Both the position numbers and the translations under genes were made by a program. Shown here piece after piece: positions 1 through 33,714 of a DNA stretch of 33,714 nucleotides (positions are counted from its first letter, which is position 1; the number at the start of each line of letters is the position of its first letter). The notes beneath the pieces were generated by a model. That model ran no database searches, was not told the DNA's origin, and was given only the letters and a program-made list of their open reading frames with translations. The stretch is from an uncultured Anaerolineales bacterium (lineage in GTDB: Bacteria > Chloroflexota > Anaerolineae > Epilineales > Epilineaceae): NCBI GenBank assembly GCA_964498575.1, contig CAZCJG010000003.1, positions 1 through 33,714 on the forward strand. The letters are read 5' to 3'.

Positions 1-2
1 AA

Positions 3-1748
3 GGGGGGAGCCTGGATGCCCTGGACATCGCGGTCGACGTCGATGGGCGGGTCTACGTCAACTACGTCCAAAGCGACAACCCAGCCGAGGACGCCTTTCT
101 GGCCGGCATCACGATCTTCCGCGCGGGCCTGTGGGTGTTCGAGGAAGCCACGCTGCCCAAGCAAGCTCCTGACGCCATCGAGCCCGGCGCCTGCGTCGCG
201 GCACCGGACAAGCGGGCGGCGCCGCGGCGCATCCGGCTCGGCGAGACGGTCACGGTCAGCCTCGACGTCGCCGGCCAGTGCCCGGGTGCTTTCGATCCGG
301 CCCAGATCGCCATCTTGCTCGACACCTCGCGGTCGATGGGCGCGTCCAGCACGCTTGAGCGCGCCAAGGAGGCCGTGCTCACCGTCCTCGGCGAGCTCGA
401 CCCGGCCGCGTCCGAGGGGGCGCTGGTTACTTTCGACGACGGCGGCACGCTCGCGGTGCCCTTGACGCGCGACCTCGCCGCCTTGCGCGCCCGGGTGGTC
501 GGCCTCGGCGTGGACGGCGACACGCGCCTGGCGGCCGGCCTGGCCGTCGCGCGCGCCGAGCTCGGCGGTTCCCGGCGCGATCCCGCCGCCCGGCAGGTCA
601 TCCTCGTCGTCACCGACGGCGGCTTCACCGACGAGCCCGAGGCCGAGATCCGGCGCGCCGAGGCCTCCGGCATCGAGGTCCGGGCGCTCGTACTCTCGAA
701 CGATTGGATCGACGGCGGTCCGGACACCTCTCGCCTGGCGGGACTGCTCGGCACTCCCGGCGCGGTGCTCTACGATCCCGGCGAGGAGCTGCTGCGCCGC
801 CTGGCGCGCGAGCTGGCGCGGTTCCAGGCCCAGGACGGCCTGTTCGATACGATCACCATCGACGACGAGGTCCCCGCCAACATGCGCTACGTCCCCGGCT
901 CGGCCAACCCACCGGCGGTCTACGACGCCACGCGCCGCATCCTCACATGGACCCTCGCCGACATCCCGGCCGCCGCGGGGGTCAAGCTGGGCTACAAGCT
1001 GATCCCCCAGGAATGCGGCCTCTGGCCGACCAACGTGCAGGCCACCGCGGACTACCGCGACGCCCTCGGCAACCCCGGTCAACTGGTCTTCCCGATCCCC
1101 GAGGTCGACGTGCTCTGCGCGGACTATCGCCTCTACCTGCCCTTCGCCGCCGAGCGCGCCTGCTTCCGCCCGAGCCGGCCGATCGACGCGGTGCTGGTGC
1201 TGGACGCGTCCAGCAGCATGGACGAGGTCGAAGGCGGCGGCGGCTCGCGGACCAAGCTCCAGGCGGCGCAGGCGGCGGCCGGGGCCTTCGTGGACCTGAT
1301 GGAGCTGCCGGGCGACCAGGTCGGCGTGGTCGCCTTCAACCACGGCGCGGCGCGGGTGACCGGGCTGAGCGGCGATCGGGCGCGCGTGCGCGAGGCGCTG
1401 GCAGGGCTGACGACCGCGAGCGGCACCCGGATCGACCTGGGGCTGGCGGAGGCGGCCGGCGTGCTGGCGGACGGGCGGCGGGCAGGCGCGCAGCCGGTGG
1501 TGATCCTCTTGACCGATGGTCTGCAAAACCAGGCGGAAGCACCCGACGCGGAAGTGCTGGCGCGGGCGGAGGTCCTGAAGTCAGCCGGCGCGCTGGTCTA
1601 CACCATCGGCCTGGGCGGGGAGATCGACCGCGAGTTGTTGCGGGGGGCGGCCACCTCGCCGGACCGCTACTACGAGTCGCCCTCCGCCGCGGAGCTGGAG
1701 GCCATCTACCGCGCCATCTCGGCGCGGTTGTGGTGCGAGGTGCGGTGA
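3..1748 (+). CDS. Exported NHL-repeat / double-VWA surface protein, 5' end cut by the window edge (paralog of 1794..5531)
   Basis: The frame is open from nt 3. Residues before the GTG at 135 (GGSLDALDIAVDVDGRVYVNYV...AGLWVFEE) align with the NHL-to-VWA junction of the next protein (TLDALDIAVDVDERVYINFV...AGLWVFEPE). There are two VWA domains with MIDAS DxSxS motifs (LLDTSRSMG, VLDASSSMD). They are separated by a DUF11-like segment (ITIDDEVPANMRYVPGS...LTWTLADI). Stop TGA at 1746-1748. Confidence 0.8.
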   Translation, partial: GGSLDALDIAVDVDGRVYVNYVQSDNPAEDAFLAGITIFRAGLWVFEEATLPKQAPDAIEPGACVAAPDKRAAPRRIRLGETVTVSLDVAGQCPGAFDPAQIAILLDTSRSMGASSTLERAKEAVLTVLGELDPAASEGALVTFDDGGTLAVPLTRDLAALRARVVGLGVDGDTRLAAGLAVARAELGGSRRDPAARQVILVVTDGGFTDEPEAEIRRAEASGIEVRALVLSNDWIDGGPDTSRLAGLLGTPGAVLYDPGEELLRRLARELARFQAQDGLFDTITIDDEVPANMRYVPGSANPPAVYDATRRILTWTLADIPAAAGVKLGYKLIPQECGLWPTNVQATADYRDALGNPGQLVFPIPEVDVLCADYRLYLPFAAERACFRPSRPIDAVLVLDASSSMDEVEGGGGSRTKLQAAQAAAGAFVDLMELPGDQVGVVAFNHGAARVTGLSGDRARVREALAGLTTASGTRIDLGLAEAAGVLADGRRAGAQPVVILLTDGLQNQAEAPDAEVLARAEVLKSAGALVYTIGLGGEIDRELLRGAATSPDRYYESPSAAELEAIYRAISARLWCEVR

Positions 1749-1793
1749 TCTACCGTAAGGCTTTGCGATCCAAGGTATCCAACGCGAGGTGAG

Positions 1794-4700
1794 ATGATGA
1801 AACAGCGACGGTCGGCTCTGGTGATCGGGATCGCGGCGTGCATCCTCGCCGGATCAGGCGCGCTGCCGCTGGCCGCCGCCCCGCCGGACCAGGCGATCGC
1901 CCCCGGCGGCCTGACCTACCGCCTTGCCGACACCTGGACCGACCAGCCCTGGCAGCCCGAGGCCGGGCGCTTCGGGCGGGTGCGCGACATCAGCTCGGCG
2001 CCGGACGGGACGATCTTCGTGTTGGACGTGACGCATGGCTTCGTGCATGTGCTCGCGCCCGACGGCACGCCCTTGCGCTACTTCGGCGTGCCCGACACCA
2101 ACCAGGGCCGCGGCGCCGATCCCTGGCTGGCCTGCAACATGGACGTCGGCTTCGACGGGTTGGTCTACGTGCTGAGCAAGCAGATCGACCATCCGGACCT
2201 GTGCGGCTACGGCGCCGCGCGCGTCGACCGGCTGGCGCCGGATGGGCGGCTCCTGGCGCGGCTGGACGTCGATCCCGCCCAGCGCTTCCTCTACGCCGAC
2301 CTGGCCGTCCACCCCGACGGGCGGCTCTACCTCAGCCGCTTCGGCGCCGACGGCGAGCCCTTGACCCTGGACGGCCCGCGCGCGGTCGACGTCTTCAGCC
2401 CGGATGGCGAGCTGCAAGTCTCGCTCAGCCCGCCCGAGCTGGGCATGCCCGGCGCGATCGACGTCGGGGAGGACGGCAGGGCTTACGTCGTCAACCGCGT
2501 GCCCGATGCCGGCGCGTCGGTTCCCGGCATCCCGGACCCGACGCCGCGGCCGTCCCTGCTCGGGGCGGACGGTCGGGACCGGGCGCTCGCCCGGGAGGAG
2601 GACCAGGATCGAGCGCCCGCACAAGCGGAGGGTCCGGATCAAGCGGCGACCCCGATCGAAGGCGTCCTGATCCTCGATCCCGACCACCGCTACCGCGAGA
2701 CCGTGCCCTTCGTCAACGCGCGCGACGTCGCCGTCGGCCCGGCCGGGGTCTTCGTGTCGCGCGACTCCGACATTTACCCCTTGCGCGAGCGCGAGCCGGT
2801 CTTCGCCGGTCCCGCCGGCTACTACGGCACGGGCATGCGGCTGGACGTGCCGGTGGATGGCCGGGTGCTGGCCGGGATGAACCACTGCTACTTCCAGGGC
2901 CTGGTCGAGATCGCCGACCCCCGCGGCCGGCCGGCGGCCGGGCGCTACCTCGGCCGGCTGGACAAGCCGGACCTGGAGGGACCGGTCTTCCCCTTGCGCA
3001 TGGCGGCCTCCGAAGAGATCGCCGTGCTGCAAGGCGCCTTCGACGTCTGGGGCGAGCGCCCGCACCTCGAGTACAGCACCGCCCTGGAAGCCGAGCAGCC
3101 GCAAACCGTGCAGCGCTGGACCCGGCGCGGCGTTCCGGCGGGCGGCAGCGCGATCGCGCCGCCTCCCGGCCGTCCCGACCCACCCGGCAGTCCCAGCCCA
3201 CCTGCCGCGGGCGACGGCGGGCGCGGGCGACTGGCCGCGCAGCTCGGGCTTTGCGGCGGCTGGTCCGCCCGGCCGACCCACGACGTGGCGATCGACGGCC
3301 GCGACGTGTACACCGTCGATGCCTTCGCCGTCCAGCGCCGGCCGGACGACCTGCCGCCGGCCTGGACCCTGGTGCCGGAGATCGTGGTCGAGCCGGATTC
3401 CAGCGCCTTCCTCTCCGCCATCGCCGCCGACCAGGGGCGGGTGGCGGTGCTGGACAGCGGGGGAAACCGGGTGATCATGGCGGACCGGAGCGGCGCCGTG
3501 GTCGCCACCTGGGACATCGCCGGCCCGGCAACGGGCAGCCTGCCGGTCGACCTCGCGATCTCGGCGGCGGCGGGGCGGGTCTACCTGGCCGACCAGGGCG
3601 CCAGCCGCATCCTGGTACGCGGACTGGACGGGTCGGACCTGGGCGAGTGGCCGACGCATGACGGGCCTCTGCGCGTCGCGCTCGGCCCGTCGGGCGACGT
3701 CTTCGTGCTCGGCCGCGGCGGCTGGGGCTTCCGCTATCGGGCGGACGGCCGCCTGGTCGCCGCCTGGCCGATGCCCGATCGCACCCTCGACGCGCTGGAC
3801 ATCGCGGTCGACGTCGACGAGCGGGTCTACATCAACTTCGTCGATCGCGGCCTGGGCGCGCCCAACCTGTGGTCCGGCTCGGGCGGCTTCGACATCTTTC
3901 ACGCCGGGCTGTGGGTGTTCGAGCCGGAGGCCTTGCCGGCCTCACCCGCGCCGGCCGCCGGCGCCTGCGTCGCCGTGCCCGACAAGCGCGCCGCGCCGCG
4001 CCGCATCCCTCTGGGCGCGACGGTCGAGATCACGCTGAGCGTCGAGGGAACCTGTCCCGGAGTCTACGACCCCGTGCAGCTCGCCCTGGTCGTCGACACC
4101 TCGCGCTCGATGGGTATGGACGACGCCCTGACCCGCGCCCGCCGCGCGGTGCTGGCCCTGCTCGGCGCGCTGGACCCGCGCGCCGCCGAGGTTGCGCTGG
4201 TGAGCTTCAGCGACGGCGGGACGCTCGAACTTCCGCTGTCCAGCAATCTCACCGACATCGGCGCGCGTGTCGCCGGGCTGGCCGCGGACGGCGATTCGCG
4301 CATGGGCGCCGGCCTGGACATCGCCCGCGCCGAGCTGACCGGTCCGCGTGGCGATCCGGCCCGGCGGCGGGTGATCGTCCTGGTCAGCGACGGCGCCTTC
4401 AAGGACCGCCCGCAGTCGGCCGCGGCCCGCGTGCGGGCGGCCGGCATCGAGCTCTACGCCCTGGTCTTCCGCAACATCGAGTTCGACGGCCTGGGGATCG
4501 ACCCGATGCTCGAGCTCGAAGCGATGACCGGCGCGACCGAGCGGGTCCTGCTCGAACCCACCCCGGGCGACCTGACACGCCTGGGGCGCGACATGGTGCG
4601 CTACCAGCCCGAGGAGGGCCTGTTCGAGACGATCAAGATCACCGACGAAGTGCCGGCGAACATGCGCTACGTCGACGACTCGGCGATCCCGCCCGCCCAC

Positions 4701-5531
4701 TTCGACCCCGCGCGCCGCACCCTGACCTGGACCCTGGCCGACATCCTGGCGACTGACGGCCTGCGCCTGCGCTACCACGTGCTGCCGCTGCAAGTCGGTG
4801 TCTGGCCGACCAACGTCCACGCCGAGGCCGACTACCACGACGTGCTGGGCGCGCCGGGCCGCCTGGTCTTCCCGATCCCCGAGGTCGAGGTCACCGGCCC
4901 CGCACACCAGATCTACCTGCCGATCACGGCGGACCATAGCTGCCTGCGCCGCCCGCGCCCGCTCGACGTCGTGCTGGTGATCGACACGTCCAGCAGCATG
5001 AGCGATCCCGCGCCGGGCGGTGGCAGCAAGCTGGACGCGGCGCGCGCGGCGGCCGGGACCTTCGTCGACCTGCTCGACCTGGCCTCGGACCGGGTGGCGC
5101 TCGTCGCCTTCGACGCCGCGGCGCGCCGGGCGGCCGGCCTGACCGGCGATCGCGCCGCGCTGGGACAGGCGCTGTCGCTGCTCGCCACCTTCCGCGGTAC
5201 GCGCATCGACCTGGGCCTGGCCGAAGCCGCGGCGGTGCTGGCCGAAGGCGGCCGGCCGGACGCGACGCCGGCGGTGATCCTGCTCTCGGACGGCCTGCAA
5301 AGCGCGGCGGAGGCGCCTAACGCGGCGGTGCTGGCCCAGGCCGACCGGCTCAAGGCGGCCGGGACCCTGGTCCACGCGATCGGCCTGGGTGACGAGGTCG
5401 ACCGCGAGCTCCTGCGGGCGGTGGCGAGCGCGCCGGACCGCTACCACGAGTCCCCGACGGCGGCGGACCTGGCGGCGATCTACGGCGCGATCTCGGTGCG
5501 GCTGGGGTGTGGCGGGGGGATGGGGCCGTGA
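1794..5531 (+). CDS. Exported NHL-repeat beta-propeller / VWA / DUF11-like / VWA protein (1245 aa)
   Basis: ATGATG start is preceded by the SD GAGGTGAG (1785-1792). The N-terminal signal-like segment MMKQRRSALVIGIAACILAGSGALPLAAAP contains an RR pair. NHL-like repeats are present (GTIFVLDVTHGFVHVLAPDG, GRVAVLDSGGNRVIMADRSG, GRVYLADQGASRILVRGLDG). MIDAS motifs are VVDTSRSMG and VIDTSSSMS. The C-terminal ~540 aa are collinear with the upstream gene product. Confidence 0.85.
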   Translation: MMKQRRSALVIGIAACILAGSGALPLAAAPPDQAIAPGGLTYRLADTWTDQPWQPEAGRFGRVRDISSAPDGTIFVLDVTHGFVHVLAPDGTPLRYFGVPDTNQGRGADPWLACNMDVGFDGLVYVLSKQIDHPDLCGYGAARVDRLAPDGRLLARLDVDPAQRFLYADLAVHPDGRLYLSRFGADGEPLTLDGPRAVDVFSPDGELQVSLSPPELGMPGAIDVGEDGRAYVVNRVPDAGASVPGIPDPTPRPSLLGADGRDRALAREEDQDRAPAQAEGPDQAATPIEGVLILDPDHRYRETVPFVNARDVAVGPAGVFVSRDSDIYPLREREPVFAGPAGYYGTGMRLDVPVDGRVLAGMNHCYFQGLVEIADPRGRPAAGRYLGRLDKPDLEGPVFPLRMAASEEIAVLQGAFDVWGERPHLEYSTALEAEQPQTVQRWTRRGVPAGGSAIAPPPGRPDPPGSPSPPAAGDGGRGRLAAQLGLCGGWSARPTHDVAIDGRDVYTVDAFAVQRRPDDLPPAWTLVPEIVVEPDSSAFLSAIAADQGRVAVLDSGGNRVIMADRSGAVVATWDIAGPATGSLPVDLAISAAAGRVYLADQGASRILVRGLDGSDLGEWPTHDGPLRVALGPSGDVFVLGRGGWGFRYRADGRLVAAWPMPDRTLDALDIAVDVDERVYINFVDRGLGAPNLWSGSGGFDIFHAGLWVFEPEALPASPAPAAGACVAVPDKRAAPRRIPLGATVEITLSVEGTCPGVYDPVQLALVVDTSRSMGMDDALTRARRAVLALLGALDPRAAEVALVSFSDGGTLELPLSSNLTDIGARVAGLAADGDSRMGAGLDIARAELTGPRGDPARRRVIVLVSDGAFKDRPQSAAARVRAAGIELYALVFRNIEFDGLGIDPMLELEAMTGATERVLLEPTPGDLTRLGRDMVRYQPEEGLFETIKITDEVPANMRYVDDSAIPPAHFDPARRTLTWTLADILATDGLRLRYHVLPLQVGVWPTNVHAEADYHDVLGAPGRLVFPIPEVEVTGPAHQIYLPITADHSCLRRPRPLDVVLVIDTSSSMSDPAPGGGSKLDAARAAAGTFVDLLDLASDRVALVAFDAAARRAAGLTGDRAALGQALSLLATFRGTRIDLGLAEAAAVLAEGGRPDATPAVILLSDGLQSAAEAPNAAVLAQADRLKAAGTLVHAIGLGDEVDRELLRAVASAPDRYHESPTAADLAAIYGAISVRLGCGGGMGP

Positions 5532-5538
5532 GTGATTG

Positions 5539-5631
5539 CCTGGGAGCGCGGGTCTCCGGCCCGCATGAGCCTGCACCGCGAGGTCGTCTCTCCTTGCAGG
5601 GCGGTGCGGGCCGGAGGCCCGCGCTCCCAGG
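5539..5631. repeat. Long inverted repeat (27-nt arms, ~39-nt spacer) between convergent genes; candidate bidirectional terminator or REP/MITE-like element
   Basis: The left arm cctgggagcgcgggtctccggcccgca (5539-5565) is the reverse complement of the right arm tgcgggccggaggcccgcgctcccagg (5605-5631) apart from one position. That position forms a G-U pair in plus-strand RNA. The spacer holds an inner cctgca/tgcagg stem. Confidence 0.5.
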
Positions 5632-5640
5632 CGTCGTCTC

Positions 5641-8600
5641 CTACTCCCCGTTCCGCGCCACCGGCAGGTAAACCCGAGACCCCACCATCCGGCTGATCTC
5701 CATCCGGTCCAGCATTCGCACGGGCGTGCCCGCGCTGTAGACGGCGTTCGTCAGCGCGATGCGGCTGGCCTGGGGGTGCGGTGTGAGGCGGTAGGTGAAG
5801 GCGGCGCGCGCGCCGCTGCCGACCCGGCCGGCCCAGGCGACGGCGACCGCTTGCTCCGTCGGCACCGCCAGCGCGGCCAATCCGGCCGGGCCGTTCTCGG
5901 CGACCGCGCGGACCACGGCTTCGGGCGAGGCGGCGACCGGCACGGCGCCTCCGGTCACGCTGCCAGTGGCCAGGCTGGCCGCCAGCTCGTCGAAGTCGCT
6001 GTAGAGCGTCAGGGTGTAGGCGCCGCCGGTGTTCGACAGGCTGGCTTCGACGTCCAGGCCCGTCCCATCGGCCCTCGGGACCAGCGATCCGCCGGCCTCG
6101 GCCGCGTCGGCCTGGCGCCAGACGCGGATGGTGCCGGTCGAGCCGTCCGCGGCCTGCCCCATCACCTGGAAGTGGAAGCCGAAGTGGACGCCGTTGTCGC
6201 CGGGGTTGCCGCTGTGCTCGCCGGTGACGTTCGTCCCCGCGCCGCCGCCGAGGTTGACGTAAGCCGGCGTCGCGCCGCGCAGGAACATCGTCTCGTCGCT
6301 GCTGACGTCGGCGCTGGGCGGGCTGGTCTCGCCGCCCAGGCCGGTGAAGCCGGGCGGCGTGCGCGGCGGGTAGTAGCCGGCGGCGGGCACGACCACGCCG
6401 CCGTCGGGATCGGTGAAGGCGTAGCGCTTGATGCGCTGTCGCGTGGCGTCCGACTGCACTGTTATCGGCACCGGCAGGAGCTCCACGCCGGGCAGGTAGC
6501 CTAGGGCGTCGTGGAAGGCGGTCACCGCCGGCAGCGCGGCGTAGCGGGTCGCCGTCATCACCGTCGTGTCGGGCGACTGGGCGCCGGTGGCGAAGGTCAG
6601 CGTCACCGGCGTGGTCGGCGCGAGCGAGAAGGCGCTGTTGGTGGTCTGCACCCGGCCGCGCCAGTTGTCCTCCGGCGGGAAGGGGAAGCTGCCGAAGGCG
6701 TTCTTGAACAGGCTGCCGCGCGGGGCGCGCAGGGGTTCGGGGTGGGCGTCGATGACCAGGAGCCCGCCCTTGGCGCCCTCGCTGGGCAAGGAGGTGAGGT
6801 TGCGGTTGGCCAGGATGTCATTCCTCGGCGAGTTGAGGCCGAAGCGCGTGTCGCGCAGCCACACCACCAGGCCTGGGACGTTGGACTTCACCCAGTCGAC
6901 CAGGAGCTCGCGCTCACCCTTGGCGGTCAGCTCGGCGAAGACCGTGTTGTAGGTGTACTTCAGGCCGAGGTCGAAGTTGACCGCGTTGCGCCATTCCAGC
7001 AGATAGTAGCGCGCGTAGGGCTTGTTGCCGTCCGACAGCCGCCAGCCTTCGTCGGTCCGGGGCGTGCCGCGGAAGGTGCCGGGCGTCGAGGTCCAGCCGT
7101 TCGCGTTGCCACCTTCTACAGGATCGTCGAGCAGCACCTGTCCGCCGGCCTGCACCCGGATGTTGTCGGCGAAGACGCCGCGGCCCTGGGTCCCGTCGTC
7201 GGTGGCGTAGCGCAGCCGGAGCTTGACGGCCCGGCCGGCGAAGGGCGACAGGTCGTGGTAGACGCGCTGCCAGCCCTGGCTGTTGCCGGTGTAGCCGTGC
7301 TTGAGCCCGCCGTAAGCGGCCAAGGCGCCGTTGGCATCGGTGTAGGCGTCGGTCGTGGTTAGCTCCTGGTGCGTTCCGGCCCGGAAGCCCTTGGTCTGCG
7401 TATAGGTCTGCCCGCCGTCGATCGAGACCTCGGCGAAGAAGTAGTCCCAGTTGTTCTCGAGCATGAAGTCGAGCTGGAAGGTCAGCGACACCGGCCCCGT
7501 GACGCCCGACAGGTCCAGCGCGCGCTCCAGGCGGTGGTCCGCCCAGATCTGGCCGTCGCCGCTCCACCAGGCCTGGCGTGAGCCGGGCGGCAGGGTGATG
7601 ATGCGCTCCATCGCCGGCGGGATGTCCACCCGCAGCGCGGGCAGGCTGCCGGCGGGCGGGAGGGCGGCCTGGCCGAGCAGGTAGTCTTCCGGATCGTCGC
7701 CGGGCTGGACCACGACCGGCGCGCCCCAGCCCAGCGCGGTCTTGCCCCAGACACTCATGTGGGTGGGGTCGGCGCCGTTGAGCCGGCCGGTGCGGGCGCC
7801 GACGCTCATCAGGTCCCACCAGGTCACGTCGTCGTCGCCGGTGGTGGTGTACAGGTCGGGCAGGCCGAGGTCGTGGCCGAACTCGTGGACCAGCACGCCC
7901 AGGCTGGAATTCTCGGGCTGGATGGTGTAGCCGATGATCCGCAGGTCGTCGTTGGTGTCCGGCGTGCCGCGATCGTCGACGACGCCGGTGGTGGTGTTCG
8001 GGAAGATCGTGCCGCGGTGCGCCCAGATCTGCTGGTTGCCGTCCACGCCGCCGCCTTCGGACTCGTCGATGCCGGCGTGGAAGATCAGCACGTGGTCGAG
8101 CTCGCGGTCGCGGTCGGTGTCGTAGTCCGCCCAGGGGAAGTCCGGGTCGGCGGTGTTGATCGCGGTGATGATGTCGGCGATCAACGAGGACATGCCGTTG
8201 GGGAAGCGCGGGTTGGTCGGCAGGCCGCTGCCGCCGGGGCCTACGACCCCATTCCGATCGGGCACGCAGGGGTTGGCGGAGTAGTAGCCCACCGAATGCG
8301 GCACCTTGACCCAGGCGATGACACCCTTCGGCCCGCCGTCGAAGGTCACCCGCCCGCCGGAGATCTCACGGTAGAAGGTGGCCATGCTGTGGCCGCTGAT
8401 GTCGATGCCGGGCAGGCCGTCCTCGGGATCGACCAGATCCGGCCGCAGCCGCTCGGTGACGCCCTCCTCCGAGAAGACCATCTTCTCGTAGAAGTCGCGC
8501 TCGAACTTCGGCAGCCAGGTCGTCGCATTGTCGCGCGGGCCGGGGTGAGCGATCTCGTTGTGCAGCGGGCCGGCATACTCCACGGTCTCGGTGACGCACG

Positions 8601-9345
8601 TGCCGCCGGCGCGGATGCCGACCTCATGGCTGAAGTTCTCGACGGTATCCTCCCCGTCGAATTCCACCGCCACCGCGAACAGCTTCAGCGTGCCGGTGAC
8701 GGCCGGGGCGAGGGGGGTGTCCGATCGATTCGCACTCTCGGCTTGGTCGTCCTTCACCCCGCTGCCGCGACCGCCGGCCGCCCCGCCGCCTGAGGTCGCG
8801 TCGAGCCACGCCTGCTCGCGCGCGTAGAGCGCCTCGGCCTTGGCCGGGTCCGGCCCGTGATAGTTGTCCGCCGCCCAGTCGCGCCGGAAGGCCTCCGCCG
8901 CGGCCTCGATCTCGGCCGCGCTGGCGCCCGGCCCGGCGCGCTCGCGGGCGCTCTGATAGACCAGGAACTCGCCGGGCTCGACGTAGCTGATGAACGCGTC
9001 TCCCTTGGCCGGCGCGGCGCGGCCCGGGATCTCGGCCGGGATCGCGGGTGGCGGGACCTCCGGCGGAAGCGGGACCTCCGGCGGGATCTGCGGCGCGAGT
9101 GATCGATCCGGTCCTCGGACGTCGCCGGGAACCCCCGCGGCATGCGCGCTCTCACCGGCGGTCGTCGGCTCCGGCGCGGGCGCCGCTGTCGCCAGGCGAT
9201 GGAGCGAGGCGGTGGCGAGGAGCAGGACGAGGACGGCGGTGGCGCCGGCGGTGAGGAGGGCGGCGCGGCGGGTTGGGGGGGCGGAGCGTAGGGCGGATCG
9301 GCGAGCGGCTCGATGCGGGATCGGGTCGGTGGGCGGGCGGTCCAT
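5641..9345 (-). CDS. M6-family (immune inhibitor A-like) secreted zinc metalloprotease, 1234 aa
   Basis: Carries the HEXXHXXGXXD signature VLVHEFGHDLGLPDLY. The N-terminus has a twin-arginine-like segment followed by a hydrophobic segment (PTRRAALLTAGATAVLVLLLATASL). ATG at 9345 is preceded by the SD AGGAGAG. Stop TAG at 5641-5643. Confidence 0.85.
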   Translation of the reverse strand: MDRPPTDPIPHRAARRSALRSAPPTRRAALLTAGATAVLVLLLATASLHRLATAAPAPEPTTAGESAHAAGVPGDVRGPDRSLAPQIPPEVPLPPEVPPPAIPAEIPGRAAPAKGDAFISYVEPGEFLVYQSARERAGPGASAAEIEAAAEAFRRDWAADNYHGPDPAKAEALYAREQAWLDATSGGGAAGGRGSGVKDDQAESANRSDTPLAPAVTGTLKLFAVAVEFDGEDTVENFSHEVGIRAGGTCVTETVEYAGPLHNEIAHPGPRDNATTWLPKFERDFYEKMVFSEEGVTERLRPDLVDPEDGLPGIDISGHSMATFYREISGGRVTFDGGPKGVIAWVKVPHSVGYYSANPCVPDRNGVVGPGGSGLPTNPRFPNGMSSLIADIITAINTADPDFPWADYDTDRDRELDHVLIFHAGIDESEGGGVDGNQQIWAHRGTIFPNTTTGVVDDRGTPDTNDDLRIIGYTIQPENSSLGVLVHEFGHDLGLPDLYTTTGDDDVTWWDLMSVGARTGRLNGADPTHMSVWGKTALGWGAPVVVQPGDDPEDYLLGQAALPPAGSLPALRVDIPPAMERIITLPPGSRQAWWSGDGQIWADHRLERALDLSGVTGPVSLTFQLDFMLENNWDYFFAEVSIDGGQTYTQTKGFRAGTHQELTTTDAYTDANGALAAYGGLKHGYTGNSQGWQRVYHDLSPFAGRAVKLRLRYATDDGTQGRGVFADNIRVQAGGQVLLDDPVEGGNANGWTSTPGTFRGTPRTDEGWRLSDGNKPYARYYLLEWRNAVNFDLGLKYTYNTVFAELTAKGERELLVDWVKSNVPGLVVWLRDTRFGLNSPRNDILANRNLTSLPSEGAKGGLLVIDAHPEPLRAPRGSLFKNAFGSFPFPPEDNWRGRVQTTNSAFSLAPTTPVTLTFATGAQSPDTTVMTATRYAALPAVTAFHDALGYLPGVELLPVPITVQSDATRQRIKRYAFTDPDGGVVVPAAGYYPPRTPPGFTGLGGETSPPSADVSSDETMFLRGATPAYVNLGGGAGTNVTGEHSGNPGDNGVHFGFHFQVMGQAADGSTGTIRVWRQADAAEAGGSLVPRADGTGLDVEASLSNTGGAYTLTLYSDFDELAASLATGSVTGGAVPVAASPEAVVRAVAENGPAGLAALAVPTEQAVAVAWAGRVGSGARAAFTYRLTPHPQASRIALTNAVYSAGTPVRMLDRMEISRMVGSRVYLPVARNGE

Positions 9346-9438
9346 GCGGCTTCTCTCCTGAAGGCGTGTTGGATCGGCGGGAGCACGGGGCGGCGTGCCG
9401 AGTGGCCGGTTCGCGGCAAGTGGCGCGGCGATGGTCTG

Positions 9439-9467
9439 AGGTTACGCGGGGAAGGCAGGAATGTCAA
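9439..9467 (-). promoter_or_regulatory. Candidate sigma70-type promoter for the M6 protease gene (TTGACA-N17-TAACCT)
   Basis: On the minus strand, -35 TTGACA lies at 9467-9462 and -10 TAACCT at 9444-9439, with an exact 17-nt spacer. This sits about 90 nt upstream of the ATG at 9345, in a locally lower-GC spacer. Confidence 0.45.
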
Positions 9468-9566
9468 TCCCCGATCCCCAGGGGTGTTACTCCAAACACG
9501 ATGTTTGCAGAATCGCGAGCCAATTTTATAAGAGTTCCCCATGAGCTATCGCTCACCACAACGAAT

Positions 9567-9608
9567 GAAAACGATTGGGCGGGGCGTATCCCATCGGAAA
9601 TCGTTTTC
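9567..9608 (-). terminator. Hairpin just downstream of the glycosyltransferase stop codon
   Basis: A 10-bp perfect stem pairs gaaaacgatt (9567-9576) with aatcgttttc (9599-9608). On the minus strand it is followed by ATTCGTTGT. It starts 13 nt after the TAA stop at 9621-9623. Confidence 0.45.
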
Positions 9609-9620
9609 ACAAGAGGCTGT

Positions 9621-11726
9621 TTACTTCGGCCCGCCTGCCAGTACCACGTGATCCCCAACCACCGCCCCGTCCTCCGCGACCACCGGGATGCGCTCGACCG
9701 AAGGCCAGGTGTAGGCGCCGGCGACGAGGCGGTGGCGGGTCGGATCGTAGCCGCCCGGCACGTCGATCACGCGCCGTTCGACCACCTGGTCGCCCGGCTT
9801 CCACTGTGCGACCGGGAAAAGGTCGCGCCCCAGGGGTGCGTCGCTCGCGGCGACGACGCGGTCACCCTCCAGCACCTGGAAGAACACGGTCGGCTCGGCG
9901 TCCGGGGCGCGATCGATCCCCCAGACGGTCCCCAGGATCAGCCGCTCGCCGCCGGCGGACGGCTGGCGCGCCACCGGCACCGCGCCCAGCAGCACCAAGC
10001 CGTTCGCGAAGCGCGCCCGCGGGGGGGCGATCGGCGGCGCCGGCCGGCCGTCGATACGGATGTACAGCGGGCGCGCCGTGGATTCCAGATCGCCGCGGGC
10101 GAGCGGGCCGTCACCGAAGTCGATCCGCAGCCCCGGCACATGCTCCGCCCAGACGTGCTCCGGCTCCAGCCCTTCCGGTTGGAGGAAGGCGACGCCCGGC
10201 CCGACGTCGAGGATGGGATCGTAGCCGTCGTTGAGCTTGACGCGGTCGACGTCGACCAGGAACGGCACCGCCGCCCAGCCGTCGCGCAGCCGCCGGTCCA
10301 GCCAGACCGCGCCCGCCGTGGCCGCACCGCCTTCTCCCGTGCCGGCCTCCTCTGACCTGGCCGCCGGTCCGCTGGACCACCCCCCGCGCCAGCCAGAGCC
10401 GAGGGCGGTGTTGACCTCGCGCGCCAGATCCACCGCCGCGCCCTCGAACGCGAAGGCGAGCGTGTCGCGCGTCGGCCCCGGCGCGCCGGCCGCGCGCGCA
10501 TAGCCCAGCGTCGCGGCAAGCTCGCCGCCGACCAGCAGCAGGGCGAGCAGCGCCGCGAGAGCGGAGGCGAGCCTCGCGGCGCGTGGGCTGCCGCGCGCGC
10601 GCTCGGCGACCGCGGCGACGGCGACGGCCGGTGGGACCAGAAGCGCCGGCAGTGATCCCGCCGCGCGCAGGAAGTGCGGCGCGTTCTCGGCCAGGAGCGT
10701 TGGGATCAGCATCACCGCGATCCAAACCGCGATCAGGACGTCCGCCGGCCGCCGCCGCCACAGCATCAGGCCGAGCCCGGCCAGCCACAACGCGCCGCCG
10801 AGCAGCCCGAGCACCGGCCGGTTCGGGATGTTGTGACGCGGGATGAAGTCCCCGCGGACGAAGACCATGCCCAGCGTGCCCCCCAGGTTGCGTGCCAGCG
10901 CGCCGGCGAGGTCGCCGTGGTGGATCTCGGGCGCGAAGACCGATACCTGGCCGGCCCGGCCCAGCGTGGCGCCCGGGTCGCGAGCGAAGGCGACCAGGAG
11001 CGGCGCGGCGACCAGAAGCGCGGCGGCGAGCCAGACCGCGGCCAGATGGCTGGCTGGAGGGTGCATGACAGGGCGGTCGTCTGGCTGGTCGGGGACGGGC
11101 GCCGGCGTCCCGCCGGTGCTCCCGGGGGCGGACTGCCGCGCTCGCCGCGCCCACAGCCACCACAAGCCCCAGGCCGCGATCGCCACGGGCAGCAGCCGCG
11201 CCGCGGTGTAGGTGTACAGCGTCAGCCCGGCCAGCGCGCCGCCGAAAGCGATCCAGCGCCGGCTTGACCGCCGCGCGCCGCGGGTGGTGGCGGCGACGGC
11301 GAGCGCCAGGACGAGCGGCAGCAGCCCCACCCGGAAGCCCACCCGCCCGAGGATCACCGGCCAGGGGGCGACCGCGAAGAGCGCGGCGGTGAGCAGCCCG
11401 ACCCGCCGCCCGTAGAGCCCGGTCGCCATCGCGAACGCCGCCGCCGTACCGGCCGTCCCGGCGAACACCGAAACCAGCCGTACCGCCGCCGGCGTCGGCC
11501 CGAGAATCCCGATCATGCCCGCGACCAGGTAGATGAACAGCGGCTCGCGGCCATTGTTGGCCGGGAAGTAGAGATGCCGGTCACCTGCCAGCACGCCGGT
11601 GGCGTCGATGCCGTAGTAGGCCTCGTCATGATAGAGGCCCGGCGGCAAGCTATCGACCGCCACCAGCCGCAGCGCGAAGGCCGCGATCACGACGAGGAGA
11701 ACCAGCAGGCGGTGCGGGGTGGTCAA
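9621..11726 (-). CDS. GT-C fold membrane glycosyltransferase (GT39/ArnT/PMT-like), 701 aa
   Basis: The N-terminus MTTPHRLLVLLVVIAAFALRLVAVDSLPPGLYHDEAYYG has the DE-containing first loop typical of ArnT/PMT-type enzymes. Many hydrophobic helices follow over about 430 aa, then a soluble C-terminal domain of about 270 aa. TTG start at 11726, stop TAA. Confidence 0.8.
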   Translation of the reverse strand: MTTPHRLLVLLVVIAAFALRLVAVDSLPPGLYHDEAYYGIDATGVLAGDRHLYFPANNGREPLFIYLVAGMIGILGPTPAAVRLVSVFAGTAGTAAAFAMATGLYGRRVGLLTAALFAVAPWPVILGRVGFRVGLLPLVLALAVAATTRGARRSSRRWIAFGGALAGLTLYTYTAARLLPVAIAAWGLWWLWARRARQSAPGSTGGTPAPVPDQPDDRPVMHPPASHLAAVWLAAALLVAAPLLVAFARDPGATLGRAGQVSVFAPEIHHGDLAGALARNLGGTLGMVFVRGDFIPRHNIPNRPVLGLLGGALWLAGLGLMLWRRRPADVLIAVWIAVMLIPTLLAENAPHFLRAAGSLPALLVPPAVAVAAVAERARGSPRAARLASALAALLALLLVGGELAATLGYARAAGAPGPTRDTLAFAFEGAAVDLAREVNTALGSGWRGGWSSGPAARSEEAGTGEGGAATAGAVWLDRRLRDGWAAVPFLVDVDRVKLNDGYDPILDVGPGVAFLQPEGLEPEHVWAEHVPGLRIDFGDGPLARGDLESTARPLYIRIDGRPAPPIAPPRARFANGLVLLGAVPVARQPSAGGERLILGTVWGIDRAPDAEPTVFFQVLEGDRVVAASDAPLGRDLFPVAQWKPGDQVVERRVIDVPGGYDPTRHRLVAGAYTWPSVERIPVVAEDGAVVGDHVVLAGGPK

Positions 11727-11735
11727 CGGGCCGGC

Positions 11736-11741
11736 AGTATA
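11736..11741 (-). promoter_or_regulatory. -10-like TATACT 9 nt upstream of the glycosyltransferase start codon (near-leaderless)
   Basis: Plus-strand agtata at 11736-11741 reads TATACT on the minus strand. The TTG start is at 11726. No SD lies between them. Confidence 0.3.
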
Positions 11742-11819
11742 GCATATTCCGGGTGTTGCCGGTTTGGGATAGGTCCACGGTTAGCTGCGGTCCTTCCGCG
11801 ATCGGCCGGCGGACTGTTG

Positions 11820-11825
11820 TATACT
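11820..11825 (+). promoter_or_regulatory. -10-like TATACT 7 nt upstream of the acyl-CoA synthetase GTG (leaderless candidate)
   Basis: TATACT at 11820-11825, a 7-nt spacer gcgatgc, then GTG at 11833. There is no SD and no convincing -35. Confidence 0.35.
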
Positions 11826-11832
11826 GCGATGC

Positions 11833-13254
11833 GTGCAATTGAGCCGCCCCTGGCACGCCTTCTATCCCGAGGGTTTGCCCCCGCGCGACCGATATCCCGC
11901 GATCCCGTTGCAGGGCTTCGTGGAGCGCGCCGCGGCGTGGCACCCGCACAAGCTGGCCCTCGTCGACGGCGCGGGGAGCTGGAGCTACGCCGAGCTCCAT
12001 GCGGCGATTCTCTCCGGCTCGGGCTGGATTCGCGCGCAGGGGGTCGAGCCCGGGGATCGGGTGCTCCTGCGGATGGGCAATCGCGCCGAGTTCATCCTGG
12101 CCTATTACGCGGCGCTCCGGGCCGGAGCGATCGTCGTCGCCAGCAGCCCCTTGATCGGCGAAGCGGAGCTCCGCGCGCAGGTAGCGGACGCGTCCCCGCG
12201 GCTCGTGCTGGACATGGGGCCGGGGGACGGGTCGCCGGTGGACTCTGCGCCCCAGGACATCGCCGTCCTCCAATACACCAGTGGGACGACGGGCGCACCC
12301 AAGGGGGCGATCATGAGCCATCGCAATCTCGTCGCGAACGCGCTTCAAAACGCGCGATGGTTCGGCTGGCGCGCGGACGAGGTCAACCTCGCCATCCTCC
12401 CGCTATGCCACACCTGGGGCATGTGCACGTGCATGAACTCCACCTTCGCGGTGGGGGGCACGCTCGTGCTCGCGGATCGGTTCGTCGAGGAGGAAGCCTT
12501 CGACCTCGTGGAGCGCCATCAGGCGACGGTCCTCTACGGGAGCGCGACGATGTTCCACCGCCTGCTCGACCGGCCCCCGCGCCGCCTGGGGAGCCTGCGG
12601 CATGTGAAGGCCGGGGCGATGCTCTCACAGGGGGACCTCAAGCGCCGCTGGGACGAGCGTTACCCGCATGCGCCGCTGCAGCAGGGGTACGGGCTGACGG
12701 AGGCTTCGCCTGAGAGCCACAACAATCCGCCGGCCCGCTTCAAGGCGGGAACGGTGGGCGTGCCGCTGCAGGACACGGACTGCCGCATCGTCGACGGCGA
12801 GGTGCAGCTCCGCGGGCCGCAGGTAACGCGCGGCTACTGGAACCGCCCCGAGGCGACGCGCGAGGCCTTCGACGCGGGCTGGCTGCGCACGGGCGACGTC
12901 GGCGTGATGGACGAGGAGGGCTATCTGTCCATCGTCGACCGCAAGAAGGACATGCTCAAGTTCCGCGGCTACACGGTGAGCCCCAACGCCGTGGAGGAGC
13001 GCCTGCTCCGGCACCCCGCCGTGAAGGAGGCGGTCGTGGTCGGCCGCCCCGACGAGCGCGAGGGGGAGATCCCGATCGCGTTCGTCGTCCTCCTGGCGGA
13101 GGCGAGCGACCGCGACCTCGACGCGCACTGCCGGGCCGGGCTCGCGCACTACGAGGTGCCGCGCGAGTTCCGGCGAATCGCCGAGATCCCGCGCAACCCC
13201 CTGGGCAAGCCGCTGCGGCGGATCTTGCGCGGGGATAGCGCCAAGGCTCGATGA
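11833..13254 (+). CDS. AMP-dependent synthetase/ligase (acyl-CoA synthetase family), 473 aa
   Basis: AMP-binding motifs are present: LQYTSGTTGAPKGAIMSH, GYGLTEASP, GWLRTGDVGVMDEEGYLSIVDRKKDMLKF, and a C-terminal PLGKP lysine. Confidence 0.85.
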   Translation: MQLSRPWHAFYPEGLPPRDRYPAIPLQGFVERAAAWHPHKLALVDGAGSWSYAELHAAILSGSGWIRAQGVEPGDRVLLRMGNRAEFILAYYAALRAGAIVVASSPLIGEAELRAQVADASPRLVLDMGPGDGSPVDSAPQDIAVLQYTSGTTGAPKGAIMSHRNLVANALQNARWFGWRADEVNLAILPLCHTWGMCTCMNSTFAVGGTLVLADRFVEEEAFDLVERHQATVLYGSATMFHRLLDRPPRRLGSLRHVKAGAMLSQGDLKRRWDERYPHAPLQQGYGLTEASPESHNNPPARFKAGTVGVPLQDTDCRIVDGEVQLRGPQVTRGYWNRPEATREAFDAGWLRTGDVGVMDEEGYLSIVDRKKDMLKFRGYTVSPNAVEERLLRHPAVKEAVVVGRPDEREGEIPIAFVVLLAEASDRDLDAHCRAGLAHYEVPREFRRIAEIPRNPLGKPLRRILRGDSAKAR

Positions 13255-13413
13255 CAAACAGCCAGGGGCCGCGGCGAACGGGGGGAAAGACAGGGCGGCT
13301 GGGGGGATTGACGGTGGGGACGGGCGGGAAGTTTCTGGGGTGCGCGCGATTGCGCTTCCAACCCTCTGCCCCGTGGCAAACATCGAGCCTTCACATGGAA
13401 AAGGAGAGTGGCG

Positions 13414-13657
13414 ATGACCGGCGGACGTTGGGCAGCGACGTGGATGGGCATCATCGGGCACGCGGGGCCTCCTGAACCTGCGCCTTCGCATCGCGCGCCT
13501 GGCCGGGCAGCCGGCGGAGTCCGCGGCCATGCGGGACCTGCTCCTGGCGGTGATGATCGACCGCGTGCCGGGCGAGCGGCTGCGCGAGCTCCTGCTGGCC
13601 GGCACCGCCGTCAGCGTGACGCTGCGGGCCGATTCCCCCGAAACAGCGGCCCCTTGA
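13414..13657 (+). pseudogene. Possible small ORF (~80 codons) interrupted by a +1 frameshift at a G4 run
   Basis: A strong SD AAAGGAGAG lies 6 nt before the ATG at 13414. High third-position GC follows this frame to about 13467. It then switches to the +1 frame (LLNLRLRIARLAGQPAESAAMRDLLLAVMIDRVPGERLRELLLAGTAVSVTLRADSPETAAP, stop 13655-13657). Removing one G from gcgggg (13462-13467) joins the two frames. Confidence 0.25.
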
Positions 13658-13831
13658 TCGGGTGCCGGGCCGAGGGCGACCCGGGAGTCGCCGGGAGGGT
13701 GCCGCTCGGCGATCGCCCCTGCCCGGGCTTGCAGGGCGATGGACGCCACGCGGTTGGAGGAGTATACTCGGCCGGGCGAGCACTGAAGCTCCCGCCCGCC
13801 GGTCGCCGTCACGCGGGCCGGCGGGCAAGCG

Positions 13832-14521
13832 ATGACAGGATCGAGGACGAACATGACCGACGGGATCACGCCACGGCAGTTCCAGGAGTCCGGCGGGGTA
13901 GAAGACTGGCGGGTGGTGGGCGACGGTGCCTGCGCCTGCTTCCGTATCGGGTCGCTAGCGGCCGGCGCGACGCTGATCCAGGCCATCGGCGCGCTGGCCG
14001 GCATCGACGAGCACTCGCCGGACGTCGACCTGCGGCCCGGCGCTGTGACCGTGCGGCTGATCACGGCCACGGACGACTGGTACGGCCTGAGCCGGAGCGA
14101 CCTCGACCTCGCCCGCCGGATCTCGGCGCTGGCGCGGGAGCAGGGCTTGCCCGCCGATCCCTCCGTCATTCAAAGCGTGCTGGTCATCCCCGGCGCTCTG
14201 GACACCGCCGAAGTGATGCCGTTCTGGCGCAGCGTGCTCGGTTACGTGCCTCGCCCCGACAATCCCGCCGAGGACCTGGTCGATCCGCGCCGCCGCGGCC
14301 CGGATTTCTGGTTCGAGACGATGCGGGAGCCGCGCGCGGACGGCGGCGGCGCGATCCACATCGCCGTCTGGGTGCCCTACGAACAGGCCGAGGCGCGCGT
14401 CGCGGCGACCCTGGCGGCCGGCGGCCGGATGGTGCGCGACACGTTCGCGCCCGCTTGGTGGACCCTGGCCGACGCGGCGGGCAACGAGGCCGACATCGCC
14501 ACCACGATGAGCCGCGAATGA
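13832..14521 (+). CDS. Fusion of a pterin-4a-carbinolamine dehydratase-like domain and a glyoxalase/VOC-like domain
   Basis: The N-terminal half resembles PCD (GIDEHSPDVDLRPGAVTVRLIT...GLSRSDLDLARRISAL). The C-terminal half resembles the VOC/glyoxalase-like fold (FWRSVLGY...IHIAVWVPYEQAEARV). The alternative start ATG at 13853 has the SD GAGGA 5-6 nt upstream and may be the true start. Confidence 0.75.
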   Translation: MTGSRTNMTDGITPRQFQESGGVEDWRVVGDGACACFRIGSLAAGATLIQAIGALAGIDEHSPDVDLRPGAVTVRLITATDDWYGLSRSDLDLARRISALAREQGLPADPSVIQSVLVIPGALDTAEVMPFWRSVLGYVPRPDNPAEDLVDPRRRGPDFWFETMREPRADGGGAIHIAVWVPYEQAEARVAATLAAGGRMVRDTFAPAWWTLADAAGNEADIATTMSRE

Positions 14522-14610
14522 TCCTTGCTCGGCGTCATCCGGAGATCGGGAAGCCTCGGCATCCAAGCGAACACCCCGTTCGTCCCTCCGCACCGTAACA
14601 TGATATCGCC

Positions 14611-16326
14611 ATGCGCCTTGTCACCAGCCAGGAGATGCGCCAGCTCGAAGCCGCGGCCGATGCCGCCGGCCTGAGCTATGCCGAGATGGTGCGCAACGCG
14701 GGTGCCGGCGTCGCCCGGACCGTGGCGGCACTGATCGAGGCCGAGGGCACGGCGGGCCGCGCGATCGTCGTTCTCGTCGGTCCCGGCAACAACGGTGGCG
14801 ATGGACTGGTTGCCGCCACCGCGCTGGCCGCCGCCGGCCATGACGTGCGGGTGCTCGGCTGGCGCCGCGCGACCGCGGACGATCCGCTGGTCGCCGCGCT
14901 GGCCGCCCAGCCGCAGGTGCCGATCATGGCCGCCGAAAGCCCGGACGGGCTTGCGATGCTGCGCGCTTGGCTGGTGGAGGCCGGCGTCGTGGTCGATGCC
15001 TTGCTGGGGACAGGCACGAGCCGGCCGATCGAGGGCGTCTTGGCGGAGATCCTGGACGCCGTCGGGATGGTCGCGGGTGGTTCGGGCGGCCCGCTGGTCG
15101 TCGCGGTGGACGTGCCGACCGGCTTGCACGCGGACGACGGTGCGGTCGATCCGCATACCGTCCCCTCCGCGATCACCGTCACCTTCGGCTTCCCCAAGGT
15201 CGGCCAGCTTCGCTTCCCCGGCGCGGAGGTGGTGGGCGAGCTGGTCATCGAGGGCATCGGAATTCCCGAAGCGCTGGGAGCGGAAGCGGGGCCGGGCTGG
15301 TGGGAGGCGCCGGGCGCCGACGTGCTCGAACCGGCGGCGGAGCGCGCGCCCCCGCTCCCCCCGCTCGCGATCTCTACCGCGGCTGAGGTGGCCGCCTGCC
15401 TGCCTGCCCGCCCACTCAGCGCGCACAAGGGCAGCTTCGGGCGGGCGCTCGTCGTCGCCGGCTCGGCAAACTACACCGGCGCGGCCTACCTCGCCGCCGC
15501 GGCCGCCTGCCGCGCCGGCACCGGCCTGGTGACGCTGGCCCTGCCCGCCAGCCTGCAACCGATCATCGCCGGCCTGCTGCCCGAGGCGACCTATCTGCCG
15601 CTGCCGGAGGAGCAAGGCTGCGTTTCACCCGAGGCCGCCGGCGAGGTCCGGGCGATCTGGGCGGACTACGACGCGGTGCTGCTTGGACCGGGGCTGACCA
15701 CGCGGGCGGGCGCGGCGGGTTTTGTCCGACGCCTGCTCGACGCATCCGGTCTCGCGCCATCGATGAGCTTGCCAGGACGGCCGACGAGCTCGCAAGGACA
15801 GCCGGTAGCCGGCAATCGCGGGACCACGACGCCCCGGCCGCAGCGCCTGGTGGTCGATGCCGACGGGCTCAACCTGATCGCGGGCCTGGCCGGGGGACCT
15901 GCGGCGCTCCCGCCGGCCTGCGTCCTGACGCCGCATCCCGGCGAGATGGGGCGGCTGACCGGGCGATCGGCGGCGGAGATCAACGCGGACCGCGTGGGGG
16001 TCGCGCGCGCGGCGGCGGGGGACTGGGGTCAGATCGTCGTGCTCAAGGGCGCGTTCAGCGTGATCGCCGCGCCGGACGGGCGGGTGGTGGTCAACCCCTT
16101 CGCCAGCCCCGCGCTCGCGACCGCCGGGACCGGCGACATCCTGTCCGGGCTGATCGCCGGCCTGCTCGCGCAAGGGATGGCGCCGTTCGAGGCCGCCGCC
16201 TGCGGCGCGCACGTGCATGGCCTGGCCGGCGAGCTGGCGGGCGCGGCGATCGGTGGCCGGGGGACCCTGGCGGGCGATGTGCTGGCGCGGCTGGCGGAGG
16301 CGTTCAGGGAGATCGATCGGGCCTGA
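14611..16326 (+). CDS. nnr: Bifunctional NAD(P)H-hydrate repair enzyme (NAD(P)HX epimerase / ADP-dependent dehydratase)
   Basis: The YjeF N-terminal domain has VLVGPGNNGGDG. The C-terminal carbohydrate-kinase domain has HKGSFGRALVVAGSANYTGAAYLAA and GTGDILSG. Confidence 0.9.
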   Translation: MRLVTSQEMRQLEAAADAAGLSYAEMVRNAGAGVARTVAALIEAEGTAGRAIVVLVGPGNNGGDGLVAATALAAAGHDVRVLGWRRATADDPLVAALAAQPQVPIMAAESPDGLAMLRAWLVEAGVVVDALLGTGTSRPIEGVLAEILDAVGMVAGGSGGPLVVAVDVPTGLHADDGAVDPHTVPSAITVTFGFPKVGQLRFPGAEVVGELVIEGIGIPEALGAEAGPGWWEAPGADVLEPAAERAPPLPPLAISTAAEVAACLPARPLSAHKGSFGRALVVAGSANYTGAAYLAAAAACRAGTGLVTLALPASLQPIIAGLLPEATYLPLPEEQGCVSPEAAGEVRAIWADYDAVLLGPGLTTRAGAAGFVRRLLDASGLAPSMSLPGRPTSSQGQPVAGNRGTTTPRPQRLVVDADGLNLIAGLAGGPAALPPACVLTPHPGEMGRLTGRSAAEINADRVGVARAAAGDWGQIVVLKGAFSVIAAPDGRVVVNPFASPALATAGTGDILSGLIAGLLAQGMAPFEAAACGAHVHGLAGELAGAAIGGRGTLAGDVLARLAEAFREIDRA

Positions 16327-16354
16327 CCCTTCGCGATGACAAGAGGATGACATG

Positions 16355-16393
16355 GCGGGTTCCACTGACACTCGGTCGAGCGGCGGAACCCGC
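16355..16393. terminator. Hairpin between the convergent nnr and esterase genes
   Basis: A 9-bp stem pairs gcgggttcc (16355-16363) with ggaacccgc (16385-16393). There is no clear U-tract. Confidence 0.3.
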
Positions 16394-16395
16394 GC

Positions 16396-17889
16396 CTAAC
16401 GCACGCCCTCCCACAATCCGCGCTCGGCGGCGCGCGGATCGTCCACCACCTCGGACGTCGAATTGAAACGCATCGTCGCCCGGCGCCCGACATCATACTT
16501 CGGCCAGCCGGGGTCTCCGCTGGCCGCGAAGGCCACCCACGCGGCGTGCATGGCATCCGCGAGCGATTGCGGCGGGTGGGGTCCCCAGAGCAGCTCGGTC
16601 CCGTTGCCGAGCGTGTCGAAGACGAAGGGCATATCGATCCCATGGCAGGCGCCGAGGCGGCCGTCGAACTGCGGCGAGCGCCACGCGAGCTCGTACATGT
16701 AGGTGGCCGCGGGACCTGGAGCGTGGGCGTCGGCCAGGCGGATGGCGGGGATGCGCCAGAACCAGTCGGTCTGGATCGCCGCGAGCAGGTCGCCGGGGCT
16801 GGCGCCGGGATGCGCGGCGCGATAGGCGGCGAGCGCCGCTTCGACCGGGAGCCCATAGCCTGCCGCGGCGCCGGCCAGCGCCGGCTCGGGGATTTGGTCG
16901 ATCGCGCCGCTCGGCACCAGGAACAGCCGGTTCTCCTCGACGTTCGTGCCGACGATGAGGTCTACGCCCGCGCTCGCCCCGGCGGCGACGCGATCGAGCG
17001 GCGGGGCGGGGATGACGTCCCCGTCGACGGTTGGCTGCCAGAGCATGTAGCAGATCGCCACTTCGGGGCCCCAGCGCTGGGGGTCGGGACTGGTAGCGAG
17101 ATCCGCCTCCAGCTCGCCTTGGGCCGCGACCAGGCGATCGAGCGGCGCCGCCGCGATCGCCGCGCGGGTCGCCTCGACGCCGAGCTTCTCGGCGAAACGC
17201 TGCGTGACCAGGCGCGCGGTCGCGGCCGGGATCACGTGATGCGCCGCGCCGCTCTGGGCGATAGCGCGCCGGAACAGGCCCTCGGCGCGCGGCATCCCGA
17301 GCAGCGTGCCGACACTCATCGCCCCGGCCGACTCGCCGAAGATCGTCACATTGCCGGGATCACCCCCGAACGCGGCGATGTTCTCCCGCACCCACTCCAG
17401 GGCGGCGATCTGGTCGAGCAAGCCGCGGGTGGCGTCGCCCTCGCCGAAGTAGAGGAAGCCCAAGGCGCCGACCCGGTAGGTGATGCTGACGCAGACGACG
17501 CCGTCGCGCGCGAAGCGGCTGCCGTCGTACCAGGGCGAGGCGCCTGTCCCGTGATAGGCGTACACCCCGCCGGCAATCCAGACCATCACCGGGCGCCCCG
17601 CCGGCCCGAGCCCGGGCGACCAGACGTTGAGGGTCAAGCAGTCCTCACCCGCGCCGACCAGCTCCGGCGGGAGCAGCGGGGCGATCTGCGGCGGATAGGC
17701 CGGCTGGGGTGCCTTCGGGCCGAAGGCGAGGGCGTCGCGCACGCCGCTCCACGGCTCTGCCGGCTGTGGGGGCAGCAAGCGCCGCGGCCCGGCGAGTGGC
17801 GCGGCGTAGGGAATGCCCTTGAATGTGTGCACACCGTCGACAAAGCTGCCCCGCAGCTCACCCTGGCGGGTCGTGACCACTGCGCTCAT
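16396..17889 (-). CDS. Type-B carboxylesterase (para-nitrobenzyl esterase-like), 497 aa
   Basis: Contains the GESAG nucleophile elbow (IFGESAGAMSV) and an N-terminal FKGIPYAAP segment. ATG at 17889 is preceded by the SD GAGGAGG. Confidence 0.9.
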   Translation of the reverse strand: MSAVVTTRQGELRGSFVDGVHTFKGIPYAAPLAGPRRLLPPQPAEPWSGVRDALAFGPKAPQPAYPPQIAPLLPPELVGAGEDCLTLNVWSPGLGPAGRPVMVWIAGGVYAYHGTGASPWYDGSRFARDGVVCVSITYRVGALGFLYFGEGDATRGLLDQIAALEWVRENIAAFGGDPGNVTIFGESAGAMSVGTLLGMPRAEGLFRRAIAQSGAAHHVIPAATARLVTQRFAEKLGVEATRAAIAAAPLDRLVAAQGELEADLATSPDPQRWGPEVAICYMLWQPTVDGDVIPAPPLDRVAAGASAGVDLIVGTNVEENRLFLVPSGAIDQIPEPALAGAAAGYGLPVEAALAAYRAAHPGASPGDLLAAIQTDWFWRIPAIRLADAHAPGPAATYMYELAWRSPQFDGRLGACHGIDMPFVFDTLGNGTELLWGPHPPQSLADAMHAAWVAFAASGDPGWPKYDVGRRATMRFNSTSEVVDDPRAAERGLWEGVR

Positions 17890-18184
17890 GGGAGGACCTC
17901 CTCGATAGCACGATGCCTGCGGGACGATCCTGCGACATCGCGGGCTTTCAAACGGGTCGGGTCAACAGGATAAGAGACTTGAGCGCATCTTACTCCCGAT
18001 CCGCATGGCCGGCAAACCTCGCAATCGCCCCGAGGCTGTGCCGAACAAGTCGGATGGGGACCCGCATCGAACACCGAGTAGGCGAGATCTGCCCTTTGGC
18101 CCTTCGCCCCCATCGGCGATCGTGGTGCGGGATAACGGGATATAGCGAGATCATCCCAAATAGAACAGATGTTCGCTGGATGAT

Positions 18185-18213
18185 TTGGCATTGCTGCTCG
18201 ATTGAGGTATAGT
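18185..18213 (+). promoter_or_regulatory. Candidate sigma70 promoter (TTGGCA-N17-TATAGT) for the coiled-coil/PD-(D/E)xK gene
   Basis: -35 TTGGCA at 18185-18190, an exact 17-nt spacer, and -10 TATAGT at 18208-18213, within a lower-GC spacer. Confidence 0.45.
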
Positions 18214-18233
18214 GTAGAAGTCCACTTGCAGAA

Positions 18234-19109
18234 ATGCCTCCCGGCATCCGCTGCCCGCTGATGGCCACCCACACCAGCGAGCCAATTCAGCGAAAGGTAC
18301 ATTCTATGGCCGCGTTACTGACGCGGAAGGAGTTGGAGCGGCAATTCGCCCCCTCCTTCACTCCCGACCAGACGACGGTGCTGGTCGACGTCTTCGACAG
18401 CTACAACGCGCTCGAAGTCGAGCGCGCCTCCGACACCCGGGCAATCCGGGAGGGCCAGCGGGTGCTCACTGATGGCCAGCGGGTGCTCACCGAGAAGGTC
18501 GATGTGCTGGCCGATGCGGTGCTCGGCCTGACCGAGGCTCAGACGCGCACCGATGTCCAGCTCAAGTCGCTCACCGAGGCCCAGGCGCGCACCGATGTCC
18601 AGCTCAAGTCGCTCACCGAGGCCCAGGCGCGCACCGAGGCCACGATGGAGCGCGGGTTCGCCGCCGTATGGGGCGCCATCTCCGAACTTACGGCGCAGAT
18701 GTCTACGCTCGGTCAGCATGTCGGGAGCCTGGTCAACACCTTCGGTTTAAACCTGGAGGAGTACACCGGCGCATTGCTTCCCGCCTACCTCGATCAGCAA
18801 TTCGACATCACCGGCGCGATGCTGGAGCGACGCTACTTCCAGGACGTCGCGGGCGCAACCGACGAGGTCGACCTCTATGGGCACGGCCTGCGGGACGGCG
18901 CGACCGTGGTCGTGCTCGCCGAGGTGAAGACGAGCATCGGCGGCACGGAAGCGCGGCGCCTGGCCGACAAGCTCGATCGGGTAGCGGCGGCCACGGGTGA
19001 GGCAGAGGTGCTCAAGCTCATCGTCGCGATGAACATTCACCCCACCGCTGTCGAAGCCGTCGCGGACCGGGACATCATCCTCCTGCCCTACAGCCGCATC
19101 CGCCTGTGA
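18234..19109 (+). CDS. Coiled-coil protein with a C-terminal PD-(D/E)xK nuclease-like domain (function unknown)
   Basis: The N-terminal ~150 aa are heptad-like with internal repeats (TEAQxRTDVQLKSL x2.5). The C-terminal segment DEVDLYGHG...VVVLAEVKTS fits a D...ExK restriction-endonuclease-like core. In-frame alternative starts are at 18261 and 18306. Confidence 0.7.
   Translation: MPPGIRCPLMATHTSEPIQRKVHSMAALLTRKELERQFAPSFTPDQTTVLVDVFDSYNALEVERASDTRAIREGQRVLTDGQRVLTEKVDVLADAVLGLTEAQTRTDVQLKSLTEAQARTDVQLKSLTEAQARTEATMERGFAAVWGAISELTAQMSTLGQHVGSLVNTFGLNLEEYTGALLPAYLDQQFDITGAMLERRYFQDVAGATDEVDLYGHGLRDGATVVVLAEVKTSIGGTEARRLADKLDRVAAATGEAEVLKLIVAMNIHPTAVEAVADRDIILLPYSRIRL
18534..18637 (+). repeat. 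42-bp in-frame tandem repeat (2.5 copies) inside the coiled-coil gene
   Basis: Copies start at 18534, 18576 and 18618 (gaggcycagrcgcgcaccgatgtccagctcaagtcgctcacc). A separate 21-bp duplication (ggccagcgggtgctcac) has copies starting at 18453 and 18474. Confidence 0.9.
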
Positions 19110-19201
19110 TGGTCGCGGGCGCGCGGCGCCAAGCCCCGTGCTCCGCAGTCCGCACCGGATGTTTGGCGATGCCGCATCGCCGCAGGTATAGTTAACACAA
19201 G

Positions 19202-19247
19202 CGCCGCCGGCAGCCTGTCCCCGCTGGGGAGAGGCCTGCCGGCGGCG
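19202..19247. terminator. Bidirectional intrinsic-terminator-like hairpin between the convergent PD-(D/E)xK gene and nosZ
   Basis: A 12-bp GC-rich outer stem pairs cgccgccggcag (19202-19213) with ctgccggcggcg (19236-19247). An inner tcccc/gggga stem is also present. It is flanked by TCTTTGT on the plus strand and TTGTGTT on the minus strand. Confidence 0.55.
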
Positions 19248-19289
19248 TCTTTGTAGACCGTAGCCTATCCGGTCGTCGACCGTGACCGC

Positions 19290-21371
19290 CTACCGCTGCG
19301 CCGTCGTCCCCGGCGCGACCAGCATGTAGCCGACCATTTCGAGGTGCAGCGCCGAACAGAACTCGGTGCAGTAGTAGGGGAACGCACCCTCCGCATCCGC
19401 GACGAACTTCACCGTCTGCGTCTCGCCTGGCTCCAGCGATAGGTTGATGTTGTAGGCCGGGATAGCGAAGCCGTGGGTCGCGTCGCGCGCGGTCTCGACG
19501 TTGGTGATGTGCAGCGTCACGTTGTCGCCCGCCTGCAGGTTCAGGCGCTCGGGCGTGAAGTGGCTGCGCACGGCGGTCATCCAGATCTCGACGTTGTTGC
19601 CGTCGCGCTCGACCTTCTCGCTCCCGGCGACGGGCGCGTCGGGGCCGGCATTGGACATCGTCTCGGGGTTCCAGGGCACTTCGGGATAAGTCTCGAAGGC
19701 CTTGAGCTTGTCCGCCTTGATGATCTGCGCGTAGTGCGGCTCGGCGTTGCCGATCGGCATGTCGTACAGCACCGGCATGTTCTCGGGCGTGCCGCCGAGA
19801 TCCAGAAGCTGGAAGTTCTGCGGCAGCAGCGGGCCGACGTTGGCGAAGCGGTCGATCGACCATTTGTTGAGCGCAACCAAGTACTGCCCGTCCGGGCTGA
19901 CCGTGTCGCCCTCGGCCGCGGCGATGTGGCCGACGTTGTACTGCACGGGGGTCGCCGTGACCAGCTTCCAGGGCTCCAGGCCGTCCTGGCGATAGTCCCC
20001 GCCCAGCGTCCAGCGGTTGACCGTGCTATCCAGGAACATGCTGGTGTAGGCGAAGCCCTTGTCGTCGAACTGGGTGTGCAATGGCCCCGCGCCGAGCTGG
20101 ACCTGGGCTTCCATCACCGCGTCGAAGGGCAGCACCGGCACGCCGTAGGCATCGGTGTCCCACTTCCCGGCGGCGATCGCGTCCTGCAGCTTCTTGAAGC
20201 TGTAGACCGTCGCATTCTGGTCCAGCTTGCCGCCGACCACGAGGTAGTCCCCCTTGGGCGTCACGTCCGCACCGTGCGGGCTCTTCGGCTCGGGCACGAA
20301 CCACAGGAGCTGCTCGTCGATCGCGGTCTGCAGCGGGATCACCTTGAAGCCGTTGACCAGGGTGGTCTTGCCGTCCTGACCCGCGACCTCGGCCGCCTTG
20401 TCGAGGTTGACCACGTGCAGGTAATCCATGTCGTTCTGCGACACGCCGGACTCGAAGTTGACGCCGTTGCCTTCGGCGTCCTTGCCGGTCGCCAGCTCGG
20501 TGTTGATGCTGTTGCAGAAGATCCAGCCCTCGCTCTCGAGCTTGCCCGAGTCGCAGAGATCCTGCCAGTAGGGTGGCACCTCGATGGCGAAGGACTGAGC
20601 CGGGTCGATACGGCCCTGAGCGCGGTCGAACTTCCAAAACGTGATATGGCCGCGGTACTTGTCCTGGTACTCCTCCATCGGCGCGTAGCCCCCGCCCAGT
20701 GGCTGGGCGTACTGGCCGCCTTCGACCACCCACTCGGTGTTGGGTGTGACGAACATGCCGCCGTGGTCGATGTCGCCGACCGGGTTCTTGACGATCTGCT
20801 TGGTCTCGAAGTCGCGCAGGTCGACCACCGCGACCCGCGCGTTGGCCTTGTCGCCGATGAACAGGTACTCGCCGTCGTAGTCGCCGGCGGTCTCGGACAG
20901 CGCCGGGTGGTGGGTGTCGGCCCAGCGCAGCTTGTGGTCGCCGGCGTTGCCGGCGTCCAGGATCGCTTCGGTGCCGGCGGCGCCGGTCCCCCAGCCCTGC
21001 CAGCTCTCCGGGGTGAAGACGCCGATCACCTTGAGCAGGCGCATCGACGGCAGCCCGACCGCCAGGATCTGGCCGGAATGGCCGCCCGACGCGAACATGA
21101 TGTAGTCGTCGAGCTTGCCGCTCGGCAGATAGGTCTTGACGGCGTTCTCGACGTCCGCCGGAGACAGGCCGCGCGCCGCGGCGATCTCGTCGACGGAGGC
21201 CGAGCCGGAGGCGGCCGGCGCGCCACCGGGGGCCGCACCGCCGGACGTGTCGGCGGCCTGCTCCTCGGTCGGCCGCGGCTGGCCGCTGGTGTCGACATCC
21301 TGCCGCCGGCAGCCGAGGATGACGGCCGGCAACAGCAGGCTGACGGCGATGATGGCGAAACTGCGTTTCAT
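19290..21371 (-). CDS. nosZ: Nitrous-oxide reductase, Sec/lipoprotein-type (clade II-like)
   Basis: Has the CuA motif YYCTEFCSALHLEMVGYM plus DATHGF, and the CuZ-region motif WADTHHPA (DxHH without a third His). The N-terminus MKRSFAIIAVSLLLPAVILGC has a lipobox and no twin-arginine. The ATG at 21371 is preceded by the SD GGGGAGGA, so it is preferred over the GTG at 21398. Confidence 0.9.
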   Translation of the reverse strand: MKRSFAIIAVSLLLPAVILGCRRQDVDTSGQPRPTEEQAADTSGGAAPGGAPAASGSASVDEIAAARGLSPADVENAVKTYLPSGKLDDYIMFASGGHSGQILAVGLPSMRLLKVIGVFTPESWQGWGTGAAGTEAILDAGNAGDHKLRWADTHHPALSETAGDYDGEYLFIGDKANARVAVVDLRDFETKQIVKNPVGDIDHGGMFVTPNTEWVVEGGQYAQPLGGGYAPMEEYQDKYRGHITFWKFDRAQGRIDPAQSFAIEVPPYWQDLCDSGKLESEGWIFCNSINTELATGKDAEGNGVNFESGVSQNDMDYLHVVNLDKAAEVAGQDGKTTLVNGFKVIPLQTAIDEQLLWFVPEPKSPHGADVTPKGDYLVVGGKLDQNATVYSFKKLQDAIAAGKWDTDAYGVPVLPFDAVMEAQVQLGAGPLHTQFDDKGFAYTSMFLDSTVNRWTLGGDYRQDGLEPWKLVTATPVQYNVGHIAAAEGDTVSPDGQYLVALNKWSIDRFANVGPLLPQNFQLLDLGGTPENMPVLYDMPIGNAEPHYAQIIKADKLKAFETYPEVPWNPETMSNAGPDAPVAGSEKVERDGNNVEIWMTAVRSHFTPERLNLQAGDNVTLHITNVETARDATHGFAIPAYNINLSLEPGETQTVKFVADAEGAFPYYCTEFCSALHLEMVGYMLVAPGTTAQR

Positions 21372-21387
21372 GGTGGTCCTCCCCTTT

Positions 21388-21627
21388 TCAGGTGTCACAA
21401 TCCGGTCCGCCGACGTCCATCCGCTCCCGGGACGACGCGCGGGTCGCCTCGATCAGGCCTGCGCTCGGAAGCTGATAGACCCGCTCCACATCGCTCAAGG
21501 TGCAAAACCGCGCCATCGGGCAACCGACGCACGCCAGGCGCAGCGCCAAGAACGCTTGAATGGTCGCGGGCCAGGCCCGCAGGACGGTTTCGACGGTCAT
21601 ATCCCTCGATGGGCTGGCCGGCTCCAT
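21388..21627 (-). CDS. DUF1858 / ScdA-N-like redox-disulfide (CxxC) small protein, 79 aa
   Basis: DMTVETVLRAWPATIQAFLALRLACVGCPMARFCTLSDVERVY matches the DUF1858 pattern (MTVxxVLxxxPxxxxxFxxxxxxCxGCPxA). ATG at 21627 is preceded by AAGGAAGGTGG. Its TGA stop lies 16 nt upstream of the nosZ ATG. Confidence 0.7.
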   Translation of the reverse strand: MEPASPSRDMTVETVLRAWPATIQAFLALRLACVGCPMARFCTLSDVERVYQLPSAGLIEATRASSRERMDVGGPDCDT

Positions 21628-21782
21628 ACCCACCTTCCTTTGCCGGGCACGGTTCCCGCGCTCGATGCCCGATCTCGTGCGCTCGTTGGTCGCCCTCCCC
21701 CGCCCTCCGCCCCCACCCCGCGCACGAGGTGGGGGCTTCGGGTTGATCCATATCCCGCCAGGGATGGAAGAGAGACGCACCC

Positions 21783-21824
21783 AGAATACCCGGCTTGAGC
21801 CGCGGTTTGGTTGCGCTTGCGCAA
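21783..21824 (-). promoter_or_regulatory. Candidate class II Crp/Fnr-dependent promoter: TTGCG-N4-CGCAA palindrome plus TATTCT -10
   Basis: A perfect 14-bp palindrome TTGCGCTTGCGCAA (21811-21824) has TTG-N8-CAA spacing. Exactly 22 nt separate it from a minus-strand TATTCT hexamer (21788-21783). This places the box centre at about -41.5 relative to a predicted TSS near 21776. It lies between the Crp-family gene and the DUF1858-nosZ pair. Confidence 0.5.
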
Positions 21825-21914
21825 ACAGGCGGCCGCGACGACCACATGGCGACCGTTGTCGGACCGGGTTGGGACCTCGCACGGCCGGCGGTGCGGGCAG
21901 GCTGAAGGGATCCC

Positions 21915-22670
21915 TCACGGGCCGTCGGCGTGCGCCGCCGTGCCGGCCGCCGGCAGGTCCTCGGCGATGGCGACCAAGGCATGGGGGTGGAGGATCACCA
22001 CCCGCTTGCGGCCGGTGGCGACGATGCCCTGGGCTTCCCAATCTGAGAGGGTGCGGCTGACGGTGTACAGGGTGGTTCCCGCCATCTCGGCCAGATCCTG
22101 GCGCGAAAGGGGCAGGTCGACCAGGATGCCCGCGTCGGTCTTGCGCCCGGCTTGCCCCGCCAGCCGCAGGACGGCCCGCGCGATCCGGCGCTCGACCCGT
22201 TCGGTGGCCAGCTCGCGCATGCGGTCCTGAAACTCGCGCATCCGGTGCGCCAGGAGTTGCATCGCGTTGCCGGCGAGCCGGGGCATCCCGGCCATCAGCC
22301 CGCTGAAGGCCTCGCCATCCCAGGCCAGCGCGACCGCGTCCTCCAGCACCTCGGCCGAGGCGGGGTAGGCGGCATGGCCCAGCGCGGCGACGATCGCGAA
22401 GCCGTCGCCGGGGCCGAAAAAGTGCATCACCACCTGCTGCCCCTCCGGCGTCACCTGCGACAGGCGCACGCGGCCCTCGCGCAGCACGTAAAACGTGGTC
22501 GCCGGGGCGCCCTGGTGAAAGAAGAAGCCGCCGGCAGGCACATGGCGCGTCTGCGCCGCGGCGATCACGGCATCCAGCGCGGCCGCGTCCAAGCCACCGA
22601 AGAGATCGATCTGAGCCAGAGCGGCTGGGGCGGAAGCGGCGGACCGAACGGGCGTAGGCACAACCCGCAT
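21915..22670 (-). CDS. Crp/Fnr-family transcriptional regulator (no cysteines; Dnr/NnrR-like rather than FNR proper)
   Basis: Has a cNMP-binding-like beta-roll (FFFHQGAPATTFYVLREGRVRLSQVTPEGQQVVMHFFGPGDGF) and a C-terminal HTH (LSRQDLAEMAGTTLYTVSRTLSDWEAQGIV). The 251-aa sequence contains no Cys. Confidence 0.85.
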   Translation of the reverse strand: MRVVPTPVRSAASAPAALAQIDLFGGLDAAALDAVIAAAQTRHVPAGGFFFHQGAPATTFYVLREGRVRLSQVTPEGQQVVMHFFGPGDGFAIVAALGHAAYPASAEVLEDAVALAWDGEAFSGLMAGMPRLAGNAMQLLAHRMREFQDRMRELATERVERRIARAVLRLAGQAGRKTDAGILVDLPLSRQDLAEMAGTTLYTVSRTLSDWEAQGIVATGRKRVVILHPHALVAIAEDLPAAGTAAHADGP

Positions 22671-22711
22671 TATAATCCCGACTGCCCCGTCCGGTCAGCC
22701 TCAAGCTCCCT

Positions 22712-25060
22712 TCAGCGTGGCATGGCCGGCGCGCCGAGCTCGGCGGGCGGCAGCCGAGCGGGATCGTAGCCATAGCGGATCAGCGTCGACCAGTCGCCGG
22801 TGAGCCACACGGTGCGTCTGCCGTCCAGGGCGCTGGCGACGTCGATGTCGTGGATCGCGACGTTGACCGTCGTCGCCTCCGACCATGCCTGGCCGTCGAA
22901 GTGCAGCACCGTGCTCATCATCGGCTGGCCGTCGCCGCACGCGATCCGATCGCTGAAGCGACGCTCGCGGCCACAGCGCGCCACCACCCAGATGTCGTCA
23001 GGGGCGGCCACGGCCAAGTTGACGAGCTGCGCGCCCGATCGGAGCAGGTTCTCGCCGCTCCGGCCCGTCAGCGCCGGGACGGGGCACCAGCCCAGGCCGT
23101 CGTTGCGGGCGACGCCTTGGGCACCGGCAACCCACACCGACCCATTGTCCAGCGCACTGACCGCGATGGCGTCAGGGGTGATCGGGCTGTTCGCAAGGCT
23201 GCAGACCTGCCGGCCCGTGCCCCCGGTATCGCACCAACACGCGGGCCGCGCCCCGCCGCAAGCCGCCGAGATCAACAAGCTGGCGCGGTCGCCGACCACC
23301 CACACATCGCCTTGGGCGGTCGCCGTCAGCGCATTCCAGTGGCCCGCGCCCGCCTGTGGCCCGAGCGCCTGCTCGCGCCAGGCCCCGGCCGCCTGGTCGA
23401 ACCACCAGACCTGGCGCCTGCCGGTGTCGTTCTCGGAGATCGCCCAGGCCATGCCGGCCGGCGAGACCGTGACGTCGACGAAGCGCGGCTGGCCCGCTTC
23501 GGGCAGTTGGAAGGCGCGCGGCCGATCCAGCGGGCCGCGCAAGCGCAGGCTCACCCCGCGTTCGCCCACCACCCAGGTGTCGCCGCCGCCGCTGGCGAGT
23601 GCGCGCATCGGCGCGGCGGCCAAGGCCGGGTCCAGATCGGCATCGAGCGGTAACGCCTGGAAGAGCTGATCGCCCAGCCGGGTGAACAGGCCCGCGCCTT
23701 GATCGGAGCTGGCCAGGAGCCAGCCAAAGCCTGCCTGGGGGACGAAGTCGACGAAACGATGGCGTTCGCTAACCCGCGTCCAGGCTTCGCTGGCGCGATC
23801 GAACCACCATACCTGCTCACCCCAGGCGTAGAGCACGCCCGCGCCGGGCCCTTGCATCCCGGCCTCGCCGGCCGGCACCGCGGCGATGGCGCTGCTGCCG
23901 TCGATCCCGAGGTCGTCCTCGGCGTAGGGCGACGGACCGTAGGCGGTCCACTCGCCGGTGTCGCCGTCGCGCTGGTGCAAGACCGCGCGGCCGGGCAGGG
24001 GGGAGACCCCTACCCAGATCTCGGTGCCCGGCACCTGGTAGGCATCGACCAGGGCATGGCCCGCCCAATCCTTGGCCGGGGATTGTTCGTCAAGACCCCA
24101 GGCTTCCGCTTCGGCGTCCCAGACCCAGCCAAGCACCGCCGAGCCGTCCCAGCGCTCGCCGAAGGCCCAGCCTTCGCTGTTGTCGCGCCCGAAGATCAGC
24201 TCACGCGGCCAGCCGGAGCCATCGGTTTGCCGAATGGACCACGTGCTATCCCGGCCGGTGCGCAGGAAGACGCCCTCGCGCCGCTCGAGGTTGGAACCGA
24301 CCGCCCAGGCGCGCGGCATCTCTCCAAAGGCGTCGGGGTGGGGATCGAAGGCGACATCGGTGAGCAGCGGCGCCAGCTTGGCAACGTCGCTGTGGTCCTG
24401 CCAGCCGGCCGGGGTAAGCTGGTGCACGACGGCGAGATCCGATCCGCTGCGGCCGACCGCCCAGCCTACCGGCACGCCGTTGTAAGGGATGATCCGGATC
24501 GACAGCAGCTCGACGTCGACGTAGCGATGCTGGAGAGGATGCGCCCGCCAGCAGCCGGCGCGCAGCTCGGGCGTCTGGCCCTGGTCGCCGGCGGCCCAGC
24601 CGACGGCTCCGCCCGAGCCCGTTTCGACATAGGCGGCGTTCAGCCCTGTCAGCTCCTGGCCGATCTGGGGCACCCAACCCGCCCGACCCCCACGGCCGGC
24701 GCCGGCCGCGCCCAGCGCGCCGCGATCAGGACGCCAGCGCGCCACCCCATCCCCTACGGCGATGACCGTTCCCTCGCCGTCCCCGAGCGCGAAGAGGTCA
24801 CGGATTCGCCCCATGCCACCACAAACCGCGGTCCAGCCCTCGCCGCCCGGGCAGGTTTCGGGCACGGCCGGGCCGCAGGGTTCGGCGGCCAGCGTGCCCA
24901 CGTAGGGCAGGAACAGCGGATGCTCGCGCGCCGCCGGCACCGCCACCGGGGTTTGCGCTCGCGCGGACGTCGGCGCGAGCGCCAGGGTCAGACCGAGAAG
25001 CAGACAATGCGCTGCGCAGATCTGCGTCAGGTGGGCTGCCGGCTTGAGTCGTCCGTCCAT
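22712..25060 (-). CDS. Secreted beta-propeller-like protein (recurring xWxxG blades), function unknown, 782 aa
   Basis: Has the signal peptide MDGRLKPAAHLTQICAAHCLLLGLTLALAPTSARA. Blade-end motifs recur about every 45-60 aa (GWAAGDQG, GWAVGRSG, AWAVGSNL, TWVVGERG, VWVVGDRA, VWVAGAQG, VWLTGDWS). The start lies 3 nt after the upstream stop. Confidence 0.7.
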   Translation of the reverse strand: MDGRLKPAAHLTQICAAHCLLLGLTLALAPTSARAQTPVAVPAAREHPLFLPYVGTLAAEPCGPAVPETCPGGEGWTAVCGGMGRIRDLFALGDGEGTVIAVGDGVARWRPDRGALGAAGAGRGGRAGWVPQIGQELTGLNAAYVETGSGGAVGWAAGDQGQTPELRAGCWRAHPLQHRYVDVELLSIRIIPYNGVPVGWAVGRSGSDLAVVHQLTPAGWQDHSDVAKLAPLLTDVAFDPHPDAFGEMPRAWAVGSNLERREGVFLRTGRDSTWSIRQTDGSGWPRELIFGRDNSEGWAFGERWDGSAVLGWVWDAEAEAWGLDEQSPAKDWAGHALVDAYQVPGTEIWVGVSPLPGRAVLHQRDGDTGEWTAYGPSPYAEDDLGIDGSSAIAAVPAGEAGMQGPGAGVLYAWGEQVWWFDRASEAWTRVSERHRFVDFVPQAGFGWLLASSDQGAGLFTRLGDQLFQALPLDADLDPALAAAPMRALASGGGDTWVVGERGVSLRLRGPLDRPRAFQLPEAGQPRFVDVTVSPAGMAWAISENDTGRRQVWWFDQAAGAWREQALGPQAGAGHWNALTATAQGDVWVVGDRASLLISAACGGARPACWCDTGGTGRQVCSLANSPITPDAIAVSALDNGSVWVAGAQGVARNDGLGWCPVPALTGRSGENLLRSGAQLVNLAVAAPDDIWVVARCGRERRFSDRIACGDGQPMMSTVLHFDGQAWSEATTVNVAIHDIDVASALDGRRTVWLTGDWSTLIRYGYDPARLPPAELGAPAMPR

Positions 25061-25063
25061 GGC

Positions 25064-25867
25064 TCAGGGCGGGGGTGGATCGGTCGGCGTCTCGGGCGGG
25101 GGTGGATCGGTCGGGGGCCGGGTGACGGTCGGCAGCGGGCCTGTCGGAACAATCGCCGTGCTGGTCGCCGCGGGGACGATGGCCGGAGGGAAGGTCGGCG
25201 GTGCCTCCGTTGCTGTGGGCGATGCCGGCGCGTCGGTCGGCGCGGGCGGCGCCGTCGGCGTCGCCGAGGCCGGGCTCTCGGACTTCTCGTTCGGCGGGCG
25301 GGACTGCGGCACGACGACGGCCGGTGCTGGGCTTGCCTCGATCGTCGCCGTCGCGAGCGGCACCGGTGCCTGGACGAGCACCGACTCGCGCGCGCCGGTC
25401 GGCGCGGCTTCGGCGAGCTCGGCGGGCTCGGCCGCTTCCCTCCTGTCGTCGGGCGCGGCTGCCGGCGCCTTGCTCGGCACGGCAGGCGGCGCCTTTACCC
25501 CCGCGACTGCCGGCTCGTCCGGCACAGGGCGCAGGGCCATCGGTGTGGGAAGCGCCGTCCGGTCGTCGGCTGCGGGCGCGCCGCCCGGCCAAGGTCGGAT
25601 CGACACGCTGTTCAACCCCACCCAGGTGAGCGCCACCAGGCTGATGAGCACGCCGGCGGTCCATGCCAGGCCGCGCGGGACAACCAGCGCCCGGCCCCTC
25701 GGCAGCGGCAGGCGCCAGCCGGGCGGGGTAGGCGGGCGTGCCAGAAGGTCGCGCCGTAGCCCGGCGCGGAACTCCGGCCGCGGCAGCACCGGCTCGCCCT
25801 GTCCGAAGCGCTCGGCCAAGGGGTCGGCCCCCCCGCTGCGCGGCTCAGGCCGAGGCGACCGGGACAC
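25064..25867 (-). CDS. Putative single-pass anti-sigma factor with a Pro/Ala/Thr-rich extracytoplasmic tail
   Basis: The call rests on position: the GTG start overlaps the 3' end of the ECF sigma gene by 23 nt. There is one TM helix (LAWTAGVLISLVALTWVGL) and a low-complexity C-terminus ending PPTDPPPPETPTDPPPP. A 21-nt direct repeat occurs at 25067-25087 and 25094-25114. No zinc-binding anti-sigma (HxxxCxxC) motif is present. Confidence 0.5.
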   Translation of the reverse strand: MSRSPRPEPRSGGADPLAERFGQGEPVLPRPEFRAGLRRDLLARPPTPPGWRLPLPRGRALVVPRGLAWTAGVLISLVALTWVGLNSVSIRPWPGGAPAADDRTALPTPMALRPVPDEPAVAGVKAPPAVPSKAPAAAPDDRREAAEPAELAEAAPTGARESVLVQAPVPLATATIEASPAPAVVVPQSRPPNEKSESPASATPTAPPAPTDAPASPTATEAPPTFPPAIVPAATSTAIVPTGPLPTVTRPPTDPPPPETPTDPPPP

Positions 25868-26390
25868 GCGAGTCTCCTTCCAGGCGCAGGCGCAGCCGTT
25901 CGCGGGCGCGGTGCAGCCGCTTGTGGACCGCCGCCGGCGTGCAGTCGAGAATGTCCGCGATCTCGGGCGGGGTCAGCCCGGCATAATAGAACAAGCTCAA
26001 GATCTCCTGATCGGCGCCCGGTATCTGGGCCAGCGCCGCCTCGAGCGCGGCGCGCTCGTCGACCCGGCGCTCCGGCTGCGTCGGCGCATGGCCGGGCCCG
26101 AAGGGCACGAGCTGCCACAGCCGCCCCTTGCGATGGTGGTTGGCCACCAAGTTGCCGGCGATGCGATAGAGCCACGCGACGAAGGGCACGCCACGAATCT
26201 CGTAGCGCTCGATGGCGACCAAGGCGCGCTCCCAGACCGCGCTGGCAAGATCCTCCGCGGTTGCCTGGTCGCCGACCCGGCGCGCGACGTAACGGTAGAT
26301 CGCGTCGAAGTGTCGATCATACAAGACGCCGAACGCCTGCCGATCGGTGCGGGCGGCGTCGACCAGCCAGTCCTCGTCATAGTTGGGCAT
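25845..26390 (-). CDS. ECF-type RNA polymerase sigma-70 family factor (182 aa from ATG 26390)
   Basis: Region 2 is FGVLYDRHFDAIYRYVARRV...FVAWLYRIAGNLVANHHR. Region 4 is EILSLFYYAGLTPPEIADILDCTPAAVHKRLHRARERL. The longer 235-aa form would overlap the divergent rhodanese gene, so it was not used. Confidence 0.85.
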   Translation of the reverse strand: MPNYDEDWLVDAARTDRQAFGVLYDRHFDAIYRYVARRVGDQATAEDLASAVWERALVAIERYEIRGVPFVAWLYRIAGNLVANHHRKGRLWQLVPFGPGHAPTQPERRVDERAALEAALAQIPGADQEILSLFYYAGLTPPEIADILDCTPAAVHKRLHRARERLRLRLEGDSRVPVASA

Positions 26391-26397
26391 CCGCTGA

Positions 26398-26403
26398 CTA
26401 TTA
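26398..26403 (-). promoter_or_regulatory. -10-like TAATAG 7 nt upstream of the ECF sigma ATG (leaderless candidate)
   Basis: Plus-strand ctatta at 26398-26403 reads TAATAG on the minus strand. A 7-nt spacer separates it from the ATG at 26390, with no SD. Confidence 0.25.
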
Positions 26404-26492
26404 ACACGCGTCGGCGCCAAAATGGACAGCCCCGGGTCAAAATCCGGTTCCGGAAGCCGACCTCCGCTCGCGCGCGCCGCCATGCGGTGGAG

Positions 26493-26498
26493 TATAAT
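26493..26498 (+). promoter_or_regulatory. Consensus TATAAT 6 nt upstream of the rhodanese ATG (leaderless candidate)
   Basis: TATAAT at 26493-26498, ATG at 26505, and no SD in between. No good -35. Confidence 0.4.
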
Positions 26499-26504
26499 CC
26501 GATC

Positions 26505-26849
26505 ATGTCCGAGAAACAAGCTGCTTCCCCGTTCCAGATCCTGACCGTCCACGAGTTATCCAACCGCCGGGCGCGCGGCACGGCGCCGCGCATCATCGAC
26601 GTCCGCGAGCCATATGAGTGGTCGATCGCCCGTCTCGCCGACACCGAGCTCAAGCCGCTCAGCGAGATCAGCCGCTGGTGGCGCGAGCTCGACCCGGCCG
26701 AAGAGATCGTGTTCTACTGCCACCACGGCGTCCGCAGCGCCAACGTCTGCCGCGCGCTGGCCGCCGAGGGCTTCTCCCGGCTTTACTCGCTTGAGGGCGG
26801 CATCGACACCTGGGCGGCCGAGATCGACCCGGGGATGGCGCGCTATTAG
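26505..26849 (+). CDS. Single-domain rhodanese-like sulfurtransferase, 114 aa
   Basis: IIDVREPYEW...IVFYCHHGVRSANVCRAL carries the active-site loop CHHGVRS. Confidence 0.85.
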   Translation: MSEKQAASPFQILTVHELSNRRARGTAPRIIDVREPYEWSIARLADTELKPLSEISRWWRELDPAEEIVFYCHHGVRSANVCRALAAEGFSRLYSLEGGIDTWAAEIDPGMARY

Positions 26850-26918
26850 GAGCCGCACCGGGGATCGTCCGGCTGGCCGCGTGACAAGCGCCGGCGCGCT
26901 GCTGGGTCATCGACCGAC

Positions 26919-28328
26919 ATGCCACGCCTGAGCCTGTGTCGTGTCGCGTTGCGGGCCGACCTGGTCCGATCGGCCGGCGGGGTGCCGCTCGACCCGCTCG
27001 CTCTGCTGGCGCTGGCGCCGGCCGGCGCGCCGCGGTTCTACTGGTCCGCCCCGGACCGTGGGGAGGTCATCGCTGCTTTCGGTGCCGCGCACACGGTGAC
27101 GGCCGAGGGCGCGGATCGCCTTGCCGTCGTGGCCCGCGCCTGCGCGACCACCGCAGCGCAGATCGCGGTCGCCGCGGATGGCCCTGCGCCGGCCGTCCCG
27201 CTGCTTGCGCCTTGGCTGGGCGGCTTCGCCTTCGAGGACGGCGCGCCCAGGGATGGCGCATGGGCGGCCTTCCCGGCCGCCGCCTTTACGCTTCCGGCGG
27301 TCGCGCTCGTGGTCCGGGACGGGCAGGCCTGGCTCTGGGTGGCGGGATCGACCGACGGGTCGGCGCTCGTGGCGCAGGCGCGATCCTTGCTCGAAGCGCT
27401 GGCGGCGGTCGATCGGGGCCAGGGCACGCGTACCGGTGTCGAATCAGGCACGGCCGGCTCGTCCCGCACGGACCGGAGCAAGGCCGCTGCTGGCGTGCCG
27501 GCGAGCGCGGCACCTGCGCCGGCGGACCTGCGCGAGCGGATCACGCAGGTGGTCGGCGCGATCCGGCGCGGCGAGGCCGACAAAGTGGTGCTGGCGACGG
27601 CGCGGACGGTGGCCGTGCCCGACCCGCTCGATCCGCTGGCGCTTGTGGCGCGTCTGCGTGCGCTGCAGCCGGACTGCTTCCACTTCATGCTCGCCCCGCG
27701 CCCTGGCGTGGCCTTCCTCGGCGCGTCGCCAGAGCGGCTGGTGCGTGTCGAAGGCGACCGTTTGACGACGATGGCCCTGGCGGGATCGGCGCGGCGCGGC
27801 GCGGACGGGGCGGAGGACGCCGCGCTCGGGCAGGCGCTCCTCGCCAGCCCGAAGGACCGCGCCGAGCACGCGCTGGTGGTCGCGGCGATCGGCGAGGCCC
27901 TGCGGGACTACCGCGTCGAGATCCCCGCGCAGCCGCGCTTGCGGCGCCTGGCGAACATCCAGCATCTCGAGACGCCGATCCGCGCGCGGCTTCCCGGCCA
28001 GGGCGCGGTGCTGGCCGAGGTGGCGCGCTTGCATCCGACGCCCGCGCTCGGCGGCACGCCGCGCGGCGCGGCGCTGGGGCTGATCCGGCGTTTCGAGGGG
28101 ATCGACCGGGGCTGGTATGGCGGGGGGATCGGATGGATCGACGGCACGGGGAACGGCGAGCTCGCGGTGGCGATCCGCTCGCTCCTGCTCGGGCCAGGCT
28201 CGGCCACCGCCTTCGCCGGCGCCGGACTGGTCGCCGCTTCCGAACCGGACGCCGAGGTGGCCGAAATTCAGCTCAAGCTCGCGGCGGCGCTAACACCCCT
28301 CGCGGCTGGGGTGTTGAGTTCCGCATAG
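26919..28328 (+). CDS. menF: Isochorismate synthase (MenF/EntC family)
   Basis: Has chorismate-binding motifs GASPERLVRVEG, DRAEHALVV, LHPTPALGGTPR, GWYGGGIGW and AGAGLVAASEPDAEVAE. The HPTPAxGG motif favours isochorismate synthase over TrpE/PabB. Confidence 0.8.
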   Translation: MPRLSLCRVALRADLVRSAGGVPLDPLALLALAPAGAPRFYWSAPDRGEVIAAFGAAHTVTAEGADRLAVVARACATTAAQIAVAADGPAPAVPLLAPWLGGFAFEDGAPRDGAWAAFPAAAFTLPAVALVVRDGQAWLWVAGSTDGSALVAQARSLLEALAAVDRGQGTRTGVESGTAGSSRTDRSKAAAGVPASAAPAPADLRERITQVVGAIRRGEADKVVLATARTVAVPDPLDPLALVARLRALQPDCFHFMLAPRPGVAFLGASPERLVRVEGDRLTTMALAGSARRGADGAEDAALGQALLASPKDRAEHALVVAAIGEALRDYRVEIPAQPRLRRLANIQHLETPIRARLPGQGAVLAEVARLHPTPALGGTPRGAALGLIRRFEGIDRGWYGGGIGWIDGTGNGELAVAIRSLLLGPGSATAFAGAGLVAASEPDAEVAEIQLKLAAALTPLAAGVLSSA

Positions 28329-28416
28329 CCCTTGCTCGAATCGCCCAAGCTCCGTCTGGTTGCCTCCGCCCTCGCCCCAAGCAACCCCTCACCCCCTAGT
28401 CAGGAGACCTCGAACG

Positions 28417-30249
28417 ATGATGAACACACCCTTGCACCGGCGCCGCGCCGCGCCCGGCCGACACGCCCTCGCCGCGGGCCTGACGACCCTGGCGGCCGCG
28501 GTCGCCGCCGCGCTCGTGATCGCGGCCGCGATCACGCCAGGTCGGCCGCCGGTCGCCGCGGCGCCGGATCAGACCGGCCAGAGCTACTTCCTGCCTAACG
28601 TGCAATCCAGCGGGTTCCGCTCCCTCGCCGGCCTGCTCGACGCCGAGGGGCTGACCGGCATGTCCGGCTTCGGCGACACGACGATCGAGCTGCAGAACCT
28701 GGCGGCGCAGGCGGCGACGGTCGATATCAACCTGGCCAACCTGGAAGCCACGCGCAACCTCAAGCGGCAGGTGGCGGCGCGCGGCAGCGCCACGATTGTC
28801 CTGAAATCGGAGTCAGCCGTCGCGCTCGGCAGCCACAGCGCGCGAATTGCGAGCAACGCGCCGCTCGGCGTGATCGCGCGCACCACCTGGGCCGGCGGCG
28901 CCGAGGTGGCGTACGAGGCGCCCGAGGCGGCGCGCGAGCTGATCCTGCCCCTGATGGCGCGCAACGTGCTCTCGCATACCACCAGCTTCTACATCCACAA
29001 CACCAGCGGGTCGGACGAGGTGAACCAGGTCAAGCTCAACATCTTCGACGACACGAACGGCGAGCTGCTCAAGGACATCATCGTCGATCTCGATCCCTTC
29101 GGCGTCGCGGATTACGACCCCTATGTCGATCCACCGCGGTTTGGGGACCTGCCGGCCAACGCCTCCGGCGGCGGCTTCGTCGGGGCGATCCGCTTCAGCG
29201 CGGACGCGCCGGTGGCGGTGCTGGCCTACGGCGACGAGCTGGACCTGGACAGCCGCGGCTCGGCGGCCTATGTCGCCCGGCCGGTGGCCGCGGCGAGCAA
29301 CCATCAGTACCTGCCGCTGGTGCGGGCCAACTACTTCGGGGATTCGTGGATCGGCATCGCCAGCCGCGAGACCACGCCGATCTCGGTGAAGGTCACCTAC
29401 CGCGGTGCCGCCGATAGCCCGGCCGGCGCGGGGCAGGTCTTCGAGCAGAGCTTCGAGATCGGCCGGCGCGGCGCAGCGTTCGTCGATCTGAGTGGCCGTG
29501 GCCGCGGCACGCGCCCGGCGCCCGGCCTGCCGCGCGGCGCCGCCACCAACCGCGGCTTCTACGGCAGCGCGGTGATCGAGGCCAACGGCCGCGTGCTGGC
29601 GGCGGTGGTGCAGTCGACCTATCCCAACGCCGCCGTGATCACCAGCACCACCAGCGCGGCCTACAACGCCTTCGGCGCCGCCGACCTCGGCACGCGCTTC
29701 GCGCTGGCCAAGGTGCGCTACGGCGCCGCGGCCGGGGCGACCAAGACCGAGCTGGCGGTGATGAATCCCGGGACGGATGCCGCGAACGTATCGATCGCCT
29801 ACAACGATCCCGGCCAACCTGTCGCGGGGCCGAGCGCCGCCATCCCGGCCGGCGCCATGCGGATTATCGCGCTGGAGGCCAAGGGCGCGGACAAGCCGGC
29901 GACGATCACGTCGGACGTCCCGGTCGCGGTGCTGGTCAACGACACGGCGACGACCTCGAGCAACTGGCTGATGCCGAGCCACGACACGTCGATCTACTGG
30001 CCGGTGCGCCTGTCCGGGGCGGTCACCCCCAGCCCGACGCCGACCGGCGGCGCGACGACGGCCGCGCCCCCAAGCCCGACGCCGACCGCCACCGCCACGG
30101 CGACGGCGCAGGTCTCGACGGCCACGGCCACCGCAACCTCACCCACGTTGACCCCGACACCCGTGACGCCGACCGTGGCGCCGACCACCGCTGGCACGCG
30201 GCTCAAGGTCTTCCTTCCCGTAGGGTATCGCAACGAGAAGGTGCGCTGA
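28417..30249 (+). CDS. Exported protein with four ~115-130 aa internal repeats, a Thr/Pro-rich linker and a short C-terminal FLPV tail; function unknown
   Basis: ATGATG at 28417 is preceded by the SD GGAGA (28403-28407). The N-terminus has RRR followed by a hydrophobic anchor. The first three repeats open with YFLPNV, LILPLM and QYLPLV. Each contains a TTxxhxN strand and a GFxGxAxhxxxxPh strand. The linker is TPSPTPTGG...TPTPVTPTVAPTT. The protein ends LKVFLPVGYRNEKVR. Confidence 0.75.
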   Translation: MMNTPLHRRRAAPGRHALAAGLTTLAAAVAAALVIAAAITPGRPPVAAAPDQTGQSYFLPNVQSSGFRSLAGLLDAEGLTGMSGFGDTTIELQNLAAQAATVDINLANLEATRNLKRQVAARGSATIVLKSESAVALGSHSARIASNAPLGVIARTTWAGGAEVAYEAPEAARELILPLMARNVLSHTTSFYIHNTSGSDEVNQVKLNIFDDTNGELLKDIIVDLDPFGVADYDPYVDPPRFGDLPANASGGGFVGAIRFSADAPVAVLAYGDELDLDSRGSAAYVARPVAAASNHQYLPLVRANYFGDSWIGIASRETTPISVKVTYRGAADSPAGAGQVFEQSFEIGRRGAAFVDLSGRGRGTRPAPGLPRGAATNRGFYGSAVIEANGRVLAAVVQSTYPNAAVITSTTSAAYNAFGAADLGTRFALAKVRYGAAAGATKTELAVMNPGTDAANVSIAYNDPGQPVAGPSAAIPAGAMRIIALEAKGADKPATITSDVPVAVLVNDTATTSSNWLMPSHDTSIYWPVRLSGAVTPSPTPTGGATTAAPPSPTPTATATATAQVSTATATATSPTLTPTPVTPTVAPTTAGTRLKVFLPVGYRNEKVR

Positions 30250-30333
30250 CGCGCGGGAAACGACTCCGCCTGCTCTGCTCACGCTGTTTGTGGACTTCGC
30301 TGCGCAGACGGCCTGTAATCAGCGAACAACGAT

Positions 30334-30378
30334 GGCGTTAACGCCGCAGGCCGGTGGGTTCGAACCCACCGGCCTGCG
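30334..30378. terminator. Two adjacent perfect palindromes between convergent genes (candidate bidirectional terminator)
   Basis: The first palindrome is GGCGTTAACGCC (30334-30345). The second is a 34-nt perfect palindrome, cGCAGGCCGGTGGGTTCGAACCCACCGGCCTGCg (30345-30378). It is followed by TGTTGGTTG on the plus strand. Confidence 0.55.
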
Positions 30379-30417
30379 TGTTGGTTGCTGGTCAGCGTTG
30401 GTGCGAGCGACCAGGCC

Positions 30418-31026
30418 TTACCACGAAGGGATGTAAAGGCACTGTCCCGCGCGAAGGTAGTTCGGGTTCCACAGCCCGTTGGCCTTGCTGAGGGCGTAGG
30501 TCGACACGCCGTAGTACGACGCGATGCCCGACAGCGTGTCGCCGTACTTGACGCAGTACACGCCGTTGTGGTAGCCGCCGTACTTGTAGCCGGCGTTGTA
30601 GTAGCCGGCCCCGTGGCCATAGCCCCCGTCGTACTTCTTGTTGTAGCCGGCCCCGTGGCCATAGCCCCAGTCGTCATGGCCGTAGCCAGCGCCGTGGCCG
30701 TAGCCCCAGTCCTTCTTGTCGTAGCCGCCATGGCCGTAGCCCCAGTCGTCGTGGCCGTAGCCGGCGCCGTGGCCGTAGCCCCAGCCGTCCGGGATGACCA
30801 AGCACTGGCCCGAGCGAATGTAGTTCGGGTTCCACAGGCCGTTGGCCTGGGCGATCGCGTGCGCCGAGACGCCGTACATGTAGCCGATGCCGTACAACGT
30901 CTCGCCGTAGCGCACACAGTGAACCTGACGGCCGTAGCTGGCGCTCGCCGGCTGGGCGGGCAGGGCGGCAAACAAAGCGCCGGCGACGACGATCGCCAAC
31001 GCAACCAACAAAGATCGAGACCTCAT
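30418..31026 (-). CDS. Secreted double-LysM protein with a central Gly-Tyr-His-rich repeat region, 202 aa
   Basis: Has the signal peptide MRSRSLLVALAIVVAGALFAALPAQPASA. The two LysM domains are HCVRYGETLYGIGYMYGVSAHAIAQANGLWNPNYIRSGQCLVIP and YCVKYGDTLSGIASYYGVSTYALSKANGLWNPNYLRAGQCLYIP. Between them lies WGYGHGAGYGHDDWGYGHG... The SD AGGAGG lies 8 nt before the ATG at 31026. Confidence 0.85.
   Translation of the reverse strand: MRSRSLLVALAIVVAGALFAALPAQPASASYGRQVHCVRYGETLYGIGYMYGVSAHAIAQANGLWNPNYIRSGQCLVIPDGWGYGHGAGYGHDDWGYGHGGYDKKDWGYGHGAGYGHDDWGYGHGAGYNKKYDGGYGHGAGYYNAGYKYGGYHNGVYCVKYGDTLSGIASYYGVSTYALSKANGLWNPNYLRAGQCLYIPSW
30601..30786 (-). repeat. In-frame DNA repeats encoding the GYGHG core
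   Basis: An identical 26-nt unit occurs at 30601-30626 and 30643-30668 (42-nt period). A 44-nt unit occurs at 30666-30709 and 30741-30784 with 2 mismatches (75-nt period). Confidence 0.85.
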
Positions 31027-31139
31027 CTGTCAAACCTCCTGCGTTGTGTTGCTAGTGATGGCCCCGCGCAAACGGTGGGGTAGCAAATGGCTGCTCGTTC
31101 GCCCGGGTTATGCGAACGTTAATTGAGTGGGCGGTCCAA

Positions 31140-31168
31140 AAGTTAGGCGAAATCACCGCGGCTGTCAA
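31140..31168 (-). promoter_or_regulatory. Candidate sigma70 promoter for the LysM gene (TTGACA-N17-TAACTT)
   Basis: On the minus strand, -35 TTGACA lies at 31168-31163 and -10 TAACTT at 31145-31140, with an exact 17-nt spacer. The predicted leader is about 105 nt and contains a CGTTCGC/GCGAACG hairpin. Confidence 0.5.
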
Positions 31169-31279
31169 GTGTCGTGCGGAGCAGTATCACCACCCGAGAG
31201 CTGCACCGAGTCCTGCTTTCTCTCTGATAGCGCCACCCGCTGGTCGAGAGATCGCTCGACGTCTAAGATTAAGATTATC

Positions 31280-32845
31280 TTAACCAGGTGGATTTTCCCT
31301 CCGTTGCACGCCTCCCGGTGTTCCGTTGTGCCTCGCTTGCTGCTCGACGATCGTCCGCGCCGTACGCTGCGCCGCCCGCACGCAATCCGGCATGCCCACG
31401 CCGCGGTAGGCCGCGCCGACCACGAACAGGTCCGGCGGGCACGCCGCCTCGATGGCCGCGACGCGCTCGACATGCCCCACGTCGTACTGCGGATTGCCGC
31501 CGGGCCACCGGAAGACCCGCACCAGCATCGGCTCCGCGGCGATGCCCATGATCCGCCGCAGGTCGGCCCGGACCAGCGCGATCAGCTTGTCGTCGTCCAG
31601 GGCCACGTCGTCCTCGCGCCCGTGCCCGCCGGCGAAGGCGCGCAGGAGCACGGCGTCGTCGGGCGCGCGGTGGGCGTACTTGACGGACGACCAGGTGCAG
31701 GCGACGATCCGCACACCCGCGTCGCGCGCCGCGACGAAGCCGGTGCCGCCGAGCGGACGTGGGATATCGGCCTGCCGAAAGGCCAGCGAGACGGTGGCGG
31801 TCGCCAGATGCCGGATCGCCGCGAGCCGACGCGCCAGGTCCGGCGCCAGTCCTGCGACCAACCGGGCGGCGACCGGCGCCGGCGTGGCAAGCACCAGGAC
31901 GTCGGCGCCGCGGGTGGAGCCATCCGCGAGCAGGACGCGGTAGCGATCACCGGCGGCTTCATCGCCATTTCGACCCACTCCAACCACCGCACATCCCTTG
32001 TGCACCACCGCCGGCCCCAGCGCGGACTCCAGCGCCTCCACCAGCTCCGCGCTGCCGCCGATGAGGTTGACGAACATCGAAGAAGCGGCCGCGCCCTTGG
32101 GCGTGACACCCGGTGCTCCCTGGTCCTGGCCTGATGACCGTGCCCGCTCCTGGCCCCGCTGTGCTCCTCGCCCGTTCCCCGCGGACCGCGCGGCCGCCCG
32201 CAAGCCGCGGATCACGCCGCCGTGCTCGCGCTCCAGGGCGGCGAACTGCGGGAAGGTCGCCGCCAGGCTCAGGCGGTCCGGATCGCTGACGTAGATGCCG
32301 GCCATCAACGGCTCGCCGAGGCGGGCCAGCGCCTCGGCGCCCAGGCGCCGGCGGATGAAGGCGCCGAGGCTCTCGTCGCCGCCGTCCTTGCGTGCCGGCA
32401 GGACCAAGTCCAGCCCCATCCGCAGCTTGCCGGGCCAGGAGATCAGGCCGGAGCGCAGGAAGGGCATGAGGCGGGTCGGGGCGATCAGGCGCAGGCCGTC
32501 GGGAATCGGGTGCAGCTTGCCGCGGCTGTAGACGTAGACGGTCTTCTGCGCCGGATTGGTCGGGATCAGCCGATCGCCCAGGCCCAGCTCGCGGCACAGG
32601 TCCACCGCCCAGGGCTTGGTGGTCAAAAAGGAGTCCGGCCCACCCTCAATGACGAAGCCGTCCGCACGCTCCGTGACGATCTTGCCGCCGACCCGCGCGC
32701 CGCTTTCGAACAGCATGATGTCCACCGCCTGCCCGGCCTCCTCGGCCAACTTCCGCAGGTAGTAGGCGGTTGCCAGGCCCGAGATGCCGCCGCCGGCGAT
32801 GACGACGGAGAGCGGGCGATCGGGCGCCGCCGTGCCGGGGGTCAT
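31280..32845 (-). CDS. hemY: Protoporphyrinogen/coproporphyrinogen III oxidase (FAD-dependent, HemY/CgoX type), 521 aa
   Basis: Has the N-terminal FAD-binding motif [18 protein letters not shown], followed by [21 protein letters not shown]. The ATG at 32845 overlaps the hemE stop codon (ATGA). The 144 codons upstream of it in the 665-aa ORF lie over hemE in another frame. Confidence 0.85.
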
Positions 32846-33714
32846 GTCGCCGCGCGTGCTTCGCTCGCGCCCACCGCGTGGACATGCTCGGCCAAGCGCT
32901 TGACGTTGTCCACCGGCGTATCCGGCAAGATGCCATGCCCCAGGTTGAAGATGTGCCCCACCCGCCCGCCGGCCCGCGCCAGCACCGCGTCCGCCCGCGC
33001 CCGCAGCGCCTCCCAGGGCGCGGCGAGGGCGACGGGGTCCAGATTGCCCTGAATCGCGACCTCCGGACCCACCCGCGCCCAGCCGCGGTCCAGGTCGACC
33101 CGCCAGTCCAGCCCGATCACATCGCCGCCGGCCGCCGCGAAGTCTTCCAGGAATCCGCCGACGTCGGTGGCAAAGTGGATCACCGGCGCGCCGGCCCGCG
33201 CGGCCAGGGCGAGCGCATGACGACTGTGGGGCAGGACGTAGGTCCGGTAGTCCTCCGGGCTGAGGACGCCGGCCCAACTGTCGAAGAGCTGCACCGCCTG
33301 CGCGCCGGCGCCGACCTGGGCCGCGAGGTAGCGACCGACGCGCTCGGCGAGCTTCTCCATCAGCCGATGCCAGGCGGCGGGATCCGCGGCCATCAGCCCC
33401 TTGGTGCGCTGGAAATGGCGCGAGGCGCCGCCTTCGATCGCGTAGCCGGCAAGAGTGAACGGCGCGCCGGAAAAGCCTATGAGCGGCGTCCGGCCGTCCA
33501 GCTCGGCGCGCATCAGCCGCAGCGCATCGAGCGTGAAGGCCAGGCTCTCCTCGACCGGCGGATCGGCCAGGGCGTCGATGTCCGCCGCCCGGCGCAGGGG
33601 GTTGTGGATCACCGGCCCCTCGCCGCGGACGAAGTCCAACCGCAGGCGCATGCCTTCCAGCAGCGGCAGGATGTCGGCGAAGATGATCGCGGCGTCCAGC
33701 TCGAAGGCGGCGAG
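32842..33714 (-). CDS. hemE: Uroporphyrinogen decarboxylase, 5' end beyond the window
   Basis: The frame is open to the window edge ([28 protein letters not shown]...). It also contains [29 protein letters not shown] and [15 protein letters not shown]. Confidence 0.9.

Follow-up and report, generated by a model that had tools for sequence, protein, structure and literature searches.

How does a short [Y/F]-L-P motif come to recur in several exported proteins encoded by one stretch of DNA, and do all of its copies represent the same element? The stretch analysed here (the window) comprises 33,714 nucleotides of a Chloroflexota genome of 4.65 Mb and 70% GC. The first-pass annotation had listed eight copies of the motif in it, described them as the first strand of a repeated domain that also appears as an orphan C-terminal tag, and proposed that they may serve in processing, in retention at the cell surface or as donor strands. 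Translation places all eight copies at the positions reported, and the interpretation as a whole is partly supported.

The motif copies of the window

Two of the copies are located in proteins with von Willebrand-type (VWA) modules. The 3' part of a VWA-VWA paralog (3..1748, plus strand), truncated by the contig end, contains two VWA domains in its translation (Pfam VWA/VWA_2, E 1e-32 to 1e-36) and carries LYLPF (continuing AAERAC; 1131..1145, plus strand) at the transition from a beta-sandwich region to the C-terminal VWA domain. The product of the second gene (1794..5531, plus strand) is an exported protein of 1245 aa with NHL repeats, a signal-peptide-like N-terminus and, according to Pfam, two VWA domains, and its copy IYLPI (continuing TADHSC; 4911..4925, plus strand) lies immediately 5' of the C-terminal VWA domain (about 4965-5477). 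As judged from translation and Pfam, both copies precede the second VWA domain, and a Cys is the sixth residue past each pentamer.

On the minus strand a 1234-aa exported metalloprotease of the M6 (immune inhibitor A-like) type (5641..9345; Pfam Peptidase_M6, InhA-like_MAM and InhA-like_VEG; NCBIfam TIGR03296) ends in VYLPVARNGE, directly followed by the stop codon (5644..5673, minus strand). A 782-aa exported protein (22712..25060, minus strand), called a beta-propeller protein in the first-pass annotation, has 9 homologs and gave no family match in a Pfam search. Its diverged copy LFLPYV (24899..24916, minus strand) is found near the N-terminus, 15 residues past a site of the signal-peptidase type (ARA|Q), and a Cys follows 8 residues further on. 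The remaining copies belong to a 610-aa exported protein (28417..30249, plus strand) consisting of a signal peptide, four beta-sandwich domains, a Thr/Pro/Ala-rich linker (30019..30207, plus strand) and the C-terminal tag VFLPVGYRNEKVR, which precedes the stop codon (30208..30246, plus strand); three further copies, YFLPNV (28585..28602), LILPLM (28939..28956) and YLPLV (29308..29322), all on the plus strand, are located in domains 1, 2 and 3, respectively.

A marker of exported proteins

The [Y/F]-L-P motif is real, non-random and a marker of exported proteins, as confirmed by a survey of 3008 ORFs called genome-wide with a home-made GC3-frame caller, in which gene calls, gene starts, signal peptides and the exported/cytoplasmic classes are simple heuristics (GC3 frame, Kyte-Doolittle hydropathy). 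Throughout the genome [VIL][YF]LP[VILFY] occurs 122 times, as compared to 29.1 +/- 5.9 occurrences in within-protein shuffles, the raw counts being inflated by paralogs. The motif is present within the last 25 residues of 51 of the 2678 complete C-termini (2.4 +/- 1.6 in shuffles), and its position profile has a second sharp peak 190-210 residues from the C-terminus. An enrichment against shuffled controls, for which the first-pass annotation had suggested a test, is present, and so is a restriction to exported proteins: h[YF]LPh was observed 104 times in exported-like proteins, where 13.3 are expected, whereas the similar frequency in cytoplasmic proteins that the annotation had named as speaking against its proposal is not seen, with 18 occurrences vs 15.6 expected in cytoplasmic-like proteins, i.e. 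no excess. The tag is carried by 83 of 694 exported-like proteins, and BLAST sorts the 124 tagged protein bodies into 57 clusters, 45 of which have a single member; among them are mutually unrelated NHL/PA14, LVIVD, subtilase S8, M6 and beta-helix proteins.

One might argue that a hydrophobic tetrapeptide is simply common in a 70%-GC proteome. Indeed, the motif is short, and about 40 of 188 regex matches, being located in membrane helices or cytoplasmic proteins, look like background. Nevertheless, the excess over shuffles is 4- to 8-fold and reaches 20-fold at C-termini, cytoplasmic-like proteins show none, and the position of the motif is conserved in four families, leaving this explanation a negligible probability. 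A chance or compositional artefact is refuted by the shuffle, cytoplasmic and conservation controls.

In this genome the tag has the consensus h-[Y/F]-L-P-[L/I/V]-h-h-[R/K], in many cases with some additional basic residues behind it, and it occurs at three locations: after the signal peptide, directly before about 57 C-terminal VWA domains, and 3-12 residues from 51 C-termini. At the N-terminus the signal peptide is followed by 4-15 residues (a spacing read by eye; an automated estimate based on the first AxA gave larger gaps of about 11-45 residues), the box and then often a Pro-rich stretch, and the C-terminal arrangement of linker, box and 3-12 residues is its mirror image. Lys or Arg make up 24% of the residues after the C-terminal box, the positions equivalent to T-G are not conserved, and no transmembrane helix was found downstream of the box in the tagged proteins of the genome, so that the hydrophobic helix typical of sortase and exosortase signals, whose hydrophobic-plus-basic tail the first-pass annotation had noted as missing, is absent from the tag. 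The fraction of Thr, Pro and Ser in the 40 residues upstream of the box is 0.59 ahead of VWA cassettes and 0.38 at C-termini, as compared to 0.18 genome-wide. Even within a paralog cluster the location varies: in one cluster of LVIVD-propeller proteins, 4 members carry the tag at the C-terminus, 1 at the N-terminus and 1 in front of a VWA domain, and in the largest cluster 37 members have the box plus VWA and 5 end at the box. One protein is tagged at both ends. Taken together, sequences and structural models show the box, which is predicted to be unfolded, at the margins of the mature protein, i.e. just past the signal-peptide cleavage site, at the extreme C-terminus (in many cases capping a Thr/Pro stalk) or at the junction between such a stalk and an optional C-terminal VWA module.

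Diverged YLP-boxes and structural strands

Judging from their sequences, five of the eight copies in the window are diverged YLP-boxes, namely the two VWA junctions, the M6 tail, the 610-aa tail and the N-terminus of the 782-aa protein. On a position matrix trained on tags from outside the window, for which the tag median is 19.5, four of them score 15.4-16.9 bits (LYLPF 16.0, IYLPI 16.5, the M6 tail 16.9 and the 610-aa tail 15.4). Only about 1.7e-5 of cytoplasmic positions reach such values, so that about 0.08 matches would be expected over the five window proteins, which together comprise roughly 4,470 residues. LFLPYV reaches only 7.9, and for the copies inside the 610-aa protein the values are, in order, -1.8, 10.6 and 2.9.

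All five tags are found at an unchanged position in paralogs or in homologs with as little as 29-41% identity, and, unlike the tags, the linkers and spacers beside them are not conserved. The junction boxes coincide with an invariant L-P...C in the VWA cassettes of 31 paralogs of this genome (L23, P24, C31 and C220 invariant). In the M6 family, which has no Thr/Pro linker before the tag, h-[YFWL]-[LMV]-P followed by 4-10 residues (19-24 in two cases) forms the C-terminus in 34 out of 35 homologs with identities as low as 41%, and h-[YFH]-L-P-h is found at the place of the N-terminal box in 9/9 homologs of the 782-aa protein (down to 29% identity). L and P of the 610-aa tail are retained by 90% or more of the homologs, with identities as low as 34%, and the tail is present in proteins from named Anaerolineales, Caldilineae and Ardenticatenales MAGs, although the linker (pLDDT below 40) differs between homologs in length and sequence (alignment columns about 720-795). 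The two extreme C-terminal copies are genuine orphan tags on unrelated proteins, as had been suggested. The gene neighbourhoods of tagged genes, including those in relatives, provided no clue to tag function.

By its sequence the window tag is the YLP-box already catalogued in NCBIfam, which makes its observation a rediscovery. The models NF050076 (sort_motif_YLP, 11 positions) and NF053834 (ultrashort_CTERM, 10 positions), both named 'YLP-box putative sorting motif-containing protein', describe in this comparison a linear motif of roughly 8-10 residues in Sec-exported proteins of Chloroflexota. They share with the window tags the core h-[YF]-L-P-h-h-h-[RK], the phylum, exported surface proteins and hydrolases as carriers, and an ultrashort helix-free tail, whereas the window copies, in contrast to these C-terminal tags, are diverged, two being internal junctions and one N-terminal. 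The canonical copy IYLPLVIRE (contig C45 of the genome) scores 14.4 and 14.2 bits on the two models. Among homologs of the window proteins, the tail of M6 homolog P0046 matches NF053834 with 13.7 bits (cut-off 10 bits), the N-terminus of 782-aa homolog P0062 matches NF053834 with 14.7 and NF050076 with 14.5 bits, and the tail of 610-aa homolog P0018 matches NF050076 with 14.8 and NF053834 with 12.8 bits. The window copies VYLPVARNGE, VFLPVGYRNE, LFLPYVGTL, IYLPITADH and LYLPFAAER gave no NCBIfam match at E <= 10; as they are below the thresholds, their membership rests on the matrix scores combined with orthology for the three terminal tags or with paralog alignment for the two junction boxes. 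The first-pass annotation, written without database searches, had missed both entries, and our literature search found no paper on the YLP-box family.

As for the three copies inside the 610-aa protein, structure prediction identifies them as normal first strands in beta-sandwich domains of the TM1070/ASRT-like type; they share x-L-P-h by coincidence and are structural elements rather than tags. In the AlphaFold model (mean pLDDT 77.8) they correspond to strands 56-64 (P60 invariant in the family), 172-182 (P178 invariant) and 294-304 (P300, R303 and N305 invariant), the latter two with a block-mean pLDDT of about 90-97. Foldseek pairs individual domains with TM1070 and with the Anabaena sensory rhodopsin transducer (PDB 1nc7, 2ii7-2ii9) at a probability of 1.00 and a target TM-score of 0.57-0.75, which explains the three internal 'motifs'. 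The domains differ from these structures in showing only 12-24% identity and no Pfam match, and in being exported as a tandem array of four that is completed by a linker and a YLP tag. There is hardly any sequence similarity among the four, and each is predicted to keep its own first strand. The C-terminal tag is modelled as disordered (pLDDT 33-39) and is not predicted to dock onto its own protein. Similarly, the pre-VWA box of the 1245-aa protein is predicted as coil (pLDDT 52-65, vs 94-98 for the VWA domain), outside the VWA fold and not packed on it. Such disorder would look the same for a docking peptide, a protease site or a transpeptidase site. Thus, the notion of a repeat-domain first strand holds for the three internal copies, but the other five appear to be unstructured flanking tags, so that the eight copies do not form one element.

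Possible docking or cleavage, and known sorting systems

For the function of the five tags we lean, with about even confidence, towards a position-independent docking or retention peptide rather than a sortase-like cleavage signal. The YLP-box would tolerate changes in position and orientation, a component of the multilayered Chloroflexota envelope would bind it, and this binding may keep diverse hydrolases and adhesins on the filament surface, the box not being a substrate of a sortase-type transpeptidase that acts on membrane-held substrates. The envelope of Litorilinea aerophila, a cultured member of the Caldilineae, comprises a cytoplasmic membrane, an inner layer, a shared outer layer and a lattice-like protein layer (PMC13319060), and may thus offer several docking layers. 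Against docking, the basic residues enriched after the box recall the charged tail of cleaved sorting signals, and NCBI curators named both models sorting motifs. Retention tag and processing site, both proposed in the first-pass annotation, are possible roles.

Accordingly named models, an L-P core and downstream basic residues resembling the start and end of LPXTG-type signals raise the question whether the box is a true sorting or processing signal whose L-P core is recognised by a dedicated extracytoplasmic enzyme, be it a novel protease or transpeptidase or one of the class-F-like sortases encoded in this genome. Cleavage within or after the box, perhaps coupled to transfer to a wall or envelope polymer, would free the VWA module at the junctions and give the same C-terminal end as in paralogs stopping at the box. 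In favour of this reading, the genome has 5 sortase-family genes, one of them adjoining a tagged subtilase gene on contig C102, sortase-family genes are present in 21/21 relatives (1-5 each), and only 2-3 canonical substrates (LPXTG, helix and basic tail) were found in the genome. However, sortases are also universal in lineages without a known box, and 2 of 5 sortase genes near a tagged gene is not unusual as about 4% of genes are tagged. Moreover, the substrate would lack a membrane-spanning segment to hold it at the membrane, the T-G-equivalent positions are not conserved, and the box is found at either end in members of one paralog family and also at mature N-termini, from where a transpeptidation of the C-terminal kind would cost the cell the entire protein. 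We regard this mechanism as rather unlikely, though as the most probable alternative to docking.

It is considerably more doubtful that the box is a beta-strand completing a beta-sandwich, in cis as the first strand of TM1070/ASRT-like domains and in trans by insertion of an orphan tag into an incomplete domain of a receptor or neighbouring subunit. The x-[YL]-L-P-h-h pattern fits a strand, as three confidently predicted first strands with invariant Pro demonstrate, and the tags are located on flexible terminal linkers, but the internal strands score at most 10.6 on the tag matrix, the sandwich domains share little sequence, the box does not pack on the VWA domain, and the tail is modelled as disordered beside four domains that all own a first strand, which leaves the donor-strand completion considered in the annotation unsupported. 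Slightly less probable still is the idea that the box, instead of anchoring the protein, marks a docking site or boundary at which the Thr/Pro stalk is modified, e.g. by O-glycosylation through a PMT-like GT-C transferase. The box very often abuts a Thr/Pro-rich stretch, and the immediate upstream neighbour of the tagged M6 protease gene codes for a membrane glycosyltransferase of the PMT_2 family; yet this adjacency is missing in two relatives, and a Thr/Pro linker at the box is absent from the M6 family as well as from many more of the tagged proteins.

The YLP-box shares features with several known systems. Donor strands of pilus subunits (chaperone-usher, type V pili) are located on flexible terminal extensions and, like the box, are short and hydrophobic, and the first strands formed by the x-L-P-h signature in the 610-aa domains recall donor-strand complementation, although no incomplete acceptor domain with a missing strand was found and the tag is predicted to be disordered. 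As compared to the LPXTG/sortase cell-wall sorting signal of Gram-positive bacteria (sortases, PF04203), the box has no T-G and no hydrophobic membrane-spanning segment, ends in a tail of 3-12 residues and also occurs N-terminally or before a folded domain; both share the L-P core, a C-terminal site after a Pro/Thr-rich stalk and a basic end, and sortase genes are present in this genome. PEP-CTERM/exosortase, PGF-CTERM/archaeosortase, GlyGly-CTERM/rhombosortase and MYXO-CTERM signals are described in a preprint (bioRxiv 10.1101/2023.06.07.544157) as strictly C-terminal and in need of a transmembrane helix and a basic cluster. Unlike these tripartite signals the YLP-box has no helix, but just like them it is a short signature carried by many unrelated exported proteins of one lineage.

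A motif specific to exported proteins

All copies of the [YF]LP motif described by the first-pass annotation are found in place when the five genes carrying them are translated. In two tandem VWA paralogs (3-1748 and 1794-5531, plus strand) LYLPF (1131-1145, plus strand) and IYLPI (4911-4925, plus strand) lie before the second VWA domain, each with a Cys as the sixth residue past the pentamer. VYLPVARNGE-stop (5673-5644, minus strand) constitutes the C-terminus of a 1234-aa M6/InhA-type protease (5641-9345, minus strand), and LFLPYV (24916-24899, minus strand) is located 15 residues past an ARA↓Q signal-peptidase-like site of a 782-aa protein (22712-25060, minus strand). Finally, a 610-aa protein (28417-30249, plus strand) contains YFLPNV, LILPLM and YLPLV internally and ends with VFLPVGYRNEKVR-stop after a Thr/Pro/Ala linker. 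The VWA, NHL and M6 assignments among these five carriers are borne out by Pfam, which holds no family for the 782-aa or the 610-aa protein. Four of the carriers have a signal-peptide-like N-terminus, the fifth being truncated by the contig end.

The motif is far commoner than expected by chance, with a specificity for exported proteins. In the assembly (4.65 Mb in 519 contigs, 70% GC, about 70% complete), of which the window is contig C3, 3008 ORFs were called heuristically via the GC3 frame signature, and [VIL][YF]LP[VILFY] occurs 122 times in them, as compared to 29.1 +/- 5.9 in within-protein shuffles. The last 25 residues contain it in 51 of 2678 complete C-termini (2.4 +/- 1.6 in shuffles). 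Dividing the proteins by a simple, heuristic hydropathy classification yields 104 copies in exported-like proteins, where 13.3 are expected, and 18 in cytoplasmic-like ones, where 15.6 are expected. Equal frequency in cytoplasmic proteins, named in the first-pass annotation as an outcome that would refute its reading, was thus not found, the excess being confined to exported-like proteins, and the probability that the motif is due to chance is negligible.

A slightly wider pattern gives 188 hits in the ORFs of the genome, with three sharp positional contexts standing out, i.e. 40-85 residues from the N-terminus, right behind the signal peptide; 190-215 residues from the C-terminus, abutting a C-terminal VWA domain and usually past a Thr/Pro linker; and 3-12 residues from the C-terminus. 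All three share a similar consensus, [IVLA]-[YF]-L-P-[LIV]-[AL..]-[L..]-[RK], to which C-terminal tags add R/K at -1 and boxes ahead of VWA domains add Pro at -1 and -3. C-terminal tails past the pentamer mostly comprise 3-12 residues and are rich in Lys and Arg (24% vs 9.5% genome-wide). The N-terminal boxes are located 4-15 residues past AxA↓Q-type sites if these are judged by eye, or about 11-45 residues past them in an automated first-AxA estimate, often with a Pro-rich stretch behind them; the architecture of the mature N-terminus therefore mirrors that of the C-terminus.

Altogether, 83 of 694 exported-like proteins (about 12%) carry a tag-class box. The 124 tagged bodies group into 57 BLAST clusters, 45 of them singletons, and include NHL/PA14 proteins, LVIVD propellers and one subtilase, as identified by Pfam, as well as an M6 protease and a beta-helix-like repeat protein. 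One cluster of LVIVD propellers includes four members tagged at the C-terminus, one tagged at the N-terminus and one whose tag precedes a VWA domain. A VWA domain follows the box in 37 members of the largest cluster and five end right behind it, and one protein of 2070 aa is tagged at both ends. As the box occurs at either terminus and with or without VWA in related proteins, it is the constant element, with position and VWA module being interchangeable.

Predicted structure of strands and tags

The first-pass annotation was right about an exported-specific motif that tags unrelated proteins, but it pooled strands and tags as one element. Five copies are tags, namely the two boxes at the VWA junctions, the tails of the M6 protease and the 610-aa protein and the N-terminal copy of the 782-aa protein, whereas the three internal copies of the 610-aa protein are structural strands with an invariant Pro. 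An AlphaFold model of this protein, calculated from its family alignment (mean pLDDT 77.8), exhibits four beta-sandwich domains. YFLPNV is part of strand 56-64, the first strand of domain 1, with P60 being invariant in the family; LILPLM (strand 172-182, P178 invariant) and QYLPLV (strand 294-304, P300 invariant), both in regions with a block-mean pLDDT of about 90-97, open domains 2 and 3 in the same way, and domain 4 opens with RFALAKV instead. Single domains match TM1070 (PDB 1nc7) and the Anabaena sensory rhodopsin transducer (ASRT; 2ii7) with a Foldseek probability of 1.00 and target TM-scores of 0.57-0.75 over 89-124 columns, suggesting a TM1070/ASRT-like beta-sandwich at the fold level only, as there is no Pfam match. 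Sequence-level repeats within the protein are not significant (best BLAST E 0.05), i.e. the repeats are a feature of the predicted structure only. Residues 535-610, which comprise the linker and the C-terminal tag, are modelled with a pLDDT of 33-39 and do not dock back. Donor-strand completion within the 610-aa protein thus finds no place in the model, where all four domains own their first strand and the tail is disordered.

The VWA domains of the window match PF00092 and PF13519 in Pfam (E 1e-31 to 1e-36). In an AlphaFold model of the C-terminal VWA cassette, based on 31 paralogs from the genome, the VWA fold has a pLDDT of 94-98, while the first 30 residues, box included, are coil with a pLDDT of 52-65, and the junction box is not packed against the VWA domain. 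The MIDAS motif D-x-S-x-S (D45, S47, S49) is invariant in the 31 paralogs, and so are L23, P24, C31, which lies past the box, and C220 near the C-terminus. According to this model, invariant residues devoid of predicted structure fit a short linear motif that may be read by another component, not a strand of the VWA fold. Two Cys residues, the one past the box and the C-terminal one, probably staple the VWA domain at its ends, an arrangement known from von Willebrand factor A domains.

At least 57 proteins of the genome, including both window paralogs, have such a C-terminal cassette of Thr/Pro linker, YLP-box, Cys, VWA and Cys, a very large expansion given that the genome is about 70% complete. 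Cys residues occur at both VWA ends in 48 of 50 complete cassettes. A second small motif, W-x-G-G-R, ends 13 cassettes, and W-P ends nine. In four cassettes (on contigs C107, C190, C219 and C279) the main box is preceded, 10-12 residues upstream, by a degenerate second one, as exemplified by ...DAHFPIALREAAPPPLYLPLALVEAC... and ...VHMPVVLREAPPGPLYLPLLVREQC....

Identity and conservation of the tags

The tags of the window very probably are YLP-boxes, a motif represented in NCBIfam by NF050076 (sort_motif_YLP; 11 positions, curated cut-off 15 bits) and NF053834 (ultrashort_CTERM; 10 positions, curated cut-off 10 bits), which share the description 'YLP-box putative sorting motif-containing protein'. 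The window's own copies do not match either model at E <= 10, neither as whole proteins nor as peptides of 24-60 aa, and do not reach the curated cut-offs; as HMMER filters drop most short, weak matches, this reflects the detection limit as much as absence. All five tags contain the core h-[YF]-L-P-h (h, hydrophobic residue), but the subsequent hydrophobic/basic part is degraded, i.e. the hydrophobic-hydrophobic-Arg part behind L-P is missing. With a position matrix derived from 124 tags that lie outside the window (tag median 19.5 bits, tenth percentile 13.9), four window tags score 15.4-16.9 bits, which only about 1.7e-5 of cytoplasmic positions reach, and the N-terminal one of the 782-aa protein scores 7.9.

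The link to the catalogued family is made via related sequences. For the three terminal tags, the homologous positions were scored: the tail of an M6 homolog, TLFLPLIMRRK (P0046), reaches 13.7 bits against NF053834 and 13.2 against NF050076, the tail of a 610-aa homolog, RVFLPLVLRGVTIRAR (P0018), 12.8 and 14.8 bits, and the N-terminus of a 782-aa homolog, HPIYLPLVQRL (P0062), 14.7 and 14.5 bits, all above the NF053834 cut-off of 10 and just below the NF050076 cut-off of 15. The junction boxes are linked by paralog alignment and by a canonical cassette copy from contig C45 of the same genome (...ADIYLPLVIREKC...), which yields 14.4 and 14.2 bits against the two models. The homolog loci are located in MAGs of Anaerolineales, Caldilineae and Ardenticatenales, and the M6 homologs are from Ardenticatenales, Ardenticatenia, Chloroflexales and Anaerolineae.

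In each of these families the tag is conserved. The 610-aa family (13 sequences, with identities as low as 30%) retains the terminal [VI]-[YF]-L-P-x-x-x-[RK], with L and P at least 90% conserved, while both the length and the sequence of the linker are free to vary; the tag is present in named Anaerolineales, Caldilineae and Ardenticatenales MAGs, which also assigns the organism of the window to Chloroflexota, and it is missing from the sole homolog that has no linker. Of 35 homologs of the M6 protease, with identities down to 41%, 34 terminate in h-[YFWL]-[LMV]-P followed by 4-10 residues (by 19-24 in two of them), with the tag directly behind the last folded domain and no linker; it is absent from a remote relative (31% identity). 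The 782-aa protein shares h-[YFH]-L-P-h past the signal peptide with all nine of its homologs, the lowest identity being 29%.

The two NCBIfam models were rejected as tag counters and for phylogenetic profiling, since six-frame searches of the genome gave 7 and 3 matches at E <= 10, as opposed to about 130 tags by context-aware counting, and since they also match in 10-11 of 14 control genomes. Full-text literature searches returned no paper on the YLP-box or on YLPL in Chloroflexi. The motif is thus known to curators, with no description or explanation in the literature as far as searched, and the feature is a set of diverged additional members of a catalogued tag that lacks a mechanistic explanation. 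The window adds members, not a discovery; what the genome adds is evidence for the tag as position-tolerant, unfolded and modular with VWA domains.

A proposed docking peptide and its alternatives

We favour a reading in which the box would be a docking peptide on a flexible tether, bound by an envelope component. This reading fits all three placements, and we give it an even chance. In a more specific form, which we regard as possible but doubtful, the YLP-box would be a surface-retention tag of about eight residues that requires no transmembrane helix, folded domain or obligatory terminus, that could serve at both protein ends as well as in front of an added VWA module, and that would be bound by a putative non-enzymatic receptor in the multilayered Chloroflexota envelope. 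A peptide-binding receptor is favoured because the tag is found at either end, because the box either ends the protein or continues into VWA, and because it is predicted to be unfolded, although disorder in AlphaFold cannot separate binding from cleavage. Filamentous Chloroflexota abound in activated sludge, sediments and hot springs, and little is understood of their cell envelopes. Cryo-tomography of Litorilinea aerophila (Caldilineae) revealed a cytoplasmic membrane, a peptidoglycan-like layer, an inner layer, a shared outer layer and a lattice-like protein layer (PMC13319060), and there are therefore several layers to dock on. As one tag is present on roughly one in eight exported-like proteins, among them proteases, propeller proteins and VWA adhesins, it probably plays a central part in surface building in these bacteria; if it is a retention tag, about 12% of the genome's exported-like proteins would be held at the surface by the box.

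The other genes of the window contain no candidate reader of the tag and represent ordinary metabolism, regulation and housekeeping, e.g. an AMP-dependent ligase, a pterin dehydratase/glyoxalase-like protein, YjeF, a carboxylesterase, a chorismate-binding enzyme, an amine oxidase and uroporphyrinogen decarboxylase (HemE). A Sec-type nitrous-oxide reductase (NosZ; nos_propeller and cupredoxin/COX2; 19290-21398, minus strand) has a lipoprotein-like signal peptide, ...LLLPAVILGCRRQ, and the gene for a Crp-family regulator (21915-22670) lies downstream of the reductase gene. A small exported protein with two LysM domains (30418-31026, minus strand), each closed by a conserved GQCL[VY]IP with a Cys, may be an envelope protein that binds peptidoglycan; it carries no YLP-box. 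A 291-aa ORF (18234-19109, plus strand) has no Pfam match, a locally lower GC content (65%) and a short internal duplication, REGQRVLTDGQRVLTEKV. A long TTG-started ORF with a C-terminal rhodanese domain (25044-26849, plus strand) overlaps the start of the 782-aa gene; as its first ~100 residues are Gly/Val-rich and of low complexity, its real start is probably much further downstream.

Directly upstream of the M6 gene and on the same strand, a gene encodes a multi-pass PMT_2 family protein (dolichyl-phosphate-mannose protein mannosyltransferase-like GT-C, 701 aa; 9621-11726, minus strand), which could glycosylate Thr/Pro linkers. Its location would suit a box that marks the neighbouring Thr/Pro stalk for glycosylation, but the PMT_2-M6 adjacency, like the M6 neighbourhood as such, is not conserved in two relatives, and many tags have no adjoining stalk. 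This is the least probable of the functional alternatives. Donor-strand completion in trans is likewise improbable, since no acceptor domain was found, even if the L-P signature is able to form a strand. The box as an interfacial membrane anchor was rejected, our own Wimley-White estimate of about -1.6 kcal/mol for IYLPLVLR looking too weak for a large protein.

The genome encodes five sortase-family proteins (C16:550-978, C339:3794-4210, C1:14897-15322, C218:2502-2921 and C102:9311-9742; contig and positions). By visual reading, four of the five have a class-F-like ...TCDG.WD... active-site region, and one class-F-like sortase has a lipoprotein-type N-terminus (LLVGCASD). These sortases were rejected as readers of the tag, motif chemistry and N-terminal placements being unsuited and gene adjacency being within chance. 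A scan for C-terminal helices identified only two to three canonical substrates with LPXTG, helix and basic tail (LPKTG on C20, LPTTG on C53 and perhaps LPHSG on C132). An ORF of 937 aa starting at position 8924 of C70 ends with ...PPEVPEAST-LALLAAGLAGLAGWV-GLRRRRSD, which resembles a PEP-CTERM-type tripartite signal and is the sole example seen in the genome.

As an alternative to docking, the box might be an enzymatic processing or sorting signal, a view in line with the five sortase-family genes and with the presence of sortases in all 21 relatives. Nevertheless, we consider it rather unlikely. The residues past L-P in 129 tags follow [LIV]-[ALVG]-x-[RK] and show no conserved T-G, i.e. the scissile pair of LPXTG is missing, and C-terminal transpeptidation at N-terminal boxes would discard the protein. 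In signals of the sortase, exosortase and rhombosortase type a membrane helix holds the substrate, and the action is C-terminal only. The combination of a membrane-spanning segment and a basic tail, as in LPXTG substrates, has no counterpart in the tags, as the tails comprise 3-12 residues and the box is also found at N-terminal and internal positions. Similarly, PEP-CTERM, PGF-CTERM and GlyGly-CTERM signals consist of a motif, a helix and an Arg/Lys cluster, whereas the YLP-box has no helix behind it.

Follow-up and report, generated by a model that had tools for sequence, protein, structure and literature searches.

The nosZ gene is a widely used marker of N2O-consuming potential. In the stretch of DNA analyzed here (33,714 nucleotides, referred to as the window) it stands apart from the genes for NosZ maturation, which raises the question of how its product would be assembled. 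The host of the window is a high-GC Chloroflexota-like bacterium; in scans of genomes and metagenomes for its genome, no match exceeded ~73% identity. nosZ (19290..21371, minus strand) was identified as the gene of a clade II (Sec-dependent) nitrous-oxide reductase of 693 amino acids by TIGR04246, Pfam domains, alignment with the solved NosZ 5i5m and its ribosome binding site. The nosZ open reading frame as listed (19290-21398, minus strand) comprises 702 amino acids. However, translation almost certainly begins at the ATG at 21371, since GGAGG is located 7 nt upstream of it and the closest homologues are 691-692 amino acids long and begin with MKR. NosZ scores 796.3 bits against TIGR04246 (cutoff 625) and covers profile positions 1-578. 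Thus, the enzyme belongs to clade II rather than clade I, as an earlier note on this DNA had claimed: the Tat-type family TIGR04244 yields 394.2 bits, below its cutoff of 625, and the signal peptide lacks a twin-arginine motif. The clade III lactonase-type L-NosZ was likewise rejected (NF052460, 178 bits vs a cutoff of 700). Pfam detected the nos_propeller and cupredoxin/COX2 domains as well as a Lactonase match (E = 3.9e-5), which is a generic propeller resemblance.

Every metal ligand of NosZ could be aligned to 5i5m (E 6e-92), so that the intact CuA and CuZ motifs reported in the earlier note are confirmed. From this alignment and the motif positions, all seven CuZ histidines (H154, H155, H203, H366, H432, H482 and H546) and the complete CuA ligand set (H633, C668, C672, H676 and M679) were assigned. 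H154 and H155 lie in DTHHPA (20901..20918, minus strand), the clade II 'DxHH' form of DSHHPH in 5i5m. The CuA loop CTEFCSALHLEM, which carries C668, C672, H676 and M679 (19335..19370, minus strand), aligns to CNWFCHALHMEM of 5i5m, and the CuA partner ligand H633 is encoded at 19467-19484 (minus strand). The solved clade I enzymes from Shewanella denitrificans (5i5m), Pseudomonas stutzeri (3sbp) and Marinobacter (1qni) have identical metal ligands, and their two-domain fold of a seven-bladed propeller and a cupredoxin domain is also implied for the window NosZ. In contrast, these enzymes are Tat-exported and soluble with DxHHxH and CxWFC motifs, whereas DxHH and CTEFC stand beside a Sec lipoprotein signal in the window NosZ. 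A sequence search of a PDB copy yielded no closer (clade II) structure. Pairwise dN/dS of NosZ is 0.17-0.20 against its counterparts in two related loci, L004 and L005, and 0.19-0.22 between these two. Judged from these pairwise values of about 0.18, nosZ is under purifying selection, with which a very recent loss of function on the window's own branch would be compatible.

The predicted lipoprotein signal peptide, read from the sequence as MKRSFAIIAVSLLLPAVILG followed by cysteine (21309..21371, minus strand), contains the lipobox ILGC, and cleavage and lipidation would take place at Cys21 according to this motif. A lipobox-like motif is present in 91 of the 120 closest homologues and a Tat motif in none of them; the N-terminal motif (L/F)GC-RR(Q/E)DVDTSGQ is kept in the closest ones. 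Both the lipobox and DxHH, which the earlier note had listed as clade II features, are present and typical of the family, not special. A low-complexity Pro/Ala/Gly/Ser tether (residues ~22-76; 21144..21308, minus strand) that links the lipid anchor to the catalytic domain was delimited by the profile start and homologue variability. In the 702-aa open reading frame, the TIGR04246 match does not begin before residue 86, and the tether differs in length and sequence between close homologues. Overall, the sequence argues that NosZ is an intact, ordinary clade II enzyme, Sec-exported and lipid-anchored.

The search for genes that could serve its maturation gave a uniformly negative result in the window. 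Neither Pfam analysis of 20 open reading frames, nor phmmer with NosB, NosD, NosF, NosY, NosL, cytochrome c and Sco queries against six-frame open reading frames of at least 40 amino acids (E<=1e-4), nor tblastn at E<=1-10 revealed NosB, NosD, NosF, NosY, NosL, Sco or cytochrome c in the 33.7 kb, and the window contains no CxxCH motif. Accessory genes or remnants thereof are absent within 19 kb downstream and 12 kb upstream of nosZ. The claim that the window holds no nos accessory gene is thus upheld, and neither of the two observations named as speaking against the earlier reading, a nosBDFYL cluster or a clade I NosZ with a missed Tat signal, was made inside the window. The locus therefore departs from the canonical clade II layout (nosZ-nosB-nosDFY-nosL with or without a cytochrome c gene).

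Upstream, nosZ is preceded by a small gene (21388..21627, minus strand) for a 79-aa DUF1858 or 'hybrid-cluster-protein-associated redox disulfide' protein with a CxxC...C motif, which scores above the curated cutoffs of PF08984 (34.3 bits vs 32.2) and TIGR03980 (53.4 vs 44.95). Its end is separated from the nosZ ATG by 16 nt, a gap from which we infer that both genes are cotranscribed. The proposal that nosZ is the last gene of its unit, with DUF1858 as the sole partner, is supported to this extent. The next gene (21915..22670, minus strand) encodes a Crp/Fnr-family regulator of 251 amino acids with cNMP_binding and HTH_Crp_2 domains (Pfam). Its best NCBIfam matches are FixK (75.6 bits) and FnrL (41.8 bits), against cutoffs of 300 bits. 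As its translation contains no cysteine, and hence no N-terminal Cys cluster, it is not an Fe-S FNR; it is probably NnrR/Dnr-like. Synteny of a Crp gene with nosZ is also seen in L001, L004, L105, L106, L107 and many other loci.

A perfect FNR/NnrR-type box, TTGCGCAAGCGCAA (TTGCG-N4-CGCAA; 21811..21824, minus strand), was found by motif scan and conservation. It is the only match in the whole window, with 0.04 expected, and is conserved upstream of DUF1858/nosZ in seven loci (L001-3, L004, L008, L017 and L018). Its spacing to a candidate -10 hexamer, TATTCT (21783..21788, minus strand), was read from the sequence. With this putative hexamer the box would be centered at -41.5 (class II geometry), transcription would start near 21776 and the 5' UTR would comprise ~149 nt. 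L004 keeps the box, the hexamer (as TATCTT) and the subsequent GTCTCTCTTCCAT. The NnrR boxes of Bradyrhizobium diazoefficiens have the same consensus (PMC6710368). In that organism, a Crp/Fnr-type denitrification regulator, nnrR (blr7084), is likewise found beside a small DUF1858 gene, bsl7085, which is preceded by a TTGCG...CAA box and strongly NnrR-dependent (reported fold change -29.2 in the nnrR mutant; PMC6710368). However, this is a proteobacterial clade I system, in which nosZ belongs to a separate operon, nosRZDFYLX, and shares no transcript with DUF1858.

Downstream of nosZ, a GC-rich stem-loop (inverted repeat I25; 19195..19254, minus strand) lies 36 nt past the stop codon; the 110 nt fold has an energy of -61.7 kcal/mol (z = -5.3). 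This hairpin is the probable end of the DUF1858-nosZ transcription unit. The earlier note had described a bidirectional terminator at this place. A strong GC-rich hairpin is indeed present, but it lacks a T-run and the intrinsic-terminator scan called none. Behind it follows a convergent open reading frame of 291 amino acids (18234..19109, plus strand) with three 14-aa tandem repeats, encoded by a 42-nt repeat at 18528-18653, and with a GC content of 0.64 vs ~0.72 for the window. It matches no Pfam, NCBIfam or PADLOC family and stands where nosB normally sits; two further open reading frames near nosZ, of 782 and 629 amino acids, also lack a family assignment. When L004 and L005 were aligned to the window by blastn, the similarity ended at 19286 and 19289, respectively, which places a synteny breakpoint at the nosZ stop codon (19286..19292).

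The comparison with related loci shows how exceptional this junction is. Of the 87 related loci whose sequence extends at least 800 nt downstream, 83 have nosB or nosD directly after nosZ, and nosD and nosY together with nosL or nosF are present in 33 of 38 with at least 6 kb. DUF1858-nosZ without an adjoining nosB is therefore a rare arrangement. In a published survey, nosB was never more than 7 genes away from nosZ in any Chloroflexota MAG examined (PMC11409646), so that the arrangement in the window is an exception. Among Chloroflexota clade II clusters, for example, L001 (GCA_963852785.1, contig CAWKVV010000008.1), L107 (ENA ERZ27258567, k141_1033886) and 'Chloroflexi bacterium CFX6' (MCE7938231.1, in the cluster of P0003) have NosZ proteins 71-75% identical to that of the window. 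Loci of the L001/L107/CFX6 type share with the window the N-terminus of lipobox and RRxDVDTSGQ, the upstream Crp/Fnr gene, a small DUF1858-like gene and the TTGCG-N4-CGCAA box. However, they have nosB-nosD-nosF-nosY-nosL-cyt c after nosZ and a Sco1/SenC-like gene before it, and the window has neither; in L107 the order is Crp-DUF1858-Sco-nosZ-nosB-D-F-Y-L-cyt c-CopD. L005, whose NosZ is 88% identical to that of the window, has DUF1858-nosZ followed by a nosB-like gene 120 nt on. A contig of JGI 3300067032, tied to the closest clade through its NosB, carries DUF1858-nosZ-nosB-D-F-Y-L-cyt c-YceI. From these gene orders, the ancestral state in the clade is reconstructed as DUF1858-nosZ-nosB-nosD-F-Y-L-cyt c.

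A parallel to the window is provided by L004 (Ga0131077_10006383), which has the same Crp-DUF1858-nosZ order, 85% NosZ identity and 83% DNA identity through the promoter, with the similarity cut at the nosZ stop. It differs in a co-directional S8 peptidase gene after nosZ and in the genes upstream of Crp. The same metagenome (JGI 3300009873) contains L049 (Ga0131077_10007190), in which ddl is followed by nosB-nosD-F-Y-L-cyt c and nosZ is absent upstream, within the 1.8 kb of sequence available before nosB. The 200-nt spacer between ddl and nosB harbors the box TTGCTCCAGCGCAA with one mismatch (background 0.07 per kb), and the nosZ-nosB gap of intact clusters contains no such box. L004 and L049, with GC contents of 0.72 and 0.70 and a tetranucleotide correlation of r = 0.84, have only their sample, composition and clade in common; neither assembly nor coverage connects them. 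In the NosZ tree, the three-member clade has 100% bootstrap support and a sister grouping of the window and L004 has 0%. The orphaning in L004 was therefore probably an event independent of that in the window. Orphan nosZ genes are also found in L044 and L056, where they arose independently.

Of the two options left by the earlier note, the comparative evidence thus favors maturation functions encoded elsewhere: the ancestral cluster was full, L004 co-occurs with the nosZ-less L049 and purifying selection acts on nosZ. Nothing in this evidence supports a reduced or different assembly route. We consider it probable, with moderate confidence, that the nos regulon is split and that its maturation operon lies outside the window. 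The intact enzyme, the conserved box, the recurrent orphans L044 and L056 and the box of L049 itself point in the same direction. The gene of the cysteine-free regulator precedes a promoter of class II type that contains the perfect box, and this promoter would drive DUF1858 and nosZ as one bicistronic transcript up to the GC-rich hairpin. NosZ would be exported unfolded via its Sec-type signal and receive its lipid at Cys21; the flexible tether of ~55 residues would then keep it at the outer surface of the cytoplasmic membrane. A rearrangement with its breakpoint at the nosZ stop would have parted nosZ from its usual followers, namely nosB, encoding a four-helix membrane protein, nosD-nosF-nosY, nosL and a c-type cytochrome gene. 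These genes would form their own operon elsewhere in the genome, probably with its own NnrR-type box, and this distant operon would mature and feed NosZ in trans. DUF1858 would be no assembly factor but a cytoplasmic member of the NO/denitrification regulon that is linked to the regulator.

Alternatively, the window gene may be supernumerary, i.e. a duplicated or transferred Crp-DUF1858-nosZ copy that borrows NosBDFYL from a complete cluster elsewhere in the genome. Two nosZ genes do occur in some MAGs, including one Chloroflexota MAG (PMC11409646), and the genes around the module are wholly different in the window and L004. The GC content of nosZ and its downstream neighbor (0.64-0.67 vs 0.70-0.76 for the remaining window) also fits such an origin, but nosZ has a host-like GC3 of 0.93, and a lower total GC is common to nosZ of all close relatives (0.67 in L005). 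Since, moreover, L049 as the partner operon of the sole documented parallel has no nosZ directly upstream, we regard a second copy as unlikely.

It is also quite improbable that nosBDFYL have been lost from the genome and that nosZ is a stranded remnant giving an immature, inactive protein. The absence of accessory genes and remnants around nosZ, the breakpoint exactly at its stop codon and the recurrence of orphans in L044 and L056 would agree with such a loss. However, the nosZ frame is full length with every ligand kept, its dN/dS is not above that of relatives including an intact cluster, and the promoter box, ribosome binding site and DUF1858 partner are all conserved. In the parallel case, a matching nosZ-less accessory operon (L049) exists.

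Very little speaks for a genome wholly without NosD, NosF, NosY, NosL and NosB in which an active lipoprotein NosZ obtains its CuZ center on the outer side of the membrane through other factors, and we consider this highly unlikely. It would draw on the absence of the known factors from the window and on the family-less 291-, 782- and 629-aa open reading frames, but these are not conserved beside nosZ in L004 or L005, the canonical set is complete in the closest relatives and the ligand set of NosZ is unchanged. DUF1858, which occupies the identical position in L004, L005 and the JGI 3300067032 contig and is present in 17 of the 59 related loci with sufficient flanking sequence, was rejected as a substitute assembly factor: it has no signal peptide, it accompanies complete nos clusters in many relatives, and bsl7085 in Bradyrhizobium is simply a member of the NnrR regulon. 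Equally remote is an assembly or binning artefact, a chimeric join after nosZ that hides nosB as the real neighbor, for although the breakpoint coincides with a gene end and a local GC drop and the related contigs L105, L106, L050 and L076 end right after nosZ, the junction shows no repeat or mobile-element signature and an ordinary layout (hairpin, convergent open reading frame that has a promoter-like site of its own, and further on host-like genes of GC3 0.85-0.93), and orphaning with different neighbors recurs in the independent assemblies L004, L044 and L056.

When taken together, nosZ is detached from its maturation genes in ~5% of the related Chloroflexota loci compared here, and such loci would be mis-scored by pipelines in which an adjacent nosB serves to validate clade II nosZ. 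No new way of building NosZ is indicated. If CuZ assembly without NosDFYLB were nevertheless true, it might extend to the orphan-nosZ lineages L044 and L056. The recurring Crp-DUF1858-nosZ linkage offers a small lead on the function of DUF1858. L004 and L049 suggest that one NnrR-type regulator can serve both nos halves, each kept as a unit with a promoter of its own. The detached nosZ should thus be useful for annotation and for understanding the modularity of nos systems, while the known picture of the assembly of the enzyme is unchanged.

In the window (G+C about 72%), in which ORFs with a GC3 of at least about 0.8 were taken as genes, giving about 20, nosZ belongs to a minus-strand block of three genes extending from 22670 to 19290. 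The block consists of genes for a Crp/Fnr-family regulator of 251 aa (21915-22670, -) and a DUF1858 protein of 79 aa (21388-21627, -), and of nosZ, whose ORF as listed (19290-21398, -) has a GTG start at 21398. The likely start of nosZ is the ATG at 21371, which would yield a protein of 693 aa, since it is preceded by GGAGG and the closest homologues have 691-692 aa and begin with MKR. With the NCBIfam models, NosZ scored 796 bits against TIGR04246 (Sec-dependent, clade II; cutoff 625), 394 bits against the Tat-dependent model (cutoff 625) and 178 bits against the model for clade III L-NosZ (cutoff 700). An affinity to clade III, suggested by a Pfam 'Lactonase' match, was rejected on these scores. 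When NosZ is aligned to 5i5m, the solved structure from Shewanella, all metal ligands are seen to be conserved, namely H154/H155 in the motif DTHHPA, where clade I NosZ has DSHHPH, as well as H203, H366, H432, H482 and H546 for CuZ, and H633, C668, C672, H676 and M679 for CuA. The N-terminus (MKRSFAIIAVSLLLPAVILG followed by C) is a lipoprotein-type signal without a twin arginine, after which comes a low-complexity tether of about 55 residues. The description of a clade II lipoprotein-type NosZ with intact metal sites in the earlier note is thus borne out, and a placement in clade I with a missed Tat signal, which it had named as the contrary outcome, is contradicted by the score of the Tat-dependent model and the absence of the twin arginine.

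A lipobox is present in 91 of the 120 closest database homologues of NosZ (P0001-P0120), and a Tat motif in none of them. In most homologues without a lipobox, the N-terminus is instead a transmembrane helix that is not cleaved, and a comparable low-complexity linker comes after it, so that Chloroflexota-type NosZ occurs with two alternative tethers. Judging from these sequences, membrane tethering is a trait of the whole Chloroflexota NosZ group and not peculiar to the NosZ of the window.

NosB (a four-helix membrane protein), NosD, NosF, NosY, NosL, a Sco-like protein or a c-type cytochrome were not found in the window, neither by a Pfam search of all called ORFs, nor by phmmer searches of every six-frame ORF of 40 aa or more with the accessory proteins of two related loci (L001 and L049), nor by tblastn, which at a relaxed threshold (E<=10) gave no remnants of nosB/D/F/Y/L downstream of nosZ. 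A scan of the window for CxxCH motifs likewise revealed no c-type cytochrome, and all four approaches agree with the claim that the window lacks nos accessory genes. The terminator proposed after nosZ stands in part: a very stable GC-rich hairpin is present (z = -5.3), but it has no T-run and was for this reason not called by the intrinsic-terminator scan, which gave none. The usual place of nosB is occupied by a 291-aa ORF without family match (18234-19109, +), which has a GC of 0.64, below that of its surroundings, and three tandem 42-nt repeats (14 aa, LTEAQARTDVQLKS) at 18528-18653. For the unfamiliar ORFs neighbouring nosZ, PADLOC and Pfam gave nothing, and the sole Rfam match over 18-23 kb of the window was a spurious sub-threshold miRNA. 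ORFs of 782 aa (22712-25060, -) and 629 aa (28360-30249, +) have a GC3 of 0.86-0.91 and no match in Pfam, NCBIfam or PADLOC; the former begins with a signal-peptide-like stretch, contains repeats rich in Trp and Gly, and is encoded 42 nt upstream of the Crp gene in the same orientation. A high-GC3 ORF at 25845-26552 (-), a clear ECF sigma factor, overlaps another on the opposite strand, at 25044-26849 (+); the latter has a rhodanese domain at its C-terminus only, so its true start probably lies much further in. At 135-9345, two large proteins with tandem VWA domains (537 and 1245 aa) adjoin a 1234-aa InhA-like M6 metallopeptidase, and a VWA protein (48% identical) is also encoded upstream of the nos module in the related contig L004.

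The separation of nosZ from its accessory genes is real but rare (about 5%). The flanks of nosZ were scored in 106 fetched related loci. Among the non-redundant loci, 87 extend 800 nt or more beyond nosZ, and 83 of these have nosB and/or nosD immediately downstream. In 38 loci the sequence continues for 6 kb or more, and 33 of them contain nosD, nosY and nosL or nosF; of the other five, L028 and L040 still have nosB, nosD and nosY, which leaves the window, L004 and L044 (Caldilineaceae MAG ABC1.76). These three and L056 (a bioreactor contig) make up the four loci that lack nosB/nosD. According to Pfam, the neighbours of nosZ in L044 and L056 are unrelated genes. No paper on orphan nosZ, or on nosZ without nosD, was found in the literature, and nosB was near nosZ in all Chloroflexota examined in a wastewater MAG survey (PMC11409646). 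L044 and L056 are two further independent orphan loci: nosZ is followed in L044 (9749-11881) by a convergent epimerase gene, lgt, a HEPN gene and ABC exporter genes, and in L056 (5919-7982) by an esterase gene. The position of lgt 1.2 kb from a lipoprotein-type nosZ in L044 may be a coincidence. P0017 and P0009 were rejected as further orphans because their contigs end right after nosZ, and P0144 because its cluster is intact.

The NosZ of the window forms a clade with P0001 (locus L005, 88% identical) and P0002 (locus L004, 85% identical) with 100% bootstrap. Neither of the two possible NosZ products had an exact match, and the relatives retrieved by one scan each of genome and metagenome contigs were about 73% identical or less. 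In L005, DUF1858-nosZ is followed 120 nt on by a gene for a four-helix NosB-like protein, and a contig of JGI 3300067032, whose NosB is 87% identical to that of L005, has the order DUF1858-nosZ-nosB-nosD-nosF-nosY-nosL-cytochrome c-YceI. The slightly more distant L001 and L107 have the order Crp-DUF1858-Sco1-nosZ-nosB-D-F-Y-L-cyt c. From these gene orders, the complete cluster is the ancestral arrangement and that of the window a derived one. DNA similarity to the window ends a few bases from the nosZ stop codon in both L004 and L005, which places the breakpoint exactly at the boundary between nosZ and nosB. In relatives at 70-75% NosZ identity, a Sco1/SenC-thioredoxin-like gene is located between the DUF1858-like gene and nosZ (L001 9152-9928; L105 9178-9912; L106 6875-7666; L107 7033-7734); its product is a possible CuA copper chaperone, and the gene is absent from the window-clade loci examined (window, L004, L005 and the JGI 3300067032 contig). 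In many Chloroflexota nos clusters, the separate nosD and nosF genes are replaced by a NosD-NosF fusion of 750-800 aa with beta-helix and ABC ATPase domains (P0297-P0299, P0304, P0309 and others; L012, L015, L019, L023, L027).

Of the mechanisms considered, a split nos regulon has the best support; one half, the regulator and the DUF1858-nosZ operon, is in the window. The other half, which we infer from the relatives, would be a nosB-DFY-L-cyt c operon located beyond the window and acting in trans. Two lines of evidence indicate that the nosZ of the window is still in use. Its pairwise dN/dS against L004 and L005 is 0.17-0.20, no different from that of L004 against L005, the latter of which retains its adjacent nosB, and its promoter region is conserved. 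A perfect palindromic FNR/NnrR-type box, TTGCG-N4-CGCAA (TTGCGCAAGCGCAA; 21811-21824, -), occurs once in the window versus 0.04 expected, and the box is also present upstream of DUF1858/nosZ in L001-3, L004, L008, L017 and L018. A TATTCT hexamer lies 29.5 nt downstream of the centre of the box and is followed by the conserved GTCTCTCTTCCAT; this candidate -10 hexamer and the bases after it are conserved in L004 (window 21776-21824, -; L004 9543-9600). The spacing would put the box at -41.5, a class II FNR-type geometry, from which we infer that transcription starts near 21776, leaving about 149 nt of leader upstream of DUF1858. This leader contains a stem-loop (21668-21734).

L004, a contig of metagenome JGI 3300009873 (Ga0131077_10006383), is orphaned like the window, with Crp-DUF1858-nosZ followed by an S8 peptidase gene. 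With the NosB of L005 as query, P0125 was found on a second contig of this metagenome (L049, Ga0131077_10007190), in which a D-Ala-D-Ala ligase gene, and not nosZ, precedes nosB-nosD-nosF-nosY-nosL-cytochrome c. L004 and L049 are alike in G+C (0.72 and 0.70), and their tetranucleotide usage correlates with r = 0.84. Similarity of this degree is also reached with other clade members and cannot tell same genome from same clade; the ends of the two contigs do not overlap. In the 200-nt spacer before nosB, L049 carries a one-mismatch box (TTGCTCCAGCGCAA). One-mismatch boxes occur at 0.07 per kb across the fetched loci, and no regulator box was found in the nosZ-nosB gaps of intact clusters. The box before nosB in L049 is as expected if a detached accessory operon had gained a promoter controlled, like that of nosZ, by this regulator. 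The nosZ-nosB gap of intact clusters contains a long stem-loop (GAGGACAGGCAGCC...GGCTGCCTGTCCTC; L005 2340-2460, L048 82-206), which suggests that transcription partly terminates, or that the mRNA is processed, between nosZ and the genes after it. As the NosZ tree never pairs the window with L004 and their downstream junctions differ, the two splits are probably independent, with L004/L049 serving as a precedent rather than as the very same event.

Other explanations have less support than a split regulon. One is an extra nosZ copy kept beside a full nos cluster, and another is a recently stranded nosZ. An assembly chimera likewise has less support, and no repeat or mobile-element signature was found at the breakpoint.

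For CuZ maturation, the earlier note had offered functions encoded elsewhere or a reduced or different assembly route; the relatives favour the former, and a truly accessory-free route is less supported. A CxxC...C motif is present in the DUF1858 protein, for which TIGR03980 ('hybrid cluster protein-associated redox disulfide domain') is a match. Its lack of a signal peptide points to a cytoplasmic protein, which as such could not stand in for the extracytoplasmic functions of NosL or NosD. Of 59 related loci with sufficient flanking sequence, 17 have a DUF1858 gene along with nosZ, complete clusters among them, and in some complete clusters the DUF1858 and Crp genes both come after nosL. The DUF1858 gene of Bradyrhizobium diazoefficiens, bsl7085, adjoins nnrR, has a TTGCGCTCCAACAA box and is listed for the nnrR mutant with a fold change of -29.2 (PMC6710368), and the denitrification-linked DrpB of Thermus begins with a DUF1858 domain (PMC6282519). 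Thus, the Crp/DUF1858 pairing is widespread in denitrification regulons and not a maturation device particular to one lineage.

Overall, the nosZ of the window is an ordinary clade II gene in an uncommon genomic arrangement, and what is new is the gene organisation only.
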